Shown piece after piece: positions 1 through 53,740 of a stretch of DNA of 53,740 nucleotides. Source of the stretch: a bacterium (GTDB lineage: Bacteria; Cyanobacteriota; Vampirovibrionia; Gastranaerophilales; JBAXKC01); NCBI GenBank assembly GCA_037137535.1, contig JBAXKC010000019.1, positions 1 to 53,740 on the forward strand. The letters run 5' to 3'. How positions within the stretch are numbered: position 1 is the stretch's first letter; every line of letters begins with the position of its first letter. The translations under genes were made by a program, and so were the position numbers. A model generated the notes under the pieces. That model was not told where the DNA came from. It did not search any database and was given only the letters and a program-made list of their open reading frames with translations.

Positions 1-2
1 TT

Positions 3-1199
3 AAAGAACTGAGTATTAGTTTTTTATTACGCCGCGCCTACAAGTACAAAAACGGAGAAAATCCCATTGTGGTAGCCATTCGTTACCAGGGAGAAAGGAA
101 AGAGATCAATACCGGCCTATCTGTTCTGCCCAAAAACTGGGATGCAAAAGAGGCTTTGGTAAAGGCCAGCGACAAAATGGGGATGTCTACAAATAAGGAG
201 CTTTCTAAAATCCAGATGGAAATTGAAGAGCGATTTATCACCATGCGCCGGGAGGTTGGCGACTTTAGTATCGATGAACTGGTGGATTTCTTAAAGGGAA
301 AATCAGCCCCACAGACTATTGTAGAGTATCTGGATTTGAGACTTGAAGAGTATCAAACAAGGGTAGGAATAGACCTGGCTAGAACGACATTTTATAAGTA
401 CCGTAGAACGTCTACCTATTTTAAGGACTTTTTATTGGAAAAGAAGGAGCAAACAAATCTTGCAGTAAGCCGAATTGATAAAATATTACTCGAGGACTTC
501 TTCAAATACCTCCGTAAAGAGAAGGGCAATGCGCACAACTCTTCTTCTGCCCTGATGAAATGTTTAAGTTCCATTCTGGATGATGCAGAAAAAGCAGGTG
601 TTATCAGGTTTAATCCATTTCAGGAAATACAACTCACCCGCAAGCCGGTTAATCGGGAATACCTGACCAAGGATGAAATAATTGCCATACAAAATCTGCA
701 GAACCTCAGTTCCAGCATGGATATAAAAAGAGACCTGTTCTTGTTTGCCTGCTTCACCGGGCTAGCTTATTCTGACATCAAGGACTTTCACGCCATGAAT
801 ATCATCGTAGAGCCCGATGGTTCAAAACATATAGAACGTTACCGAAACAAAACCTCAGTGATGAGTTATATCCCTTTGCTACAGGTAGCAGAGAATATCT
901 TATTGAAATATTCCCCAACCGAAGATTGCCGCGATTTTCATTGGAAGGTCCCTTGCAATCAAAAACTGAATAGCTCTCTTAAAGACATCGCTAAGCTCGC
1001 AGGGATCCAGAGAAACCTATTCATGCACCTAGCACGTCATACTTTCGCAACTACAGTTACCCTTACACAGGGTATTTCTATAGAGTCTGTAAGCAAGATG
1101 CTTGGTCATAGCACATTGAAACATACGCAGATCTATGCGAAGATTGTGAACTCGAAGGTTAAGGGGGAGATGGAGAAGTTGCGGGAGAGTTTTAATTGA
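3..1199 (+). CDS. Tyrosine site-specific integrase, Bacteroidetes type (Arm-DNA-binding + SAM-like + catalytic domain); 5' end runs off the window
   Basis: Frame is open from nt 3 (KELSISFLLRRAYKYKNGENPIV...). Catalytic motifs FTGLAYSD, RNKT, HLARHTFAT, LGH, TQIYA. Confidence 0.93.
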   Translation, partial: KELSISFLLRRAYKYKNGENPIVVAIRYQGERKEINTGLSVLPKNWDAKEALVKASDKMGMSTNKELSKIQMEIEERFITMRREVGDFSIDELVDFLKGKSAPQTIVEYLDLRLEEYQTRVGIDLARTTFYKYRRTSTYFKDFLLEKKEQTNLAVSRIDKILLEDFFKYLRKEKGNAHNSSSALMKCLSSILDDAEKAGVIRFNPFQEIQLTRKPVNREYLTKDEIIAIQNLQNLSSSMDIKRDLFLFACFTGLAYSDIKDFHAMNIIVEPDGSKHIERYRNKTSVMSYIPLLQVAENILLKYSPTEDCRDFHWKVPCNQKLNSSLKDIAKLAGIQRNLFMHLARHTFATTVTLTQGISIESVSKMLGHSTLKHTQIYAKIVNSKVKGEMEKLRESFN

Positions 1200-1496
1200 A
1201 ATGATTTTTCATAAAAAGATGTCGAGGAAAAGGAGTAAAAAATTTCTTCAATGTTATTAATCCCAGAAAATAAGTAAATCCAACTAATAGGAATTATATA
1301 ACGAATAAACAAAAAGAATAAATAACATAAATTGGTTATATAATTATTGAATGTTTTGTATATTGTAGTGTTGGCGGAAGGGCTATTTGACACACTCTGT
1401 TAATTGAAAAACGAGTAGAACCATACTTAATTATGGTTGTATTACAAATAACCGGATGAATTAAATTCTATTTTAAAGACATTATATTGTAATAAT

Positions 1497-1925
1497 ATGA
1501 AACGAAAAAGTCTTTTTAAAACAACCTCTTGGTTGACGATCTCATTTTTCCTCGGTTTTTTGCCTTTGTGGGTTAAATCGGTAAATTATTCAATAGATCT
1601 TAGTAAGGTCTTTAACTTTAAAGACATAGTAAGTGATTGTTCCATTTTATATTTTTGTTCAACTATAACAGTCGGTGTTTGTGCAGACTTTTTTTATAAT
1701 AGTACTAATAGGTATTTATTGCTAAAAGATTTAAAAAAAGTCATAGGTCTTCCACTCTTCATTTTTTCTTGGACAATTATCATCACTCTGAACGTCTCTT
1801 ATATTACTGTAAAGAATTTAAATATAACAGCAATGTCAGTTGAAACGGCCCTTGTCTTAATAGCAACAATCATTTATATAACTATAATGAAACAAGAAGA
1901 ATTTTCAAAATCCAAATCCCTCTAA
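1497..1925 (+). CDS. Hypothetical membrane protein, about 4 TM helices
   Basis: 142 aa with four hydrophobic segments; 6 nt from the next ORF. Confidence 0.75.
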   Translation: MKRKSLFKTTSWLTISFFLGFLPLWVKSVNYSIDLSKVFNFKDIVSDCSILYFCSTITVGVCADFFYNSTNRYLLLKDLKKVIGLPLFIFSWTIIITLNVSYITVKNLNITAMSVETALVLIATIIYITIMKQEEFSKSKSL

Positions 1926-1931
1926 TAATAA

Positions 1932-3968
1932 ATGACATTTACAGAACTACTACCAATAATATTATCGGCTATATTTTTAATAGTCTATGTATTGTTTTTC
2001 TTTTATTCAAAAAAGAATAATCAGCAATTGTCTTCAATTGAAAACGAAATAGACCTAAACTCAACAAGTAGTATTCTTTCCCTAGAGTTTGATGAAACAA
2101 TAACAACAAATAGACTTGAAACTGATTTGACTTTCTTTGCTAATACAATTTACAAAATAAGAAGCAATATTGATAACTCATATTCAAACCCGTATAGAAT
2201 TAGTAGTCTGAATAATACCTTAATGACAAATATGCTGCAAGGTTCGGATTCAATAAAAGATTATCTCTTTCCTGTCTTTAATCATTTGTGTGAGTTTAAC
2301 AATTCTCTTTACACATATTTTATCGGGAATTTTTTCGAATCTGTTTTATCAAAAAAAATTGTAAATATTTCAGACTTGGGTAAGAACATAAAAGTTTATG
2401 GTTCAACCAATTTGAAAAAAACTCTTTTCTTACACTTTCTTAAATCAAAAGTTAACTATTCCCAATTAAGAGAATTAATTTTAGATTTAACTGAAGATGA
2501 AAAAATAATTGAAAATTATTCAGACATACTTGCTATAAATTATTTTAAAGAGCCGGAAAGAATTATTTCACTTTTAAATGATATAACACCAAAGTATTCA
2601 TTTTTTAATATTGGTAAACTTGAGGATAAAAAGGAACAGGCAATATTAAAACTAACAATATTTTTTTTCGTAAAAGTTCTCGTGGATTCAAAGGGAAAAA
2701 TAGAAAATGCAAATGTTATTAAAGATTTACTTTTTGAAAAATACAAATTTGTGTTAGAAAGTATTTATGAGCATTCAATTAACCCGGTTTCTATAAAAGT
2801 TAAAGAAGCAGTATTTAAATTCTTGGAGGACGCTGGTATTCAACAATGGAAAAAAGGAATCGGAAACAAAGAAACCGGTAGAGAAATAAATAATTATTTT
2901 TTTGTTGAATATAAAAACACAACCCTTACAAATAAAACTCAACGAAGCATCTTGGAAGAATACTTCAAATATTTTATTGAATTATTTAACGAAACGCTGG
3001 ATTCAAGTAAAGAAACAGAATTTATTGATGATTCTATAAAAATGATTGAGTTTGGAAAGTTTAGCATCAACGGATATTTAAGCTGTATAGCGTTACATGT
3101 GTACATCATGCAGCTAGGACTTAATAGAAGAAAAACGATTGATACAATCGTCAACAAATTAACTACCGATCCCAATGATTCAAATCATTTTTTCTTAAGT
3201 ATTTTTATAGACAATTTATTAAAAACCAGAAATCAAAATCCTGAATTCTATTTACATGTACTTAGTATTAGTAAGAATATTATTTCCCCTTTGATAGTAA
3301 AAGGTGAATTAAACTTTAACCCATTTTATTTTTTAGATAACACCTTTTTTGCAGATAACCCAAACGAAGAAATATTTTCGGAAATCACAACTGAATTTTT
3401 CAAAATCGATTCTCAAGAAATAATTAAAGAAATAACTCCAAAGATTACATATATTTCCTTCTTAGATAATAAGAAGCCTTCTAGATACATAGCAGCTAAA
3501 ATATTTGAATTAAATCTTTTTAAAAATTCACTTTGGAAAGAAAGCTTAGTGATATTTTTGGCCTCATGCTTTGATAATGATAGAGAATTTATTTTAAACC
3601 TCCTTTCAAAATCAAAAAATAGTTTTTCAATAAATGAATGGCAGTTAGTTAATAAATCCAATTCTGCAATTTTATCACTGCACTTTCCAAGAAGCTACCA
3701 AAGTGAATGGAATGAGTTCATAGTATCAGGATTTATTGAAAATAGAAAAATTAAATATTTTTTAATAAAGGATTTAATTGGCGGGCTAATACAATCTAAC
3801 TCTGTACCAGATTTTTCAAAAGAATTTAGAAAGTTTATAATAGAATTGACTAAGTCTTTTTACGATGAATCTAAAATTTATAACAACTCCTTATCAATTG
3901 ATGAGGTTTACAAAGGTACCATCTCAAAAAAAGAGGTATCTAAAGCAGAATATTATACCAATGAATAA
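1932..3968 (+). CDS. Hypothetical 678-aa protein with N-terminal TM anchor
   Basis: Long ORF; LLPIILSAIFLIVYVLFFFY anchor; no recognisable catalytic motif. Confidence 0.75.
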   Translation: MTFTELLPIILSAIFLIVYVLFFFYSKKNNQQLSSIENEIDLNSTSSILSLEFDETITTNRLETDLTFFANTIYKIRSNIDNSYSNPYRISSLNNTLMTNMLQGSDSIKDYLFPVFNHLCEFNNSLYTYFIGNFFESVLSKKIVNISDLGKNIKVYGSTNLKKTLFLHFLKSKVNYSQLRELILDLTEDEKIIENYSDILAINYFKEPERIISLLNDITPKYSFFNIGKLEDKKEQAILKLTIFFFVKVLVDSKGKIENANVIKDLLFEKYKFVLESIYEHSINPVSIKVKEAVFKFLEDAGIQQWKKGIGNKETGREINNYFFVEYKNTTLTNKTQRSILEEYFKYFIELFNETLDSSKETEFIDDSIKMIEFGKFSINGYLSCIALHVYIMQLGLNRRKTIDTIVNKLTTDPNDSNHFFLSIFIDNLLKTRNQNPEFYLHVLSISKNIISPLIVKGELNFNPFYFLDNTFFADNPNEEIFSEITTEFFKIDSQEIIKEITPKITYISFLDNKKPSRYIAAKIFELNLFKNSLWKESLVIFLASCFDNDREFILNLLSKSKNSFSINEWQLVNKSNSAILSLHFPRSYQSEWNEFIVSGFIENRKIKYFLIKDLIGGLIQSNSVPDFSKEFRKFIIELTKSFYDESKIYNNSLSIDEVYKGTISKKEVSKAEYYTNE

Positions 3969-5004
3969 ATACTTTAGTCAATTAATTGACAATTTATATC
4001 AAGAGGTTAGTCACAAAAAAACCTGTTCTCTGCTCTTTGAAAAGGAAGAGTTTGATGGGAAAGTATATTCTAATGAAAGCTTCTATGAATATACTAAGCA
4101 GTATTTTAATTCCCCCCAAAAATTTTATCTAAAAAGCGAAAACCCCGATTACATATTCTCTTTAAAAAAAGTAAGTGATACGAATCAATTCTCTCAATTT
4201 TCTTTTGATTCACCTTATTCAACAAGATTTGAAGAAAACAAAAAAAGTTATTTTAAATTATTTAATGCCTCTAATTCAGACGTTTTATTAATTTTTTCTC
4301 CAGGTTGGGCGAGGCCTAACTTAAACGTTGAAATAGACTTTTGTGTAAAAATGATGAATTCGGGTATTAATTGCTTGCTCCCTACTATACCTTTTCACCA
4401 AGAAAGAACGCCAAAAGGTTTTTATTCAGGAGAATTATTCATAAGTGCCAACCAACTATTTACTGTTGCTAATTTTAGACAATACGTTGCAGAGTTAAGG
4501 AACATAGTTTCATACTATCGGGATAAATATGATAAAATTGGATTCGTGGGTATGAGTAGTGGTGGTTTTCAGGCTGGTCTCTTGACAACTGTTGAAGAGG
4601 TAGACTTTTACTTTCCATTTATTACCGGAGCGGAACTGAGTACCATAACTTGGAATGGCACATTAACCAAATATGTTAAGAAGGATTTGATAAATAAAAA
4701 TATAACCGAAAAGGAACTTGGTATAATTTGGGCAATCGCTGACCAAAAATATCTGGGTCAAAATTGCAAGGCGAGATATATAAAACAATATATCAGCAAA
4801 TATGATGAAGTAGTACCCACTCCCAATCAATTTGCATTAAACAATATTTATAATAACCCGCCGACATTTTTAATAAACAGTGCCCATACGTCTGTTTTTT
4901 TTAGCTTAAACAAAATTATTAAAGACATGACAAAGGAATTAAAGGCACTACCTAAAATCCATTCTACTAACATTAGCGATGCCAATTGTGGGGCTAGACA
5001 TTGA
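3961..5004 (+). CDS. Alpha/beta-hydrolase fold protein
   Basis: Nucleophile elbow GMSSGG, D in KYDEVVP, H in SAHTS. ATG at 3961 overlaps the upstream stop, so it is preferred over 3865. Confidence 0.8.
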   Translation: MNKYFSQLIDNLYQEVSHKKTCSLLFEKEEFDGKVYSNESFYEYTKQYFNSPQKFYLKSENPDYIFSLKKVSDTNQFSQFSFDSPYSTRFEENKKSYFKLFNASNSDVLLIFSPGWARPNLNVEIDFCVKMMNSGINCLLPTIPFHQERTPKGFYSGELFISANQLFTVANFRQYVAELRNIVSYYRDKYDKIGFVGMSSGGFQAGLLTTVEEVDFYFPFITGAELSTITWNGTLTKYVKKDLINKNITEKELGIIWAIADQKYLGQNCKARYIKQYISKYDEVVPTPNQFALNNIYNNPPTFLINSAHTSVFFSLNKIIKDMTKELKALPKIHSTNISDANCGARH

Positions 5005-5165
5005 AACAATAAGCAGCGGTAATTTTGCTGTTCAGCGATTCGGGGCTTAACGAATAAAGCCCCACTTTAGCTATTAACATTTAACTTTATCAAAAAAACA
5101 GGCAGCAGTTGAGGGTGGACGAATATAAAGATTCCCTCCATCGGCAATACATACAATTTATAGAC
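4965..5165 (+). repeat. Degenerate attC-like imperfect inverted repeat, copy 1
   Basis: TACTAAC...GATGCCAATTGTGGGG arm pairs imperfectly with CCCTCCATCGGCAAT...TTTATAG. Internal hairpin GGGGCTT/AAGCCCC at 5042-5063. Shares blocks with copies 2 and 3. Confidence 0.5.
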
Positions 5166-5239
5166 GAGGCTGTTGAATCACTTCAAAGATTAACTGGCTG
5201 ACATAGAATCAAACTTGCAGATCAAAATTCACTTCCCCA

Positions 5240-7648
5240 ATGATACACAAAGTTGAACGATTAATATCCATCGGAAAATTCCGTAATTATCAAGCAACAG
5301 GTCAAGTTAATTTTCAAAAGCTGACATTATTGTATAGTGACAACGGAGGAGGCAAAACAACACTGACATCTGTTTTACGTTCCTTAACTACAGATAATCC
5401 TGCAATTATTAAAAGCAGGATATCTACAAATCATACTGCACCACAAGCAGCACAAATTATAGAGAGAAATACAACCGGAGTCATTCATCACACCTTTAAT
5501 CCCACGACAGGCTGGACGTTAGCATTTTCCGATATTGAAATATTTGATATACATTTTGTAAATGAAAATATCTATACTGGTTTTGAGTTTAATGATGAAC
5601 ACAAAAAACAGTTGCATCAATTTGTCATTGGAGCAGCCGGCATAGCAATTCAACAACAGATTGAAGTAAATAAAAATGCAAAGACAACTTCACGTCAAAC
5701 GCAAGCCAATATTGAGCAACAACTTTTCACCCAGGTTGGAAATAATTTAAATGAGGATTTAATTACATCTTTTCTTGCAATTGCTCCATCACAAGCAAAT
5801 AATATTGACCAACTTATTAAATCAGCTGAAGCAGCATTGACAAATGCAAGTGCAAACGCAACAATTCGAACATTACAACCTCTAACTCAGTTATCTCAAA
5901 TCAATTCGGGGATAAACTTTACTTCTCTGATTGCCGATTTACAGGCAACTTCTCAAGCAATAAAAGATGCAGCGTTACAAGCTCTCTTTTCAACCCATTG
6001 TCAAGATATATCTGATAATGGTATTGACGGACCTGAAAATTGGTTAAAGAAAGGTTTTGCTTATGTTTCAAATAAGAAAGCAACGGCAAGCACTGAAAAT
6101 GAAGTCTCTCTTTCATGCCCATTTTGCAAGCAAGCAATTGAAAACACAATTGATATTATTAGTGCCTATGTGTTGCAATTCAACTTTGAGTTCAATACAT
6201 TGGTTCAACGACTAGAGACTTATTTAACCACACTTCAAAATTTTAATTTAGAAACGGCAATACAAGCATTAAATAATGCAAATCAACTTAATTCTGGACG
6301 AGTTACATCGTGGAGTACACATTTACCTGCAACTGCATTAGCCCCAACTTTTAATATTATTCCAGATGAAACAATATTAAGAGCTGAATTTCAAGCAATA
6401 ATTGCGGCAGTTCAATTAAAAATTCAAAATCCATCTAAATCTGTTCCCGTAACTACTGCTACAATTTTCCAAGGTTCATTGCAGACTATAAATACAAATA
6501 TTGGAACCTACAACATTTCGGTAACTGCTTATAATGCTTCAATCACGACTTTTCTTGCAGGAATTCAAACTGTTGGGAATGCACAAATTGAAGTGGAACG
6601 ATTAAATAGAATAAAAAGAAGATTTACTCCACCCATTGCTGCACTCTGTGGGCGTTTAACAACGGAAAGGCAAAACCTCAGAAATTTGGAAGCTGCTTAT
6701 CCGGCGCTGGTGCAACAACAGCAAACAGCAGCAACAATTTTTTTCACTAACTATCAGACTCGTATCAATTATTATTTGGGTACAGTATTTAAAACACTTT
6801 TTAGAATTAATAATGTTGCGCATATTCCACCTAGAGGCATGGCAACACAAAGCAAAATTGATTACAAATTAACGATTGATGGTAAAGATATTTCCTTTGC
6901 ACCCAACCAACCATTTAGTGCAAAAGAGTGCTTAAGCGAGGGTGATAAAAGTACTATCGCATTAGCGTTCTTTCTTTCCAAACTTGATATTGACCCAAAT
7001 CGGCAAGACAAAATTTTAGTTTTCGACGACCCTCTTTCAAGTTTAGACACAAACAGAAGAACATATACTATTGGAATAATTAAGTCGCTTTTTCAACAAA
7101 TGAAACAGGTTGTAGTTCTGAGCCACAATGAATACTTTTTGCACGAAATCGGAAAAGATTTTGGAGCTGCCGAAAAAAAAACGTTGCGGATAACAGAAAA
7201 CTTTGCTGCAAAAGCATCTTCCCTTGAAGTTTGCGATTTAGATGAATTGGTTAAAAATGATTACTTCAAACAAATTGAGGCTTTGGAGGATTTCCGAGTT
7301 CATCCAAATCATTCAATAAAGGATACGGCCTTAGGTTGGTTACGAAATGTATTGGAATCCCATTTACGTTTCAAATTTTATAGAGAAATCCGCACAATGC
7401 AAGGGCAAAAAACTTTTGGCAGACTAATTTCATTTCTTGAAACATCTAGTGTGGTTTTTAGGGATAATGCAAATAGGACAACAATAATTTCAAATTTGAA
7501 TTTAATAAATAGCGTATCATGGAAACAGCACCATGGTGACCCAATGCCGAACTTCGCTTCTATGAGCATTAACCCAAACACAATTACTGCATCAGAACTA
7601 GATAATTTGATCCAAGACACTCTTAACTTAATTGAAAATCAATTATGA
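5240..7648 (+). CDS. RloC-like SMC/ABC ATPase (AAA_13) with zinc hook and C-terminal HEPN-like region
   Basis: Walker A YSDNGGGKTT, coiled coil with CPFC, signature LSEGD, Walker B LVFDDP, H-loop SHN, C-terminal LRNVLES. Confidence 0.85.
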   Translation: MIHKVERLISIGKFRNYQATGQVNFQKLTLLYSDNGGGKTTLTSVLRSLTTDNPAIIKSRISTNHTAPQAAQIIERNTTGVIHHTFNPTTGWTLAFSDIEIFDIHFVNENIYTGFEFNDEHKKQLHQFVIGAAGIAIQQQIEVNKNAKTTSRQTQANIEQQLFTQVGNNLNEDLITSFLAIAPSQANNIDQLIKSAEAALTNASANATIRTLQPLTQLSQINSGINFTSLIADLQATSQAIKDAALQALFSTHCQDISDNGIDGPENWLKKGFAYVSNKKATASTENEVSLSCPFCKQAIENTIDIISAYVLQFNFEFNTLVQRLETYLTTLQNFNLETAIQALNNANQLNSGRVTSWSTHLPATALAPTFNIIPDETILRAEFQAIIAAVQLKIQNPSKSVPVTTATIFQGSLQTINTNIGTYNISVTAYNASITTFLAGIQTVGNAQIEVERLNRIKRRFTPPIAALCGRLTTERQNLRNLEAAYPALVQQQQTAATIFFTNYQTRINYYLGTVFKTLFRINNVAHIPPRGMATQSKIDYKLTIDGKDISFAPNQPFSAKECLSEGDKSTIALAFFLSKLDIDPNRQDKILVFDDPLSSLDTNRRTYTIGIIKSLFQQMKQVVVLSHNEYFLHEIGKDFGAAEKKTLRITENFAAKASSLEVCDLDELVKNDYFKQIEALEDFRVHPNHSIKDTALGWLRNVLESHLRFKFYREIRTMQGQKTFGRLISFLETSSVVFRDNANRTTIISNLNLINSVSWKQHHGDPMPNFASMSINPNTITASELDNLIQDTLNLIENQL

Positions 7649-7667
7649 CAGATGACTAAAACCCAAT

Positions 7668-7794
7668 CGACAACAAAAGGTTTTGAACTAATTGTAGAAT
7701 GAAATAATCATCAGCTTTTAGTTATAAATATAGCTTCAATTCCGGTCAGACAGCAATTAAATTCCACAACTGCACAAAGACTATAATGTTAGTA
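7668..7794 (+). repeat. Degenerate attC-like imperfect inverted repeat, copy 2
   Basis: CGACAAC...GTTAGTA ends; TTTTGAACTAATTGTAGAA pairs imperfectly with TTCCACAACTGCACAAAG. Confidence 0.5.
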
Positions 7795-7830
7795 GATATT
7801 TATTGGCAAACTAATTAAACTAATAGAGAA

Positions 7831-8685
7831 ATGAATTTTAAAGAATTCAAAAATATTGTTCAGGCCGACATCAAAGCCGACGAAAGTAATTTACGAGTAT
7901 TCCTATTCACAGAGTTATCTAAATTACCTATCCCTAGAGTTCAAGTAAACAAAAACACTTTCATTGAAAGGGCTGTTCCAATTAACAAATCTCAAGGAGA
8001 TTTCGATTTAAGTAGATTATCATATATTCCTGAACATATCAAACAGATTGCTCCAAAGGGACGCTTTAACAATATAGGAGAACCTCATTTCTACGGAACG
8101 TTTACTGACCTCGTTGAACCAGAAGCAACAAGATTTTACTTAGCTGCAGAGATTGACCAAAGTATACTGAAACAACAATCGAAGACTTTTAATTATACTA
8201 TTAGTAAATGGAGATCTTTCACCTCATTTCCCTCTATCCTATTTATTTTCAAAAAAGATTTCTGCAATAATGATTTAATAAAAGATGCTTACGATAGTTA
8301 TTTAAACAGTACAGAGTATGCAACATTAACTGATGAACAAAGAGAATTGTTAGTATTAATAACAATAGAATTAGGGAAGTTGAAATCTGCAAATGGCTAC
8401 ACAATTACAAATATTGTTTTTGACTTTTATAAATCCATAGGCTATCAGTCAATTATATATCCAGGTATTCCAGGCAAATATCGTGGCAACAACATTGCAA
8501 TGACGCCAAATATTTTTGACAGGAGTTTTAATTTTTTTATGGGTGCCGAATTTTGTTTAACCCAAAAGAATGACGACATTGAAATTACTGTTATATTTAA
8601 AATTGAAGTTAGTCCAGACAACAAACTAAAATATTCAACATTTGACGACAATGAAATTGGCGAGAGCGTTTCTATCAACAAATAG
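7831..8685 (+). CDS. RES domain-like protein
   Basis: ERA...GRFN...FYG, AAE and IIYPG...NIA pattern typical of RES domains. Confidence 0.65.
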   Translation: MNFKEFKNIVQADIKADESNLRVFLFTELSKLPIPRVQVNKNTFIERAVPINKSQGDFDLSRLSYIPEHIKQIAPKGRFNNIGEPHFYGTFTDLVEPEATRFYLAAEIDQSILKQQSKTFNYTISKWRSFTSFPSILFIFKKDFCNNDLIKDAYDSYLNSTEYATLTDEQRELLVLITIELGKLKSANGYTITNIVFDFYKSIGYQSIIYPGIPGKYRGNNIAMTPNIFDRSFNFFMGAEFCLTQKNDDIEITVIFKIEVSPDNKLKYSTFDDNEIGESVSINK

Positions 8686-8694
8686 ATACAAATC

Positions 8695-8891
8695 CGCTAG
8701 CATCAGGTATTGTGCAATTGTGACTAAACATTGAAGCTATTAATGGAAGTAAATATTCAAGCTTAAGTACCGAAGTATTTAATTCTGTTGGGCAGTAGCT
8801 CCAAACTTCAACTTTTAGTTTTATATTTAGTTTCGGTTCATGGCGCACACTTGTTCAATTCCCCAACCTTACAAAGCTTCTAAAGTTGTAT
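8695..8891 (+). repeat. Degenerate attC-like imperfect inverted repeat, copy 3
   Basis: CGCTAGC...GTTGTAT ends; TATTGTGCAATTGTG versus CCCCAACCTTACAAAG; shares ACATTGAA and CTTTTAG-N-TTT blocks with the other copies. Confidence 0.5.
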
Positions 8892-8912
8892 GCAATTTAT
8901 TAATCTATAGTT

Positions 8913-9812
8913 ATGGACTTGCGTTTTGTTCAGATTCCCAAAATTGACAATGACATTCTTCTTGAGGAATTATGTAAAGATTTATTCAAAGCTGATAATA
9001 GCCTTGGTAATGTAAATATCCATGGGAGGCCAGGACAGAAACAAGATGGTATCGATGTTTATGCACGACATCTTATTGATAATATATGGATAGGAGCACA
9101 ATGCAAAGTTCGTTCAACTAACATTCCATTTACTAAAGAGATGTTATTAAGTGAAGTCAATCAGGCTATAAAATTTAATCCAAAAATTTCGAAATATTAT
9201 CTATATACCACCTTAAATAGAGATACTACGACTCAGGGATTTTTAAGAGAAATTAGTGACGAATTAGCAGTGAACAATCAATTCACTTTTGAAATATTAT
9301 TTTGGGAAGACATAGAGGAAGCTCTAAAAAGAGATGAAAATCAGGATGTTTATTACAGGTATTATCATAGTTATTTTAGAGACAATACAGCATTAGGTCA
9401 CTCGATCGGAAAATTAATAAATTTAGAATTATATTTTGGCAACATTCCAGACAGCCATTATGAAATAATGATAGGAAAAATACCTGACTATGAAAACAAA
9501 ACTAGACACAACGTAGATTATTTTAGAAATACATATTACATATCCAACTTACAGGATAAAACAATAGAGTTTTTTACAAAGTCACAGTCTTCGAATAAAG
9601 CGGTCTGCTTTGAATCTGATATTGAAGATGCCTTTAGCAATAATATTGACAGATACCGCATAACAAAATGGATACAAAGCATAGAAAATTTAGATGAACT
9701 AATTTATAATGATATTCACAATTACAAATTTTCTATAACACAACAAGAACGACATGAATTTGAAAAAGACGAATTTGATTTTGGTGTAAATAAAGTTCAA
9801 AAATTTCCTTAA
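8913..9812 (+). CDS. Mrr-like PD-(D/E)XK restriction endonuclease domain protein
   Basis: LEELC...GRPGQKQDGIDVYA...GAQCK motif at the N-terminus; C-terminal half unrecognised. Confidence 0.75.
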   Translation: MDLRFVQIPKIDNDILLEELCKDLFKADNSLGNVNIHGRPGQKQDGIDVYARHLIDNIWIGAQCKVRSTNIPFTKEMLLSEVNQAIKFNPKISKYYLYTTLNRDTTTQGFLREISDELAVNNQFTFEILFWEDIEEALKRDENQDVYYRYYHSYFRDNTALGHSIGKLINLELYFGNIPDSHYEIMIGKIPDYENKTRHNVDYFRNTYYISNLQDKTIEFFTKSQSSNKAVCFESDIEDAFSNNIDRYRITKWIQSIENLDELIYNDIHNYKFSITQQERHEFEKDEFDFGVNKVQKFP

Positions 9813-10002
9813 AACCGATTAAGTGTAAACATTCTTTTTGGGTAAGTTTTCTTTTCATTCCTTTATTTTGAGTGAGAGGATTATCTTAGTTGGCTCTATG
9901 AGACGCAAATGTATAGGCTTGCCAGGAATAGTATTGTCGTTGAAATGCTGATTAAACTACTCGAACAGACAGATATAACAAAATTTGCATAAATAGAAGA
10001 AA

Positions 10003-11091
10003 ATGGCAGACCCAATTTGTAGATGGAGAAATCCCTATATTGAAACTGTATTTGAATTGATAAATTTATTGCCTAAGGAGGAAATGTCTCAAGTTCGGGC
10101 AAGAGAAATTGTTATAGACAATTCGCCCTATAACTTTTATAAAACACCTTATCAATTAGCCTGTCAGCTTGGATTGTATCACGAGACTAATGGACGGTAT
10201 TTCCCAAAGTTTACATACAGTCCTTCCATCCAAGAGATTCATGACTACGTAACAAATTGGATTATACATTATTGTATCCCCAATCCATATACTAGGGGCT
10301 TTGATAATTTTCAACCATTTTCAATTCACTCTGAAATATGCAGAAGTTTAGAGGCTGCTCAAAGTCCTTTAAATTGGGATCTTGTAAAAAATAATATTTT
10401 CCAACAACAAATTGGAAATAATGATATACTAATAAATTCTATAAATTCTTACTCTCCAGTAATATCAATATCAGATAGTTCGGTTCAGCTAAAAGAAGGC
10501 CAAAACTATGCAAATTTACAGGCCTATATAAACGTTGATATAGTTAACGATAGAAATAATAAAGAATACTTTTTTGATTTATTTGGCTTGCCAAATCAAA
10601 ATAATGTTGGTCAACAAATCGAAAATCCTGATATAATTACAAATGTAAGCAGGGAAGAAATTGCTGTGCTTAATCAGTTACAAGACACGCCAAATTTAAC
10701 TCAAACTGAAAAAAACCAAATTGTAGCTGCAAGAATTGGGCAGGGTTATTTTCGAAGAAGTTTAATTTATGAATGTGGATTTTGTCCAATAACCGGAGTT
10801 GATGATAGCAGGTTCTTAATTGCAAGTCATATAAAACCATGGAAGTCAAGCAGCAATCAAGAACGACTATATGCGAAAAATGGACTTCTTTTTACACCGA
10901 CCTATGATAAATTATTTGACAAAGGATATATTTCTTTTACAAACGACAAGCGCATTATCGTTTCCCCCCTGGTTTCAAATGAAAATAAATTACGAGTGAA
11001 CCTAGTTGAAGGGAATGTATATCCACTTTTACCGGTTATTGGTCGAGAACTCTTTTTGGATTATCACAGACAAAATGTTTTTAGATGGTAG
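10003..11091 (+). CDS. HNH endonuclease (C-terminal HNH_2-like domain), putative modification-dependent restriction enzyme
   Basis: ARIGQGYFR...CPITG...LIASHIKPW...NGLL...DKLFDKGYI...YH. Confidence 0.88.
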   Translation: MADPICRWRNPYIETVFELINLLPKEEMSQVRAREIVIDNSPYNFYKTPYQLACQLGLYHETNGRYFPKFTYSPSIQEIHDYVTNWIIHYCIPNPYTRGFDNFQPFSIHSEICRSLEAAQSPLNWDLVKNNIFQQQIGNNDILINSINSYSPVISISDSSVQLKEGQNYANLQAYINVDIVNDRNNKEYFFDLFGLPNQNNVGQQIENPDIITNVSREEIAVLNQLQDTPNLTQTEKNQIVAARIGQGYFRRSLIYECGFCPITGVDDSRFLIASHIKPWKSSSNQERLYAKNGLLFTPTYDKLFDKGYISFTNDKRIIVSPLVSNENKLRVNLVEGNVYPLLPVIGRELFLDYHRQNVFRW

Positions 11092-11140
11092 TACTCAAAA
11101 GGGTATTGGACCAATATTTTAAATATCATAAATTTTGACA

Positions 11141-12289
11141 ATGGAAAAAATTCGGAATTTATTAAATCAAGTAACAATAATTAGCAAAAAAAATGCTGAA
11201 ATATTAGATGCAACGGGAGGGCAATTTAATATGTTCCGTGTTTGTGGAGTAAATCATTACGAAAATACACATTCTGCAATAATTGCAGAATTTTTAAATA
11301 CATATGGAACGCACGGTTTAAAATCGAAACTACTTGAATGTTTTATTGAAACTTTGGGTGAAAAATTTAGTATTCAAGATTTCAAATTTGAAAAATCAAG
11401 AGTCCGAACTGAATACTCAACTGAGGAAGGAAGGATTGACATTTTAATTGAAGACAATCATAACAAAGCGATAATTATAGAAAACAAAATTTACGCTATT
11501 GATCAAAACGAACAGCTTAAAAGATATAATAGATTTGCTAAAAAGTATAAAAATGGCTACCAAATTATTTATCTAACACTATTGGGAGATAATGCCTCTG
11601 TACAAAGTGGCGAAGGGGTTTCTTATTTGCCAATTTCTTATAAAGAAAGTATAATAGAGTGGCTTGAAAAATGTGTATCAATTGCTTCTCGATTTCCAAT
11701 AGTAAGAGAAACAATTATTCAATATATTAACCACTTAAAACAACTAACAAATCAAGATATGGACACAAAAAATAAAGAAGAAATAACAGAAGTGCTATCA
11801 AATATTGATAATTTGAAAGCAGCTAAAGTAATATTTCAGAATTACTCTACTACTTTTAATTATCTAATCAAAAAACATTTTAATTCTAAAATGGAGGAAT
11901 TTGCAAAACAAAAAGGATTAGATTATCACTATGAAAGAAGTGAAGAGTTTTATGTGAAATTTTATCTAACAAGCCCAAATTGGCAAGGAAAATATTGGAT
12001 AGGATTTACTTTTGAGGAGAATCGTTGTTTTTATGGGATATGCAACAAACTAAATACTTATAGGGTTTCTGATGAAAACAGAAAAATTATTCACAAACGG
12101 TTGAATGAATTAGGTATTAACTCTCGTAAAGAAAGTAATTGGTGGCCATTTTATGCGCATTTTGAAAACTTAACACTTGAGACCTGGGAAAGTGATATAA
12201 TAAAAAGCGATATTTTTCTAAATGATTGTAAAGAAAAAATTGAAAAATTATTAGCCGCATTAGATATGATAACAAATTTGGAAAAATAG
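11141..12289 (+). CDS. PD-(D/E)XK nuclease superfamily protein (PDDEXK_4-like)
   Basis: ENTHSAIIAEFLN...HG, GRIDILIE...IIIENKI...QLKRY. Confidence 0.85.
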   Translation: MEKIRNLLNQVTIISKKNAEILDATGGQFNMFRVCGVNHYENTHSAIIAEFLNTYGTHGLKSKLLECFIETLGEKFSIQDFKFEKSRVRTEYSTEEGRIDILIEDNHNKAIIIENKIYAIDQNEQLKRYNRFAKKYKNGYQIIYLTLLGDNASVQSGEGVSYLPISYKESIIEWLEKCVSIASRFPIVRETIIQYINHLKQLTNQDMDTKNKEEITEVLSNIDNLKAAKVIFQNYSTTFNYLIKKHFNSKMEEFAKQKGLDYHYERSEEFYVKFYLTSPNWQGKYWIGFTFEENRCFYGICNKLNTYRVSDENRKIIHKRLNELGINSRKESNWWPFYAHFENLTLETWESDIIKSDIFLNDCKEKIEKLLAALDMITNLEK

Positions 12290-12345
12290 CACCAATAAGA
12301 TCTATAATTATTAGAAAAATAAATAAATCTATATTAAAAAGGGTA

Positions 12346-12381
12346 AGCGCCACGCTTTGACGCTCTGCCTGTTCAAATTTG
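12346..12381 (+). promoter_or_regulatory. Operator-like inverted repeat (motif A) plus -7 box upstream of the AAA-WYL1 operon
   Basis: AGCGCCA-N5-TGACGCT (6/7 palindrome), 9 nt, then CAAATTTG, a TAnnTTTG variant. Confidence 0.55.
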
Positions 12382-12400
12382 TTCCCTAAAACAAATTTGT

Positions 12401-13474
12401 ATGGAAACACCCCAACTTCAACATTCAAGCATGACTTTGTTTGATGAAGCCAATTCTTTTATTAATACTAATCGTTTTTACTATGGTTATTTCTCAACCA
12501 TTCCGAATGTAAAAGAGCTGGATTATTTAGATGGCACTAAAGTGAGAAAATGGATATTAAAAGAATGGTCAACTAAAATAATGTCTTCCTATGTTCATAA
12601 AGAATATGTTCGTAAAAAGAAAGAGTTCTTTTATTCTGATGCACTATTTATTTTAGAGAATAGGATGATTTTAGAGTTGCGTAGGTCATCTATATTAATT
12701 TTCTATGACCCCATTTTTGAAGAAGAATCAACCAAAGTTCTGTTGCAATTCTTGCCTTTTACAAAGAAGAATAAGATAACACAGGAAATCAGTATGGTAA
12801 TAAATGCCATGTCTGGTATTACAACAACTAATATTAAAATTAAAAAGCCCAAGCTCGAGATTTCAAAACACTACAACTTTGATCTGTCAGCTACACATAA
12901 GTCGGTTTTTAGTTTTCTAAAAACCAAAGAAAAGAGCGGGTTGCATTTGTTTTATGGCACACCTGGTACTGGTAAATCAACCTATATCCGTTATTTGTTG
13001 AGAAGCATTCGCAAAAAAGTAATTTTTCTTCCACCTGGACTGGCTTCAAGTTTAGATTCCCCAAGTTTCACCTCTCTAATTATAGAAAACCCAAACACGG
13101 TTTTTGTGATTGAAGATGCAGAAGAACTGCTCGTATCTCGAAATGGTACACGAAACAGCAGTTTGTCAATGATCTTGAACCTTACCGATGGACTTTTAGG
13201 AGAATGTCTTGGTATTCAGATTATTGCCACATTCAATACAGATTTAAAAAATATTGATAAGGCGCTTTTGCGCAAGGGCCGATTGCTAACGATGTACGAG
13301 TTTGGTAAGTTATCTATTGAAAGATCTAAAGCGCTCCTACATTCTTTAGGAGAATATAAATACATGGTAATGCAACCCATGACCTTAGCTGAAATTTATA
13401 ACATTAAGGAAGAAAACTATGAAGTTAAAAACCAAAGAACCCCAATTGGGTTTTTAGCGAATGTTGGCGCCTAA
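12401..13474 (+). CDS. AAA+ ATPase
   Basis: Walker A YGTPGTGKST, Walker B VIEDAE, sensor TFN, DKALLRKGR arginine finger. Confidence 0.88.
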   Translation: METPQLQHSSMTLFDEANSFINTNRFYYGYFSTIPNVKELDYLDGTKVRKWILKEWSTKIMSSYVHKEYVRKKKEFFYSDALFILENRMILELRRSSILIFYDPIFEEESTKVLLQFLPFTKKNKITQEISMVINAMSGITTTNIKIKKPKLEISKHYNFDLSATHKSVFSFLKTKEKSGLHLFYGTPGTGKSTYIRYLLRSIRKKVIFLPPGLASSLDSPSFTSLIIENPNTVFVIEDAEELLVSRNGTRNSSLSMILNLTDGLLGECLGIQIIATFNTDLKNIDKALLRKGRLLTMYEFGKLSIERSKALLHSLGEYKYMVMQPMTLAEIYNIKEENYEVKNQRTPIGFLANVGA

Positions 13475-13488
13475 TCAATTATTGAAAG

Positions 13489-14394
13489 ATGTCTAAAGAA
13501 ACATTTATCGCCCGTTTTGCTTTGATCATTCGCCGCTTAGAAAATGGACCAGCTACCTATGATCAGATAGCCGATTTCCTTCAAACAGAATCAGATATTC
13601 ATGATAAGAACTATGCAATTTCTATTCGTACACTTCAACGAGATATAAAAGACATATACTCGCAGTTCAATATCGAAATTGTAAATGAGAAATCAGGCGA
13701 TAAACGTTACTATATAAAATCACGCCCGGAAACCGTTGAACATAGTCAGCGGTTAATGGAATCCTACCAGATAATAAACGCCATTAATGCTTCACAGGAT
13801 TTTGCAGATAAGGTTTTTCTTGAAACGCGTCAACCAAAAGGCCTGGAGCATTTTCACGGATTGCTTTATGCCATAAATCAAAAAAGGATTCTGCAGTTTA
13901 ATCATTTTAAATATTGGGATGAAACCATTACCGATAGAAAAGTTCACCCTCTAGCATTAAAAGAAGCGCAAGGAAGATGGTATTTGATTGCGGTAGATAC
14001 ACAAGACAAACGATTGAAGACATTTGGCCTGGACCGTATGGATATGATTGATATTCAGAAAACTAGCTTTCGCGAAAAGTATGCATATAATTTAAAGGAG
14101 CTTTTTCAGGATGCATTTGGAATTGTATTTCAGGAGAATCAAGATCCGGAAATGGTTCAATTAAAATTTAGCTATGAGCAAGGTCAATATATTAAGACTT
14201 ATCCTTTGCATCATTCTCAACAAATTGTAAAAGAATCAAAAGATGAACTGGTTGTAGAACTAAGGATTCATATCACTTTTGATTTTGTAAAGGAAATGCT
14301 TTCATTCGGTCCAGAGTTGGTAGTGTTACAACCGGAATCGCTTCGCACAACCATAAGTAATCAATTAAGAAAAACAATAGAAGTTTACAGTTAA
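13489..14394 (+). CDS. WYL domain transcriptional regulator 1 (wHTH-WYL-WCX)
   Basis: HTH SIRTLQRDI, HPLALKE..GRWYL, FGLDRM, YPLHHSQ. Confidence 0.93.
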   Translation: MSKETFIARFALIIRRLENGPATYDQIADFLQTESDIHDKNYAISIRTLQRDIKDIYSQFNIEIVNEKSGDKRYYIKSRPETVEHSQRLMESYQIINAINASQDFADKVFLETRQPKGLEHFHGLLYAINQKRILQFNHFKYWDETITDRKVHPLALKEAQGRWYLIAVDTQDKRLKTFGLDRMDMIDIQKTSFREKYAYNLKELFQDAFGIVFQENQDPEMVQLKFSYEQGQYIKTYPLHHSQQIVKESKDELVVELRIHITFDFVKEMLSFGPELVVLQPESLRTTISNQLRKTIEVYS

Positions 14395-14404
14395 TAATGC
14401 TGTT

Positions 14405-14770
14405 ATGAATTACAAAAAGGAAGAAAATAAATTTGAGTTTGATATTGAGGATGCTCTAGATATTGTTTTGGAAAATATATCTGAATCTCTAAAATCAAAA
14501 TTTACACGCGAACTAGTAAAAATTGTTCTTGAATTGGAACAGGTGTATCTGGAAGAACTAGGTATCATTTTACCTGAAGGAGCTCCTGAACCAATATGTA
14601 ACTATCCTATTAATGTTGACTGGGATGAATTAAAATATCAAATAGCATTTCGTGCAGTTAAAGATGATATTTTTATAACCGAAGAAGAGTTAGATCAGAT
14701 TCTAGATGCCGAAACATTGTATTTACAAATAAATGGACAGATTAGCGACATGGATGATTTATTAAACTAA
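14405..14770 (+). CDS. Hypothetical acidic protein
   Basis: 121-aa ORF tightly packed in the operon. Confidence 0.65.
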   Translation: MNYKKEENKFEFDIEDALDIVLENISESLKSKFTRELVKIVLELEQVYLEELGIILPEGAPEPICNYPINVDWDELKYQIAFRAVKDDIFITEEELDQILDAETLYLQINGQISDMDDLLN

Positions 14771-14792
14771 TCGATCAATAAATAAAGAGGTG

Positions 14793-15344
14793 ATGGATTT
14801 TGATAAAAAGATACATAAACAACTAAAACATTCTTTCTACCTACATAGTGAGTATATACATTTTGATGAACAATTTGAAGACGACGATGATGAGATTGAT
14901 GTTGACGAAGATGAATTTGATCAATGGATGGATGATGAGAAAGAAGGAATTAATGATGCGGATCGCAAACTAGACAGCGATTTCTATCCGCAACTTTCAA
15001 CACTTGATGCAGTATTTGAAAAAATTCACCAGCAATTTCCCAACCTCACCTGGAATCCAATGACTGAGCCGCCCATACAAGGAAAGGAAATGATCTTTCA
15101 TTTTGCTAAAGTTTATACTGCTAATGGAAATGGATTATTAGAATTTACTATTCAGACAGAAGACAACATGGTTTATCTGCCTTTACGTGTGGATGTAAGT
15201 ATAACCGATTATCCATATAGTGAAGTTAGAAAAATGGCGAAAGAGAATAATTGGTATTTATATCATTTAAATGCTTTTGAGTACCTGGATGTGGAAGATG
15301 ATAGTGAAACGGGGAAAGATTTGATTTCTCCTATAATCTTTTAA
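14793..15344 (+). CDS. Hypothetical acidic protein
   Basis: ORF with D/E-rich stretch; operon spacing. Confidence 0.65.
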   Translation: MDFDKKIHKQLKHSFYLHSEYIHFDEQFEDDDDEIDVDEDEFDQWMDDEKEGINDADRKLDSDFYPQLSTLDAVFEKIHQQFPNLTWNPMTEPPIQGKEMIFHFAKVYTANGNGLLEFTIQTEDNMVYLPLRVDVSITDYPYSEVRKMAKENNWYLYHLNAFEYLDVEDDSETGKDLISPIIF

Positions 15345-15377
15345 CTCATTAATTTCAAAAGCAAAAAACCACATTTT

Positions 15378-15656
15378 ATGGAAACCGATAATTATAAAGA
15401 AAATCTCAAAGAGGCGTTGATCAACTTGAATAATGTTAATCAAACTATATTCGATTCTATTGTATCCGTTTCAATGCAGGGGGAGTTAAAAGAATGGAAC
15501 GACTCAGTACCAATTGGCGAATCCCATCAGTTTAGTTTTGAGTTATTTAAAAACAGTAGTGATACTAATATTCAGCTCCTCGTTAAGCTAATTGAAAATG
15601 TAGACGCCACTTATGAGTCTATAAAAAACATCAATTCCATTGCATTAGAAAGGTAA
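15378..15656 (+). CDS. Hypothetical protein
   Basis: 92-aa ORF, operon spacing. Confidence 0.6.
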   Translation: METDNYKENLKEALINLNNVNQTIFDSIVSVSMQGELKEWNDSVPIGESHQFSFELFKNSSDTNIQLLVKLIENVDATYESIKNINSIALER

Positions 15657-15666
15657 AATTTAAAAA

Positions 15667-16509
15667 ATGATAACAAATCAAGAAACCAATTTTGTATACC
15701 TGTCTGACCAGATGGAGCATAAATGTCCCACAACATTCTCACAACTTACTTTTTGGTTTAAGAAACTAGGAATCGGCTATGGTATCTTATCTAACACAAA
15801 AGATCTTTGGGTTAGAGATTTTATGCCAATTCAGTATGATGCCAACAAATTCATGCAATACAAATATGACCCACAATATTTAAAAACAATCAAGGGGCAA
15901 AAGACTATCTCAGACGTTAAAGCCATCTGCGACACATTGAATATTAGTATTGCAAAAACATCAATTGTGCTAGACGGAGGTAATTTGGTGAAATCTAAAC
16001 ACAAAGCTATCATCAGTACCAGGGTTTTTAAAGATAATCATGGTTATCCCAGACAAAGCCTTATTAACGAAATTAAAAACCAGCTTCAGGTAAATCAGGT
16101 GATTTTGATTCCAGAGGAACCAGGTGATTTTACCGGACATTCTGATGGGGTTATCAGGTTTATAGATGAAAATACTGTACTATTGAATGAGTATCCTTAT
16201 GACAAAAAGTATCTTGTTTATTTTGAGTCAATATATGCAGCACTTAGAAATGCCAGATTAGACATCTGTCCAATACCGTATACCAGCTGGAAGAATAAAA
16301 GTTCAAATGATGCAACAGGTTGCTATATCAATTTTCTGGAAATTGGTAAGTATATCTTTTGTCCAGCATACGGACAACTGGAAGATCAATGGGCTTTGAT
16401 TCAATTAAAGGAGGTTTTCAAGGACAGAGAAATTATAGATATTCAATGTGCACAATTGGCTGAATACGGTGGAGTTCTAAATTGTGCCACCTGGAATATT
16501 TTAAAGTAA
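15667..16509 (+). CDS. Agmatine deiminase / peptidyl-arginine deiminase family protein
   Basis: WVRD, LDGGN, GHSDG and C-terminal GGVLNC catalytic Cys. Confidence 0.9.
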   Translation: MITNQETNFVYLSDQMEHKCPTTFSQLTFWFKKLGIGYGILSNTKDLWVRDFMPIQYDANKFMQYKYDPQYLKTIKGQKTISDVKAICDTLNISIAKTSIVLDGGNLVKSKHKAIISTRVFKDNHGYPRQSLINEIKNQLQVNQVILIPEEPGDFTGHSDGVIRFIDENTVLLNEYPYDKKYLVYFESIYAALRNARLDICPIPYTSWKNKSSNDATGCYINFLEIGKYIFCPAYGQLEDQWALIQLKEVFKDREIIDIQCAQLAEYGGVLNCATWNILK

Positions 16510-16529
16510 TTATTACAAGTAGGAAATAG

Positions 16530-16547
16530 AATAAAAGCGCTTTTATT
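16530..16547. promoter_or_regulatory. Perfect 18-bp palindrome AATAAAAGCGCTTTTATT (motif D)
   Basis: Near-identical copy at 23187-23204; looser copies at 17281, 18446, 20915, 21571 and 21646. Confidence 0.5.
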
Positions 16548-16563
16548 TAGCTATCTTTTTATT

Positions 16564-17247
16564 ATGAAAATTGCAACCTGGAATATCGAAAGGCCTTCTG
16601 CAAACTCTAAAAGAGTCCCCTTTATTCTTAATGAGCTAAGAAGAATAAAAGCGGATATATTCATCTTGACGGAAAGCAACGAGTGTATCATTCCAAATTC
16701 TTCATACCATATTAAGAACTCTAGCCCCTTTGTTGAGTTTCAGCCACAAAAAGGGGAAGTTCGCGTAAGTATACTTTCTAGGTATTCCATTATTTCAGAG
16801 GAAGAAACTTTTCAATCAGATAAAAGCGCTTGTATAGTACTTGATACAACTATTGGAAAGCTGGCAGTATATGGAACGATTATAGGTATAACTGGAAACA
16901 GGGCTCCGGATTTTCAAAAAGACTTGGACATGATTATAAAGGATATTGACCACATCAGTAAGCTATATCCTTTATGTATCGCTGGGGATTTCAACATGTC
17001 ATTCTCTGATATTTACTATTTCACAAAGGAAGGGAAGGAAAAACTGAACGCTTGCTTTGAGCGGAACAATTTAATAAATATGACTGCGGGAGTAAAAAAT
17101 AATATCGATCATATTGTTTTACCCCAAAACCTTGCTTCTCTTCAAAACGGGCAACCAAAAGTGTGGAATAATGTAAATAAATTAGAAAAGAAAGATTGTT
17201 TGAGTGATCATCAAGGTGTCTGTGTAGAAATTAATTACTCATTATAA
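16564..17247 (+). CDS. Endonuclease/exonuclease/phosphatase (EEP) family protein
   Basis: KIATWNI, LTE, AGDFN, IDHI, SDH. Confidence 0.9.
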   Translation: MKIATWNIERPSANSKRVPFILNELRRIKADIFILTESNECIIPNSSYHIKNSSPFVEFQPQKGEVRVSILSRYSIISEEETFQSDKSACIVLDTTIGKLAVYGTIIGITGNRAPDFQKDLDMIIKDIDHISKLYPLCIAGDFNMSFSDIYYFTKEGKEKLNACFERNNLINMTAGVKNNIDHIVLPQNLASLQNGQPKVWNNVNKLEKKDCLSDHQGVCVEINYSL

Positions 17248-17276
17248 ATAGGTGGTGATCTAAGAATATAATTTTG
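17241..17276 (+). promoter_or_regulatory. Motif B operator plus -7 box
   Basis: ATTATAAATAGGTGGTGAT-N9-TAATTTTG. Confidence 0.6.
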
Positions 17277-17395
17277 AATTCATAAAAGCACTTAAATTTG
17301 CTTTATCATCAAGAACCCTTCAATGGGTACCAACCGAGAGCAACAACTCCACGGTGGTAAAATGATGAGGACTTACAGTCAAAATAAAATGTAAA
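17269..17395 (+). repeat. 127-bp exact direct repeat, copy 1
   Basis: Identical to 18434-18560; weaker similarity continues to the ATGs (TCATACTATG in both). Confidence 0.95.
17306..17395 (+). ncRNA. Candidate minimal SAM-I-family (SAM-I/IV-like) riboswitch aptamer, copy 1
   Basis: P1 UCAUC/GAUGA, J1/2 AAGA, short P2 ACCC/GGGU, P3 ACCAACC...GGUGGU, AA, 3' hairpin GAC/GUC. Starts just after the -7 box TAAATTTG (17293-17300). Confidence 0.55.
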
Positions 17396-17444
17396 CTCCT
17401 TATTTCTTCTTGGTTTGATTTTTTAACTTTTAAATTATCATACT

Positions 17445-17720
17445 ATGTCAAACACGGAACACGAATTACCAAAACAAGAAATCAAGAATTCTGAAGAAAG
17501 GACATCCTTAGAAATATTAAACAGTAAGCGTATGTGGGACAAAGCCGGAACCGGATTTTCTATACCATATCAGAAACCTTCCCAAACTACCCGATCATGG
17601 AAGCATACTGACATATTAAAAGAATGTAATGAAGACTTGGGAATTAAAACTACAAGTTCAGATAGTTCTTCTTCTGATGAAAACTCAATAGAAATAACAT
17701 TTTTTAAAAAGAAACAATAA
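17445..17720 (+). CDS. Hypothetical protein
   Basis: 91-aa ORF directly behind leader copy 1. Confidence 0.55.
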   Translation: MSNTEHELPKQEIKNSEERTSLEILNSKRMWDKAGTGFSIPYQKPSQTTRSWKHTDILKECNEDLGIKTTSSDSSSSDENSIEITFFKKKQ

Positions 17721-17791
17721 AAGTCAGACTGAGAGTATTCTAATCGGAAGAAATTCCTACTGATTGGACTCGCTTTGTAAATTAGAAATCA

Positions 17792-18187
17792 ATGATGACA
17801 AACGCTTATATAGATCAAATATTAATTGCTGTCGGATTAAAACGCAGAATTATAGCTAAGGATCCACAATTTTATGTTTGTGACAAAACTCAATTCATCG
17901 AATATGTTTCAAAACAGTACCAACAAAATTCGGAGCTAAGGGAAATGGATGAAGTCTACAGCATGTGTGAACAAATACTGTTACATAAAGAATCTGGATT
18001 AAGGTTTAGATATTCAACCTATGAGAACTATGTTGGAGATGAAGTTGAGTATAAATTAATTGAAATGTTTGTATTGAATAGCCTTAATCAACAGTTAGAG
18101 CTGATAGAAGTTAATATGAGAACAAGGGTAGTAGTAACTAAAGAGGGTCATTTTTCATTTGATGAATTGAGTAAATCCAAATATTAA
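17792..18187 (+). CDS. Hypothetical protein
   Basis: 131-aa ORF. Confidence 0.6.
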   Translation: MMTNAYIDQILIAVGLKRRIIAKDPQFYVCDKTQFIEYVSKQYQQNSELREMDEVYSMCEQILLHKESGLRFRYSTYENYVGDEVEYKLIEMFVLNSLNQQLELIEVNMRTRVVVTKEGHFSFDELSKSKY

Positions 18188-18235
18188 AACCAAAAATGAT
18201 AATAAAATCCTAATTGTGTAAAGTAAACAAACACC

Positions 18236-18409
18236 ATGGCTAAATATGGATTTTCCTTTTCCTGGAAACGAGCTCTTGGAGTAACAAGCGCCAAACAAAA
18301 GTTTGCTCGACAAACCGGTATCCCAACTACCAAAACCGGGATGGAAAGAAAGTTAGGTGGATCAATTGTTAGTTTACTATTAGGTTTATTTGGTGGAAAG
18401 AAGAAATAG
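18236..18409 (+). CDS. Small basic conserved hypothetical protein (57 aa), absent from the ORF track
   Basis: MAKYGFSFSWKRALGVTSAKQKFARQTGIPTTKTGMERKLGGSIVSLLLGLFGGKKK; the FSFSWKRALG/TGIPTT pattern is one I recognise from small hypothetical proteins. Confidence 0.75.
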   Translation: MAKYGFSFSWKRALGVTSAKQKFARQTGIPTTKTGMERKLGGSIVSLLLGLFGGKKK

Positions 18410-18441
18410 ACAATAGGTGGTAATCTGATAATTTAATTTTG
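18406..18441 (+). promoter_or_regulatory. Motif B operator plus -7 box
   Basis: ATAGACAATAGGTGGTAAT-N9-TAATTTTG. Confidence 0.55.
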
Positions 18442-18560
18442 AATTCATAAAAGCACTTAAATTTGCTTTATCATCAAGAACCCTTCAATGGGTACCAACC
18501 GAGAGCAACAACTCCACGGTGGTAAAATGATGAGGACTTACAGTCAAAATAAAATGTAAA
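18434..18560 (+). repeat. 127-bp exact direct repeat, copy 2
   Basis: Identical to 17269-17395 (offset 1165). Confidence 0.95.
18471..18560 (+). ncRNA. Candidate minimal SAM-I-family riboswitch aptamer, copy 2
   Basis: Identical to copy 1. Confidence 0.55.
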
Positions 18561-18613
18561 TCCCAAACTCATTTTTCCTGGTGTGATTTTTTAAACAATT
18601 AAAACTTCATACT

Positions 18614-19333
18614 ATGTTACAACAATTGATTATTTCAAAAACCAAAGAAGAGTCAAATTATTTCTTTAGTGGAACAATTACCTGGAAAAGTGTTTCCTTT
18701 CATGTTACTACAACAATAATTCAAATTCAGTACGGGTTTACGCACCAGGTAGTTGTTCTCTATAACAATAAGATTTTTCGTTTTAGTCTAACAAAATGGA
18801 AATATAGTGGCGGCAGCTCAGGTGAGAGTCCTATTATCATTTCGGGGGATTTTCATTTACAATTAAAATCAGTATTGAATGGGGTCTATTTTAAAGAAAA
18901 AGTCAGTAACGAGTTTTTTGATAGCTATGAGCTTTTTTGTACCAATTTTGAAATAAGTTCTGAATATGGTAATTATGATACCAATATCAAAAAGGCAGAA
19001 AAGGTTTTGACATTGGAGGCAAAACCAGATAAACCACTAGAAAGGATATTGTATAAATTTCAAGATCAAAAAGTAGCTATAGAAAGCCTGGTTTATTACG
19101 AAGAAGACAGATTAGCGGTTGATTACTGGAAACTATACAGTAACTATGAATCGGAAGAATGGATTTATGTTGCAAAAGACGGCATTGAAATATTGAACAG
19201 ATATTTTTATACCACTGATAAAACTGAACTTTTATGGAAAATTCAGGAAACCTGCAGTGGGGCTGACAGCATAGAAAAGTTTGAAAAGCTGTTAATTAAA
19301 CTGGAGGTTTTATATACACATGTGCGAAGATAG
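18614..19333 (+). CDS. Hypothetical protein
   Basis: 239-aa ORF directly behind leader copy 2. Confidence 0.65.
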   Translation: MLQQLIISKTKEESNYFFSGTITWKSVSFHVTTTIIQIQYGFTHQVVVLYNNKIFRFSLTKWKYSGGSSGESPIIISGDFHLQLKSVLNGVYFKEKVSNEFFDSYELFCTNFEISSEYGNYDTNIKKAEKVLTLEAKPDKPLERILYKFQDQKVAIESLVYYEEDRLAVDYWKLYSNYESEEWIYVAKDGIEILNRYFYTTDKTELLWKIQETCSGADSIEKFEKLLIKLEVLYTHVRR

Positions 19334-19373
19334 TTGAATGCTCTAGGGATTAATAAATTTATAGATTGTTTAA

Positions 19374-20084
19374 ATGATTATTCCATTTAAAGTTGGGAAA
19401 AACAGTAATGCAGAAGATCAATTTATTGACCTTTCTGATGTGCCATTATTAATGATCTCTTATTGCGAAGAAGGAAATCTAAATATGGTACTACAGGAAA
19501 TTAACCAGATAGAATATCCTTATAAACAAGCTAATTATTTCATTACAAATAGTAAAAGGATTAGTTTAAAAGAGGATTTTAATTTTGAAACCATATACTT
19601 TTTGAAAGATGAACCAGAGCGGGGTTATATTTCATCAAGGAAATCAATGTTTAGAATTATTACAGATGAGATTACATTCAGGCAGCAGCTTCTAAAAGCA
19701 AAAAAAGTCAAAGATTTTAAACGCTACTTTTCTTTAAATCTCTGGAACACCGAAAAACGGTCGTATCAATTTTTAATTATTGATGACATTTGGGATATTG
19801 TAACTGCCAAACCAAAAGACCAGGTGATTAGTTTAATCAGAATTATACTTTATGGTCCAGCTGTAGGAATCCATACCATTTTCGCCAGCGGAATTTCCTA
19901 CCGCAACTTATTAGAACAACTCATAAATGTAAACCCTCAAATTACAGATCTTCTTCAGGAGAAATATGGGGTACCCGAACCCACTCAAATGTCAGCATTA
20001 GGGAAAGAGCTTATTTATACCCCAGATGGATTGATTTATTACAAATCGAAAAATATGGGCGAAATAGAAAAATTCTATCCCTAA
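19374..20084 (+). CDS. Degenerate FtsK/SpoIIIE-like ATPase domain protein lacking Walker A
   Basis: IPFKVGK...IDLSDVPLLMIS mirrors the FtsK pre-P-loop; FLIIDD Walker B and GPAVGIHTIFAS match FtsK; no GxxGxGKS. Confidence 0.6.
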   Translation: MIIPFKVGKNSNAEDQFIDLSDVPLLMISYCEEGNLNMVLQEINQIEYPYKQANYFITNSKRISLKEDFNFETIYFLKDEPERGYISSRKSMFRIITDEITFRQQLLKAKKVKDFKRYFSLNLWNTEKRSYQFLIIDDIWDIVTAKPKDQVISLIRIILYGPAVGIHTIFASGISYRNLLEQLINVNPQITDLLQEKYGVPEPTQMSALGKELIYTPDGLIYYKSKNMGEIEKFYP

Positions 20085-20112
20085 TATGGTTTTTGACTTA
20101 TCCAATTATATA

Positions 20113-20147
20113 AATATAAATACACGGTAATCTCACTTATTATTTTG
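20113..20147 (+). promoter_or_regulatory. Motif B operator (degenerate) plus -7-like box
   Basis: AATATAAATACACGGTAAT-N8-TTATTTTG. Confidence 0.45.
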
Positions 20148-20167
20148 TGTAGTATAAATGAAATACA

Positions 20168-20851
20168 ATGGACCCCAACACATACGAACCCAAGTATTTG
20201 TACCTCAATGAAATTTATATATCTGAACTGGTTTTCGATAATGGAGACGGCCTGTCACTTTTTGGATATTTAAAAGACTGGCATTCTAGTAAATTGGTTA
20301 GATGGGATTTCTTTTCAGACTTTAGTCAGTTAACTGATATATTATTAGAATGTGGCGAAGCAGGAGAAAGGCTGATTGACGTTTTATCCAAAACGCTTTT
20401 GGAAATCGTTGAAATTCCAACGGTTATTGATGTGGAACAGCAGCTGGATAAGTTATTAAAAGTAGATCAGTTTATTTTTAAGGTTTATCGACCCTGCGAA
20501 AAAGGCAATACCGGAGAATGGCATCCCACGAATGACCAATGTTTGTTCATTGAAGCAATTGCGCCCAAAGAAAAATTCATAACCGAAAACCCTAGTACTT
20601 ATATTTCTTTCTGTAAAAGAGGGGCTATAATAGCCGATCATTTGGATGATGCTATTGCAAATATTGTAGTCGATCCCATACAGGAAGAGTTGGATGAATT
20701 ACTACTGACTTTAAACAAAGCATACATGGTTTATAAAGGGCTGCGGAATCAAAAATTCAGTAAAAAACAGGCAAGGAAAATGGCAGGACTAAAAGACGAT
20801 TTCCTTTTTAAGATCGCGGATCTGAATAACAGGCTTTACAGAGAACTTTAA
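20168..20851 (+). CDS. Hypothetical protein
   Basis: 227-aa ORF. Confidence 0.65.
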   Translation: MDPNTYEPKYLYLNEIYISELVFDNGDGLSLFGYLKDWHSSKLVRWDFFSDFSQLTDILLECGEAGERLIDVLSKTLLEIVEIPTVIDVEQQLDKLLKVDQFIFKVYRPCEKGNTGEWHPTNDQCLFIEAIAPKEKFITENPSTYISFCKRGAIIADHLDDAIANIVVDPIQEELDELLLTLNKAYMVYKGLRNQKFSKKQARKMAGLKDDFLFKIADLNNRLYREL

Positions 20852-20930
20852 AACAGAAGCTAAATCTTTCCAAATTGAAATAAGCAAACACATACATATT
20901 TTAGTTCGTACTTTAGTAAAAACGCTTAGA

Positions 20931-21575
20931 ATGGATGCGAAAAAATTGAAAGCCAGATTAAAGGCTAGCAAGGAAAGTATTACAAGCCAGCATGCTGTTC
21001 GTTTACACAGAGCTATTAGCTGGTTAAAATGTGCGGAGGATATTCAAGACAACCTTGATCTTCAATATATCAGTCTATGGATTTCATTTAACGCCTGTTA
21101 TGCGAACAACCTTAGTAAGGGAGAATTGCTTTCAGAAAGAGATAGCTTTAGCTCGTTTATAAGTAAGCTTGTTAAGCACGATAAAGAAATGCGTTTCTTT
21201 CATTTGCTCTGGAATCAGTTTTCAGGACCAGTTAGACTGCTAGTTGAAAATAAATACGTTTATAAACCTTTCTGGGAATTTCAGAGAGGGGAGATTAAAG
21301 ACTGGAAAAAACCGTTTGAAAAATCGGTAACAGATTCCATGAAATTCCTGTCGGCACAAAATGTGGGGGGATTACTGGAAGTAGTATTAGACCGCTTATA
21401 TACATTGAGGAATCAGTTAATGCATGGAGGCGCAACCTTCAAGAGCGATATCAATCGATCTCAGGTAAGGGATGGAAATAATATGCTGAAATTATTGGTG
21501 CCACTAGTTATTGAGATTATGCTAACTAATAATGATGAAGACTGGGGTGAAATTTATTATCCGGTAATTGAATAA
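20931..21575 (+). CDS. HEPN domain protein, putative RNase
   Basis: RLHRAISW...LWISFNACY and intact RNQLMH (Rx4H) motif. Confidence 0.8.
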   Translation: MDAKKLKARLKASKESITSQHAVRLHRAISWLKCAEDIQDNLDLQYISLWISFNACYANNLSKGELLSERDSFSSFISKLVKHDKEMRFFHLLWNQFSGPVRLLVENKYVYKPFWEFQRGEIKDWKKPFEKSVTDSMKFLSAQNVGGLLEVVLDRLYTLRNQLMHGGATFKSDINRSQVRDGNNMLKLLVPLVIEIMLTNNDEDWGEIYYPVIE

Positions 21576-21660
21576 AAACGCTTTTATAGAGCTTGTTACT
21601 TAGTTTTTCTATCAATTACCCTAAAGGAATAATTTTTATAACATAATTAAAAACGCTTTT

Positions 21661-22170
21661 ATGGAGCAAGTTATCCATTTAAAAACAACACTTTCTTTTC
21701 GGGAAATGGAATCTGCTTCTGAATCAGCATTAATCATTAAAAAGTTTATTGAGTCCTGCATGCAATTAGATGTTTCCTTATTCGAGCCGTTTATGAATGA
21801 GGAAGATAATTTTGAGGATAAGGATAAATATCGTTTTTTAGAAAGATTGCGCAAGAGCTTCGAAGAGTATCGGCAGGATTTATTGGACGATTTTATTGTA
21901 GAACGAACTACCACTATTTGCGAAGGCTGTTCTTATGGGAAAAGGGTTGAACAATTCAAAGTCTATGAAGGGGAATCAAAAAAATTCTATGATGATTTTG
22001 GGTTTCTAATCGATGAAAATAACGGAAAGCTTATAGATATTTATCAATGTAACCAATACAAGGGATGTAAAATGGTAACGATTGGTGGCGGCAGCTCAAA
22101 TTTTCCAGAAATCACAATTAGCGAACAGGTATTAAAAGAAGAGCATAGAAAACGCTTAAACAAACAATAG
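21661..22170 (+). CDS. Hypothetical protein with CxxC
   Basis: 169-aa ORF, CEGC. Confidence 0.6.
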   Translation: MEQVIHLKTTLSFREMESASESALIIKKFIESCMQLDVSLFEPFMNEEDNFEDKDKYRFLERLRKSFEEYRQDLLDDFIVERTTTICEGCSYGKRVEQFKVYEGESKKFYDDFGFLIDENNGKLIDIYQCNQYKGCKMVTIGGGSSNFPEITISEQVLKEEHRKRLNKQ

Positions 22171-23070
22171 CTTATTATTTTCCAATTGCTTTTCACCATC
22201 AAAGCGATATGCAACTAGTTTCCCTTCTTTTGCAACGCTATAATCTAAGCAACAAATATTATCTCGATAGATAGAAGGATTCCCATTAAGCCAATAATGA
22301 CCAAAAAATACCGGCTTGTCATTTTCAGAATAATAATTTATGTTTTTTAATAATGAAATATCAACCTGAGTTTCCGGAAGGCTTTCTAAGGGTTCAACGC
22401 TAATTTGTTTGTAATTACTTATAATTGGATCTTCCCACCATTTGATTCTGATCTCAGTTCTATGATGCCCGTCTTTATCATTGAAAGATTGTCCTTCTGG
22501 CATTTCAATTTCCTTCCCTTTTAATGTTTCTTCAATTGCTAAATTAAAGTTACTTCCTTCATCAACTGATTCGTAAATGTATTCATCATTTAAGCAGTTA
22601 TTATACAGTGGTAGTGTTTTAATATAATCAATATTGGATTGGTCTCAACAGGCATGCACTGCTCTAAATTCATTTGTTTCATAAAACAAAGGAAGAGTCT
22701 TAAACCAATTTAGGTAATCTTCATATTCGTTTTGCCTATTTTGAAACTGTTTTAGCGTTTCATAATGTTGGATGATGTTTATAATTTTATGTTTTCTTAA
22801 GTGACCTCCTTGCATTTCAGGATAATGAAAACATAAAGCGTTATACTTGTGATTTCCCATCAAAGCAATAGCGTTACCAGAATCGCGCATTGCTCTAACA
22901 ATTTGAAGTGTTTCTCTGATTTGTGGTCCTCGATCAATATAGTCTCCCACGAAGAAGGCTTTTCTTTCTGAATGCCTATACGATCCGTTAATCATCGTGT
23001 ATCCTAATTTTTTAAGCAACTCTTCTAACTTGTCGGAATAACCGTGCACATCACCAATAAAATCGAACAT
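22156..23070 (-). pseudogene. Calcineurin-like metallophosphoesterase (ApaH/PrpA-like) interrupted by an in-frame TGA
   Basis: GDVHG, GDYIDRG, GNH(K), HAC*, FGHYW. The two track ORFs are in the same frame, separated only by TGA at 22645-22647. Confidence 0.85.
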
Positions 23071-23235
23071 AAATATATTTTTCAATAACCATGAAATAAC
23101 TAATAGTTCAATTTAATCATTTTTATTTGTTTTTTAAAATATGCTATCATCGAATTGGTTATCCGAATACATCTCTAAATAAGATAAATAAAAGCACTTT
23201 TATTCAGTTACATTTTTTAACACTTTTGTAAACGT

Positions 23236-23271
23236 ATTGTAAATAGGTGGCAATCTTCTACACGAACTTTG
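23236..23271 (+). promoter_or_regulatory. Motif B operator plus -7 box upstream of AAA-WYL2
   Basis: ATTGTAAATAGGTGGCAAT-N9-GAACTTTG. Confidence 0.6.
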
Positions 23272-23288
23272 TGTTTCAAACCTAATTT

Positions 23289-24959
23289 ATGCCTGAAACA
23301 AATGCCAAGGAAATTCTCCATGCCTGTCAACAATTGTTCAATAAAACAAAAGGAAAAAAAATTACACCAAGTTTACAAAAATTAATTGCCAGCTATCGCA
23401 AAAAGTTGACATCCACATTTTCGATTACCGACACCGAATCGTTAATATTCTCCTTTGTATTACTTGAAACATTTCGCGAAAGAGAAGTAAGCATTGATGA
23501 ATTAGTTAAACATTATGGAAATGATTTTTCATTGGTACCCGAATTTAATGCAGCACTTGAAAGTCTGAAAGAAAAAAAAATATTTTCACTAAGACCAGGA
23601 TCAATAAAAAGAAGAAAAGAAGTAGGGTATCGTTTTACGGTCAATCATCGAATCGTTGATGCTTTAATGAAGGGCGACTTATCTCTCATTCAAGTAGAAT
23701 CGCACCTGGTATTTTATGATATGCTCCAAGAGGTGAGTAGTATTATTGATATGCAGGATAATGATGTAATTACCTCTTGTGAACTTATCGAGGAATTAGA
23801 AGACGTTCTAAATTCAAATAGACAATTTCAGCAAGTTGATTGGCTTTTAAAACATAGTTTAACAAGGGAAGAACAAACCATGTTTTTTATTATATGCTGC
23901 GATACAGTAGCCGGGAATAATGTTACTGATATAGACGAATTATTAAAAAAGGTTTTTCATCTACCCTATGAAAGGCTTGATTATAAACGAAGTATAAAAG
24001 ATAAGACTAGTAAATTATTAGAAAAGGAGCTAATCACTTTTGATCCAAATAACTATGGTTATTTTGAAGGAGTATCACTTTCAGAAAATTCACAACAAAA
24101 CATTTTGTTTGGAGATTCACAACTTTTAAAAAAAAGCTTTAAGCCAAAGTTAGCTCTGTTGATAAATCATCAAACTATCGTTCCTTGTCAGCTCTACTAT
24201 AATCCAGCAGAAAATGAGCAAGTACAAGTATTGAACGATGCGTTGGAACAAAAAGCTTACCAGGAACTGACAGCGCAGTTAAAAAAGAATGGACTTGGCA
24301 CAGGATTTACTGTATTACTTCATGGCGCTGCAGGTACAGGTAAAACGGCCACCGTAAAAGAGTGGGCCAGACAAACAGGAAGAAATATTTTAATGGTAGA
24401 AGTTGATAAGATAAAAAGTGCCTGGGTGGGTGAGAGCGAAAAGCATTTGAATGACTTGTTTCAGGAGTATAAACGAGCTTGTACTTTCTATGAGAAACAC
24501 CCCATTCTACTGTTCAATGAAGCAGATGCTATCTTAGGGAAACGCATGCAGGTAAAATCCAGTGTCGATCAAATGAATAATTCTATCCAGAATATTCTAT
24601 TACAACAGTTAGAAGATTTTGAAGGAATCTTTGTAGCAACAACTAATCTCGCCGAACATTTAGATAATGCGTTTGATAGAAGATTATTATATAAAATAGA
24701 GTTCAAAGCTCCAGAAAAACCGGTTCAGCAACAAATATGGTCCTCGTTTTTTCCGGAACTTGAACAAGAAATTTTACGAAATATACATGATGAAGCCGTA
24801 TTAACTGGTGGTCAGATAATGAATGTTAAACGTAAACTGCTTGTGAACAATATATTGAGAAATCAAAAAACAACGCGGGAGCGGTTAATGATTGCTTGCA
24901 GAGAGGAAAGATCATTAAATAACAATAAACATCGAAGCGCCATCGGCTTCAGGGGATAA
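23289..24959 (+). CDS. AAA+ ATPase (SpoVK/Ycf46/Vps4-like)
   Basis: HGAAGTGKT, LLFNEAD, ATTN, LDNAFDRR. Confidence 0.9.
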   Translation: MPETNAKEILHACQQLFNKTKGKKITPSLQKLIASYRKKLTSTFSITDTESLIFSFVLLETFREREVSIDELVKHYGNDFSLVPEFNAALESLKEKKIFSLRPGSIKRRKEVGYRFTVNHRIVDALMKGDLSLIQVESHLVFYDMLQEVSSIIDMQDNDVITSCELIEELEDVLNSNRQFQQVDWLLKHSLTREEQTMFFIICCDTVAGNNVTDIDELLKKVFHLPYERLDYKRSIKDKTSKLLEKELITFDPNNYGYFEGVSLSENSQQNILFGDSQLLKKSFKPKLALLINHQTIVPCQLYYNPAENEQVQVLNDALEQKAYQELTAQLKKNGLGTGFTVLLHGAAGTGKTATVKEWARQTGRNILMVEVDKIKSAWVGESEKHLNDLFQEYKRACTFYEKHPILLFNEADAILGKRMQVKSSVDQMNNSIQNILLQQLEDFEGIFVATTNLAEHLDNAFDRRLLYKIEFKAPEKPVQQQIWSSFFPELEQEILRNIHDEAVLTGGQIMNVKRKLLVNNILRNQKTTRERLMIACREERSLNNNKHRSAIGFRG

Positions 24960-25131
24960 ATTTTTATTTTGAGAATCCTTTCTAAATAATCTGCAGCTTT
25001 ATAGTTAATTTAGTTAAATCAACGATCTAGAGCCAACTCCCCCTTGCGTAAGCATAGGCTATTGATTTATTCAAATGTCCATTAACTGTTTGTAACCCAC
25101 TTGCAAGCAACTTATCTTAAAGGTTTAGTTT

Positions 25132-26124
25132 ATGCCCAGTAATAAGAATGCTGTATTACGTTATCGCATCATTGATGGCTGTTTAACCAACCCCTATCAT
25201 AAGTACCCATCATTGGATTATATCCAAAAAAAAATAGAGGAGCAATTGAACAATGCAATTTCCGTGTCGATGATTCATAAGGACTTCAAGTCTATGAAAG
25301 AGATTTACAGTGCGCCAATCAAATTTAATAAAATAAGGGAGGGATATCATTATACAGAGGATGGATTTTCTATCAAGGAATTCCCGTTAACAACTGAAGA
25401 AATTTCGGCATTGGATTTTTCAACTGCCTTACTACAAAACCTGAAAGGAACGAAGCTTTTTATTCAATTTGAAAATGCCATTAACAAGTTAACAGAGGGT
25501 TATCGGATAAGTAAGGTATTGGGTAAGTCTGAGAGGCAAGTCATTCAAATTGAAGAACCTACCAAAACGTTGGGTAACCAATGGCTGGAGCCCTTGTTGG
25601 AAGCCATTATACAGAAAAAAGCACTTGCTATCACTTATGCACGTTACGGCGGTGAGCCCAAAGAGCATATTGTGTCAACCTGTTTATTAAAAGAATACCA
25701 TAATCGATGGTATTTGGTTGGCTATTCAGCTAGGGTAAAGGATTTACTCGTAATGGCATTGGATAGGATCAAAGCGGTTGACCCTTCTAAATCCCCGTAT
25801 CAAGCCGATATCAATTTTATCTCAGAAGATTTTTTCAAGTATAGTTTTGGAATTACGCAAATCCATGGAGCCAAGCCAGAAAAGATACTATTGTCTTTTA
25901 CCCCCCATCAGGCTCAGTATATCCTGAGTCAGCCCCTTCATCAATCACAAAAGCTAATTCTTGAAAACAGCAAAGAGGTACAAATTGAGTTGGAAGTATA
26001 TATCACCCAAGAGTTGATCATGAGCATTCTAGGATATGGAGCCGGTGTGAAGGTTTTAAAACCAGTTCATTTCAAAAAACAAATAAAGGAGTTAATACAG
26101 CAAATGCTTGTTAATTATAAATAG
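25132..26124 (+). CDS. WYL domain transcriptional regulator 2
   Basis: LRYRIIDGCL N-terminus, LKEYHNRWYL, ALDRI, QPLHQSQ. Confidence 0.93.
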   Translation: MPSNKNAVLRYRIIDGCLTNPYHKYPSLDYIQKKIEEQLNNAISVSMIHKDFKSMKEIYSAPIKFNKIREGYHYTEDGFSIKEFPLTTEEISALDFSTALLQNLKGTKLFIQFENAINKLTEGYRISKVLGKSERQVIQIEEPTKTLGNQWLEPLLEAIIQKKALAITYARYGGEPKEHIVSTCLLKEYHNRWYLVGYSARVKDLLVMALDRIKAVDPSKSPYQADINFISEDFFKYSFGITQIHGAKPEKILLSFTPHQAQYILSQPLHQSQKLILENSKEVQIELEVYITQELIMSILGYGAGVKVLKPVHFKKQIKELIQQMLVNYK

Positions 26125-26149
26125 GCGGTAATGGGGTTTATTAAGTTTG
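26114..26149 (+). promoter_or_regulatory. Motif B operator plus -7 box overlapping the WYL2 stop codon
   Basis: ATTATAAATAGGCGGTAAT-N9-TAAGTTTG. Confidence 0.6.
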
Positions 26150-26300
26150 GTACTTAATAAAATCAATAATAGACTGATCTAAATAACATAGGAAATTAAG
26201 CTTTAAAAAACCAAACTCGGGTTTGACAAAACAGTTATTGTCTCCTGTGAAATGTCATCTTTTAGTGGTTTTAAAATTACTAAATTGTAGGACGCGATAT

Positions 26301-27794
26301 ATGGAAAAGCTCCCTAAACACATTCTCTCCAAGTCAACCTTTATGAAAGGCTGCCAATGCCCCAAAGCATTGTGGTTATATAAGCATCAGCCCGAACTTA
26401 GAACCGAGGTAAGTGATCAGCAACAAGCCATTTTTGATCAGGGAACTAATGTGGGAAAACTGGCAGAGCAATTATTTCCAGATGGTGTAGATGCCAGGCC
26501 AGAAAACACTTTCGAGTACCAGCAATCAGTAGTGGATACTCAGAAATTTATAGCTCAAGGCAACAATGTAATTTATGAAGCTGCATTTCAGTACGATCAG
26601 GTAATGGCTGCTTTGGATATTTTGGTTTGCAATAGAGGTAAGTGGAATGCGTATGAAGTAAAAAGTAGTACCAGTGTTAGCGATGCTATTTTGCAGGATG
26701 CAGCCTTACAATATTATGTGATAACCCAATTTGGAATGCCATTGGTTGATTTTAGTATCGTTTATATCAATAATGAATATGTTCGGGAAGGAGATTTAGA
26801 TTTAAATAAACTCTTTGTGATAGAATCGGTGTTGGAAAAGGTATTAGAGTTACAACCCTTGATTGCTGCAAAAATCCCTGAACTGAAAAGAGTTGCAAAG
26901 CTAACCGAAGTGCCCCAACGAGATATTGGTCCACATTGTAGTGACCCATATGTTTGTGATTTTATGGAACATTGCTGGCAACATATTCCCGAAGATTCAG
27001 TGTTTGATTTACGAGGCCATGGTAGTGGACCAAAGGCATTTGAGTTATATGAGCAGGGAATCTTGTTATTGTCTGATATCCCAGATGACTTTAAACTGAA
27101 TACTTCTCAACAAATCCAGGTTACTGCTCATAAAACAGGTGAGCCAGTAATTAATAGAGCTGCATTGGAAGAATTCTTAGATCAGTTAGAATATCCTTTG
27201 TATTTCATGGATTTTGAAACCTTTCAATGTGCAGTTCCTGAATATGATGGAATCAGGCCTTATCAGCAAATTCCATTTCAGTATTCTGTCCATCGGGTAG
27301 ATGCACCAGAAGCAGAATTGTTTCATTTTGAATGGCTGGGTGAATCAGGAACAGATCCAAGAAAGGATTTTATTGAGAACTTATTAAGTGTGATGGGGAA
27401 AATGGGATCGATAGTTACTTACAATTCATCATTTGAAAAAGGCCGGTTAAGTGAATTGGCTATCCAGTTTCCTCGAAAAGCTAAAGCGATAGAAGCTTTA
27501 CAAGATAGAATCATTGATTTAATGAGCCCGTTCAGAAGTAAGCACTATTATTTACCAATATTGAAAGGATCTTATAGTATTAAACAGGTGTTACCTGCTT
27601 TAGCACCCGAATTAAGTTATGATGATTTAGAAATTGGAAATGGGAGTGATGCCAGTTTAATATTTTCTAAATTACGGTCAGAGAAAAGTGTTTCTGTAAT
27701 TAGGAAAACGAAAAATGATTTATTGAAATATTGCGGAATGGATACACTTGCAATGGTTAAATTGTTGAATAAACTCCAAAGTGAGATTTACTAA
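26301..27794 (+). CDS. Cas4/RecB-like nuclease fused to a DUF2779 RNase H/DnaQ-like domain
   Basis: LSKS..CQCPK, DIL...EVKS, QYY, HCx5Cx5C Cys cluster; YFMDFET...YCGMD. ATG at 26301 preferred over TTG 26223. Confidence 0.85.
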   Translation: MEKLPKHILSKSTFMKGCQCPKALWLYKHQPELRTEVSDQQQAIFDQGTNVGKLAEQLFPDGVDARPENTFEYQQSVVDTQKFIAQGNNVIYEAAFQYDQVMAALDILVCNRGKWNAYEVKSSTSVSDAILQDAALQYYVITQFGMPLVDFSIVYINNEYVREGDLDLNKLFVIESVLEKVLELQPLIAAKIPELKRVAKLTEVPQRDIGPHCSDPYVCDFMEHCWQHIPEDSVFDLRGHGSGPKAFELYEQGILLLSDIPDDFKLNTSQQIQVTAHKTGEPVINRAALEEFLDQLEYPLYFMDFETFQCAVPEYDGIRPYQQIPFQYSVHRVDAPEAELFHFEWLGESGTDPRKDFIENLLSVMGKMGSIVTYNSSFEKGRLSELAIQFPRKAKAIEALQDRIIDLMSPFRSKHYYLPILKGSYSIKQVLPALAPELSYDDLEIGNGSDASLIFSKLRSEKSVSVIRKTKNDLLKYCGMDTLAMVKLLNKLQSEIY

Positions 27795-27816
27795 AATTGA
27801 ATAAAGGTATTTTCAA

Positions 27817-29340
27817 ATGAACTATAAAATCGAACCCAAAGCAAGCAGTATATTAGGATCTCTAAGAAGTATTGGGTATGATTTAAAAACCGCTTTAGCT
27901 GATATAATTGATAATAGTATTTCAGCTGGCGCAAAAAAGATCGAAATTGTAAATAATGATATTTCTGGTTTAAACCCGAAACTTGAATGGCTTGCAATTG
28001 TAGATGATGGCGAAGGAATGACATTGCCCAAAATGGTTGAAGCCTTTATTTTAGGAGGTGATGGAATTGAATCATTAAGAGAGGATTCGGATTTAGGAAG
28101 GTTTGGTTTAGGTTTAAAAACTGCAAGTTTTTCACAATGCAGGAAACTAACAGTTATTTCAAAAACAAAAAAGACAAAAATAAAATCTTTAGTTTTCGAC
28201 CTGAATTTTATTATTTCAAATAAAAATAAGTGGGAAGCTTATACACTAAATGATCCTGATCTTGCTTTAGTAAAAATTAAATCAAGATTATTTAATCAGG
28301 GAATATTTGAACAAGATTCATGGACTTTAGTTCTGTGGGAAAATATTGATAAAAAAATAATCCAAGGCAATAAAATATTTTATGAGGAATTAGAAAAAGT
28401 AAGGGAACATATTTCATTAATATTTCATAAATATGAAAAAGGACTTGAAATAAGATTGAATAATACAAAAATAATATTTTGGGATCCTTATGCTACTGCA
28501 ATTTCCAGTGCGAAAAAAAATTATCGTTTTAACTCAGAGGGGGAATCGTTTCATTTAAAAACTCATCTGCTTAAACATAATAGTGAATTCAATAATCAAA
28601 ATGAGTATAATGATCAGTCACGGATCGGCAGCTTTAATAAAAACCAGGGTTTTTTTATTTACAGAAAAAACAGGTTAATATATCATGGAGGCTGGCTGGG
28701 ATTATATCCTAATGAGCATAATTATATTCTTGCAAGGGTTGAGATAAATTTGTCAAACTCGTTTACTTCAGATTCTGAATGGAATGTAAATATCAGTAAA
28801 TCATTAATTGATATTCCCTCTTTTGCATTAAATGATATAATACAGGAATGTGATGGAGTCCGTTCATCTGCAAATGATGTTTTCAGATTTCATGGAGGCA
28901 TCAAAAAGAATGTTATAAGGACTAAAAAGAAAGTAAATGAAATAAATTCAATCTGGAATTTTGAAAGTAAGGGAGATAAGGATGGATTAAAAGATTATTA
29001 TGAAATCAATAAAGAACATCCAATTATAAAAAGTTTTAGTAATGGTTTATCTAATAAAGAAGTAAAAAAACAGTTTAATCAGCTCCTGAAATACATTGAA
29101 AACTATCTTCCAATAGATAATATTTTTGTTCGAAAAGCAAATCAGAATATTGTACAACCCCGGCAGGAAAATAGTATCATTTACGAAAAATTTAAATCGA
29201 TTTTTAATATTATGAAAGAAGAAACAGGTTTGGAAAATGCTTTTCAAACTCTTATTAATGTTGAACCTTTTAACCGTATAACATTTGATAAAAAAATGTT
29301 AGATGATTTAGGAATTAATTATGAAAAAAACAATGACTAA
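27817..29340 (+). CDS. MORC/MutL-type GHKL ATPase (MzaB-like)
   Basis: ALADIIDNSISA, DDGEGM, DLGRFGLGLKTASFSQ. Confidence 0.92.
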   Translation: MNYKIEPKASSILGSLRSIGYDLKTALADIIDNSISAGAKKIEIVNNDISGLNPKLEWLAIVDDGEGMTLPKMVEAFILGGDGIESLREDSDLGRFGLGLKTASFSQCRKLTVISKTKKTKIKSLVFDLNFIISNKNKWEAYTLNDPDLALVKIKSRLFNQGIFEQDSWTLVLWENIDKKIIQGNKIFYEELEKVREHISLIFHKYEKGLEIRLNNTKIIFWDPYATAISSAKKNYRFNSEGESFHLKTHLLKHNSEFNNQNEYNDQSRIGSFNKNQGFFIYRKNRLIYHGGWLGLYPNEHNYILARVEINLSNSFTSDSEWNVNISKSLIDIPSFALNDIIQECDGVRSSANDVFRFHGGIKKNVIRTKKKVNEINSIWNFESKGDKDGLKDYYEINKEHPIIKSFSNGLSNKEVKKQFNQLLKYIENYLPIDNIFVRKANQNIVQPRQENSIIYEKFKSIFNIMKEETGLENAFQTLINVEPFNRITFDKKMLDDLGINYEKNND

Positions 29341-32152
29341 TATTAATCAAGAATTATTTGATGTGGTTTATGCATCATTGAGAAACAAGGAAAAAATTGA
29401 AAACAGTATTACATTACTTTTGATACAGTCAGAAGTAAAAAGATTTGCAGCGTTATATGACGGAGCAGATATTAGTTTAGTAACAAATAAACTACAGAGT
29501 CATTTCACAATAGGAATTGGGAAAAGTGAAACATTATACAATCAAAAAAGACCCTGGATTTCAAATTATAAACAGGGCAAACCAAATTTAGAGGATTTCC
29601 CTTTCTGGAATAATTATAAAAGATATTTAAGGGAAGTTTTAGAATACCCGTTAGTTGTGGTAAATGAAATTGATGACAGCACAGATTCTATTTTGGATGG
29701 AATGGAAAACCCAGGCATTGGTAACAGCTTCGAAAAAAAGGGTATGGTCATTGGATATGTTCAGTCAGGGAAAACAGGGAATTATGTTGGTCTTATAAAC
29801 AAAGCACTGGATGTAGGATATAATTTTATTGTGGTATTAGCCGGATTGCATAATAATCTTCGGCAACAGACTCAGTTTAGAATAGATCAGGGAGTCAACG
29901 GATTACAAATGATTAACGGACAGTTATCGGCAGTTGGCGTAGGACGTTTACCTAATAAATATTCAAATACACATACGCAGACTTTAACAACCTCGGACAT
30001 TAATGGAGATTTCAGAGCTGCTGCTGCAAATATGAACGGCATTAATTTTAATATAAATACTCCATTAATTGCAGTAATAAAAAAGAACATATCACCTCTT
30101 AAAAATCTGAATTCCTGGCTCGATAATGTTATAGGTATTAATATGCAGGAACGTTCAGATAAAGCCGTTTTAATTATTGATGATGAGTGTGATCAAGCGA
30201 GTATTGACAACAATTTTAAATGGACAGATTTAAATGCCCCAATACCAGACGAGGATGGAAATATTAATAATGAAAATACACCCTCCCGAATTAATGAATT
30301 AATTAATTCTTTATTAAACAAATTCAGCAGAAGGGCTTATGTTGGATATACAGCTACACCATACGCAAATGTGTTTATCCCGATTGATAATGAGAATTAT
30401 AAAAATATTTTTCCGGAAGACTTTATAGTAAGACTTGATCAGCCATCCAATTATTTAGGTCCGGAAAGATATTTTGGAAATTCAGAAAATAATGATGATT
30501 TACCAGGTATTCTAGAAATTGACCCGGAGGAAGGTTTTACAGATCAGATAAAATCATTTGCAAAAGAGGAAATTGATTCATTTGACATTCCTGAATCACT
30601 TAAAACTGCGACAAAAGTTTACATATTATCGGGAGCTATCAGATTTTACAGAGGTCAGGAAAAAGCACATATGTCTATGCTAATTCATGCAACACATTTA
30701 AAATCCGTACAAAATTATTTAGGCAAAATATTTAAAGGTTACTGGAAAGAGTTAGTACATAAAATTAAACAAAATGATTCTGTAATATGGAACGATTTAG
30801 AACAAATATATTATGGTGAATATGTAAAAGGTCTCAGATATAATATAGAAAGCCAGGAATTTTATTCATATAAATTTTCCGGTCATGAAGCCTTTAAAAC
30901 AGGCAATTTTGATTTGCCATCAGAATTTAAAGAATTAAGTGATTTCATCAGAAGTTTTATTTCATCAGTAAATGTGTTAATAATTAATTCATCACCTGAA
31001 AACAAAACCGAAAAATTAGATTATCATTTATATTCAAAAGACGGAAGAAAATTAATAGTAATTGGTGGTAATACCATGTCAAGAGGATTGACACTTGAGG
31101 GTTTGCAAACAAGTTATTTCATAAGACACGCAGGAGCGTTTGACACTTTAATGCAGATGGGGAGATGGTTTGGATACAGGACAAATTACGGAGATTTATG
31201 CAGAATTATAACCGACTCTGATATAGTAAATGATTTCTGCGAAATTTGTATGGCTGATTTAGTTGTCAGGGATAATATTTCCGCAATGATACGAAGCAAC
31301 GCATCACCACGGGATTTTCTGATACAGGTCCGCCAATCTAATACAAGCCTTGCTATAACAACAAAAATGGGCGCTTCAGGGCAAATGAGAATTAGCTGGG
31401 CGGGAGGAGAAATTGCATCAACTTTAATTGAAAAGAATCCACTGATTATCAAACAAAATCATAAAACATTAATTACATTAATTGATAAAATAAAGGTTAA
31501 ATATATTCCTCAAAAGGATTCAAATAAAATAGTTTTTAAAAAAATACCTCTTGATTTATTTGAAAATTTTAATTCGGAATTTTCTTTAGTAAATAACAAT
31601 GGCAATTTAAATCTTAAAAAAATATTTGAGTATTATAAAGTTTGCAAATTTGATTCTGTTGATCTGGTTATACTAGGTAGACAAAAAGGTAATAATGCCC
31701 AAGACCTGAATTTTACTTATTGTGGTAATGAAATAGGTTTGGCTCAGAGGGTTAGTAAAGATCCTGAAAAAAATAATATCTTTTTTAAGGTTAGAAATGG
31801 TAAACTTACTGATGCTGATTATCTGGCGGGTTTTAGTAATGAAAAATTATCAGCCTCTGATTCAAAAAAACCATCAATAGTCTGCGCTCATCTGGACAGG
31901 CCTGTTATTACTTTGCTTGCGATGGATCCAAGATATTTTTTTCTTGAAAGAGAACTATCAGAAGGTGAGATACCAAATGAAAAAATTGTTGATTCAACTA
32001 AAATTAATCAGTTAGGAGGGTTTAATCAAAGCGAGCAAATCCCCTATGGGATTTCAATTGCAACGCCTTCAAAAAACGAAGACGGTGTTAATTTAATAGA
32101 AGAAAATGTATTAATTAATGTAACTGTAAGAGACAACATAAAAAATTACTAA
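29321..32152 (+). CDS. Z1 domain SF2 helicase-like protein (MzaC-like)
   Basis: VQSGKT, IIDDECD, GYTATP, SRGLTLEGL, QMGRWFGYR. Confidence 0.92.
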   Translation: MKKTMTNINQELFDVVYASLRNKEKIENSITLLLIQSEVKRFAALYDGADISLVTNKLQSHFTIGIGKSETLYNQKRPWISNYKQGKPNLEDFPFWNNYKRYLREVLEYPLVVVNEIDDSTDSILDGMENPGIGNSFEKKGMVIGYVQSGKTGNYVGLINKALDVGYNFIVVLAGLHNNLRQQTQFRIDQGVNGLQMINGQLSAVGVGRLPNKYSNTHTQTLTTSDINGDFRAAAANMNGINFNINTPLIAVIKKNISPLKNLNSWLDNVIGINMQERSDKAVLIIDDECDQASIDNNFKWTDLNAPIPDEDGNINNENTPSRINELINSLLNKFSRRAYVGYTATPYANVFIPIDNENYKNIFPEDFIVRLDQPSNYLGPERYFGNSENNDDLPGILEIDPEEGFTDQIKSFAKEEIDSFDIPESLKTATKVYILSGAIRFYRGQEKAHMSMLIHATHLKSVQNYLGKIFKGYWKELVHKIKQNDSVIWNDLEQIYYGEYVKGLRYNIESQEFYSYKFSGHEAFKTGNFDLPSEFKELSDFIRSFISSVNVLIINSSPENKTEKLDYHLYSKDGRKLIVIGGNTMSRGLTLEGLQTSYFIRHAGAFDTLMQMGRWFGYRTNYGDLCRIITDSDIVNDFCEICMADLVVRDNISAMIRSNASPRDFLIQVRQSNTSLAITTKMGASGQMRISWAGGEIASTLIEKNPLIIKQNHKTLITLIDKIKVKYIPQKDSNKIVFKKIPLDLFENFNSEFSLVNNNGNLNLKKIFEYYKVCKFDSVDLVILGRQKGNNAQDLNFTYCGNEIGLAQRVSKDPEKNNIFFKVRNGKLTDADYLAGFSNEKLSASDSKKPSIVCAHLDRPVITLLAMDPRYFFLERELSEGEIPNEKIVDSTKINQLGGFNQSEQIPYGISIATPSKNEDGVNLIEENVLINVTVRDNIKNY

Positions 32153-32162
32153 AATAACACCA

Positions 32163-33194
32163 ATGAACTATTTGGAAATTTTTACAGAATTGATTGAGAT
32201 ACCGAAATCAACCAATAAGTATATAACAAGATTGGTTGATTTTGATAAAACAAACCCATGCCGATATAAAATTATTTTAGCCGTCGATAAAGATGAAAAT
32301 AATCAGCAATGTGTTATAATTCAATTAAAAAATGGTGGTCCACATTCAAAAGTTATTATAAACAATATCAATACCCTTAATAGTATCAAAATTGATATGT
32401 TTCCAGCTGAAATCGGATCTGAACTTGATGTATATTATTCTATTAAACTCTCTTCGAACACAGAAGATGAAATATTTTATACATTCATTGCTGATATAAT
32501 TGCTACAGCCAAAAATTCTACTTCTGACCTTATTGTTTTGGATATTCTCAAAAGGGTAAAATCATGGATGAATTTTTTTAAAGCGAAAAACTCAGGAATA
32601 CTAAATGATAACAGGCAAATTGGTCTTTTTGCTGAATTGTCGCTTTTAAAAATGCTACTGGAAAAAAATACAAACGATCTTTTAGATATTATTTTAAGCT
32701 GGGTGGGGCCCAGGGGCCAGAACCAGGATTTTATTTTTAAAAATAAATGCGCTTTTGAAGTTAAATGTTCAACCAATAATAATCCATTTGAAGTAACAAT
32801 TAATAATGAGTATCAGCTTGATTGCAGTGATCTTAAAAAACTATTTCTTACAACTTTTCAAGTAAAAAGGCATAAAAATACCGAATCATCCAATTTTTTA
32901 ACACTCCCTTTTATAGTATCTGAAATAAAAAAAATTCTTTCTAAAAATTCTAGCGCAAAATTTGAATTTGAAGGATTATTACTAGAGGTTGGATATCTTG
33001 CTGAAGCCGAGGTGGAATATTTGAAATACGGGTTTCAAATTATTAGTGGCCCTGTTTCGTATGAAGTTGTAGAAAGTTTTCCAAAGTTAGCAAGAGTGAA
33101 TTTGCCAAACCCTGTAAGTAAAGTAGAATACAAAATTAACCTTCAGAATCAGACTGTTTTTCCTGGAGATTTATTCAGCCAAATAGATAATTAA
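32163..33194 (+). CDS. DUF4420 PD-(D/E)XK protein (MzaD-like)
   Basis: GLFAEL, WVGP...QDF...FEVK; position between Z1 and AIPR. Confidence 0.88.
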   Translation: MNYLEIFTELIEIPKSTNKYITRLVDFDKTNPCRYKIILAVDKDENNQQCVIIQLKNGGPHSKVIINNINTLNSIKIDMFPAEIGSELDVYYSIKLSSNTEDEIFYTFIADIIATAKNSTSDLIVLDILKRVKSWMNFFKAKNSGILNDNRQIGLFAELSLLKMLLEKNTNDLLDIILSWVGPRGQNQDFIFKNKCAFEVKCSTNNNPFEVTINNEYQLDCSDLKKLFLTTFQVKRHKNTESSNFLTLPFIVSEIKKILSKNSSAKFEFEGLLLEVGYLAEAEVEYLKYGFQIISGPVSYEVVESFPKLARVNLPNPVSKVEYKINLQNQTVFPGDLFSQIDN

Positions 33195-33196
33195 AA

Positions 33197-35353
33197 ATGA
33201 GCCACTTCAAAACCTTAAATTCTACAGTCAATGATAAACTATCTGGAGAAGATGGATTTAATGCAGAGAATGCATTCACGCTGATATGTGCAGATTATTT
33301 ACAGGAAACAGTGGAAATCCCTGATTTTCAGATATCAGATTATTATCTTGAAAAAAAGGGTGGCCAGGATTTAAAAATAAATGGCTTTTGTTTAAATGAA
33401 AGTGAAGAGATGTTATATCTTTTTATAACAGATTATAACACCGATACCTCTGAAATAAATTTAAATCAAAAAAATGTTGAAAATTTATTTAAACAGTTAT
33501 ACAGAGTTTTAAATTATGTTATCAGGGTTAATGATGTTGATATTCCCCAATCCCATATTCTTTATGAACTAAATCAGTTTTTTGCAACAAAAAAAAGGGA
33601 TCAGTTACTTCAAATCAACTTTTATCTTTTCACAAATAACAAAGCTGTTAACAGAAAGGAAATCGATCCAAAATCGATTTTAGCAGGAAATGATCTTAAT
33701 TCCAAAATTGATTTTACATTCAGAATTGTTGATCTAAATGAGCTAGAAAGAATTCATAAAAACAACCAGGAGATTAATATTGAGGTATCGTTATTTTATC
33801 ATAAACCAATAACAGTATTAAAACCACATATTGATAATCCAAGTTATGGTACTGCAATAGCAATTTTCTCAGGAGAATTTTTATTTAATATTTATAAAGA
33901 ATTTAAAGGAAGGTTACTTGAAAGCAATGTAAGGTCATTTTTGTCAGCTAATGTAAGTGTTAATAAGGGAATCGCTTCTACTTTAGTTAACGATCCAGGC
34001 ATGTTTCTAGCATATAATAATGGGCTCTGTATAACAGTTTCAAAAATTGAAATGAATTCCGATGGAACAGTTAAAGAGTTTAAAAATTTTCAAATAGTAA
34101 ATGGAGGTCAGACCACATCTTCAATATATTTTTCAAAGAAAAAGAACGAGGGAATAAAACTAGAGCGTGTAAATGTAATGGCAAAAATTACTGAATTAAA
34201 GAGAAATATAGATTCGGCAAAAATTCAAAAGAAAATTGCAATTAATAGTAATTTACAAAATGCAGTTAAAAATTCAGATTTAACCAGCAATGAAGAATTT
34301 TTAAAAAATCTCCATACCTGCTCGAAAAAATTCAGAAACCCCAAGTCCAATAATTATTATTATTTTGAAAACACAAGAGGACAATATAAACTTGAGAGAG
34401 ATTTAAGCAGAGATGTAAATAAATTCAATAATCTTTATCCAATTAAAAATTTTATTGATAAATCTATGTTATCAATTTTATTTTTCTGCGCTTATAAAAA
34501 AGAATTAATGCCATATATATCTGTTCAAAGTGCAGAGAAAAGATATCTCATTTTAAATGCAAAAATGGATGAAGAAAATAAATTTTTGAGTGAAAATTAT
34601 TTTATACGAATTGCAGGTTCTTATATATTGTATCAACAATTTGATAAAATATACGGGACAGGAAAAAATGCTGTTGGAAAAATTAAAAAAAATGTAATTG
34701 CTTACTCAATTTCATTAATTCAATCCGATTTATTAAAAGATGGAAATAACATTGATTTTGCTGATATATGGAAAAAAGGTTTACCCGAAGGCTCGGAAAA
34801 TGTTATAAAAGCCTATCTGACTTATATAAACAAACTTCTTCTGGATAAACTTAATGATGGAAGACTGGATGAAGCATGTAAAAAAGAGGAGTCATGGAAT
34901 TTAATTCTTAAAAAAGCTGATATCAAACAAATCAACAATGTAAGTAAATGGCTGCCTGTTATTAAATATAAAAAAGATACAGAAAACACAATTAACTCAG
35001 ACTTTGCCTTGTTAGATAAACATGAGGTACTTATTGAGGAGATTAATAAAAAAATATACACTGCAGAAAGATATAAGAAATTAATTACGAGGGTTAAAAA
35101 TGAAATTGAATCAAATAGTGAGGATGGAATGTCTTTATATAACAGAAGTCATGAAACATTATTAAAAAATCACTTTCAGCCAAACCCTGGATGTACAGAA
35201 ATCACTCCGAAGAGTTATAAAATTTATTTGCTATCCTGTCAGAAAGCTGACGGAACAATTGTAAAAAACAGATTAAGCGAACTTAAAATTCAAATTGAAG
35301 AATTATCAAGAGTTTTTGATGCAGTTCTGAATGATCCTTTACTGACATTATAA
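33197..35353 (+). CDS. AIPR family protein (MzaE-like)
   Basis: NVRSFL, FLAYNNG, QIVNGGQT, NLQN. Confidence 0.92.
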   Translation: MSHFKTLNSTVNDKLSGEDGFNAENAFTLICADYLQETVEIPDFQISDYYLEKKGGQDLKINGFCLNESEEMLYLFITDYNTDTSEINLNQKNVENLFKQLYRVLNYVIRVNDVDIPQSHILYELNQFFATKKRDQLLQINFYLFTNNKAVNRKEIDPKSILAGNDLNSKIDFTFRIVDLNELERIHKNNQEINIEVSLFYHKPITVLKPHIDNPSYGTAIAIFSGEFLFNIYKEFKGRLLESNVRSFLSANVSVNKGIASTLVNDPGMFLAYNNGLCITVSKIEMNSDGTVKEFKNFQIVNGGQTTSSIYFSKKKNEGIKLERVNVMAKITELKRNIDSAKIQKKIAINSNLQNAVKNSDLTSNEEFLKNLHTCSKKFRNPKSNNYYYFENTRGQYKLERDLSRDVNKFNNLYPIKNFIDKSMLSILFFCAYKKELMPYISVQSAEKRYLILNAKMDEENKFLSENYFIRIAGSYILYQQFDKIYGTGKNAVGKIKKNVIAYSISLIQSDLLKDGNNIDFADIWKKGLPEGSENVIKAYLTYINKLLLDKLNDGRLDEACKKEESWNLILKKADIKQINNVSKWLPVIKYKKDTENTINSDFALLDKHEVLIEEINKKIYTAERYKKLITRVKNEIESNSEDGMSLYNRSHETLLKNHFQPNPGCTEITPKSYKIYLLSCQKADGTIVKNRLSELKIQIEELSRVFDAVLNDPLLTL

Positions 35354-35385
35354 TATACACCAAAATGAAAATAAATTAAATCAAT

Positions 35386-35796
35386 ATGGCTGATGTTCAT
35401 ACCAAAATTGTCAGAAGTTACAATATGAGGCAGATCAAAAGCAAAAACACTAAGCCTGAGCTGCTAGTTAGAAAATTTTTGTTCAGTAAAGGTTTTAGGT
35501 ACAGACTGCATTCGAAAAATTTACCTGGGAAACCCGATATAGTTTTAGCAAAATACAAGACAGTAATTTTTGTGAATGGATGTTTCTGGCATGGCCATGA
35601 AAATTGTAAATATTTTAAAATTCCAAAAACGAGGACAGAATGGTGGACTGAGAAAATAAATAAGAATAAAGAAAATGATACACTTAATTGTAATGCACTT
35701 GCTGATATGGGATACAATGTTATTAATGTCTGGGAGTGTAAAGTGAGAAACAATGAAATTTTCAAAATTCTCATTAATAAGATCGTAAAACCATAA
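35386..35796 (+). CDS. vsr: Very short patch repair endonuclease
   Basis: MADV, TKPELLVRK, LPGKPDIV, FVNGCFWHGH. Confidence 0.95.
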   Translation: MADVHTKIVRSYNMRQIKSKNTKPELLVRKFLFSKGFRYRLHSKNLPGKPDIVLAKYKTVIFVNGCFWHGHENCKYFKIPKTRTEWWTEKINKNKENDTLNCNALADMGYNVINVWECKVRNNEIFKILINKIVKP

Positions 35797-35838
35797 AATA
35801 TATTCCCGATAACCAAAGAAAATCTAAAATGAATATGT

Positions 35839-37833
35839 ATGCAAAAAATGACTTCTTTAAATATTGATAAATGGAGGCCTATAAACGAACCTCTTTTTAA
35901 GGCTTATATAGCATGTTATAATATGCTGGCAAATGGTAGCGAAACAGATCCGGGTGATGCAATGGTAAAGGCTCTATCAGATCAGAGTATTTTATATAAA
36001 GTAGGGAAAGATAATTATAAAACATTTTACATAATCGCAAGAGAATTGGGGGTATTTTATCAGGATAATAGTGGCAATTATTTTCTTGGTGAAAATGCTT
36101 TAAAATATGTTGATCAGAAAATTTCATATTCTGATTATATGAAACATTATATATTAAATTCTGAGTTCCTGATAAATAATATTATTGTTCATCCATTCAG
36201 TGAAATTACTAATTCATTAATTCCTGTTCCATTAAAATTTGAAAAATTAATCAACAAGTGTACAAATTGTATTCCTTTAAATGAAAGGGGAACAAATGCA
36301 ACTAATAATTTTTATGCTTTTTTGCAAAGGGCAATTGAAGCAGGTTTAGTTAAAAAAAACAATCTGAATGAATATTATTTGGTGAAAGACTTAAAAATGA
36401 CCAAGTCTGCCATTAACTATAGCTCTTTGAATGTCTCACAATTTACAGAACGGTTTATTGGAGGAGGAAAAATAAAACAGGAAAACATTGTAAAGCAAAT
36501 GATAAACAGAAATATAATTCCCGAAATAATGGATGGAACTATTGCAGGGTCTTTAGAAAATATAAAAAAGATTCCTTTGAACCAGATATTATTCGGACCT
36601 CCTGGAACTGGAAAGACTGATGCTACGGTAGAAAGGTCACTTGAAATACTTGGAATGTTATCTCAAGAGAGTGATGAAAAAATAAAAAGACAGCAAAACA
36701 GGGAAAAATTCAGGGAATTATTAAAGAGCAGGATTTTCTTTGTCACAATGCACCCTTCCTATAGTTATGAAGATTTTGTCCAGGGAATTAAACCTAAAAC
36801 CTCTCCTAAATTCGAATTATTATTTGAACCTAAGCCGGGAATATTTAAAATAGTTTCAGATTTGGCTAAAACTGTATACGAAAATGATGGCGAGCAATAT
36901 GATGACGAGATTGATAATAAGGATATTTTACGTGTTTGTTATTTTCTTTCAAAATTTAATAATAGAACAAGCAAAGAAGCAAATTTATATTTTGGATCAT
37001 CAAGCAACGGTGAAGTATTTTCAGTTGTCGGCTCAAAGTTAAAAGCTAACCCTAATTCAATAAAAAATCATCGGGATAAATTCGATTTCTTAACAGATTC
37101 AGGGAGAAAAGGTTGGAAGCCACAGAATGGGAGTACAGATGAATTGGATAATTCCATTTTGTGGCCTTATCAGGATATTTATATGGAGCTAAAAGATAAG
37201 ACATTTAAAGAGGTTAAACAGATAGTTGAATCAATTGAAAAGAAGGCCGATAAAAAAGTAATTAAAACTCTTGATAATTTAAATTATGTTCTTATTCTCG
37301 ATGAAATTAATAGAGCTAATATTTCTAAAGTTTTCGGTGAGTTAATCACTTTGCTAGAAGAAGATAAACGTATAGGTAGTGAAAATGAACTTTCTGTTAC
37401 CCTGCCTTCGGGTGAGGATTTTTCAGTACCTCCAAACCTTTATATTATTGGCACAATGAATACTGCTGATAAATCAATAGCACTTGTGGACATTGCATTG
37501 AGGAGACGATTTCAATTTATTCCGGTTTATCCTAACTCAGATATTGTAAGAGCCTATTGTAAAAGTGTTGATGTAAATGATAAGGCTGATTTTATGGATA
37601 AATTAAATAAAAAACTAAGAGAAATTAAAGGGGTGGATTTTCAGGTAGGTCATGCATATTTTCTAAAAAATAATTCCCTTGAGGATGTTATTAATGAAAA
37701 TGTAATTCCACTTTTGGTGGAGTATTTGCGAAATGATTTGGTAAAGGTTAAAGATATGATGGCTGATCTTTCTATAAAATTAGATGATAAATATTTTTCA
37801 GAAACCGGATTATTAATGTATAAGTCATCATAA
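35839..37833 (+). CDS. mcrB: McrB family AAA+ GTPase
   Basis: FGPPGTGKT, HPSYSYEDFVQG, ILDEINR, GTMNTAD, ALRRRF, GHAYF. Confidence 0.93.
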   Translation: MQKMTSLNIDKWRPINEPLFKAYIACYNMLANGSETDPGDAMVKALSDQSILYKVGKDNYKTFYIIARELGVFYQDNSGNYFLGENALKYVDQKISYSDYMKHYILNSEFLINNIIVHPFSEITNSLIPVPLKFEKLINKCTNCIPLNERGTNATNNFYAFLQRAIEAGLVKKNNLNEYYLVKDLKMTKSAINYSSLNVSQFTERFIGGGKIKQENIVKQMINRNIIPEIMDGTIAGSLENIKKIPLNQILFGPPGTGKTDATVERSLEILGMLSQESDEKIKRQQNREKFRELLKSRIFFVTMHPSYSYEDFVQGIKPKTSPKFELLFEPKPGIFKIVSDLAKTVYENDGEQYDDEIDNKDILRVCYFLSKFNNRTSKEANLYFGSSSNGEVFSVVGSKLKANPNSIKNHRDKFDFLTDSGRKGWKPQNGSTDELDNSILWPYQDIYMELKDKTFKEVKQIVESIEKKADKKVIKTLDNLNYVLILDEINRANISKVFGELITLLEEDKRIGSENELSVTLPSGEDFSVPPNLYIIGTMNTADKSIALVDIALRRRFQFIPVYPNSDIVRAYCKSVDVNDKADFMDKLNKKLREIKGVDFQVGHAYFLKNNSLEDVINENVIPLLVEYLRNDLVKVKDMMADLSIKLDDKYFSETGLLMYKSS

Positions 37834-39299
37834 TGCCTAAAGTTGTTAATCTTTTTGAATTTGGAAAATATTCATGGAAAAATTCTGAAGAATTCAGAAA
37901 TATCAGGGAAAAAGAAAAATTTTCAGATGATCTTGAGGATGTTTTGGATAACATATGGAAGGACAGGAAAAAATTTATATTTTCTGAAAACCTGTATTAC
38001 GAATCAATATCGCTGAAACAGAGATATATTGAGTTTAACAAGAATGAAATTATTCCAAGAAACTGGATAGGTAGTATTTATTTCAGAAGCGGTAAAGATG
38101 AGTATGTTTTAAATCTTCTGCCAAAAATATTCTATCAAGAAAATCATAGTTACAAACCAGAAGAAATTGACAGCATTTTTGCTCATATTCTTTGGTGGCT
38201 ATCGGGTAGTGAAAAGCAGAGCTTTTCTTCGATGGAAAGTTCACTTGGTGCAATGAATTCTGATTTTCTTGAGGTCCTTCTTTATATCTTTTCCAGTTAC
38301 ACTCTTGAAATATTCTCGGCGAATGCCTACCATTATTATAGCATTATTAATGAAGACCTTGATACAGTAAGAGGGCAATTAAATTTTTCAGCATACATTA
38401 AAAATTTTGCAGTAGGTAATAAACATAAATTAAACTGCACATTTGATTCATTGCAGTATGACAATCAGTTTAATAAAATTGTGAAATATGTATGTCATCT
38501 TTTAAAGGATTTCACAAAAAATGAGCACACACGTAAAAATCTTGAGGAAATCTTATTCATTCTTGATGAAGTGGAATATGAAATAATGTCAGTTGGAGAT
38601 TGTGATAAGGTTATACTAAATTCCATTTATACTGAGTTCAGAACAATTCTTGATAACTGCCGATTATTTCTCTCATCATTATCAGTTTATAAGTGGAAGG
38701 ATGATTATCAGATTTTCGCTTTACTTATTCCGTCAGAAAAACTATTTGAAAATTTCATTTTTTCGATTATAAAAAATTATGCTGTTTCACCTGTGATTAA
38801 TGTGGACAGACACAGAAAAGGCAAAAGACTTTTTCTTGCGACTCAGAGCCCAAGCCCGGTTCCCAACCGATTCAAAATGATTAATGATATTGTTGTGACG
38901 TTTAATGATAATTCATTAATTCTTTTCGATACAAAGTATAAAAAAATACACAACACCAATTCCCTTGCAGGGAACGATACATATCCTGAATATAATATTT
39001 CACAGTCTGATATTTATCAGATGATTTCTTACGCAGTAGGCAGTGGAATTTCAGATATCGGGCTGATATTTCCGGCATTTGCTGAAGATGATATATCAGA
39101 TTCGCTGCCCATTTATGAAATAAAAGATGAATTTTCACCTGCAACAATAATCAGGATACACATTTTTAAAGTGAATATTTTTCATAATGAAAATTTGAGA
39201 ATGTCGGTAAACGGAAAGCTTGAAGAAATGTTTAAGAAAACAAAAAAACACTTAATTCTGCAACTAAACGAAGCAATAAGTAAAGTAAAATCATTATAA
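37833..39299 (+). CDS. mcrC: McrC family nuclease subunit
   Basis: Coupled to mcrB; LPKI, VRG, LFENF, DIV...FDTKYK, DIYQMISY. Confidence 0.9.
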   Translation: MPKVVNLFEFGKYSWKNSEEFRNIREKEKFSDDLEDVLDNIWKDRKKFIFSENLYYESISLKQRYIEFNKNEIIPRNWIGSIYFRSGKDEYVLNLLPKIFYQENHSYKPEEIDSIFAHILWWLSGSEKQSFSSMESSLGAMNSDFLEVLLYIFSSYTLEIFSANAYHYYSIINEDLDTVRGQLNFSAYIKNFAVGNKHKLNCTFDSLQYDNQFNKIVKYVCHLLKDFTKNEHTRKNLEEILFILDEVEYEIMSVGDCDKVILNSIYTEFRTILDNCRLFLSSLSVYKWKDDYQIFALLIPSEKLFENFIFSIIKNYAVSPVINVDRHRKGKRLFLATQSPSPVPNRFKMINDIVVTFNDNSLILFDTKYKKIHNTNSLAGNDTYPEYNISQSDIYQMISYAVGSGISDIGLIFPAFAEDDISDSLPIYEIKDEFSPATIIRIHIFKVNIFHNENLRMSVNGKLEEMFKKTKKHLILQLNEAISKVKSL

Positions 39300-39300
39300 A

Positions 39301-40044
39301 ATGGATCTGCCTGAAGAATATGTAAAACAAATTGCACTCGGAATTGATCAAACTGCGAATTTGTCTGATTTGAACAATATGACTGACAGGGGGGAATTTC
39401 CTTTAAAACCCTGGACCGCAGCGAAAACTATTTCTACTATGTCCCTGATCAGAGAATTTAATATCAGCGATGAGGAAGTGCTTTTAGAAAAATTTCAGGA
39501 ATATTCAAAAATATCAATCCAAGTATTTACCGAACAGGTATATGAACATCAAATTAAATACTTTGGTTATTACAAGTATAGTAAAGTTGTAATTTTCAGA
39601 TATACATATTGTTGTATAATAATAAATAGTCTGAAAGGAAACCAGACTGAAAAATTATTTGATGCATGGGCTAAGCAAAATGGGATTAAATTAAGTATGC
39701 CAGAATTGATCTTAGATACTAAATATCATATAGACAGGTTACAATTAAATGAAGAAAAAAAAGTGATTTCATTTATTTCGGTTAAACCAAATCTGTTTAG
39801 AAAGAACTTTATGCAATATCAGGATGTATTTGCAGGTCTGCAATTACTTACAAAAATTTCTGGCATCTCATGGAGGATTTACTACAGAGATGGGTCTGAA
39901 TTTAGGCTAATTCAGTTGAGCACTTTAGAAAGTGCCCAGCAAAAAGTAATAATTGAGTGGTCTGAAAATTATAACCCCGAAGAAATTCAAAATATTACTC
40001 CCGTAATACTAAAACTTAAAAATGAAAATCAAGTTTTAATTTAA
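39301..40044 (+). CDS. Putative PD-(D/E)XK restriction endonuclease
   Basis: GNQTE...DTKYHID...ISVKP pattern; converges on the methyltransferase genes. Confidence 0.5.
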   Translation: MDLPEEYVKQIALGIDQTANLSDLNNMTDRGEFPLKPWTAAKTISTMSLIREFNISDEEVLLEKFQEYSKISIQVFTEQVYEHQIKYFGYYKYSKVVIFRYTYCCIIINSLKGNQTEKLFDAWAKQNGIKLSMPELILDTKYHIDRLQLNEEKKVISFISVKPNLFRKNFMQYQDVFAGLQLLTKISGISWRIYYRDGSEFRLIQLSTLESAQQKVIIEWSENYNPEEIQNITPVILKLKNENQVLI

Positions 40045-40763
40045 TCAGATTTAGTCCATGTTTCTGCCATAGCTTTTGCTATGCCTGGAAATGTTTTGCT
40101 TCTCATTGTTCTTCTCTCTTCAGGTGATTTAGCTTTTGTAAAAGCATCAGAGTACCAAAGTGGCTGACTTTTACCACTTTTAAAAAGTTTCATTGGGCCT
40201 TTCCCAACCACTTTTGTTGGAATGAGTTTTGGTAAACCCTTAAGCCACAGGCATGTGGTTTTTGTGGCTTCGTCTCCAAACATATATGGTTGAACAATCT
40301 GATCAGGTTTTTTATATCTTGTACTAACAATTCCAATAGGATTTTCAATTGCAATTTTTTCAATATCATTTCTTTCTGCCAAAGCAATAAAAAAATCTAA
40401 AGCTTCTTCTCTGTCTTTAGCCCTGTTTGGATATCTTGGATGTGGTCTTCTTAATTCAATTGGCAGATCTCTGTCATCAGGATGATAATACCATTGTGCT
40501 CCACTTACAGAAAGATAGGTACATGGCGGATGAGCAATCATAATATCCCATTTTTCAACATTTACGAATTTGCCATTTTGAAGTTCCCCCCCTTTATTTT
40601 CGATTATTTCAAAAACATCAGCTTTAAAATGCCACTGGGGTCGCCTGCCACTGCAAGGCAGAAGATCACAGCTAAAAGCATTATGTTTAAGCTTTCGCAG
40701 TTCTTTAGTCACAGTCTGACTTTCTTCACAGGCAACAAGAATATTTAATTTTTTCTTTTTCAT
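40041..40763 (-). CDS. Short DNA cytosine-5 methyltransferase-like protein
   Basis: ILVACEES, IAHPPCTY (catalytic PC), IENP, RSKTFPGIA. Confidence 0.8.
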   Translation of the reverse strand: MKKKKLNILVACEESQTVTKELRKLKHNAFSCDLLPCSGRRPQWHFKADVFEIIENKGGELQNGKFVNVEKWDIMIAHPPCTYLSVSGAQWYYHPDDRDLPIELRRPHPRYPNRAKDREEALDFFIALAERNDIEKIAIENPIGIVSTRYKKPDQIVQPYMFGDEATKTTCLWLKGLPKLIPTKVVGKGPMKLFKSGKSQPLWYSDAFTKAKSPEERRTMRSKTFPGIAKAMAETWTKSD

Positions 40764-42001
40764 TTGACAGATATTTTTTTTGAAATAGCAAGGGCAATAT
40801 TTCTTGCCATTTCTGGTGGAACTGCATTTCCAATCATCTTAAAACAAAACCCCTGACTTCCCAGGAATTCATAGTCATCAGGGAATGATTGTAAAAGGGC
40901 AGCTTCTTTTACAGTTATTGACCTGGCCTGGTTAATATCGGGATGGATAAACATCAGTCCGTCTTTATACAGATGTGCCACAATTGTGGGTGAGGGTTTA
41001 TCCCACTCAAGGTTTCTGTATTTAGCGTGATTCGAACTTTTCCCAATCAGTTTGTTATAGAAAGAAATTTTTTCTTCAGACGAACTTTTATTCAGATTAT
41101 TTTTCAGCCATTTTCTGAAAATTTCAATATCCCTTGCATTGTGAAATCTGGATTCGTGATATTTAACTGACTGTTCACCTATTAACTGATGCGAAATGTT
41201 TTTCCCGCCATCTTTTATTGACTTTTTCAGTGGCCTGAATTCTGGTAAATGAAAAATCGCATCTTTTACAGTCCTTGGTTTTAACTTCTTAATCATCAGG
41301 TCAATTTCCTTATAAACTGACTCAAGATTCAATCCGGAAGATTTTTTTATGCCGATGATTATAACCCTGTTTCTTTTTTGTGGTACGCCAAGTTCTGAAG
41401 CAGTATAGATTGAATTTTTTAAAAGTTCCGGATTTCTAATTTCATATCCGATTTTTTTAAATGCGGAATATATTCTTTCGGTAACAGGTATATTTCCCGG
41501 ACAGGCACTCAATAAACCCGGAACATTTTCAAATACAAATATGCTGGGCTTAAACTCATTCACCACCTTAACAAAACTCTCAAAAAGATAATTCCTGTAA
41601 TCATCTTTCATGGAATTTTTATCCTGGGCTCTTCCGGCAATTGAATATGCCTGACAAGGTGGACCTCCAATTATAAGATCAACATCTTTATTTCCAATAA
41701 TACCCTTCAGCCCCTTTTTAACAACAGATTCATGGTTAGTCTTTGCATAAAGAGCCTCTGTATCATTATCCCATTTACCATTAATAAGTTCCTGAGTTTT
41801 CTGAATATCAAAATGAACAACCTGTTTAAATGCCTCGTCTATTTTGTGCTTCCATTTTTTTACAAGGCGGTCTCTTAAGGTATTCACCATCGGCATCTCC
41901 CATTCCACATGTGCAAGAGCCTCATATCTGCCGGTTTGCAGAAACCCTTCTGAAAGCCCTCCGCAGCCGGAGAACAAATCAATAAAAGTCAGTTTTTTCA
42001 T
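40760..42001 (-). CDS. dcm: DNA (cytosine-5)-methyltransferase
   Basis: DLFSGCGG, GGPPCQ, FENV, QKRNR, GNAV. Confidence 0.95.
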   Translation of the reverse strand: MKKLTFIDLFSGCGGLSEGFLQTGRYEALAHVEWEMPMVNTLRDRLVKKWKHKIDEAFKQVVHFDIQKTQELINGKWDNDTEALYAKTNHESVVKKGLKGIIGNKDVDLIIGGPPCQAYSIAGRAQDKNSMKDDYRNYLFESFVKVVNEFKPSIFVFENVPGLLSACPGNIPVTERIYSAFKKIGYEIRNPELLKNSIYTASELGVPQKRNRVIIIGIKKSSGLNLESVYKEIDLMIKKLKPRTVKDAIFHLPEFRPLKKSIKDGGKNISHQLIGEQSVKYHESRFHNARDIEIFRKWLKNNLNKSSSEEKISFYNKLIGKSSNHAKYRNLEWDKPSPTIVAHLYKDGLMFIHPDINQARSITVKEAALLQSFPDDYEFLGSQGFCFKMIGNAVPPEMARNIALAISKKISVK

Positions 42002-42189
42002 TTTCTTTCTTCAATTAAATCTTTTACTTCCACTTCGAGAATACGGGCTATCTGAAAAAGAATTTCCAACTTTGGTTGTTTTCTATTCTGGACATAAGCA
42101 TTAACCACATTATAGCTTTTGCCAAGCTTTTCTGCAAGCCAAGTTTGTTTGATTCCCTTTTGTTCTAAAACCAATTTTATTTTATTCAT
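41998..42189 (-). CDS. XRE/Cro-type HTH regulator (RM controller-like)
   Basis: MNKIKLVLEQKGIKQTWLAEKLGKS...QP; ATGA overlap with dcm. Confidence 0.9.
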   Translation of the reverse strand: MNKIKLVLEQKGIKQTWLAEKLGKSYNVVNAYVQNRKQPKLEILFQIARILEVEVKDLIEERK

Positions 42190-42438
42190 AAAGAGGTTTA
42201 CTAAATAATCAGTATAAATATATCTCATTAAACGATATAATTATAAATTATTCGTGCAAAATACTAAATATTTGAGTATATAATCGAAAATTATTTTTAG
42301 TTAAAATTCAGTAAAAAAGGAAGATATTTATTTCAGTTCTGTCATACTCTAGCTCATCTTTTCAAAAAGTTTACCACCTGCAGAAAATTTCTAGCAAAAT
42401 TCTGTGATATCTAGAGGATACCCCAAAATGTTTCCCTT

Positions 42439-43296
42439 TTATATTATAGTGTTTGCGATTTGTAAACAGTTCGTTCTTAATAACGTTAATTCTTCCAATC
42501 GGTAAGGGTTATTTGAAATATTAAAAAGGGGTTTATATTTTAGTATTAATTCGGTTTCAATGCTTTTAAAATCACCAGAATACTCAATCCAGTTTACGGT
42601 CAGGTTTTTGCTTATCCATCCCATAATATGTTTTTCGTCTGTATTAGAAAACTTATAATTGTACTTATTCTTCATTTTGTTTAATGATCCCTTCAGAGGC
42701 AGGAATCCAAGAACTGCACCAATACTTCGGAAAAAAGTTCCATGCCCTTTAGCTCCCAATTCCTGGTTTAATAATCTTTTATATAGATTTTGAGCAGCTA
42801 TTCCAATATATATTATGTTGTGAGCTCTCTCTTCTGCATATTTTTTAAATACTGGCGAAAGCTTATTAATATTTTTAATTCGTATACAATAGATTCCCGG
42901 CTTGTTTGGAACAAGATTCTCTATGGAAGGGATATTCTTAAATTCTTGTGGATTCATTAAACCCTTGTCAATATTCAAGCTTGAGTAATTGAATACAGGT
43001 TGTATTTCAACTTCTTTAGTATTACCTTTTTTTAAACTAGTAGATAAATCAAAACGCATCTTTTTCCCAAAAGCTGAAGAATACGGAATGACCCATGATG
43101 TTCCTTTTCCTCCTGGTTGGAATGCATACGGCAATTTTCCTTTTCGTAATAAATCCCGAAGCGGTTTCCCTGGCCTTATTTTATTATCTGGCAGTAAATT
43201 AGCTATCGTAAGAACCGAATTTGCTTCTACAGGATCAATGCTGCTTTTTCCTGTCTTTGTAAGATATTTGTCTAAATAATCTATTATAGATTTCAT
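42439..43296 (-). CDS. GIY-YIG nuclease domain protein
   Basis: PGIYCIR...IIYIG...LYKRL...IETELI...PLFN. Confidence 0.8.
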   Translation of the reverse strand: MKSIIDYLDKYLTKTGKSSIDPVEANSVLTIANLLPDNKIRPGKPLRDLLRKGKLPYAFQPGGKGTSWVIPYSSAFGKKMRFDLSTSLKKGNTKEVEIQPVFNYSSLNIDKGLMNPQEFKNIPSIENLVPNKPGIYCIRIKNINKLSPVFKKYAEERAHNIIYIGIAAQNLYKRLLNQELGAKGHGTFFRSIGAVLGFLPLKGSLNKMKNKYNYKFSNTDEKHIMGWISKNLTVNWIEYSGDFKSIETELILKYKPLFNISNNPYRLEELTLLRTNCLQIANTII

Positions 43297-43425
43297 TTTT
43301 CAGATAATTTAATTGCCATATTTCCAATTTCTTGATAAAAAATTGCTATTTCGTTAATATAATCTGGGTCAGAGAATTTAAAGAATGAATAATCAAGTAT
43401 GACACATGTTAAATCTTCAAAATAT

Positions 43426-43791
43426 TCAATTTTGATACCTTCCTTTTTCAATGTGGAAAATCCAGTCAAATTGACCCCCTAATACCATATTTACATAAAG
43501 TGCATACAATGCTTTTATTTCATCTGTTATCTCTGCTTTTCTGATTGTTGTTGTGAACGTCACACATTTACTTCGAATGTTCTGGGCCGATCTGCTTTCT
43601 TTAACATGGTTCACCAGCGTCCTCAGCCAGAAGACGTTACTGTATATAAAAGAATTGCCGTAATACTCATCTGGAGTATTCGTGGTGGTAAAGAGTTGAT
43701 CATCCATCCTGAAATAACCAAGGGCAAGAAATTCGTCAAGCATCTGGCCTTTAAAGCCATCTTTCCCTGGCTGGATAAAGTGTTCATTCAT
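43426..43791 (-). pseudogene. Truncated arginyl-tRNA-protein transferase (ATE/Bpt-like) N-terminal part
   Basis: LDEFLALGYFRM...WLR...ALYALY resembles ATE_N; the reading frame runs into an IS-like end at about 43486. Confidence 0.55.
43452..43486 (+). mobile_element. IS21-family terminal repeat-like remnant
   Basis: TGTGGAAAATCCAGTCAAATTGACCCCCTAATACC, with 5' TG and the CAAATTGACCCC unit typical of IS21 ends; no istAB nearby. Confidence 0.55.
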
Positions 43792-43792
43792 A

Positions 43793-44017
43793 TCAGTCTT
43801 TTTTCTTTGGGCTATAACTGAAAGCAATTGCAACAATAGCAGCTGAGATAATGCCTGCTATCAAAAATGTAAGCATTACTGTTTTTAGAAGAATCTGCAT
43901 TGTTAGTTTTAGCCAAGGCCGCTGGATTTTGTTTGTAATAGCATCAATGCCTCCTGCAAAGCTCTGGTATAAAAAAAGGCCGCAAAAAACTAATCCGATA
44001 AGTTCAATGTAAATCAT
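43793..44017 (-). CDS. Small 2-TM membrane protein
   Basis: 74 aa, two hydrophobic helices; preceded by a motif B promoter. Confidence 0.6.
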   Translation of the reverse strand: MIYIELIGLVFCGLFLYQSFAGGIDAITNKIQRPWLKLTMQILLKTVMLTFLIAGIISAAIVAIAFSYSPKKKD

Positions 44018-44031
44018 AGGCTAATTTGAAG

Positions 44032-44067
44032 CGAAATTAAACCTGCTGATTACCGTCTATTTATAAT
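44032..44067 (-). promoter_or_regulatory. Motif B operator plus -7 box
   Basis: Minus strand ATTATAAATAGACGGTAAT-N9-TAATTTCG. Confidence 0.6.
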
Positions 44068-44083
44068 GGAGAATTATTTATGA

Positions 44084-44578
44084 TTATGCATTAACTTCTT
44101 CTTCTTCACCACCAGCCTCAGTATCAATGAAACCTGTTTTGTACATCAATCTCTCTTCAAATATAAAATAGGGACTACGCTTTAATATCAAATTGTTTCC
44201 CTCGATTATAAAGAACGGTATTCCATCAGGATGTATATTTCGATACTCAAATAAACCATCAACCGCCGATTCAATCATTTCAGAATACATTTCCGGCTCA
44301 GCATAGTCTCCATTAATTTCTATTTCCTTTTGCATGAAAACTTCTGCATATATAATTTGAGATATCCAAGCCAGCAGCTTTTCAATGGCCCTTAGTTCCC
44401 CTATAGTGTAGGTGTAATCGCAACCGCCATATCCGATGTTATAACCTTTTTTAAAAATCTCATCAAGACAGGCTATAATGTTCGCAGAAGCTGTGTGCAT
44501 ATTGACGTCGGATGATGTCATTGCGATCCATGTTAGTTTGTTTAATTTGTCGACTAACGATAATATATTTTTTTTCAT
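44084..44578 (-). CDS. Hypothetical protein
   Basis: 164-aa ORF. Confidence 0.6.
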   Translation of the reverse strand: MKKNILSLVDKLNKLTWIAMTSSDVNMHTASANIIACLDEIFKKGYNIGYGGCDYTYTIGELRAIEKLLAWISQIIYAEVFMQKEIEINGDYAEPEMYSEMIESAVDGLFEYRNIHPDGIPFFIIEGNNLILKRSPYFIFEERLMYKTGFIDTEAGGEEEEVNA

Positions 44579-44625
44579 GTTTGTATTTTTAAAAATGATA
44601 ATTAATTAAATGGGTTTAAAACTTC

Positions 44626-44829
44626 TTAGCCTGTTACGCTACCCTGCTGTTTCTTATTTTCTTCTGCATGTTGATACGCATAATAAATAAGTACGCTAAC
44701 AACAATAAAGCCGGCAACTACTATCAAGATATCGGTACCGTTTATAGTTGATTTAGGTGCACTGAATTTCCGAATGGCAGCCTCCTGAGTTTCAAAGAAC
44801 TCAGGGGCAGGCCCATAAACTGTCATCAT
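44626..44829 (-). CDS. Small single-TM protein
   Basis: 67 aa; ATGA overlap with the upstream gene. Confidence 0.6.
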   Translation of the reverse strand: MMTVYGPAPEFFETQEAAIRKFSAPKSTINGTDILIVVAGFIVVSVLIYYAYQHAEENKKQQGSVTG

Positions 44830-45182
44830 GATTTTGCTATTTTATAGAGTGATTGTTTTACCAGCACAAGCTGGTATTTTACAAAAATTATGTTTGTAAG
44901 GTTATTTGACTTGTCGTAGTGGAAACGAAATGCATGGTCCATTATGATTCCATACTGCTTAAAGTTTTCGGAATGAAACAGGATGTTGGGGTTGCTTGAA
45001 TATTTTTCGAGCAGCTCATCTTGAGTCTTAAGATTTTTTGCGATTGATTGATATGGGGCATTCAATTTTGCCTGAATATCATTGTTGAAGCCATTACGGC
45101 ATTTAGAAGAGCAAAATATTTGGTCAATTCTGCTAGCATCGAAAAATTCCCCGCAAAAGGGGCATTGTTTTGTGTAGGTCAT
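44826..45182 (-). CDS. Zinc-finger hypothetical protein
   Basis: CPFC...FCSSKCR..FNN. Confidence 0.7.
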   Translation of the reverse strand: MTYTKQCPFCGEFFDASRIDQIFCSSKCRNGFNNDIQAKLNAPYQSIAKNLKTQDELLEKYSSNPNILFHSENFKQYGIIMDHAFRFHYDKSNNLTNIIFVKYQLVLVKQSLYKIAKS

Positions 45183-45490
45183 AATCGTTTATTTTTTGGT
45201 CTGAATATGTTTCTATTTTGATCAATGCATTTGATTTCATCTTTTATGATAAAGTCAAGAATATTTGACAGTCTGTAGTAAATTTTTCCGCCAGATTTTG
45301 AATAGGTTATCTTACCTCTTTTGCGGAGGTTTGCAGAGTGTCGGCTTGAAATTTTTAAGAATTTGCAAAAATCAAAATCATCAAGAATGACTTCGTTTGC
45401 AGGACGCTGCATTTGCAATAATTCGTTTTGGAGTTTTTTGAAAAACTCTTCGGCGGCAGGTAATTTAAAAAACTCTTCGGCGCTTTTCAT
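45179..45490 (-). CDS. HTH_17/excisionase-like DNA-binding protein
   Basis: ILDDFDFCKFLKISSR...LR..GKITYSKSGGKIYYR, typical of Bacteroidetes mobile-element HTH proteins. Confidence 0.82.
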   Translation of the reverse strand: MKSAEEFFKLPAAEEFFKKLQNELLQMQRPANEVILDDFDFCKFLKISSRHSANLRKRGKITYSKSGGKIYYRLSNILDFIIKDEIKCIDQNRNIFRPKNKRL

Positions 45491-45540
45491 ACTTTCTATT
45501 TAGGAACCGAAAGTATAAAAGGGTGGATTTAGGAAAGATT

Positions 45541-45570
45541 CATTTTGGGGAGAATATTCTCCCCAAAATG
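45541..45570. repeat. Perfect 30-bp palindrome
   Basis: CATTTTGGGGAGAAT/ATTCTCCCCAAAATG. Confidence 0.9.
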
Positions 45571-45586
45571 GCATTTAAAATCAAAA

Positions 45587-46435
45587 TTATTTATTACGAA
45601 GCTTTTTAAACTCGGCAGATATACTTTCTACGTTTTTGGAAAGTGTATCTAAAGCCTTAGCCGGGCTTAACCTTTTTAATACCTTATCCCTCATGCGGCC
45701 AAACGCTGGCGGTTTTAGCCCAAATAATTGAAATAGTAATTTTTCAAGCTGCTGTAATTCTTCTGTACTTAAATTAATAAACTCATTACGCACTTCTAAG
45801 CCCAATATAAATTCGTGCAATAAGTATTTTCCTTTCTCTTCATCCATTTGAAATTTGGAATACTTAAATGCATTGTATTCTAGATTATATAAATAGGAAT
45901 TAGATATATTTAAAAGTTCAGAAAAAATCTCCTGACGGATTACAAAAAATTCGCGCAATATATTATTTTGTTGAATCTTTATTTGGACATTGTTATAATC
46001 AACATTTTCATTACCATTTGAACATTTAACCTTTAATATATTTTTGGAAGCAAATGAAAATCTGTTATTTATATTATGTGCTTTTGAAAAAGTATCCAAT
46101 TTATAGAGTGCTTCTAGTACCTGTTTCTTTTTTGTGTCAAAGCTTAACGAAGTATCTTTTTGTAATGTTTTTATAAAATCTGCATAACGGCTGACAAATA
46201 AATTGCCACATGAAATGAGTATATAACTATCAAAATAATTCGTATCTACTAATCTCTCAATTTTTATGGTTTTACCACGATTGATTATCTGAGTTGTTGC
46301 TGCAAGCGTTCTAACGGTTTCGGGAATTAATAAGATTTCATTTATATAAAACAGTTCTTGACTGAGCCGAATAAAATCATTCAATATTGGGTTCTCCAGA
46401 ATGTCGAGTTCGTTTTTAGTTGATAAATAATCCAT
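45587..46435 (-). CDS. Hypothetical protein, possible RteC-like C-terminus
   Basis: LHEFILGL...LFQLFGL...KR.SPAKALDTL resembles RteC; lies upstream of the excisionase-like HTH. Confidence 0.45.
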   Translation of the reverse strand: MDYLSTKNELDILENPILNDFIRLSQELFYINEILLIPETVRTLAATTQIINRGKTIKIERLVDTNYFDSYILISCGNLFVSRYADFIKTLQKDTSLSFDTKKKQVLEALYKLDTFSKAHNINNRFSFASKNILKVKCSNGNENVDYNNVQIKIQQNNILREFFVIRQEIFSELLNISNSYLYNLEYNAFKYSKFQMDEEKGKYLLHEFILGLEVRNEFINLSTEELQQLEKLLFQLFGLKPPAFGRMRDKVLKRLSPAKALDTLSKNVESISAEFKKLRNK

Positions 46436-46553
46436 GGTAAATAAATTAATAATATTTGTTCACGATGCTTATCTAAATATAAATATTTATAAATGCTTAA
46501 CTTTTCAATCTTTTCATTTCTTGTCTCGTCAATTCTTTTATATAAAATATAAG

Positions 46554-47366
46554 TTAATCCATTCTTAGACTTGGAATTAATTTATTTGCATTTTCGTTTC
46601 CATAGAATTCAACTTCAATTACATGAATAAAGGACTGCTTCGTTTTTTTTGTTAATAAAGACAAGTCAAATAATTTTGTCTTCAAAATCCTTTTAAAAAT
46701 TACTCCCCATTTTGCAAGATCTAATTCCAGTTCATGTAATAAGTTTAACTTCTTTATTCTTTCTTGTAGTTCAATTTCACACAATCTTATATCATTGTTT
46801 ATTTTTTTAATTTTTTCATTTCCGGCAGCAATCTCTTTTTTATAATATTCAATCGCTTGACTCGAGATATTATAATTAAAATTCCTTTCGTACTGCTTTA
46901 TTTGTTTATCTGTTTCGAGTAATTTATCGATTAGATTATTAATTTCTGAATTATTCCTTCGCATTTCCTCATAAGTCTCTATAATTCTTGGTATAAATAA
47001 TTCTTCAAATTTGCCTTCACTATCTTCATATTTTAGGACAAATGAATTATCATTTAACTTAATTTCAACTTTCTCAAAATAATTTTCTATTTCACTATTT
47101 ATAACAACCCATAAAGAAAAAGTAAACTTTTTTAAAAGTAAAAGATTGTTGTTTTCAAAATATCGCATAAGTGCGATAGATTCTTCAGATTTATAATGAA
47201 GACCTTTTTCTGTAAAGCTACTCATATAACCTTTTGGAAATTGTGCTAACAAACAATCTGAAATTATTTTATACAATCCTAATACATTATTTTTCCAGAA
47301 AAAATTTGACCATTCTTCATCGCTTTCCCAATTACTTGGTTTGTTGTAGGGATCAAAAATTAGCAT
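46554..47366 (-). CDS. Hypothetical coiled-coil protein
   Basis: 270-aa ORF. Confidence 0.65.
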   Translation of the reverse strand: MLIFDPYNKPSNWESDEEWSNFFWKNNVLGLYKIISDCLLAQFPKGYMSSFTEKGLHYKSEESIALMRYFENNNLLLLKKFTFSLWVVINSEIENYFEKVEIKLNDNSFVLKYEDSEGKFEELFIPRIIETYEEMRRNNSEINNLIDKLLETDKQIKQYERNFNYNISSQAIEYYKKEIAAGNEKIKKINNDIRLCEIELQERIKKLNLLHELELDLAKWGVIFKRILKTKLFDLSLLTKKTKQSFIHVIEVEFYGNENANKLIPSLRMD

Positions 47367-47499
47367 AACATAAAATTTTTAAATAAGTAATCTAATTAAA
47401 GTTAATTTAATTTGCGTGACAAGAAAAAAGTATAAAACAAAAGCATTAATTTATTGTCTAAAAAACGATCTTAATTTTTCTGGTACAATTATTAATCAT

Positions 47500-47964
47500 C
47501 TAACCTTCATTAATTAAGTTCCAGGCATCATCCCATTTATTCTCATCTACTAGTTTCTCCATTTGTTCTACAGTTTGAGTATCAAACCAAAAAGACCATA
47601 CCGCATAGCTTGTAAAGTAATTTCTGTTCAAGGCAATAAAATCCCAAGTTGCCCCAAAACTAAATTTCCTATCGGGAGAATAATACTTATCGCAACTTCC
47701 AATCTTAATTAGTTTATATGGTGTTACATCACATAGAAACCTTTCTGGAGTTACAATTACTTTGTCTACCGATACAATCATGTTTAGTCTTTCCCGATAA
47801 ATAATTTTCTGGTCCATCAAACCTTGAATAATTGGTGAAAACAGTTCATAACGAAGTTTTCTATCGCCAGGGTATGTTCTTAGTTCAGTGCTGCTATAAC
47901 CATTATGTACGTACTTTAGGTAGGCAATTGTATTTTCCTTATCTATCTTAAATTCTTTTTTCAT
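47500..47964 (-). CDS. Hypothetical protein
   Basis: 154-aa ORF preceded by motif C. Confidence 0.65.
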   Translation of the reverse strand: MKKEFKIDKENTIAYLKYVHNGYSSTELRTYPGDRKLRYELFSPIIQGLMDQKIIYRERLNMIVSVDKVIVTPERFLCDVTPYKLIKIGSCDKYYSPDRKFSFGATWDFIALNRNYFTSYAVWSFWFDTQTVEQMEKLVDENKWDDAWNLINEG

Positions 47965-47983
47965 TTTAGATGTTTTTGTAAAA

Positions 47984-48091
47984 TAAATCTAAAAAAGCAT
48001 TCCTTACTGAATTGGAGGATTGAATCAGAAATATAAAAAATTTGATGATTTCTATTCCTCCAATACATTGTGGTCTTCCTATTTATGTTTA
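47984..48091. promoter_or_regulatory. Divergent promoter pair, each with motif C
   Basis: Minus: TCCTCCAATTCAGTAAGGAAT-N7-TAGATTTA. Plus: TCCTCCAATACATTGTGGTCT-N7-TATGTTTA. Confidence 0.5.
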
Positions 48092-48110
48092 ATGCATAAT
48101 TAAGGATACT

Positions 48111-48797
48111 ATGATTTATACGCTACCACTTGCTGATGTATTATTAAAAGAAACCATTTTAGAAAATCACTTTCATTCAAATTTTGAAGGTTGGGAGATA
48201 ATTGATAATGAAGCTGAAAAGAGCTTTGTTAAAGATAGCTATTATTGGATGGAGAATAAAACGGAGAATCGTTGGATGTTCTATCACAAAAAGATGCCTG
48301 TTAAGATGGGTGAGAACTTCATAATCAATGCAGAGATTGAATTAATTAACGATCAGGGATATGGACAGTTTGGATTGGTTTGGGGATTTGATAAGATACA
48401 TGAAGTAGTTAGTAGGTTTACTGTTTCTGTTGATTCAAATCGATTTTCTATTTGCAAATTTCAAAAAGATCACTACAAAATGTTCCACCGCTTTACTAGT
48501 GGCTTTAGCAAGGATATCAATTCAAAAAATAAGCAATTCTTTTCCATAATGTTATTGGATGATTATTATTATTTTTTTGTAAATCAAAATGAAAGGCCAA
48601 TATATATTTGTCATAAATCGCAAATGCCGATGGAAGGAAATAGGTTTGGATTTTATATAGAACCAGGGATCATCATGCGTTGTGATAAAATATCTGTCAA
48701 ACGCATTATAACCAATAGGAACTTTGATGGAAAAGTTTGGATGCCAGTTGATGAAAATTTAATGCCTTTGGGATGTGAATTATTGCACGGAAATTAA
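48111..48797 (+). CDS. Hypothetical protein, probable beta-sandwich (ConA-like)
   Basis: Alternating beta pattern, FGLVWG, YYFFVN, FGF. Confidence 0.6.
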   Translation: MIYTLPLADVLLKETILENHFHSNFEGWEIIDNEAEKSFVKDSYYWMENKTENRWMFYHKKMPVKMGENFIINAEIELINDQGYGQFGLVWGFDKIHEVVSRFTVSVDSNRFSICKFQKDHYKMFHRFTSGFSKDINSKNKQFFSIMLLDDYYYFFVNQNERPIYICHKSQMPMEGNRFGFYIEPGIIMRCDKISVKRIITNRNFDGKVWMPVDENLMPLGCELLHGN

Positions 48798-48821
48798 AAA
48801 ATTATATTGCCTACTATTTTC

Positions 48822-49829
48822 TTATTGATAGTTTGTTAGCATGCTTTCAACCAGTCCCTTTATCTTTTTTCTTAATGAAGCCGGTTTTAAAACAGTGCAA
48901 TAATGGCCATACCCCAATAAGCGTAAATAGAATTCTTCATTCACCATTACTTCTAGTTGAATAGTAATCTCCTCATTTGTTTGGTTGATTAATTTTTGAG
49001 ACTGGTGTATAGGCTCCAATAAAACTAATTCACTGATTGGGTTTTTGATTCTCAGTATAATTGGTGTAGGTTGATTGTTATTTTCCATGATGCCAGTAGT
49101 GAATTGAAACATATCCTGAGCATTAAAATCAAATTTGAATTGTTGCATTATTTCAATCATGTCTAATTCTTTAATTCGATCTAAACCGAATGTGAGGTAT
49201 TTCGATTTCTCAATACTCCAACCAATTAAGTACCACCTGTTTCTATACTCTTTTAATAAATAAGGAACTAATTGGTATTTCTTAACTTCTTTTTTATAAA
49301 TATTGTGATAGGTAATAGAAACACCAAATTTGTTCTGGATGGCTTCATAAATTATTTGTATCCATTCGTAACCCTTTGTGTCAACCGGCCTTTCAAATTG
49401 TACCATTTCATATATGATTGCTTCACTAGCATCAAATCCAAGTGAAAACCTGGAGTTTATTCTTTCAATCGCAGATTTAAAATTTGCAAAAATGGGCACC
49501 TCTTTATATTGATACAATAGCTTAGCTGCAAAATCTAATGCCTCCCATTCAATATCTTCTAAATTCAAATCAGCTATGGAGAATCCCTGTTCGCCATACA
49601 CATAACCCTTTCTGGTTTTGTCGTATTTAATAGGCGCATCAAATCCTAGGGGGGTACGCTTTTTCATTTGACTTAGATCCTTTTCAATAGTAGAAGTTGA
49701 AACATCACTACCTATAACCTGAGAACACTTTTCAGCTAAGTCCTGTAAAGTTGGGAATGGCCTTCTCTTATTATTGAGACACTGATCAATTACTCTGAAA
49801 CGGATGGCTGCGGATTTATTCTTTGGCAT
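48822..49829 (-). CDS. WYL domain transcriptional regulator 3 (paralog of WYL2)
   Basis: IRFRVIDQCL, PYLLKEYRNRWYL, FGLDRI, PIHQSQ. Confidence 0.93.
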   Translation of the reverse strand: MPKNKSAAIRFRVIDQCLNNKRRPFPTLQDLAEKCSQVIGSDVSTSTIEKDLSQMKKRTPLGFDAPIKYDKTRKGYVYGEQGFSIADLNLEDIEWEALDFAAKLLYQYKEVPIFANFKSAIERINSRFSLGFDASEAIIYEMVQFERPVDTKGYEWIQIIYEAIQNKFGVSITYHNIYKKEVKKYQLVPYLLKEYRNRWYLIGWSIEKSKYLTFGLDRIKELDMIEIMQQFKFDFNAQDMFQFTTGIMENNNQPTPIILRIKNPISELVLLEPIHQSQKLINQTNEEITIQLEVMVNEEFYLRLLGYGHYCTVLKPASLRKKIKGLVESMLTNYQ

Positions 49830-49981
49830 ACTATAAAATTATAAAAGGGATTAAAAAGGCCGTAATTGATAAACCTTCAATTCGTACCCTCTCAATCCCA
49901 TTATTGCTAATATATTGAGTGCTTAAAAGCAAACTCTAATCACTTAGTACTTCAAAAATAACAAAAATAAAGAATATTTAG

Positions 49982-50017
49982 TCCTCCAATAGAATAGGGA
50001 ATACCCAAATACTTTTG
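49982..50017 (+). promoter_or_regulatory. Motif C operator plus -7 box
   Basis: TCCTCCAATAGAATAGGGAAT-N7-TACTTTTG. Confidence 0.55.
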
Positions 50018-50045
50018 GTAAACAAAGTCAATAAATTAGTTGCAC

Positions 50046-50462
50046 ATGAGAAGTTCTCAAATAATTTCCGAGCCACCTAAAATTATAGTGAATAAAGACA
50101 CCCTCAGAAAGATCAAAAATAGCCTATATGATGAAAGGGTAACCATCATTCATTGTACTTATGTAGCAAAGCAAAAATTTATTAATGGAGGTTGGGTAAA
50201 TATTTATCCCTCTACATACTTGATGAATCCGGTTGATAGAAATCAATTAAAGTTGCAACATGCAGTTAATATTCCTTTGGCTCCATCAAAACATTACTTT
50301 AATAAGCCAGGGGATGTCAAAAAATTTATCCTGTATTTTCCACCCATCCCAAGGCACTGGAAAATCTTTCACTTGTTAGAAGAAACGAATGATAATAGTG
50401 GCTTTACAGCTTGTAATTTGGAGGGTAACAACTCTGGCATTTATGAAGTATTTTTAGAGTAG
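50046..50462 (+). CDS. Hypothetical protein
   Basis: ORF divergent from WYL3. Confidence 0.65.
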   Translation: MRSSQIISEPPKIIVNKDTLRKIKNSLYDERVTIIHCTYVAKQKFINGGWVNIYPSTYLMNPVDRNQLKLQHAVNIPLAPSKHYFNKPGDVKKFILYFPPIPRHWKIFHLLEETNDNSGFTACNLEGNNSGIYEVFLE

Positions 50463-50510
50463 TTAGCCTATCCTTCTAAAATTTTTAAAATATCCCTAAA
50501 ACTTGATTTT

Positions 50511-51785
50511 ATGAACGATATCATTTGTCCAAATTGTAAAAAAGTATTTAAAGTTGATGAATCTGGATTTGCAGATATTCTTAAGCAAGTAAGAGACCAT
50601 CAGTTCGATGAAGAAGTACAAAAGAGATTGCTTCTTGCTGAACAAGATAAGGAAAGTGCAGTTAAGTTGGCTGTGGCAAATCTGAAAAATACATTGCTAG
50701 AGGATATATCTAAAAAAGATACCGAAATAGCAGCATTAAAATCTAAGAACGAACGTGAACTTTCTACCCAGTTAGCACAGAAAGAAGCAGAGATTGCAGA
50801 TTTGAAATCCAAAATTGATTTAGCAGAGATTCAAAAAAAACTCTCCGTATCTGAAGCAACCAAAGAAATTGAAAAAGAACGAAATGAGCTGGCTAGTAAT
50901 CTAATGAATAAAGAAACCGAAAAACAATTACTAGAAAAATCATTGAACGAGAAATTTACTGCAGCCCTTAAGACAAAAGACGATATCATTAGGATGAAAG
51001 ATGAAGAAATTGCGCTGCGTAAAGACATGAAAATTAAGCTTTCAACCAAAATGATTGGCGAAACACTTGAACAACATTGTGAAACAGAATTCAATAAAAT
51101 TCGGGCTACTGCTTTTCCAAAAGCGTACTTCGAAAAAGACAATGATTCAAAGACAGGTAGTAAGGGAGATTTCATTTATAGAGAAACAGATGAAGCAGGT
51201 AATGAAATTATTTCAATCATGTTTGAAATGAAAAATGAAGGCGATGAAACTTCAAGCAAAAAAAGAAATGAAGATTTCTTCAAAGAATTAGATAAGGATA
51301 GAACGGAGAAGAAATGTGAATATGCAGTTCTAGTGACATTATTGGAAGCTGATAGTGAATTATATAATGTAGGTATTGTTGATGTATCCTATAAATATGA
51401 AAAAATGTATGTTGTACGCCCACAATTTTTTATCCCCATAATTACGATTTTGCGTAATGCTGCCATGAATTCAATGAAAGCAAAAACAGAATTAGCTATT
51501 GTCAAAAGTCAAAATATTGATATAACAAATTTCGAAGAAAGTATTAATGCTTTTAAAATGAGTTTTGCAAAAAACTATGACTTAGCAAGTCGACAATTTA
51601 AAACTGCTATTGAAGAAATAGATAAGACGATGGATCACCTTCAAAAAACGAAAGATTCTCTTCTGGCGTCCGTAAATAATTTGCGACTAGCGAACAATAA
51701 AGCTGAAGATTTAACCATCAAAAAATTAACTCGTGGCAATCCAACTATGACTTCAAAATTCGAAGATTTAAAAAAAAGCATCTGA
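50511..51785 (+). CDS. DUF2130 domain coiled-coil protein (RmuC-like nuclease fold)
   Basis: ICPNC, long coiled coil, [18 protein letters not shown]...MFEMKNE. Confidence 0.88.
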
Positions 51786-52192
51786 ATAAATAAAGTATGA
51801 ATGGCGCAGTTAAAATTAAGTAAAAAACATATTTATTCAAGTGAACCTACAATTCAACTAAACTGGATATTTCGAAATACTTAATTTTTTGATTATCATA
51901 AAACATTTGTGGGGAAAGGATTCGGCTAACATTAAATGTTTATATAGGTGCTTGGGGATTGAATCAAATACATGGTTGCATAAATAATACAACGAATACA
52001 ATTTATAGTTCAAGAATAATGATAGATATATATTATCGTGAGTGGGTTCAAAAATTTCACATACAATATGAAAGCATTTCTATTATATTTTATAAACCAG
52101 AATATCACAATGATATTTTATTTAAATGAATATGGGACTAATCTAAGTTTTCTTTGAATTAAGCAATTAGACGAAAAAACAATTTCGGTTTT

Positions 52193-53050
52193 ATGAATAA
52201 AATAAATGATCTGATTAAAGAGGAACTACTTAAGAAATATGTAGAGGAAAGTAAAAGAATGGATTTGAAAGACAATGAGGCAGATTTGAAAGAATTGCTT
52301 CAAATAATATTTGAGGCTTCATGTGCTATCCAAAACTTAAAATTAGGAAAAGATAAAATTGAGAAATTAAGGGTTGCATTTATTGGAAATGAGGTTACTC
52401 AAAATGGAATCACAAATCTTGATCTGTTTTATTTTGAAGTAAATTTTGGATTTGTTTTGAAATTTAAAAAAGAAACTCCTAAGGGTGGATTTTATAGAGA
52501 TTTAAGATACGAAGCATGTGATCAGAAAGATTGGGTATTAAATAACAATCTCAGTTGGGGTGTTGATATTGAAAATAAATTTAGAAAAGAGGATAGATGG
52601 GATTTTTCGCTTGATGGAAATCTAGTTTGTTTTCGAAATAACTATTTAAGTTGTCAAATTTTTGAAGTGGAATGGTTAGACTTAAAAGTAATTGAAAAGT
52701 ACCAAAAAATGAATTTGTACAATAAAATCACATTACTAATCAGACAACAATTATTGAAGCGATTGTGTAAAATAATTAAACCGGGATCAACATATACTTA
52801 TTATGAGGGGTTTGAATCTGATTTCAAAAAAGAACACGCAATTAATTTAATAATTGTTAGAAGAGGCGAATTTAATGGAGGTGGAGTCATCCGATTAACT
52901 CCAGATGGAGAAAGTATTGCTTGGATTTATAATCATACTCTTGGATGGCCATGTAGTTGGGATTTCGATTCTATAGGAAATTATGCTTTATGTAGGGTGG
53001 AATATGATGATTATATTACTTTTAAAATTGAAATTTTAGACTTACACTAA
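52193..53050 (+). CDS. Hypothetical protein
   Basis: 285-aa ORF. Confidence 0.65.
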   Translation: MNKINDLIKEELLKKYVEESKRMDLKDNEADLKELLQIIFEASCAIQNLKLGKDKIEKLRVAFIGNEVTQNGITNLDLFYFEVNFGFVLKFKKETPKGGFYRDLRYEACDQKDWVLNNNLSWGVDIENKFRKEDRWDFSLDGNLVCFRNNYLSCQIFEVEWLDLKVIEKYQKMNLYNKITLLIRQQLLKRLCKIIKPGSTYTYYEGFESDFKKEHAINLIIVRRGEFNGGGVIRLTPDGESIAWIYNHTLGWPCSWDFDSIGNYALCRVEYDDYITFKIEILDLH

Positions 53051-53062
53051 ATAACAAAAAAT

Positions 53063-53533
53063 ATGATATCAAGGGCACCAAAACAATTAGGAGACTTTGG
53101 GGAAGGTTTAGTAAACTATGTTTTAATTAAAAAGAAACATGAGGTTGCTTATGTAGATCATGTTGGCGCTGATTTAATATCTACTTTTAAAAATCAAAGG
53201 TTTGCTATTTCAGTCAAAACACGTTTCTTTAAAAGTGGTTCTAAAGAAAGTAAAATGTTTACGATTGAGGATTCGCATATTGAAAAATTAGAAGAGTTTT
53301 CTAAACTATTTGGGATGAAATCTATTTTTTCTTTAGTAGTGTGTCTTTCGGATATCAAAAAAATATATGTCATAATTATTCCTGTCAATTTGATTCGCGG
53401 CAATTTAAAGAAAAACAAAAATGGGTACTCTATAAGATTTAATGAAAAAGATATTATTAGCTACAGGAAAAATAAATCTTTTGACATTTCTGAGTGGGAA
53501 AATGAAATGATCAAAGATTGGGAATTTATTTAA
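53063..53533 (+). CDS. Small PD-(D/E)XK nuclease-like protein
   Basis: GDFGE...GADLI...ISVKT. Confidence 0.65.
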   Translation: MISRAPKQLGDFGEGLVNYVLIKKKHEVAYVDHVGADLISTFKNQRFAISVKTRFFKSGSKESKMFTIEDSHIEKLEEFSKLFGMKSIFSLVVCLSDIKKIYVIIIPVNLIRGNLKKNKNGYSIRFNEKDIISYRKNKSFDISEWENEMIKDWEFI

Positions 53534-53561
53534 ATTTGGATTACTTTTTTGATATGTACTT

Positions 53562-53740
53562 ATGAAGAAAATTAAAACCGATAATTTATTACATTCACTA
53601 GCAAATGAGCAAAAAAATAAAATATCTAACGGAAGAACACAAAAAGAATTCCGAAGCAGCAATAAAATACATAGCCGAGCAGAAGAAGCATCCACTTTCA
53701 TTAAAAGACGCATTGATACAACAAGAGAAAAACAGCAAGG
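53562..53740 (+). CDS. Partial ORF running off the window
   Basis: ATG at 53562 (MKKIKTDN...), open to the window end. Confidence 0.45.
   Translation, partial: MKKIKTDNLLHSLANEQKNKISNGRTQKEFRSSNKIHSRAEEASTFIKRRIDTTREKQQ

Follow-up and report, generated by a model that had tools for sequence, protein, structure and literature searches.

Motif B, a phased palindrome in the promoters of a Bacteroidota-type defence island, is a candidate operator of the WYL-domain protein WYL2

The locus and its motif B sites

The window (the whole stretch of DNA analysed, 53,740 nucleotides) lies on contig C19 of a 2.95-Mb assembly and carries a defence island; the bin to which this contig was assigned is that of a flagellated organism that uses Shine-Dalgarno sequences, and the contig appears foreign to it. 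On the forward strand, AAA2 (23289..24959), a 556-residue IetA/TRIP13-like AAA ATPase, is followed by the proposed regulator WYL2 (25132..26124; 330 residues) and by a block consisting of DUF2779, MzaB, MzaC, MzaD, MzaE, Vsr, McrB and McrC (26223..39299). WYL2 has two paralogues in the window. WYL1 (13489..14394, forward) has a different N-terminal DNA-binding domain; WYL3 (48822..49829, reverse) has in common with WYL2 a conserved N-terminus that begins PKNKSAAIRFRVID.

Further upstream, two leaders described in the original prediction as riboswitch-like are true SAM-I/IV riboswitches. Aptamer 1 (17301..17396, forward) precedes o17445 (91 aa) and o17792 (131 aa), and aptamer 2 (18466..18561, forward) precedes o18614 (239 aa) and o19374 (236 aa). 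They score 60.4 and 60.8 bits against Rfam model RF01725 (gathering score 41.1) and both cover the full model (positions 1-99 of 99). The riboswitch also precedes o18614 homologues in two related loci (L014 and L017).

The pattern ATTRTAAATAGRYGGYAAT was searched for in the window with up to three mismatches, and 100 shuffles served as control. Seven matches were found against 0.62 expected (sd 0.86); the largest count in a shuffled window was four, and none of the 100 reached seven. All six previously proposed motif B sites were recovered, together with a possible seventh at 13353. There are no mismatches at 23236, 26114 and 44049-44067 (reverse strand), one at 17241, two at 20113 and 13353, and three at 18406. 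Position weight matrices were also used for scanning; as they were trained on the window sites, the scores of those sites are circular. The core, within a 19-base repeat, is a 5-5-5 palindrome, TRYMA-ATASR-TKRYA. Its symmetry is imperfect and extends over about 5-7 nt in each arm. Clear dyads are seen in relatives (ATTGTAA-ATAGA-TTACAAT, TTTGCCA-ATACA-TGGCAAA and AATGCAA-ATACA-TTGCATT). Motif B lacks the 11-5-11 inverted repeat of the R-BOX type described in the available text of PMC9122601. In the whole assembly, all three exact core matches and three of seven one-mismatch matches are on C19, and the core followed by a promoter box after 9 nt (N9) occurs four times, against none for the reversed control. 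Within this assembly the motif is confined to the defence-island contig.

Site 17241..17276 (forward) comprises the candidate operator ATTATAAATAGGTGGTGAT, a 9-nt spacer and the box TAATTTTG. It heads riboswitch 1 and overlaps the TAA stop codon (17245-17247) of an EEP-family gene (16564-17247). Site 18406..18441 (forward) has the candidate operator ATAGACAATAGGTGGTAAT, the left half of which is degenerate, followed by the spacer and the same box; it overlaps the TAG stop codon (18407-18409) of a 57-aa ORF (18236-18409). From the motif centre onwards, including the box and the riboswitch, the two modules do not differ in sequence and represent one duplication; therefore, they are not independent sites. 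The proposed six-promoter regulon accordingly stands as a multi-promoter arrangement, though with five independent promoters and one duplicate rather than six independent ones.

The remaining sites head longer units. Site 20113..20148 (forward; candidate operator AATATAAATACACGGTAAT) heads o20168, o20931 and o21661 and has the box TATTTTGT at N9 and TTATTTTG at N8. Site 23236..23271 (forward; ATTGTAAATAGGTGGCAAT, box GAACTTTG) heads AAA2, the start codon of which lies 17 nt past the box, and probably also WYL2 beyond it. AAA2 homologues with the same motif-box design occur in L028, L031, L039 and L044, and AAA2 is a proposed conserved member of the regulon. Site 26114..26149 (forward; ATTATAAATAGGCGGTAAT, box TAAGTTTG) heads DUF2779, MzaBCDE, Vsr and McrBC and overlaps the TAG stop codon of WYL2 (26122-26124); the motif is found at the stop of the WYL2 orthologue in L011, L015, L017, L018 and L022 as well. 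Site 44032..44067 (reverse; ATTATAAATAGACGGTAAT, box TAATTTCG) heads a 74-aa ORF with two transmembrane segments (43793-44017) and a truncated ATE_C-like ORF (43426-43836). The three overlaps with upstream stop codons had been noted earlier; they come as no surprise, since two of the three reading frames of the motif contain TAA or TAG.

Weaker candidates are also present. The possible seventh site (13353..13371, forward; AATATAAATACATGGTAAT) falls in the 3' end of the AAA1 gene, where the coding sequence (EYKYMVM) is variable, and is 117 nt away from the downstream start of WYL1. Its N9 position reads GACCTTAG, which is not a box, and the site is uncertain. A degenerate palindrome with two mismatches, TGCAAGTGGGTTACA (25089..25107, reverse), has the box GACATTTG at N9. 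About 25 nt separate it from the downstream WYL2 start, and relatives have a divergent operator at this place; the palindrome probably serves in autoregulation or is a relic. Between WYL3 and o50040, a weak half-site (CTCCA-ATAGA-ATAGG; 49982..50017, forward) shows N9 geometry and a perfect box, TACTTTTG; it was not counted.

Promoter geometry and conservation in relatives

The Bacteroidota sigma-A -7 box has the consensus TAnnTTTG (PMC9723704, PMC7366714) and a variant, TAnnTTGY (PMC9723704). In the window, five of seven sites have the consensus box exactly 9 nt downstream of the motif with at most one mismatch (17241, 18406, 23236, 26114 and 44067, reverse), and one, 20113, has the variant. 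As in sigma-A promoters, the boxes are near gene starts; the distance to the start codon is 15-19 nt at 20113, 23236 and 44067. If the box is taken as -12 to -5, the core reaches from about -38 to about -24 and is centred near -31; thus, the motif occupies the position of the -33 element. At 17-21 nt upstream of the box, the sequence is fixed by the operator bases YMAATAS, which make a TTG impossible. This is no proof of activator-dependent promoters, since many Bacteroidota promoters have a weak -33 element or none, and in some members of the phylum it is undetectable (PMC7366714).

The geometry is conserved. In 70 WYL2-relative loci (992 kb) there are 85 motif copies, 58 of which have a TAnnTTTG box (at most one mismatch) at 0-25 nt. 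In 51 of these 58, exactly 9 nt separate the 19-mer from the box, the constant spacing of motif and -10-type element; the box is perfect in 22 of the 51. The reversed-pattern control gave 20 copies, none with a box. The N9 phasing is shared by promoters whose genes are unrelated and by different classes of the phylum Bacteroidota, and distances from motif to start codon are short and stereotyped.

Motif copies adjoin the start and overlap the stop of WYL2-orthologue genes, and dozens of Bacteroidota genomes have the palindrome-N9-box design beside their WYL2-family genes. Four whole genomes (G251-G254) have motif sites clustered no more than 30-55 kb from the WYL gene; in a fifth (G255), two two-mismatch matches were found, neither of them near the WYL gene. 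In a 201-genome sample of the family, a WYL2-family gene is found no more than 4 kb away from 16 of 50 motif matches, in 13 genomes (hand count). Pattern and WYL gene occur together in 21 of these genomes, the pattern alone in 18, the WYL gene alone in 49 and neither in 113; this co-occurrence is modest, and the degenerate pattern yields noise matches. Among the relatives compared, there was no clear covariation of the recognition helix with the half-site.

The targets are conserved as well. The motif heads homologues of window targets, namely AAA1/AAA2, DUF2779, the ATE_C-like gene, o19374 and o20931. Downstream of 95 sites are RmuC (12), o19374-like genes (9), AAA1 (8), ATE_C-like genes (8 sites in 6 loci), AAA2 (6) and the WYL gene (2), as well as defence cargo. 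The order of the motif-headed units differs between relatives. The proposal that motif B is the WYL2 operator gains support from this comparison, in which the same design flanks WYL2-family genes and the same targets recur.

WYL2 as the proposed activator

WYL2 matches PF13280 (WYL, 6e-12) followed by PF25583 (WCX, 9.9e-10), the order found in class A WYL transcription factors (wHTH-WYL-WCX); PADLOC WYL models match too. The Pfam search gave no HTH match. In the AF2 model (pLDDT 83.5), helices 3-18, 28-39 and 45-59 and a beta hairpin at 63-74 are predicted, and the N-terminus is, by this model, a winged HTH as in class A, joined by a three-helix linker to the WYL and WCX domains. The model aligns full-length to DriD, PafBC, CapW and BrxR. 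Foldseek E-values are lower for DriD (1e-14, 8tp8) and PafBC (1e-13) than for CapW (2e-10) and BrxR (7.5e-9), so the predicted fold resembles the activators more than the repressors. Sequence identity to DriD is 14-16%, and the only PDB sequence matches are PafBC chains (7p5x_AY and 9fnd_X, E about 0.005). Residues K187, E188, W193, Y194, R212 and H270 are conserved across 37 WYL2 relatives; in DriD, PafBC and CapW, the WYL domain is described as binding ssDNA. WYL2 is presumed to act as a homodimer on the inverted repeat, and the dyad symmetry of the site supports this indirectly. The binder within the window is not unique because WYL3 shares its N-terminal domain with WYL2; WYL3 could cross-talk at motif B.

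Several known systems share parts of this design. DriD of Caulobacter crescentus (PMC13004042, PMC10853764), a wHTH-WYL-WCX homodimeric activator, is the best structural match to WYL2. Its palindromic sites are reported to be positionally conserved, to overlap the missing -35 element and to lie at constant distance from the -10 element (PMC13004042). Like the proposed WYL2, it drives several promoters at once. The operators differ (CGAC-N7-GTCG in DriD), as do the promoters (sigma-73 -10/-35 for DriD, a Bacteroidota -7 box here) and the regulons (chromosomal DNA-damage genes for DriD, a mobile defence island here), and activation by WYL2 is suggested by analogy. DdaA of Acinetobacter and other Moraxellaceae (PMC12392091) is a WYL activator of DNA-damage and anti-phage genes. 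Its motif, CGWCA-N5-TGWCG, has the same 5-N5-5 geometry as motif B with another half-site sequence. DdaA links repair-type genes with defence genes, and WYL2 putatively does the same (RmuC, DUF2779 and helicases alongside Mza, McrBC, BREX and TOTE). The DdaA regulon is genome-wide and has replaced SOS according to the same source, whereas sites here cluster within 30-55 kb of the regulator gene.

PafBC of mycobacteria works by 'sigma adaptation' at promoters that lack a -35 and have a factor-specific -26 element close upstream of the -10 (PMC8635444); the downstream half-site of motif B, which would be at about -28 to -24, is comparable. PafBC is a heterodimer in which one HTH contacts a non-palindromic element (PMC8635444). 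Unlike this, the site here is symmetric, and both HTHs would therefore bind DNA. In type XI-like retron loci of Bacteroidota (PMC13712802), a DriD-like WYL gene is enriched beside RT, WG_beta_rep and DnaB_C; these gene types also follow motif copies in G253 and G254. The WYL protein is treated there as an accessory module, and the available text does not describe an operator or promoter design.

The same protein and site could act with the opposite sign. WYL2 would then be a BrxR/CapW-like repressor covering -40 to -22 of otherwise constitutive -7-box promoters, released when the WYL domain binds ssDNA or another signal. BrxR and CapW are the characterised WYL regulators that are encoded in and control defence islands, as proposed for WYL2, and both repress (BREX, CBASS and defence islands; PMC9122601, PMC11662680). 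Their targets are inverted repeats, the arms of which are 5 bp apart, and more than one box per island is reported (R-BOX1, R-BOX2). Promoters with a perfect -7 box could be active constitutively and so require a repressor, and a dispensable or undetectable -33 element (PMC7366714) suits this. The sites overlap the upstream region of the core promoter, and those that adjoin the WYL start in relatives fit autorepression; in the window, however, WYL2 lies downstream of AAA2 and the sites head many separate units, whereas a BrxR/CapW-type gene would be autoregulated and head the defence operon. Against repression, the strict N9 phasing (51/58) matches the description of the activator DriD (PMC13004042), while in BrxR the R-BOX is placed downstream of the promoter (PMC9122601). 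A phased multi-promoter design is not described for BrxR or CapW in the available text of PMC9122601 and PMC11662680; the BrxR family survey covers mostly Proteobacteria (PMC9122601). The predicted fold is nearer to DriD and PafBC, and the length of WYL2 is in their range (317-330 aa), not that of CapW and BrxR (266-290 aa). Repression is a possible but less likely sign of control.

A different reader of motif and box, either another HTH protein of the island or an alternative sigma factor, is improbable. HTH_3 genes are present in the window (41998-42228) and beside the o19374 homologue in G253; however, only the WYL2-family gene, and no other DNA-binding gene, consistently adjoins the sites. 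Known WYL regulators have sites with the same 5-N5-5 geometry (PMC12392091), and the dyad symmetry and sigma-A type -7 box speak against a dedicated sigma factor.

Very improbable is the alternative offered in the original prediction, in which the motif would serve first of all in recombination or as a cassette junction where island modules are exchanged: every unit begins with the motif, unit order varies between relatives, the 17241/18406 duplication begins at the motif centre, one metagenome contig joins 18415 to 20145 (motif to motif-promoter) and another has 54 other letters in place of o19374, but the motif is not accompanied by a recombinase (of 70 loci, only L037 has a homologue of the window integrase), the fixed box phasing and stereotyped start-codon distances are promoter features, and the joints near motif copies, the only breakpoints found, are single contigs with short sides and 85% likeness. 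Such weak hints of units coming and going could be explained by occasional homologous exchange between repeated promoters, with no dedicated function. Since the motif-box spacers are not conserved, the copies are not recent transposed repeats.

Motif B is thus probably, on comparative sequence grounds, the operator of a WYL2-family homodimer within sigma-A promoters of a Bacteroidota-type defence island, with an activator-like role. A role like that of DriD, DdaA and PafBC is the most likely one for WYL2. The motif, its symmetry and phasing, its association with WYL2-family genes and the recurring targets are observed here; binding by WYL2, dimerisation, the ligand and activation we infer. A signal, by analogy ssDNA from DNA damage or phage attack, would bind the WYL domain; the regulator would then dock at motif B and recruit or adapt RNA polymerase. 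Docking would switch on five independent units together: the riboswitch-gated small genes (present twice via duplication), the o20168 group, AAA2-WYL2, DUF2779-Mza-McrBC and the TM/ATE-like genes. If this reading is true, the island would be a new example of the recently described joint switching of defence and DNA-repair genes.

Motif B sites and promoter architecture of the window

Motif B is a repeated 19-base site that is followed, after a nine-base spacer, by a TAnnTTTG box. A consensus search of the window at up to three mismatches returns seven sites, against 0.62 expected, and a count of seven is not attained in any of 100 shuffles. All six places put forward in the original prediction are recovered (17241, 18406, 20113, 23236, 26114 (+) and 44049-44067 (-)), and an additional seventh match is found at 13353. 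The box nine bases 3' of the 19-mer reads TAATTTTG at 17241 and 18406, TAAGTTTG at 26114, TAATTTCG at 44067, GAACTTTG at 23236 and TATTTTGT at 20113; the 13353 site has no box nine bases downstream. The modules at 17241 and 18406 are a single duplication, in which identity runs from the motif centre via the box into the leader RNA. This leaves five promoters in the window that are independent, plus a duplicate and a doubtful site; the six sites of the proposed six-promoter regulon are real, but they are not all independent. Three copies do lie on upstream stop codons, as had been described (17245-17247; 18407-18409, belonging to a 57-aa ORF; and 26122-26124). This calls for no special cause, since TAA or TAG is present in two of the three frames of Motif B.

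TAnnTTTG is the -7 box of the Bacteroidota primary sigma factor, located at -12 to -5 according to passages in two studies (PMC9723704, PMC7366714). This location places the 19-mer over about -40 to -22. The fixed operator bases occupy the positions 17-21 nt 5' of the box, which excludes TTG there; part of one study describes the -33 element as weak in the phylum (PMC7366714). This reading of the promoters presupposes a Bacteroidota host.

Without the box, the 15-mer pattern does not rise above noise in this AT-rich genome (106 matches versus 103 for the reversed control); specificity comes only from pattern and box together. This combination has four matches in the 2.95-Mb assembly versus none for the reversed control, and all exact core matches lie on C19, the contig that forms the window. 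PWMs were trained on the seven window sites; their scores for those seven are circular, and PWM scans served as a lead only. No Motif B site was found in the window before the AAA ATPase gene AAA1. Two degenerate copies with proper geometry to a -7 box are present, at 25089-25107 (-), about 25 nt 5' of the start of the proposed regulator WYL2 (25132-26124, +), and at 49982-50017 (+), between WYL3 and the ORF o50040; these may be relics or weak sites.

Motif B and the WYL2 family in relatives

Relatives of WYL2 were collected from 70 loci, with 50-70% identity in Chitinophagaceae/Sediminibacterium, about 40% in Flavobacteriales and about 30% in Bacteroidales. In the closest of them, Motif B lies across the WYL stop codon and is followed by the -7 box at N9 and then by AAA1-DUF2779. 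The palindromes in farther relatives (ATTGTAA-ATAGA-TTACAAT, TTTGCCA-ATACA-TGGCAAA and AATGCAA-ATACA-TTGCATT) lead to the general form TRYMA-ATASR-TKRYA. Across 992 kb of these loci there are 85 copies at up to one mismatch, versus 20 for the reversed pattern; a box is present within 0-25 nt in 58 of the 85, at exactly N9 in 51 of these 58, and beside none of the control copies. Typical sites lie just past the WYL stop, leading to RmuC or AAA1 and then DUF2779; abut the WYL start on the opposite strand, leading to a homologue of the window ORF o19374; or precede AAA2, a further AAA ATPase gene, and the ATE_C-like gene. The operator-box design is common to Chitinophagaceae, Flavobacteriales and Bacteroidales. 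Among the Flavobacteriales loci L045-L063, nine carry ATTGTAAATAGGTTACAAT, or a palindrome close to it, 5' of a conserved 84-85-aa ORF for which no Pfam family was found.

In four whole genomes, sites are clustered within 30-55 kb of the WYL2 orthologue and few occur elsewhere; in a fifth (G255), neither of the two two-mismatch matches is near the WYL gene. The motif-headed units of one genome (G253) comprise the ATE_C-like gene; AAA2; o19374 with an HTH gene; RmuC-DUF2779-helicase-BREX-McrBC; a SLOG protein with a helicase; a TOTE system; an ExoX-like gene; and a DnaB_C-like gene.

A sample of 201 genomes was taken from the family of G251, one of the four. Pattern and box occur together in 39 of these (50 matches versus 11 for the reversed control) and a WYL2-family protein (E <= 1e-30) occurs in 70. 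By hand count, both features are present in 21 genomes, the pattern alone in 18, the protein alone in 49 and neither in 113; this co-occurrence is modest and is blurred by noise matches. Proximity is more telling: 16 of the 50 matches, in 13 genomes, have a WYL2-family gene on their contig no more than 4 kb away, and four of these 16 are located about 40 nt 5' of the gene's start, divergently. The WYL2-family proteins near sites are only 27-40% identical to WYL2, which indicates that the operator is conserved family-wide.

In an alignment of 37 WYL2 relatives the N-terminus, MPxNKxALLRYRIIDxCLTN, is strongly conserved, and the WYL core is conserved too. This N-terminus is common to the paralogue WYL3 (48822-49829, -) and absent from the paralogue WYL1 (13489-14394, +). 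The AlphaFold model of WYL2 (pLDDT 83.5) consists of a winged helix, a three-helix linker and WYL and WCX domains. Foldseek matches it to the activators DriD (1e-14) and PafBC (1e-13) and to the repressors CapW (2e-10) and BrxR (7.5e-9); a sequence search of the PDB with WYL2 returns PafBC chains only, at E about 0.005. No clear covariation signal between recognition helix and half-site was found among WYL2 relatives and their sites.

Proposed operator function and direction of control

Dyad symmetry, strict phasing to the -7 box, occupancy of -33 and location at the regulator's own gene point to a dimeric WYL protein in contact with RNA polymerase. Such a dimer would bind Motif B and touch the polymerase in a fixed geometry. 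Motif B is a predicted WYL2 operator; the operator assignment made originally is favoured by the motif's symmetry and phasing and by recurrence of the same design at WYL2-family genes. The dyad has the 5-N5-5 layout that part of PMC12392091 gives for the DdaA motif. DriD sites lie over a missing -35, at a constant distance from the -10, according to passages in PMC13004042. PafBC promoters are similar, with a -26 element and no -35 according to a passage in PMC8635444.

It is most likely that WYL2 acts in an activating mode; by analogy, single-stranded DNA would be its signal. The opposite sign, with WYL2 as a BrxR/CapW-like repressor, is a serious rival. Many of the -7 boxes are perfect, the -33 element is described as weak in the phylum (PMC7366714, in part), and defence-linked WYL regulators so far studied repress, according to passages in PMC9122601 and PMC11662680.

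The alternative first offered to the operator, a recombination or cassette-junction site, is not supported: motif-headed units do stand in different order in relatives, single metagenome contigs join 18415 to 20145 or lack o19374, and the 17241/18406 duplication begins at the motif centre, but no accompanying recombinase was found (an integrase homologue is present in one of the 70 loci) and phasing to box and start codons is a promoter property. The reordering, duplication and contig joins fit occasional exchange between repeated promoters. In another freshwater metagenome, X2, contigs join across the riboswitch2-o18614-o19374 unit (window 18415-20145) or carry 54 other letters in place of o19374 (window 19317-20055); these contigs suggest island variants that differ by whole units.

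Two of the predicted WYL2-controlled promoters precede leaders originally described as riboswitch-like. Both leaders are SAM-I/IV riboswitches, matching RF01725 at 60 bits against a threshold of 41. The first (17301-17396) lies before o17445/o17792 and the second (18466-18561) before o18614/o19374; these ORFs are of unassigned function. The riboswitch is kept ahead of o18614 homologues in two relatives, at 4114-4209 in L014 and 8940-9035 (-) in L017; Motif B was not found directly 5' of the riboswitch in either locus. The island riboswitches may be a sensor of SAM depletion under phage attack.

A more far-reaching form of the activator reading is, in our judgement, improbable. A phylum-wide Bacteroidota WYL activator would stand in for the -33 element as a plug-in promoter for any defence cassette, under one damage/phage alarm, and the two riboswitch-gated promoters here would form an AND gate (alarm on and SAM depleted). 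SAM would be depleted, for example, if a phage turned a SAM-degrading enzyme against methylation-based defence. Such a promoter would be the Bacteroidota counterpart of PafBC-type 'sigma adaptation'.

Island content, host and significance

Gene content marks the window as a defence island, with an integrase; PDC-S06, HNH and PDC-S26; AAA1-WYL1; a deiminase-like gene; an EEP gene; AAA2-WYL2; DUF2779, MzaBCDE, Vsr and McrBC; a C5 methylase with HTH and GIY-YIG; and WYL3. No NCBIfam names were found for the small target ORFs. At 12401-17247, AAA1-WYL1 forms a second AAA-WYL pair, followed by three small ORFs, the deiminase-like gene (Porphyromonas-type) and the EEP-family nuclease/phosphatase; unlike this arrangement, AAA1 in relatives has Motif B in front and DUF2779 behind. 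At 40041-43296 (-), the C5 cytosine methylase, the small HTH_3 gene upstream of it and a GIY-YIG nuclease together resemble a controller-regulated restriction-modification unit, which adjoins the methyl-directed McrBC and Vsr genes. The ATE_C-like ORF at 43426-43836 (-) aligns only to residues 8-98 of 247-aa homologues and is without the ATE_C domain; it is therefore truncated in the window. The ORF before it (43793-44017) encodes an unrelated 74-aa two-TM protein, with an 81-aa relative in L017.

Elsewhere in the assembly (G000), flagellar rod and hook proteins are encoded; Bacteroidota are not known to have flagella. Of the 42 other contigs that reach 20 kb or more, 41 have Shine-Dalgarno motifs ahead of 28-72% of their long ORFs, versus 7% of 40 long ORFs on C19. 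The one exception, C39 (19%), is a second outlier contig. Few Shine-Dalgarno motifs are expected in Bacteroidota, according to part of PMC6847099. The family-level genome sample around G000 consists of G000 alone. In 250 other genomes of the host's order, the Motif B regulon was not found, with at most two matches per genome; the pattern search gave 38 matches in 34 genomes (reversed control, 15 matches), and a single conserved sequence that is unrelated accounts for 13 of the 38. No WYL2 orthologue was found in these 250 genomes, where the protein search matched the C-terminal WYL/WCX only (best E 8e-20). From the Shine-Dalgarno contrast, the flagellar genes and the order-level absence, C19 is probably mis-binned or very recently transferred. 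A contig with Bacteroidota-type promoters, an integrase and WYL genes sits in a flagellated bin.

WYL regulators are emerging sensors that couple DNA damage or phage attack to gene expression; to our knowledge, those so far studied are from Proteobacteria and Actinobacteria. Their control of repair and defence genes through phased palindromic sites is of an already known kind (DriD, DdaA, PafBC, BrxR, CapW). A full-text literature search returned no account of a Bacteroidota WYL operator or regulon. DriD-like WYL proteins adjoin retron-like RT genes in this phylum as accessory modules, according to part of PMC13712802.

The Motif B finding is well supported. It provides a precise predicted operator, TRYMA-ATASR-TKRYA, in a constant promoter layout suited to the unusual sigma factor of Bacteroidota, together with conserved targets: AAA ATPases, RmuC, DUF2779, the ATE_C-like gene, the DnaB_C-like gene and several function-unassigned families. 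In annotation, motif and box flag regulon members and island boundaries; a probable binning error has also been brought to light. Activation versus repression, the sensed signal and new defence or repair roles for uncharacterised motif-headed genes are made testable.

Follow-up and report, generated by a model that had tools for sequence, protein, structure and literature searches.

Among the described RNAs, those of the SAM-I/IV riboswitch class (RF01725) are the closest to the pair of aptamers analysed here, and a metagenomic representative of this class reportedly has a crystal structure. In the part of the work of Weinberg et al. (2010, PMC2864571) that concerns them, the SAM-I/IV variants are described as lacking the P2 internal loop and as coming mostly from metagenomes. 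The two aptamers are located in a stretch of 53,740 nucleotides (contig JBAXKC010000019.1 of assembly GCA_037137535.1), called here the window, and resemble this class in the SAM-I-type core, the loop-less P2, the lack of P4, and the 3' hairpin after P1. Certain features set them apart. The Rfam consensus tail contains ..aggag.., while the window tail has no Shine-Dalgarno sequence, the PK-2 of the window is of 3 bp only, with the start site masked by a separate predicted hairpin, and the genes that follow are not methionine/SAM genes, a link that is usual for SAM-I/IV RNAs although it is not a part of the family definition.

Two other kinds of leaders are relevant for comparison. The metK leaders of certain Bacteroidota (L069, L098, L055, L105, L100, and L110) contain the same aptamer subtype (63–84.5 bits to model R1, described below) and, like the window, combine it with an anti-P1 element of the UCUUGAUG type and a sequestor hairpin abutting the AUG; L100 and L110 additionally share ..UCAUACUAUG with the window. 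These leaders control SAM synthetase, the canonical target, which the window genes do not encode. Aptamer arrays were found repeatedly, and in L100 and L110 two tandem aptamers precede one gene, in contrast to one aptamer per operon in the window. The second kind is represented in the same assembly by the metK leader of contig C9, a SAM-I (S-box, RF00162) RNA of the same clan, ligand class, and 5' leader position. It is a classical four-helix aptamer (90.8 bits to RF00162) in a Melainabacteria-like core genome, whereas the window switch is of the other type and is associated with Bacteroidota promoter signals. The window contig itself looks Bacteroidota-derived, though it was binned with a Melainabacteria-like genome.

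Two identical aptamers and their promoters

The cassettes contain the following elements upstream of their expression platforms; a further copy of one element lies downstream of both:

17248–17261, + strand: 14-nt box of cassette 1 (ATAGGTGGTGATCT), which may be an operator or a −33 region element, assigned from its recurrence
17293–17300, + strand: −7 box TAAATTTG of cassette 1, Bacteroidota type, at the −15 position as in 28 relatives
17301–17396, + strand: SAM-I/IV aptamer copy 1 with P1, P2 hairpin, P3, 3' hairpin P5, and tail (RF01725 60.4 bits, R1 69.5 bits)
18413–18426, + strand: 14-nt box ATAGGTGGTAATCT of cassette 2, assigned from its recurrence
18458–18465, + strand: −7 box TAAATTTG of cassette 2, assigned from motif and position
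18466–18561, + strand: SAM-I/IV aptamer copy 2 (RF01725 60.8 bits, R1 69.5 bits)
23243–23256, + strand: third copy of the 14-nt box, ATAGGTGGCAATCT, 33 nt before an IetA-like AAA gene

Comparison of the window to itself revealed a direct repeat of 149 nt and 97% identity (17247–17395 and 18412–18560), which is longer than the duplication noted in the original prediction. The aptamer portion is identical in both copies (the letters of 17306–17368 are found again, unchanged, at 18471–18533), and every mismatch falls in the promoter part or at the 3' edge. Since the aptamers are identical and the platforms behind them are 70% alike, we propose that the cassette was duplicated, or copied by recombination, recently.

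Both copies align to the full RF01725 model (positions 1–99, Rfam cmscan) with scores above its gathering score of 41.1 bits, and thus the window RNA is a member of the known SAM-I/IV class and not a new aptamer. The original prediction, which had described a SAM-I-clan RNA of the SAM-I/IV type without P4 and kink-turn, was correct in this assignment, but not in presenting the RNA as a new 'minimal' aptamer. Besides the two aptamers, Rfam gave no match within the window, and RF01725 has no further match in the assembly of 2.95 Mb. In the order to which the assembly belongs, RF01725 matches were found in 8 of 151 genomes at E up to 0.001; of the seven besides G000, six fit SAM-I better and one is a borderline match (41.7 bits) beside a 5S rRNA gene.

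The binding core of both copies comprises the A-U/U-A pairs of P1, AAGA in J1/2, the CCAACC...GGUGG internal loop of P3, and an A-rich J3/1, and all columns that are invariant in 13 metK-linked aptamers are present. P2 consists of ACCC/GGGU with a 6-nt loop, without a kink-turn or internal loop; P4 is absent, P1 closes directly after J3/1, and a GACU/AGUC hairpin follows 3' of P1. The PK-2 pairing of the P3 loop to the 3' tail (ACA/UGU in the window) has no counterpart in the closest relatives, L068 and L121, despite the same loop, and shows no covariation there; loop-tail matches of at least 5 numbered 29 for cognate and 7 for non-cognate combinations among 116 aptamers. The inner part of P3 contains an A.C mismatch, which occurs at the same position in the 13 metK-linked aptamers. 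We infer from the sequences that both copies bind SAM.

Model R1 was built from the 13 metK-linked aptamers only, with the use of the Rfam-based structure, because RNAalifold gave a shifted P3 on a MAFFT alignment (A1). Its seeds score 63–84.5 bits, a range that includes both window copies, and the four chance pattern matches picked up by R1 score at most 19. An alignment (A7) of 98 non-metK aptamers, 95 of them distinct, showed pairing in 89.9% of cells, and both partners vary in 11 of the 17 pairs. The covariation score is 0.344; shuffled data gave 0.100 (none of 500 shuffles was as high) and slid partners at most 0.059. Because A7 had been fitted to the model and a sequence pattern was used to pick the homologues, it overstates the conservation of fixed positions. 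The Rfam search and the covariation among homologues, two of the checks named in the original prediction, both came out in its favour.

The −7 box was also located correctly. In both copies (at 17293 and 18458) it lies 15 nt ahead of AUCAAGA, which is the modal spacing among relatives, and the motif TAnnTTTG is present at −14 to −23 in 67 of the 116 aptamers, with 0.012 expected per such interval. The transcript of cassette 1 is predicted to start at approximately the 5' end of P1. The 14-nt box of cassette 1 is placed 7 nt upstream of the first TAnnTTTG motif (17269–17276). Four matches to this box occur in the window (17248, 18413, 23243, and, on the minus strand, 49702) against 0.6 expected, a number reached in 0 of 100 shuffles. 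The third copy precedes the IetA-like AAA gene (23289–24959), which is followed by a WYL gene (25132–26124). The box may function as an operator or −33 region element, judging by this recurrence. As to the WYL promoter proposed earlier for the switch, the shared box before the AAA-WYL operon speaks in its favour, but the box is absent from all other switch loci compared and confined to this island, and the link to WYL is putative.

Expression platforms and the predicted mode of control

Downstream of the aptamers, the following elements were assigned:

17408–17415, + strand: anti-P1 element UCUUGGUU of copy 1, able to pair at 7 of its 8 positions with the P1 5' strand and J1/2 (CAUCAAGA)
17412–17444, + strand: predicted start-site sequestor hairpin of copy 1, in which GGUUUGAU (17412–17419) pairs with AUCAUACU (17437–17444), abutting the AUG
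18576–18613, + strand: expression platform of copy 2, with the anti-P1 element UCCUGGUG (18576–18583) and the sequestor GGUGUGA (18580–18586) / UCAUACU (18607–18613)

In the mechanism that we propose, the binding of SAM would close P1 and free the element UCUUGGUU or UCCUGGUG from the P1 5' strand. The freed element would then pair with the 7–8 nt immediately preceding the AUG, so that the start site would be masked and the genes switched off. When SAM is scarce, the element would instead pair with CAUCAAGA of the open aptamer, by which the start site would be exposed and the genes switched on. As the sequestor platform is common to metK leaders, translational OFF control by SAM is implied, with the start site lying 77–81 nt downstream, behind the separate predicted masking hairpin.

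Several observations bear on this mechanism. Of 52 long leaders, 43 contain the anti-P1 consensus UCUUGAUG, six metK leaders included (in shuffles the mean is 7.5 and the maximum 16), although the anti-P1/sequestor arrangement is missing from 7 of the 13 metK leaders. The sequestor duplexes of the leader set have a median of −8.9 kcal/mol for cognate and −3.8 kcal/mol for non-cognate pairs; those of the window amount to −7.4 kcal/mol in copy 1, where the duplex is present in the constrained fold with P1 closed, and to −10.4 kcal/mol in copy 2. The diverged parts of the two platforms retain both pairings, and the spacing to the AUG is kept among relatives.

The thermodynamic predictions for switching are modest. 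In copy 1, the unpaired probability of the AUG region is 0.51 with P1 closed and 0.66 with anti-P1 formed, a small difference. The corresponding mean values for copy 2 are 0.39 and 0.71, and closure of P1 (−36.4 kcal/mol) is favoured there over the anti-P1 state (−32.9 kcal/mol).

An intrinsic terminator was sought on the + strand between 16400 and 23400 and none was found; such terminators occur in 0 of 13 metK leaders and in 5 of 101 other leaders, and this absence and rarity rule out termination as the mechanism. Taken as a whole, the cassette is likely to combine a Bacteroidota-type promoter, a SAM-I/IV aptamer, and a translational platform, so that its genes would be expressed at low SAM. 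Bacteroidota largely lack Shine-Dalgarno sequences, and a platform made of an anti-P1 element and a start-codon sequestor would offer a route to translational riboswitch control in such a phylum.

The gated genes and their island

The unusual part of the locus is its cargo, which consists of three small orphans behind switch 1 and five genes behind switch 2:

17445–17720, + strand: ORF91, first gene behind switch 1, small and serine-rich, from a conserved family of small size, with 12 homologous clusters of 63–76% identity
17792–18187, + strand: ORF131, second gene of unit 1, no family and no solved relative
18236–18409, + strand: ORF57, last of the three genes of unit 1, basic and, judging by its translation, hydrophobic towards the C-terminus, no family
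18614–19333, + strand: ORF239, first gene behind switch 2, rare family of 5 clusters only
19374–20084, + strand: ORF236, FtsK/HerA-like, variable gene (phrog_1358 6.5e-5; PF01580 E 0.25)
20168–20851, + strand: ORF227, unit 2, no family
20931–21575, + strand: ORF214, HEPN-domain protein and predicted RNase effector, from homology and RNQLMH as the Rx4H motif
21661–22170, + strand: ORF169, last gene of unit 2, followed by convergent genes

Cassette 1 would gate ORF91-ORF131-ORF57 and cassette 2 ORF239-ORF236-ORF227-ORF214-ORF169. The probable extent of both operons is deduced from gene spacing and from absent promoter motifs, as a search between the genes of either unit gave no exact −7 box. No RNA run was found to cover positions 17000–19400, and comparison of an RNA run of the same sample with positions 15500–23500 yielded 0 contigs.

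Family searches found no methionine/SAM gene behind either copy, in agreement with the earlier view of these genes as non-metabolic. Their description as orphans holds for most of them: apart from ORF236, with its weak FtsK-like match, and ORF214, no downstream gene could be assigned to a family in Pfam, PADLOC, or NCBIfam or to an informative PHROG (ORF91 was likewise without a family in Pfam, PHROGs, NCBIfam, and PADLOC), and none of the eight gated ORFs matched a family of PADLOC-DB 2.0 at E up to 0.001. It does not hold for ORF214, whose HEPN assignment had been missed. This protein has 667 relatives, some of which are named 'HEPN domain-containing protein' or 'Apea-like HEPN' and some of which match PF18735, although ORF214 itself has no Pfam match at E up to 5. 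In L080, a homologue of 59% identity occupies the fourth gene position after the same switch.

In the case of ORF236, which counts 121 cluster representatives and had been regarded as a dead FtsK-like domain, the match is weak and no GxxxxGK[ST] Walker A motif is seen in the translation, but the hhhhDD stretch is kept as LIIDD. Judging by its translation, it is an FtsK/HerA look-alike and not a working member of these ATPases. A contig of run X2 joins 19317 to 20055, skipping this gene. Relatives of ORF239 are first genes behind the same switch in two other genomes, L025 (30% identity, E 4.6e-26) and L147 (E 1.6e-5). The first of two metagenome scans found no relative of ORF239, and the second found two distant ones, L129 and L130, without an R1 aptamer. 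Sequence searches of PDB with ORF239, ORF227, ORF169, and ORF131 gave nothing below E 0.03, the ESM Atlas gave no usable match for ORF239 and ORF131, and scans of viral contigs gave no relative of ORF239 and one 36-residue match for ORF214.

The restriction/defence context had been recognised correctly. The window represents a defence island that follows an integrase, and its content includes PDC-S06, HNH, PDC-S26, three WYL genes, the IetA-like AAA gene, Dcm/Vsr, a Z1/AIPR/DUF4420 cluster, McrBC, and GIY-YIG. The gated genes are probably cargo of this mobile island, and a role in genetic conflict is our leading guess.

Possible roles of the switch

Riboswitch gene links normally point to the metabolism of the ligand. 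Here, MetK is encoded by the first gene behind only 13 of 98 validated aptamers in other genomes, and 75 of these first genes have no Pfam family. The gated first genes form 62 clusters from 94. The occurrence of the switch before such varied orphan genes, on islands and in prophages and often as arrays, hints at an unrecognised response to low SAM and raises the testable idea that cells or mobile elements read the SAM level as a danger or stress signal. If the genes are truly on at low SAM, SAM depletion would provide a handle on many orphan families.

Guard-type anti-phage triggers sense the loss of a host function; for instance, retron Ec48 guards RecBCD and PrrC guards EcoprrI. Phage SAM-degrading enzymes disable BREX and restriction-modification. 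By analogy, which is a likeness by inference only, the switch might sense phage-caused SAM depletion and turn on effectors such as the HEPN RNase and a small membrane-type protein, which would abort the infection or serve as a backup to methylation-dependent defence, possibly with a WYL-controlled promoter, so that an effector would be released once a phage disables a host defence resource. The sensors of the known guard systems are proteins, whereas the one proposed here is a metabolite riboswitch. We regard this explanation as possible but tentative. The position in a defence island behind an integrase, a HEPN gene both in operon 2 and downstream of the L080 switch, the box common to the promoter of the AAA-WYL operon, and the extreme diversity of the gated genes, typical for conflict genes, are consistent with it. 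So is the presence of validated aptamers in all 11 viral contigs found with the pattern, in three of which (L133, L134, and L138) the aptamer lies among endolysin and tail genes. On the other hand, the HEPN protein is the only gated protein with a recognisable effector domain, the 14-nt box is unique to this island, no phage SAM-degrading enzyme was connected to these hosts, and a search of the literature for a precedent found none.

The neighbours of the switch elsewhere are also mixed. Some are of defence type (WYL, AbiE, BrxL, AbiLi, and PDC families), but many of the 300 neighbours are housekeeping genes (tRNA synthetase, LpxB, GroEL, SRP54), and no family occurs more than 4 times in tallies that cover the 25 commonest families per batch and leave out a third batch of 69 neighbours. 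At 85 other loci, the neighbours are mostly housekeeping or uncharacterised genes. As they are not mainly defence genes, a SAM-depletion sensor for defence is plausible and no more than that, and these tallies do not bear out the switch as a general marker of defence islands. A broader version, in which the Bacteroidota SAM-I/IV cassette is a portable low-SAM trigger on islands and prophages that guards, with ever-changing effectors, against SAM-draining invaders, is speculative and in our opinion doubtful. If this version is true, a riboswitch would for the first time be the sensing component of an immune or abortive-infection response, and dozens of orphan gene families would obtain a function at once.

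An accessory physiological response to methionine or SAM starvation, such as scavenging, sparing, growth arrest, or protection from self-restriction, seems unlikely, although the same cassette type controls metK in relatives, FGase-family hydrolases follow the switch in 4 loci, many loci lie amid housekeeping genes, and the island carries methylation-linked restriction genes. The gated proteins contain less methionine than neighbouring ORFs (1.63% vs. 2.23%; Mann-Whitney p 8e-6, with a background that includes uncurated ORFs), but their cysteine content is higher, so that total sulfur is not spared. The many unrelated clusters of first genes, most without a family, are unlike a metabolic regulon, and the switch has a patchy distribution (5 of 121 genomes in one family) and occurs in prophages.

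A change of ligand, e.g., from SAM to SAH or a different adenosyl compound, would account for the non-metabolic genes and could be suspected from this gene context, the weak PK-2, and the A.C mismatch in inner P3. It is, however, highly improbable, as the core, the A.C position included, matches that of the 13 metK-linked aptamers and the scores of the window copies fall among those of the seeds of R1, the model made from these aptamers alone; the altered ligand considered in the original prediction thus finds no support. Equally hard to credit is the view of the cassettes as decaying relics or a recombination-spread repeat without a present regulatory role: although the 97% identical duplicates stand beside unrelated genes and contigs from other samples share the aptamer segment alone, with different flanks, neither copy has lost its promoter or any part of the aptamer, the two platforms have diverged without giving up either pairing, covariation maintains the structure across the 95 distinct relatives, and the AUG spacing is conserved.

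The duplicated aptamer and its relatives

The results of our analysis give good support to the presence of a functional-looking SAM-class riboswitch cassette (a promoter -7 box, an aptamer and a predicted start-codon-sequestering platform), which is duplicated and predicted to gate two cargo operons by start-site masking. The sequence features described in the original prediction were confirmed as read. The duplication is real but larger than was claimed, namely, a 149-nt direct repeat (17247-17395 and 18412-18560) of 97% identity. In a pairwise alignment the copies differ solely within their first 40 nt, which form the promoter region, and at the final one or two bases, and positions 17270 to 17395 are identical in both. 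Over the next 50 nt, as far as the start codons, likeness drops to 70%, yet both stretches end in UCAUACUAUG.

A search of the 53.7-kb window with Rfam covariance models gave exactly two matches, both to RF01725 (SAM-I/IV; gathering score 41.1):

17301-17396, + strand: aptamer copy 1, 60.4 bits, full model length
18466-18561, + strand: aptamer copy 2, 60.8 bits, full model length

The aligned parts comprise P1 (AUCAUC/GAUGA), J1/2 AAGA, a short P2 hairpin without internal loop, P3 with the CCAACC...GGUGG core, an A-rich J3/1 and a 4-bp hairpin 3' of P1, with no P4. Given these scores and the full-length alignment, the RNA belongs to an already known family rather than being a new minimal aptamer. 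SAM-I/SAM-IV variants without the P2 internal loop, mainly metagenomic, are described by Weinberg et al. (2010; PMC2864571).

A search of one-genome-per-species contigs for the core pattern ATCAAGA..CCAACC..GGTGG..GATG yielded at least 118 loci, mostly, among the matches listed, of Bacteroidota MAGs and isolates. To avoid circularity, a covariance model (R1) was seeded solely with the 13 aptamers that precede metK. It scored its seeds at 63-84.5 bits, both window copies at 69.5 bits and most of the other listed loci at 40-72 bits, with four at 19 bits or less and two unmatched; Rfam's own model confirmed 10 aptamers in four of five genomes tested. In the listed aptamers outside metK leaders (98, of which 95 are distinct), 89.9% of alignment cells are paired and 11 of 17 pairs vary at both partners. 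Covariation scores 0.344, vs. 0.100 in shuffles (reached by none of 500) and at most 0.059 with slid partners; as this alignment was fitted to the model and the search pattern holds part of P1 and P3 constant, the information lies in P2, the inner P3 and the outer pair of P1 and of P3. Two of the checks suggested with the original prediction, a match to an Rfam model and covariation in homologues, were positive. Set-wide, pairing of the P3 loop with the 3' tail in a pseudoknot can be detected (matches of at least 5 in 29 cognate vs. 7 non-cognate cases, of 116 listed); in the window the pseudoknot comprises 3 bp only and is without support from the closest relatives among the matches listed.

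Predicted promoter and expression platform

In copy 1 and copy 2 alike, TAAATTTG is located 15 nt 5' of AUCAAGA. The exact motif TAnnTTTG, which we take to be the Bacteroidota -7 motif, occurs 14-23 nt upstream of 67 of 116 listed aptamers, with the mode at -15 (28 cases; 0.012 expected per window from the loci's own background). Since the motif is modal at this position, each aptamer is predicted to be the start of its own transcript from a Bacteroidota-type promoter. A 14-nt box, 7 nt upstream of the first TAnnTTTG in both cassettes, is found again, equally spaced from a -7-like motif, upstream of an IetA-like AAA-WYL operon (four matches in the window vs. 0.6 expected). It is absent from all other loci compared, being confined to the window's island, and may be a candidate shared operator.

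17248-17261: box ATAGGTGGYRATCT, before cassette 1
18413-18426: the same box, before cassette 2
23243-23256: the same box, before the IetA-like AAA-WYL operon
49702-49715, minus strand: fourth copy, 2 mismatches, within the third WYL gene, towards its 5' end

No intrinsic terminator was found 3' of the window aptamers, in any of the 13 metK leaders scanned, or in 96 of 101 non-metK leaders among the matches listed. By P1-to-AUG distance, the leaders of the matches listed are either short (20-43 nt, 41 leaders) or long (59-118 nt, 52 leaders), the window leaders (77 and 81 nt) being of the long class. In 43 of the 52 long leaders listed, an element (anti-P1, consensus UCUUGAUG) matches in at least 7 of 8 positions the complement of CAUCAAGA, which comprises the P1 5' strand and J1/2; in shuffled long leaders this was so in 7.5 of 52 on average and in 16 at most. 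Bases 3' of this element pair with the 8-10 nt immediately 5' of AUG, and the median energy of this sequestor duplex is -8.9 kcal/mol vs. -3.8 kcal/mol for arms swapped between loci, just 4% of swapped pairs attaining the cognate median. Both pairings are retained in both window platforms despite their divergence:

17408-17415, + strand: copy 1 anti-P1 UCUUGGUU; arms 17412-17419 / 17437-17444, -7.4 kcal/mol
18576-18583, + strand: copy 2 anti-P1 UCCUGGUG; arms 18580-18586 / 18607-18613, -10.4 kcal/mol

Constrained folding points in the same direction: the mean unpaired probability around AUG is 0.51 with P1 closed vs. 0.66 with anti-P1 formed in copy 1, and 0.39 vs. 0.71 in copy 2; the energies of the two states are close, and the ON fold is not favoured energetically in copy 2. 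The same arrangement occurs in six metK leaders (L069, L098, L055, L105, L100 and L110), of which the last two terminate in UCAUACUAUG, as the window leaders do. As metK must be feedback-repressed and the architecture is common with metK, abundant SAM would keep the gated genes OFF and scarce SAM would turn them ON. At L100:754-995 and L110:1957-2198, two SAM-I/IV aptamers about 165 nt apart precede a single metK, which is, by prediction, a tandem riboswitch arrangement for this class.

Predicted gated genes and the surrounding island

The genes behind the switches, all on the + strand, are as follows:

17445-17720: ORF91, unit 1
17792-18187: ORF131, unit 1
18236-18409: ORF57, unit 1
18614-19333: ORF239, unit 2
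19374-20084: ORF236, unit 2
20168-20851: ORF227, unit 2
20931-21575: ORF214, unit 2
21661-22170: ORF169, unit 2

The eight proteins have no match in Pfam, NCBIfam or PADLOC, in line with the orphans foreseen earlier, and the expected dead FtsK-like domain corresponds to ORF236, which is weakly FtsK-like with no Walker A motif seen in its translation. The unit 2 spacers (40-85 nt) lack the exact -7 box, and convergent genes follow the unit; AAAACGCTTTT motifs occur in these spacers, at about 21576-21660. ORF91 belongs to a real small family (12 clusters, 63-76% identity). The longest contig is of 9,947 nt in three of these clusters (P0248, P0252, P0254) and of 1,333 nt in two (P0249, P0255), which suggests tandem paralogues. 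ORF239 has five close clusters only; relatives at a greater distance are the first gene behind a SAM-I/IV switch in locus L025 (30% identity, E 4.6e-26) and likewise in L147. ORF236 represents a family of ~230-residue proteins (121 cluster representatives). As a contig of metagenome run X2 (another freshwater sample) joins ORF239 to the region before ORF227 (19317 to 20055, with 54 other letters between and without ORF236), ORF236 is apparently a variable insert in this operon, a hint only, the contig having been matched at 85% likeness. ORF214 has an RNQLMH motif; some of its 667 relatives bear the name HEPN or Apea-like HEPN, and a copy of 59% identity lies fourth among the genes behind the switch in L080.

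The window starts with a tyrosine integrase with Bacteroidota-style arm-binding and SAM-like domains, followed by PDC-S06, HNH and PDC-S26 nucleases and an AAA-WYL operon, a candidate unrecognised defence module. Past unit 2 there are the IetA-like AAA gene and a second WYL gene, DUF2779, and a HATPase/Z1/DUF4420/AIPR cluster, and further on Vsr, McrBC, Dcm, GIY-YIG and the third WYL gene.

12401-17247, + strand: tight operon (10-54 nt gaps) directly upstream of cassette 1, encoding an AAA ATPase, a WYL/WCX regulator, three orphans (121, 184 and 92 aa), an agmatine-deiminase-like (PAD_porph) protein and an EEP-family nuclease/phosphatase
22156-22503 and 22645-23085, minus strand: a pair of neighbouring ORFs, convergent with unit 2
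27817-42001: HATPase_c_3, Z1, DUF4420, AIPR, then Vsr, McrBC and, in opposite orientation, Dcm; together an extensive methylation-linked restriction block within the riboswitch island

Short palindromic repeats of AAAAGCGCTTTT type are located around and inside the EEP gene (16519-16552, 16642-16669, 16820-16847). The minus-strand pair resembles a metallophosphatase gene that has been split or broken: its upstream ORF, of 146 aa, matches calcineurin-like phosphoesterases (Pnkp phosphatase, PrpE/ApaH type) over their N-terminal part, and the following 115-aa ORF matches no family.

The assembly apart from the window looks Melainabacteria-like, as no SusD homologue was found in it and its metK leader is of classical SAM-I type. 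The window, which is a complete contig, is a tetranucleotide outlier (distance 0.0116 vs. 0.004-0.006 for most contigs of similar size), and its named homologues are of Bacteroidota (Chitinophagaceae genera such as Sediminibacterium, and "Bacteroidota bacterium"). Together with the Bacteroidota-like promoters and integrase, this indicates that the window is probably a misbinned contig or a foreign element; only if it truly belongs to the assembly is the host's own metK under another switch class.

Distribution of the switch and its possible role

Behind validated aptamers (R1 score of at least 40 bits), the first ATG ORF of at least 55 aa located 20-450 nt downstream was taken as the first ORF, which is a crude rule; 111 were scanned, and 98 remained after removal of 13 from chance or sub-threshold matches. 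Among these listed matches, 13 encode MetK, four FGase family proteins, two MoxR-like AAA proteins, one DUF3293, one DUF4846 and two thioredoxin-like proteins (far downstream, past a terminator), and 75 of the 98 have no Pfam family. The non-metK first genes listed, with the window's two, form 62 BLAST clusters from 94. All 11 viral contigs found by the pattern carry a validated aptamer. It is located among endolysin and tape-measure genes in L133, L134 and L138, beside repressors and DNA-metabolism genes in L135 and L136, and near a RelE-like toxin in L139; L132 and L140 have a first gene in common with L070 and L086. In L133, L134 and L138, which are Prevotella/Xylanibacter-type prophages with an endolysin amidase, the aptamer precedes a 137-aa orphan, a typical moron position.

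The extreme diversity of cargo, the prophage copies, the HEPN gene and the island setting may tentatively be read as a low-SAM alarm coupled to effectors of genetic conflict, although such a role is rather doubtful. As a general defence-island pattern it is opposed by the 300 neighbours within 3.5 kb at 85 loci, in which, among the 25 commonest families listed per batch, no Pfam family occurs more than four times and many genes are housekeeping ones; these tallies do not bear out the switch as a general marker of defence islands. AAA_14/DUF4143, WYL, HipA, Schlafen-type helicase and AbiEii-like proteins were each seen a few times, and a minority of the neighbours scanned match PADLOC models (E up to 1e-10; PDC-S01, WYL, AbiE, BrxL and AbiLi included, among the 25 commonest families per batch). 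Our search of literature listings, in which subscription journals were thinly covered, found no paper connecting SAM riboswitches with defence, with prophage cargo or with orphan genes on islands.

It is less likely still, in our estimation, that the gated genes serve starvation physiology, for which the use of the switch in common with metK and the many housekeeping neighbourhoods speak. The gated first proteins (94 aptamers; loci L012-L128 listed and the window) are also poorer in methionine than neighbouring ORFs (1.63% vs. 2.23%, p 8e-6), though higher in cysteine; aromatic and basic residues are more frequent in them, and their length is smaller (median 137 aa vs. 236 aa).

The switch occurs sporadically, being present in 5 of 121 genomes of the family to which the L080 genome belongs, and at least ten loci have two or three aptamers of at least 40 bits: L057, L061, L071, L089, L100, L106, L110, L118, the window and, exceptionally, viral L134 (second aptamer 38.6 bits). 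In Algoriphagus aquatilis (L089:3796-6947), three successive paralogous aptamers with their own platforms each precede a different orphan; they are the sole RF01725 matches in this genome, so its metK is not under the SAM-I/IV class. Contigs of other freshwater samples match 17305-17397 alone, with unrelated sequence on both sides, and in metagenome run X4 the downstream continuation resembles the platforms of L068 and L121. Being matched at 85% likeness, these metagenome contigs give only hints that the cassette may recombine at the aptamer edges.
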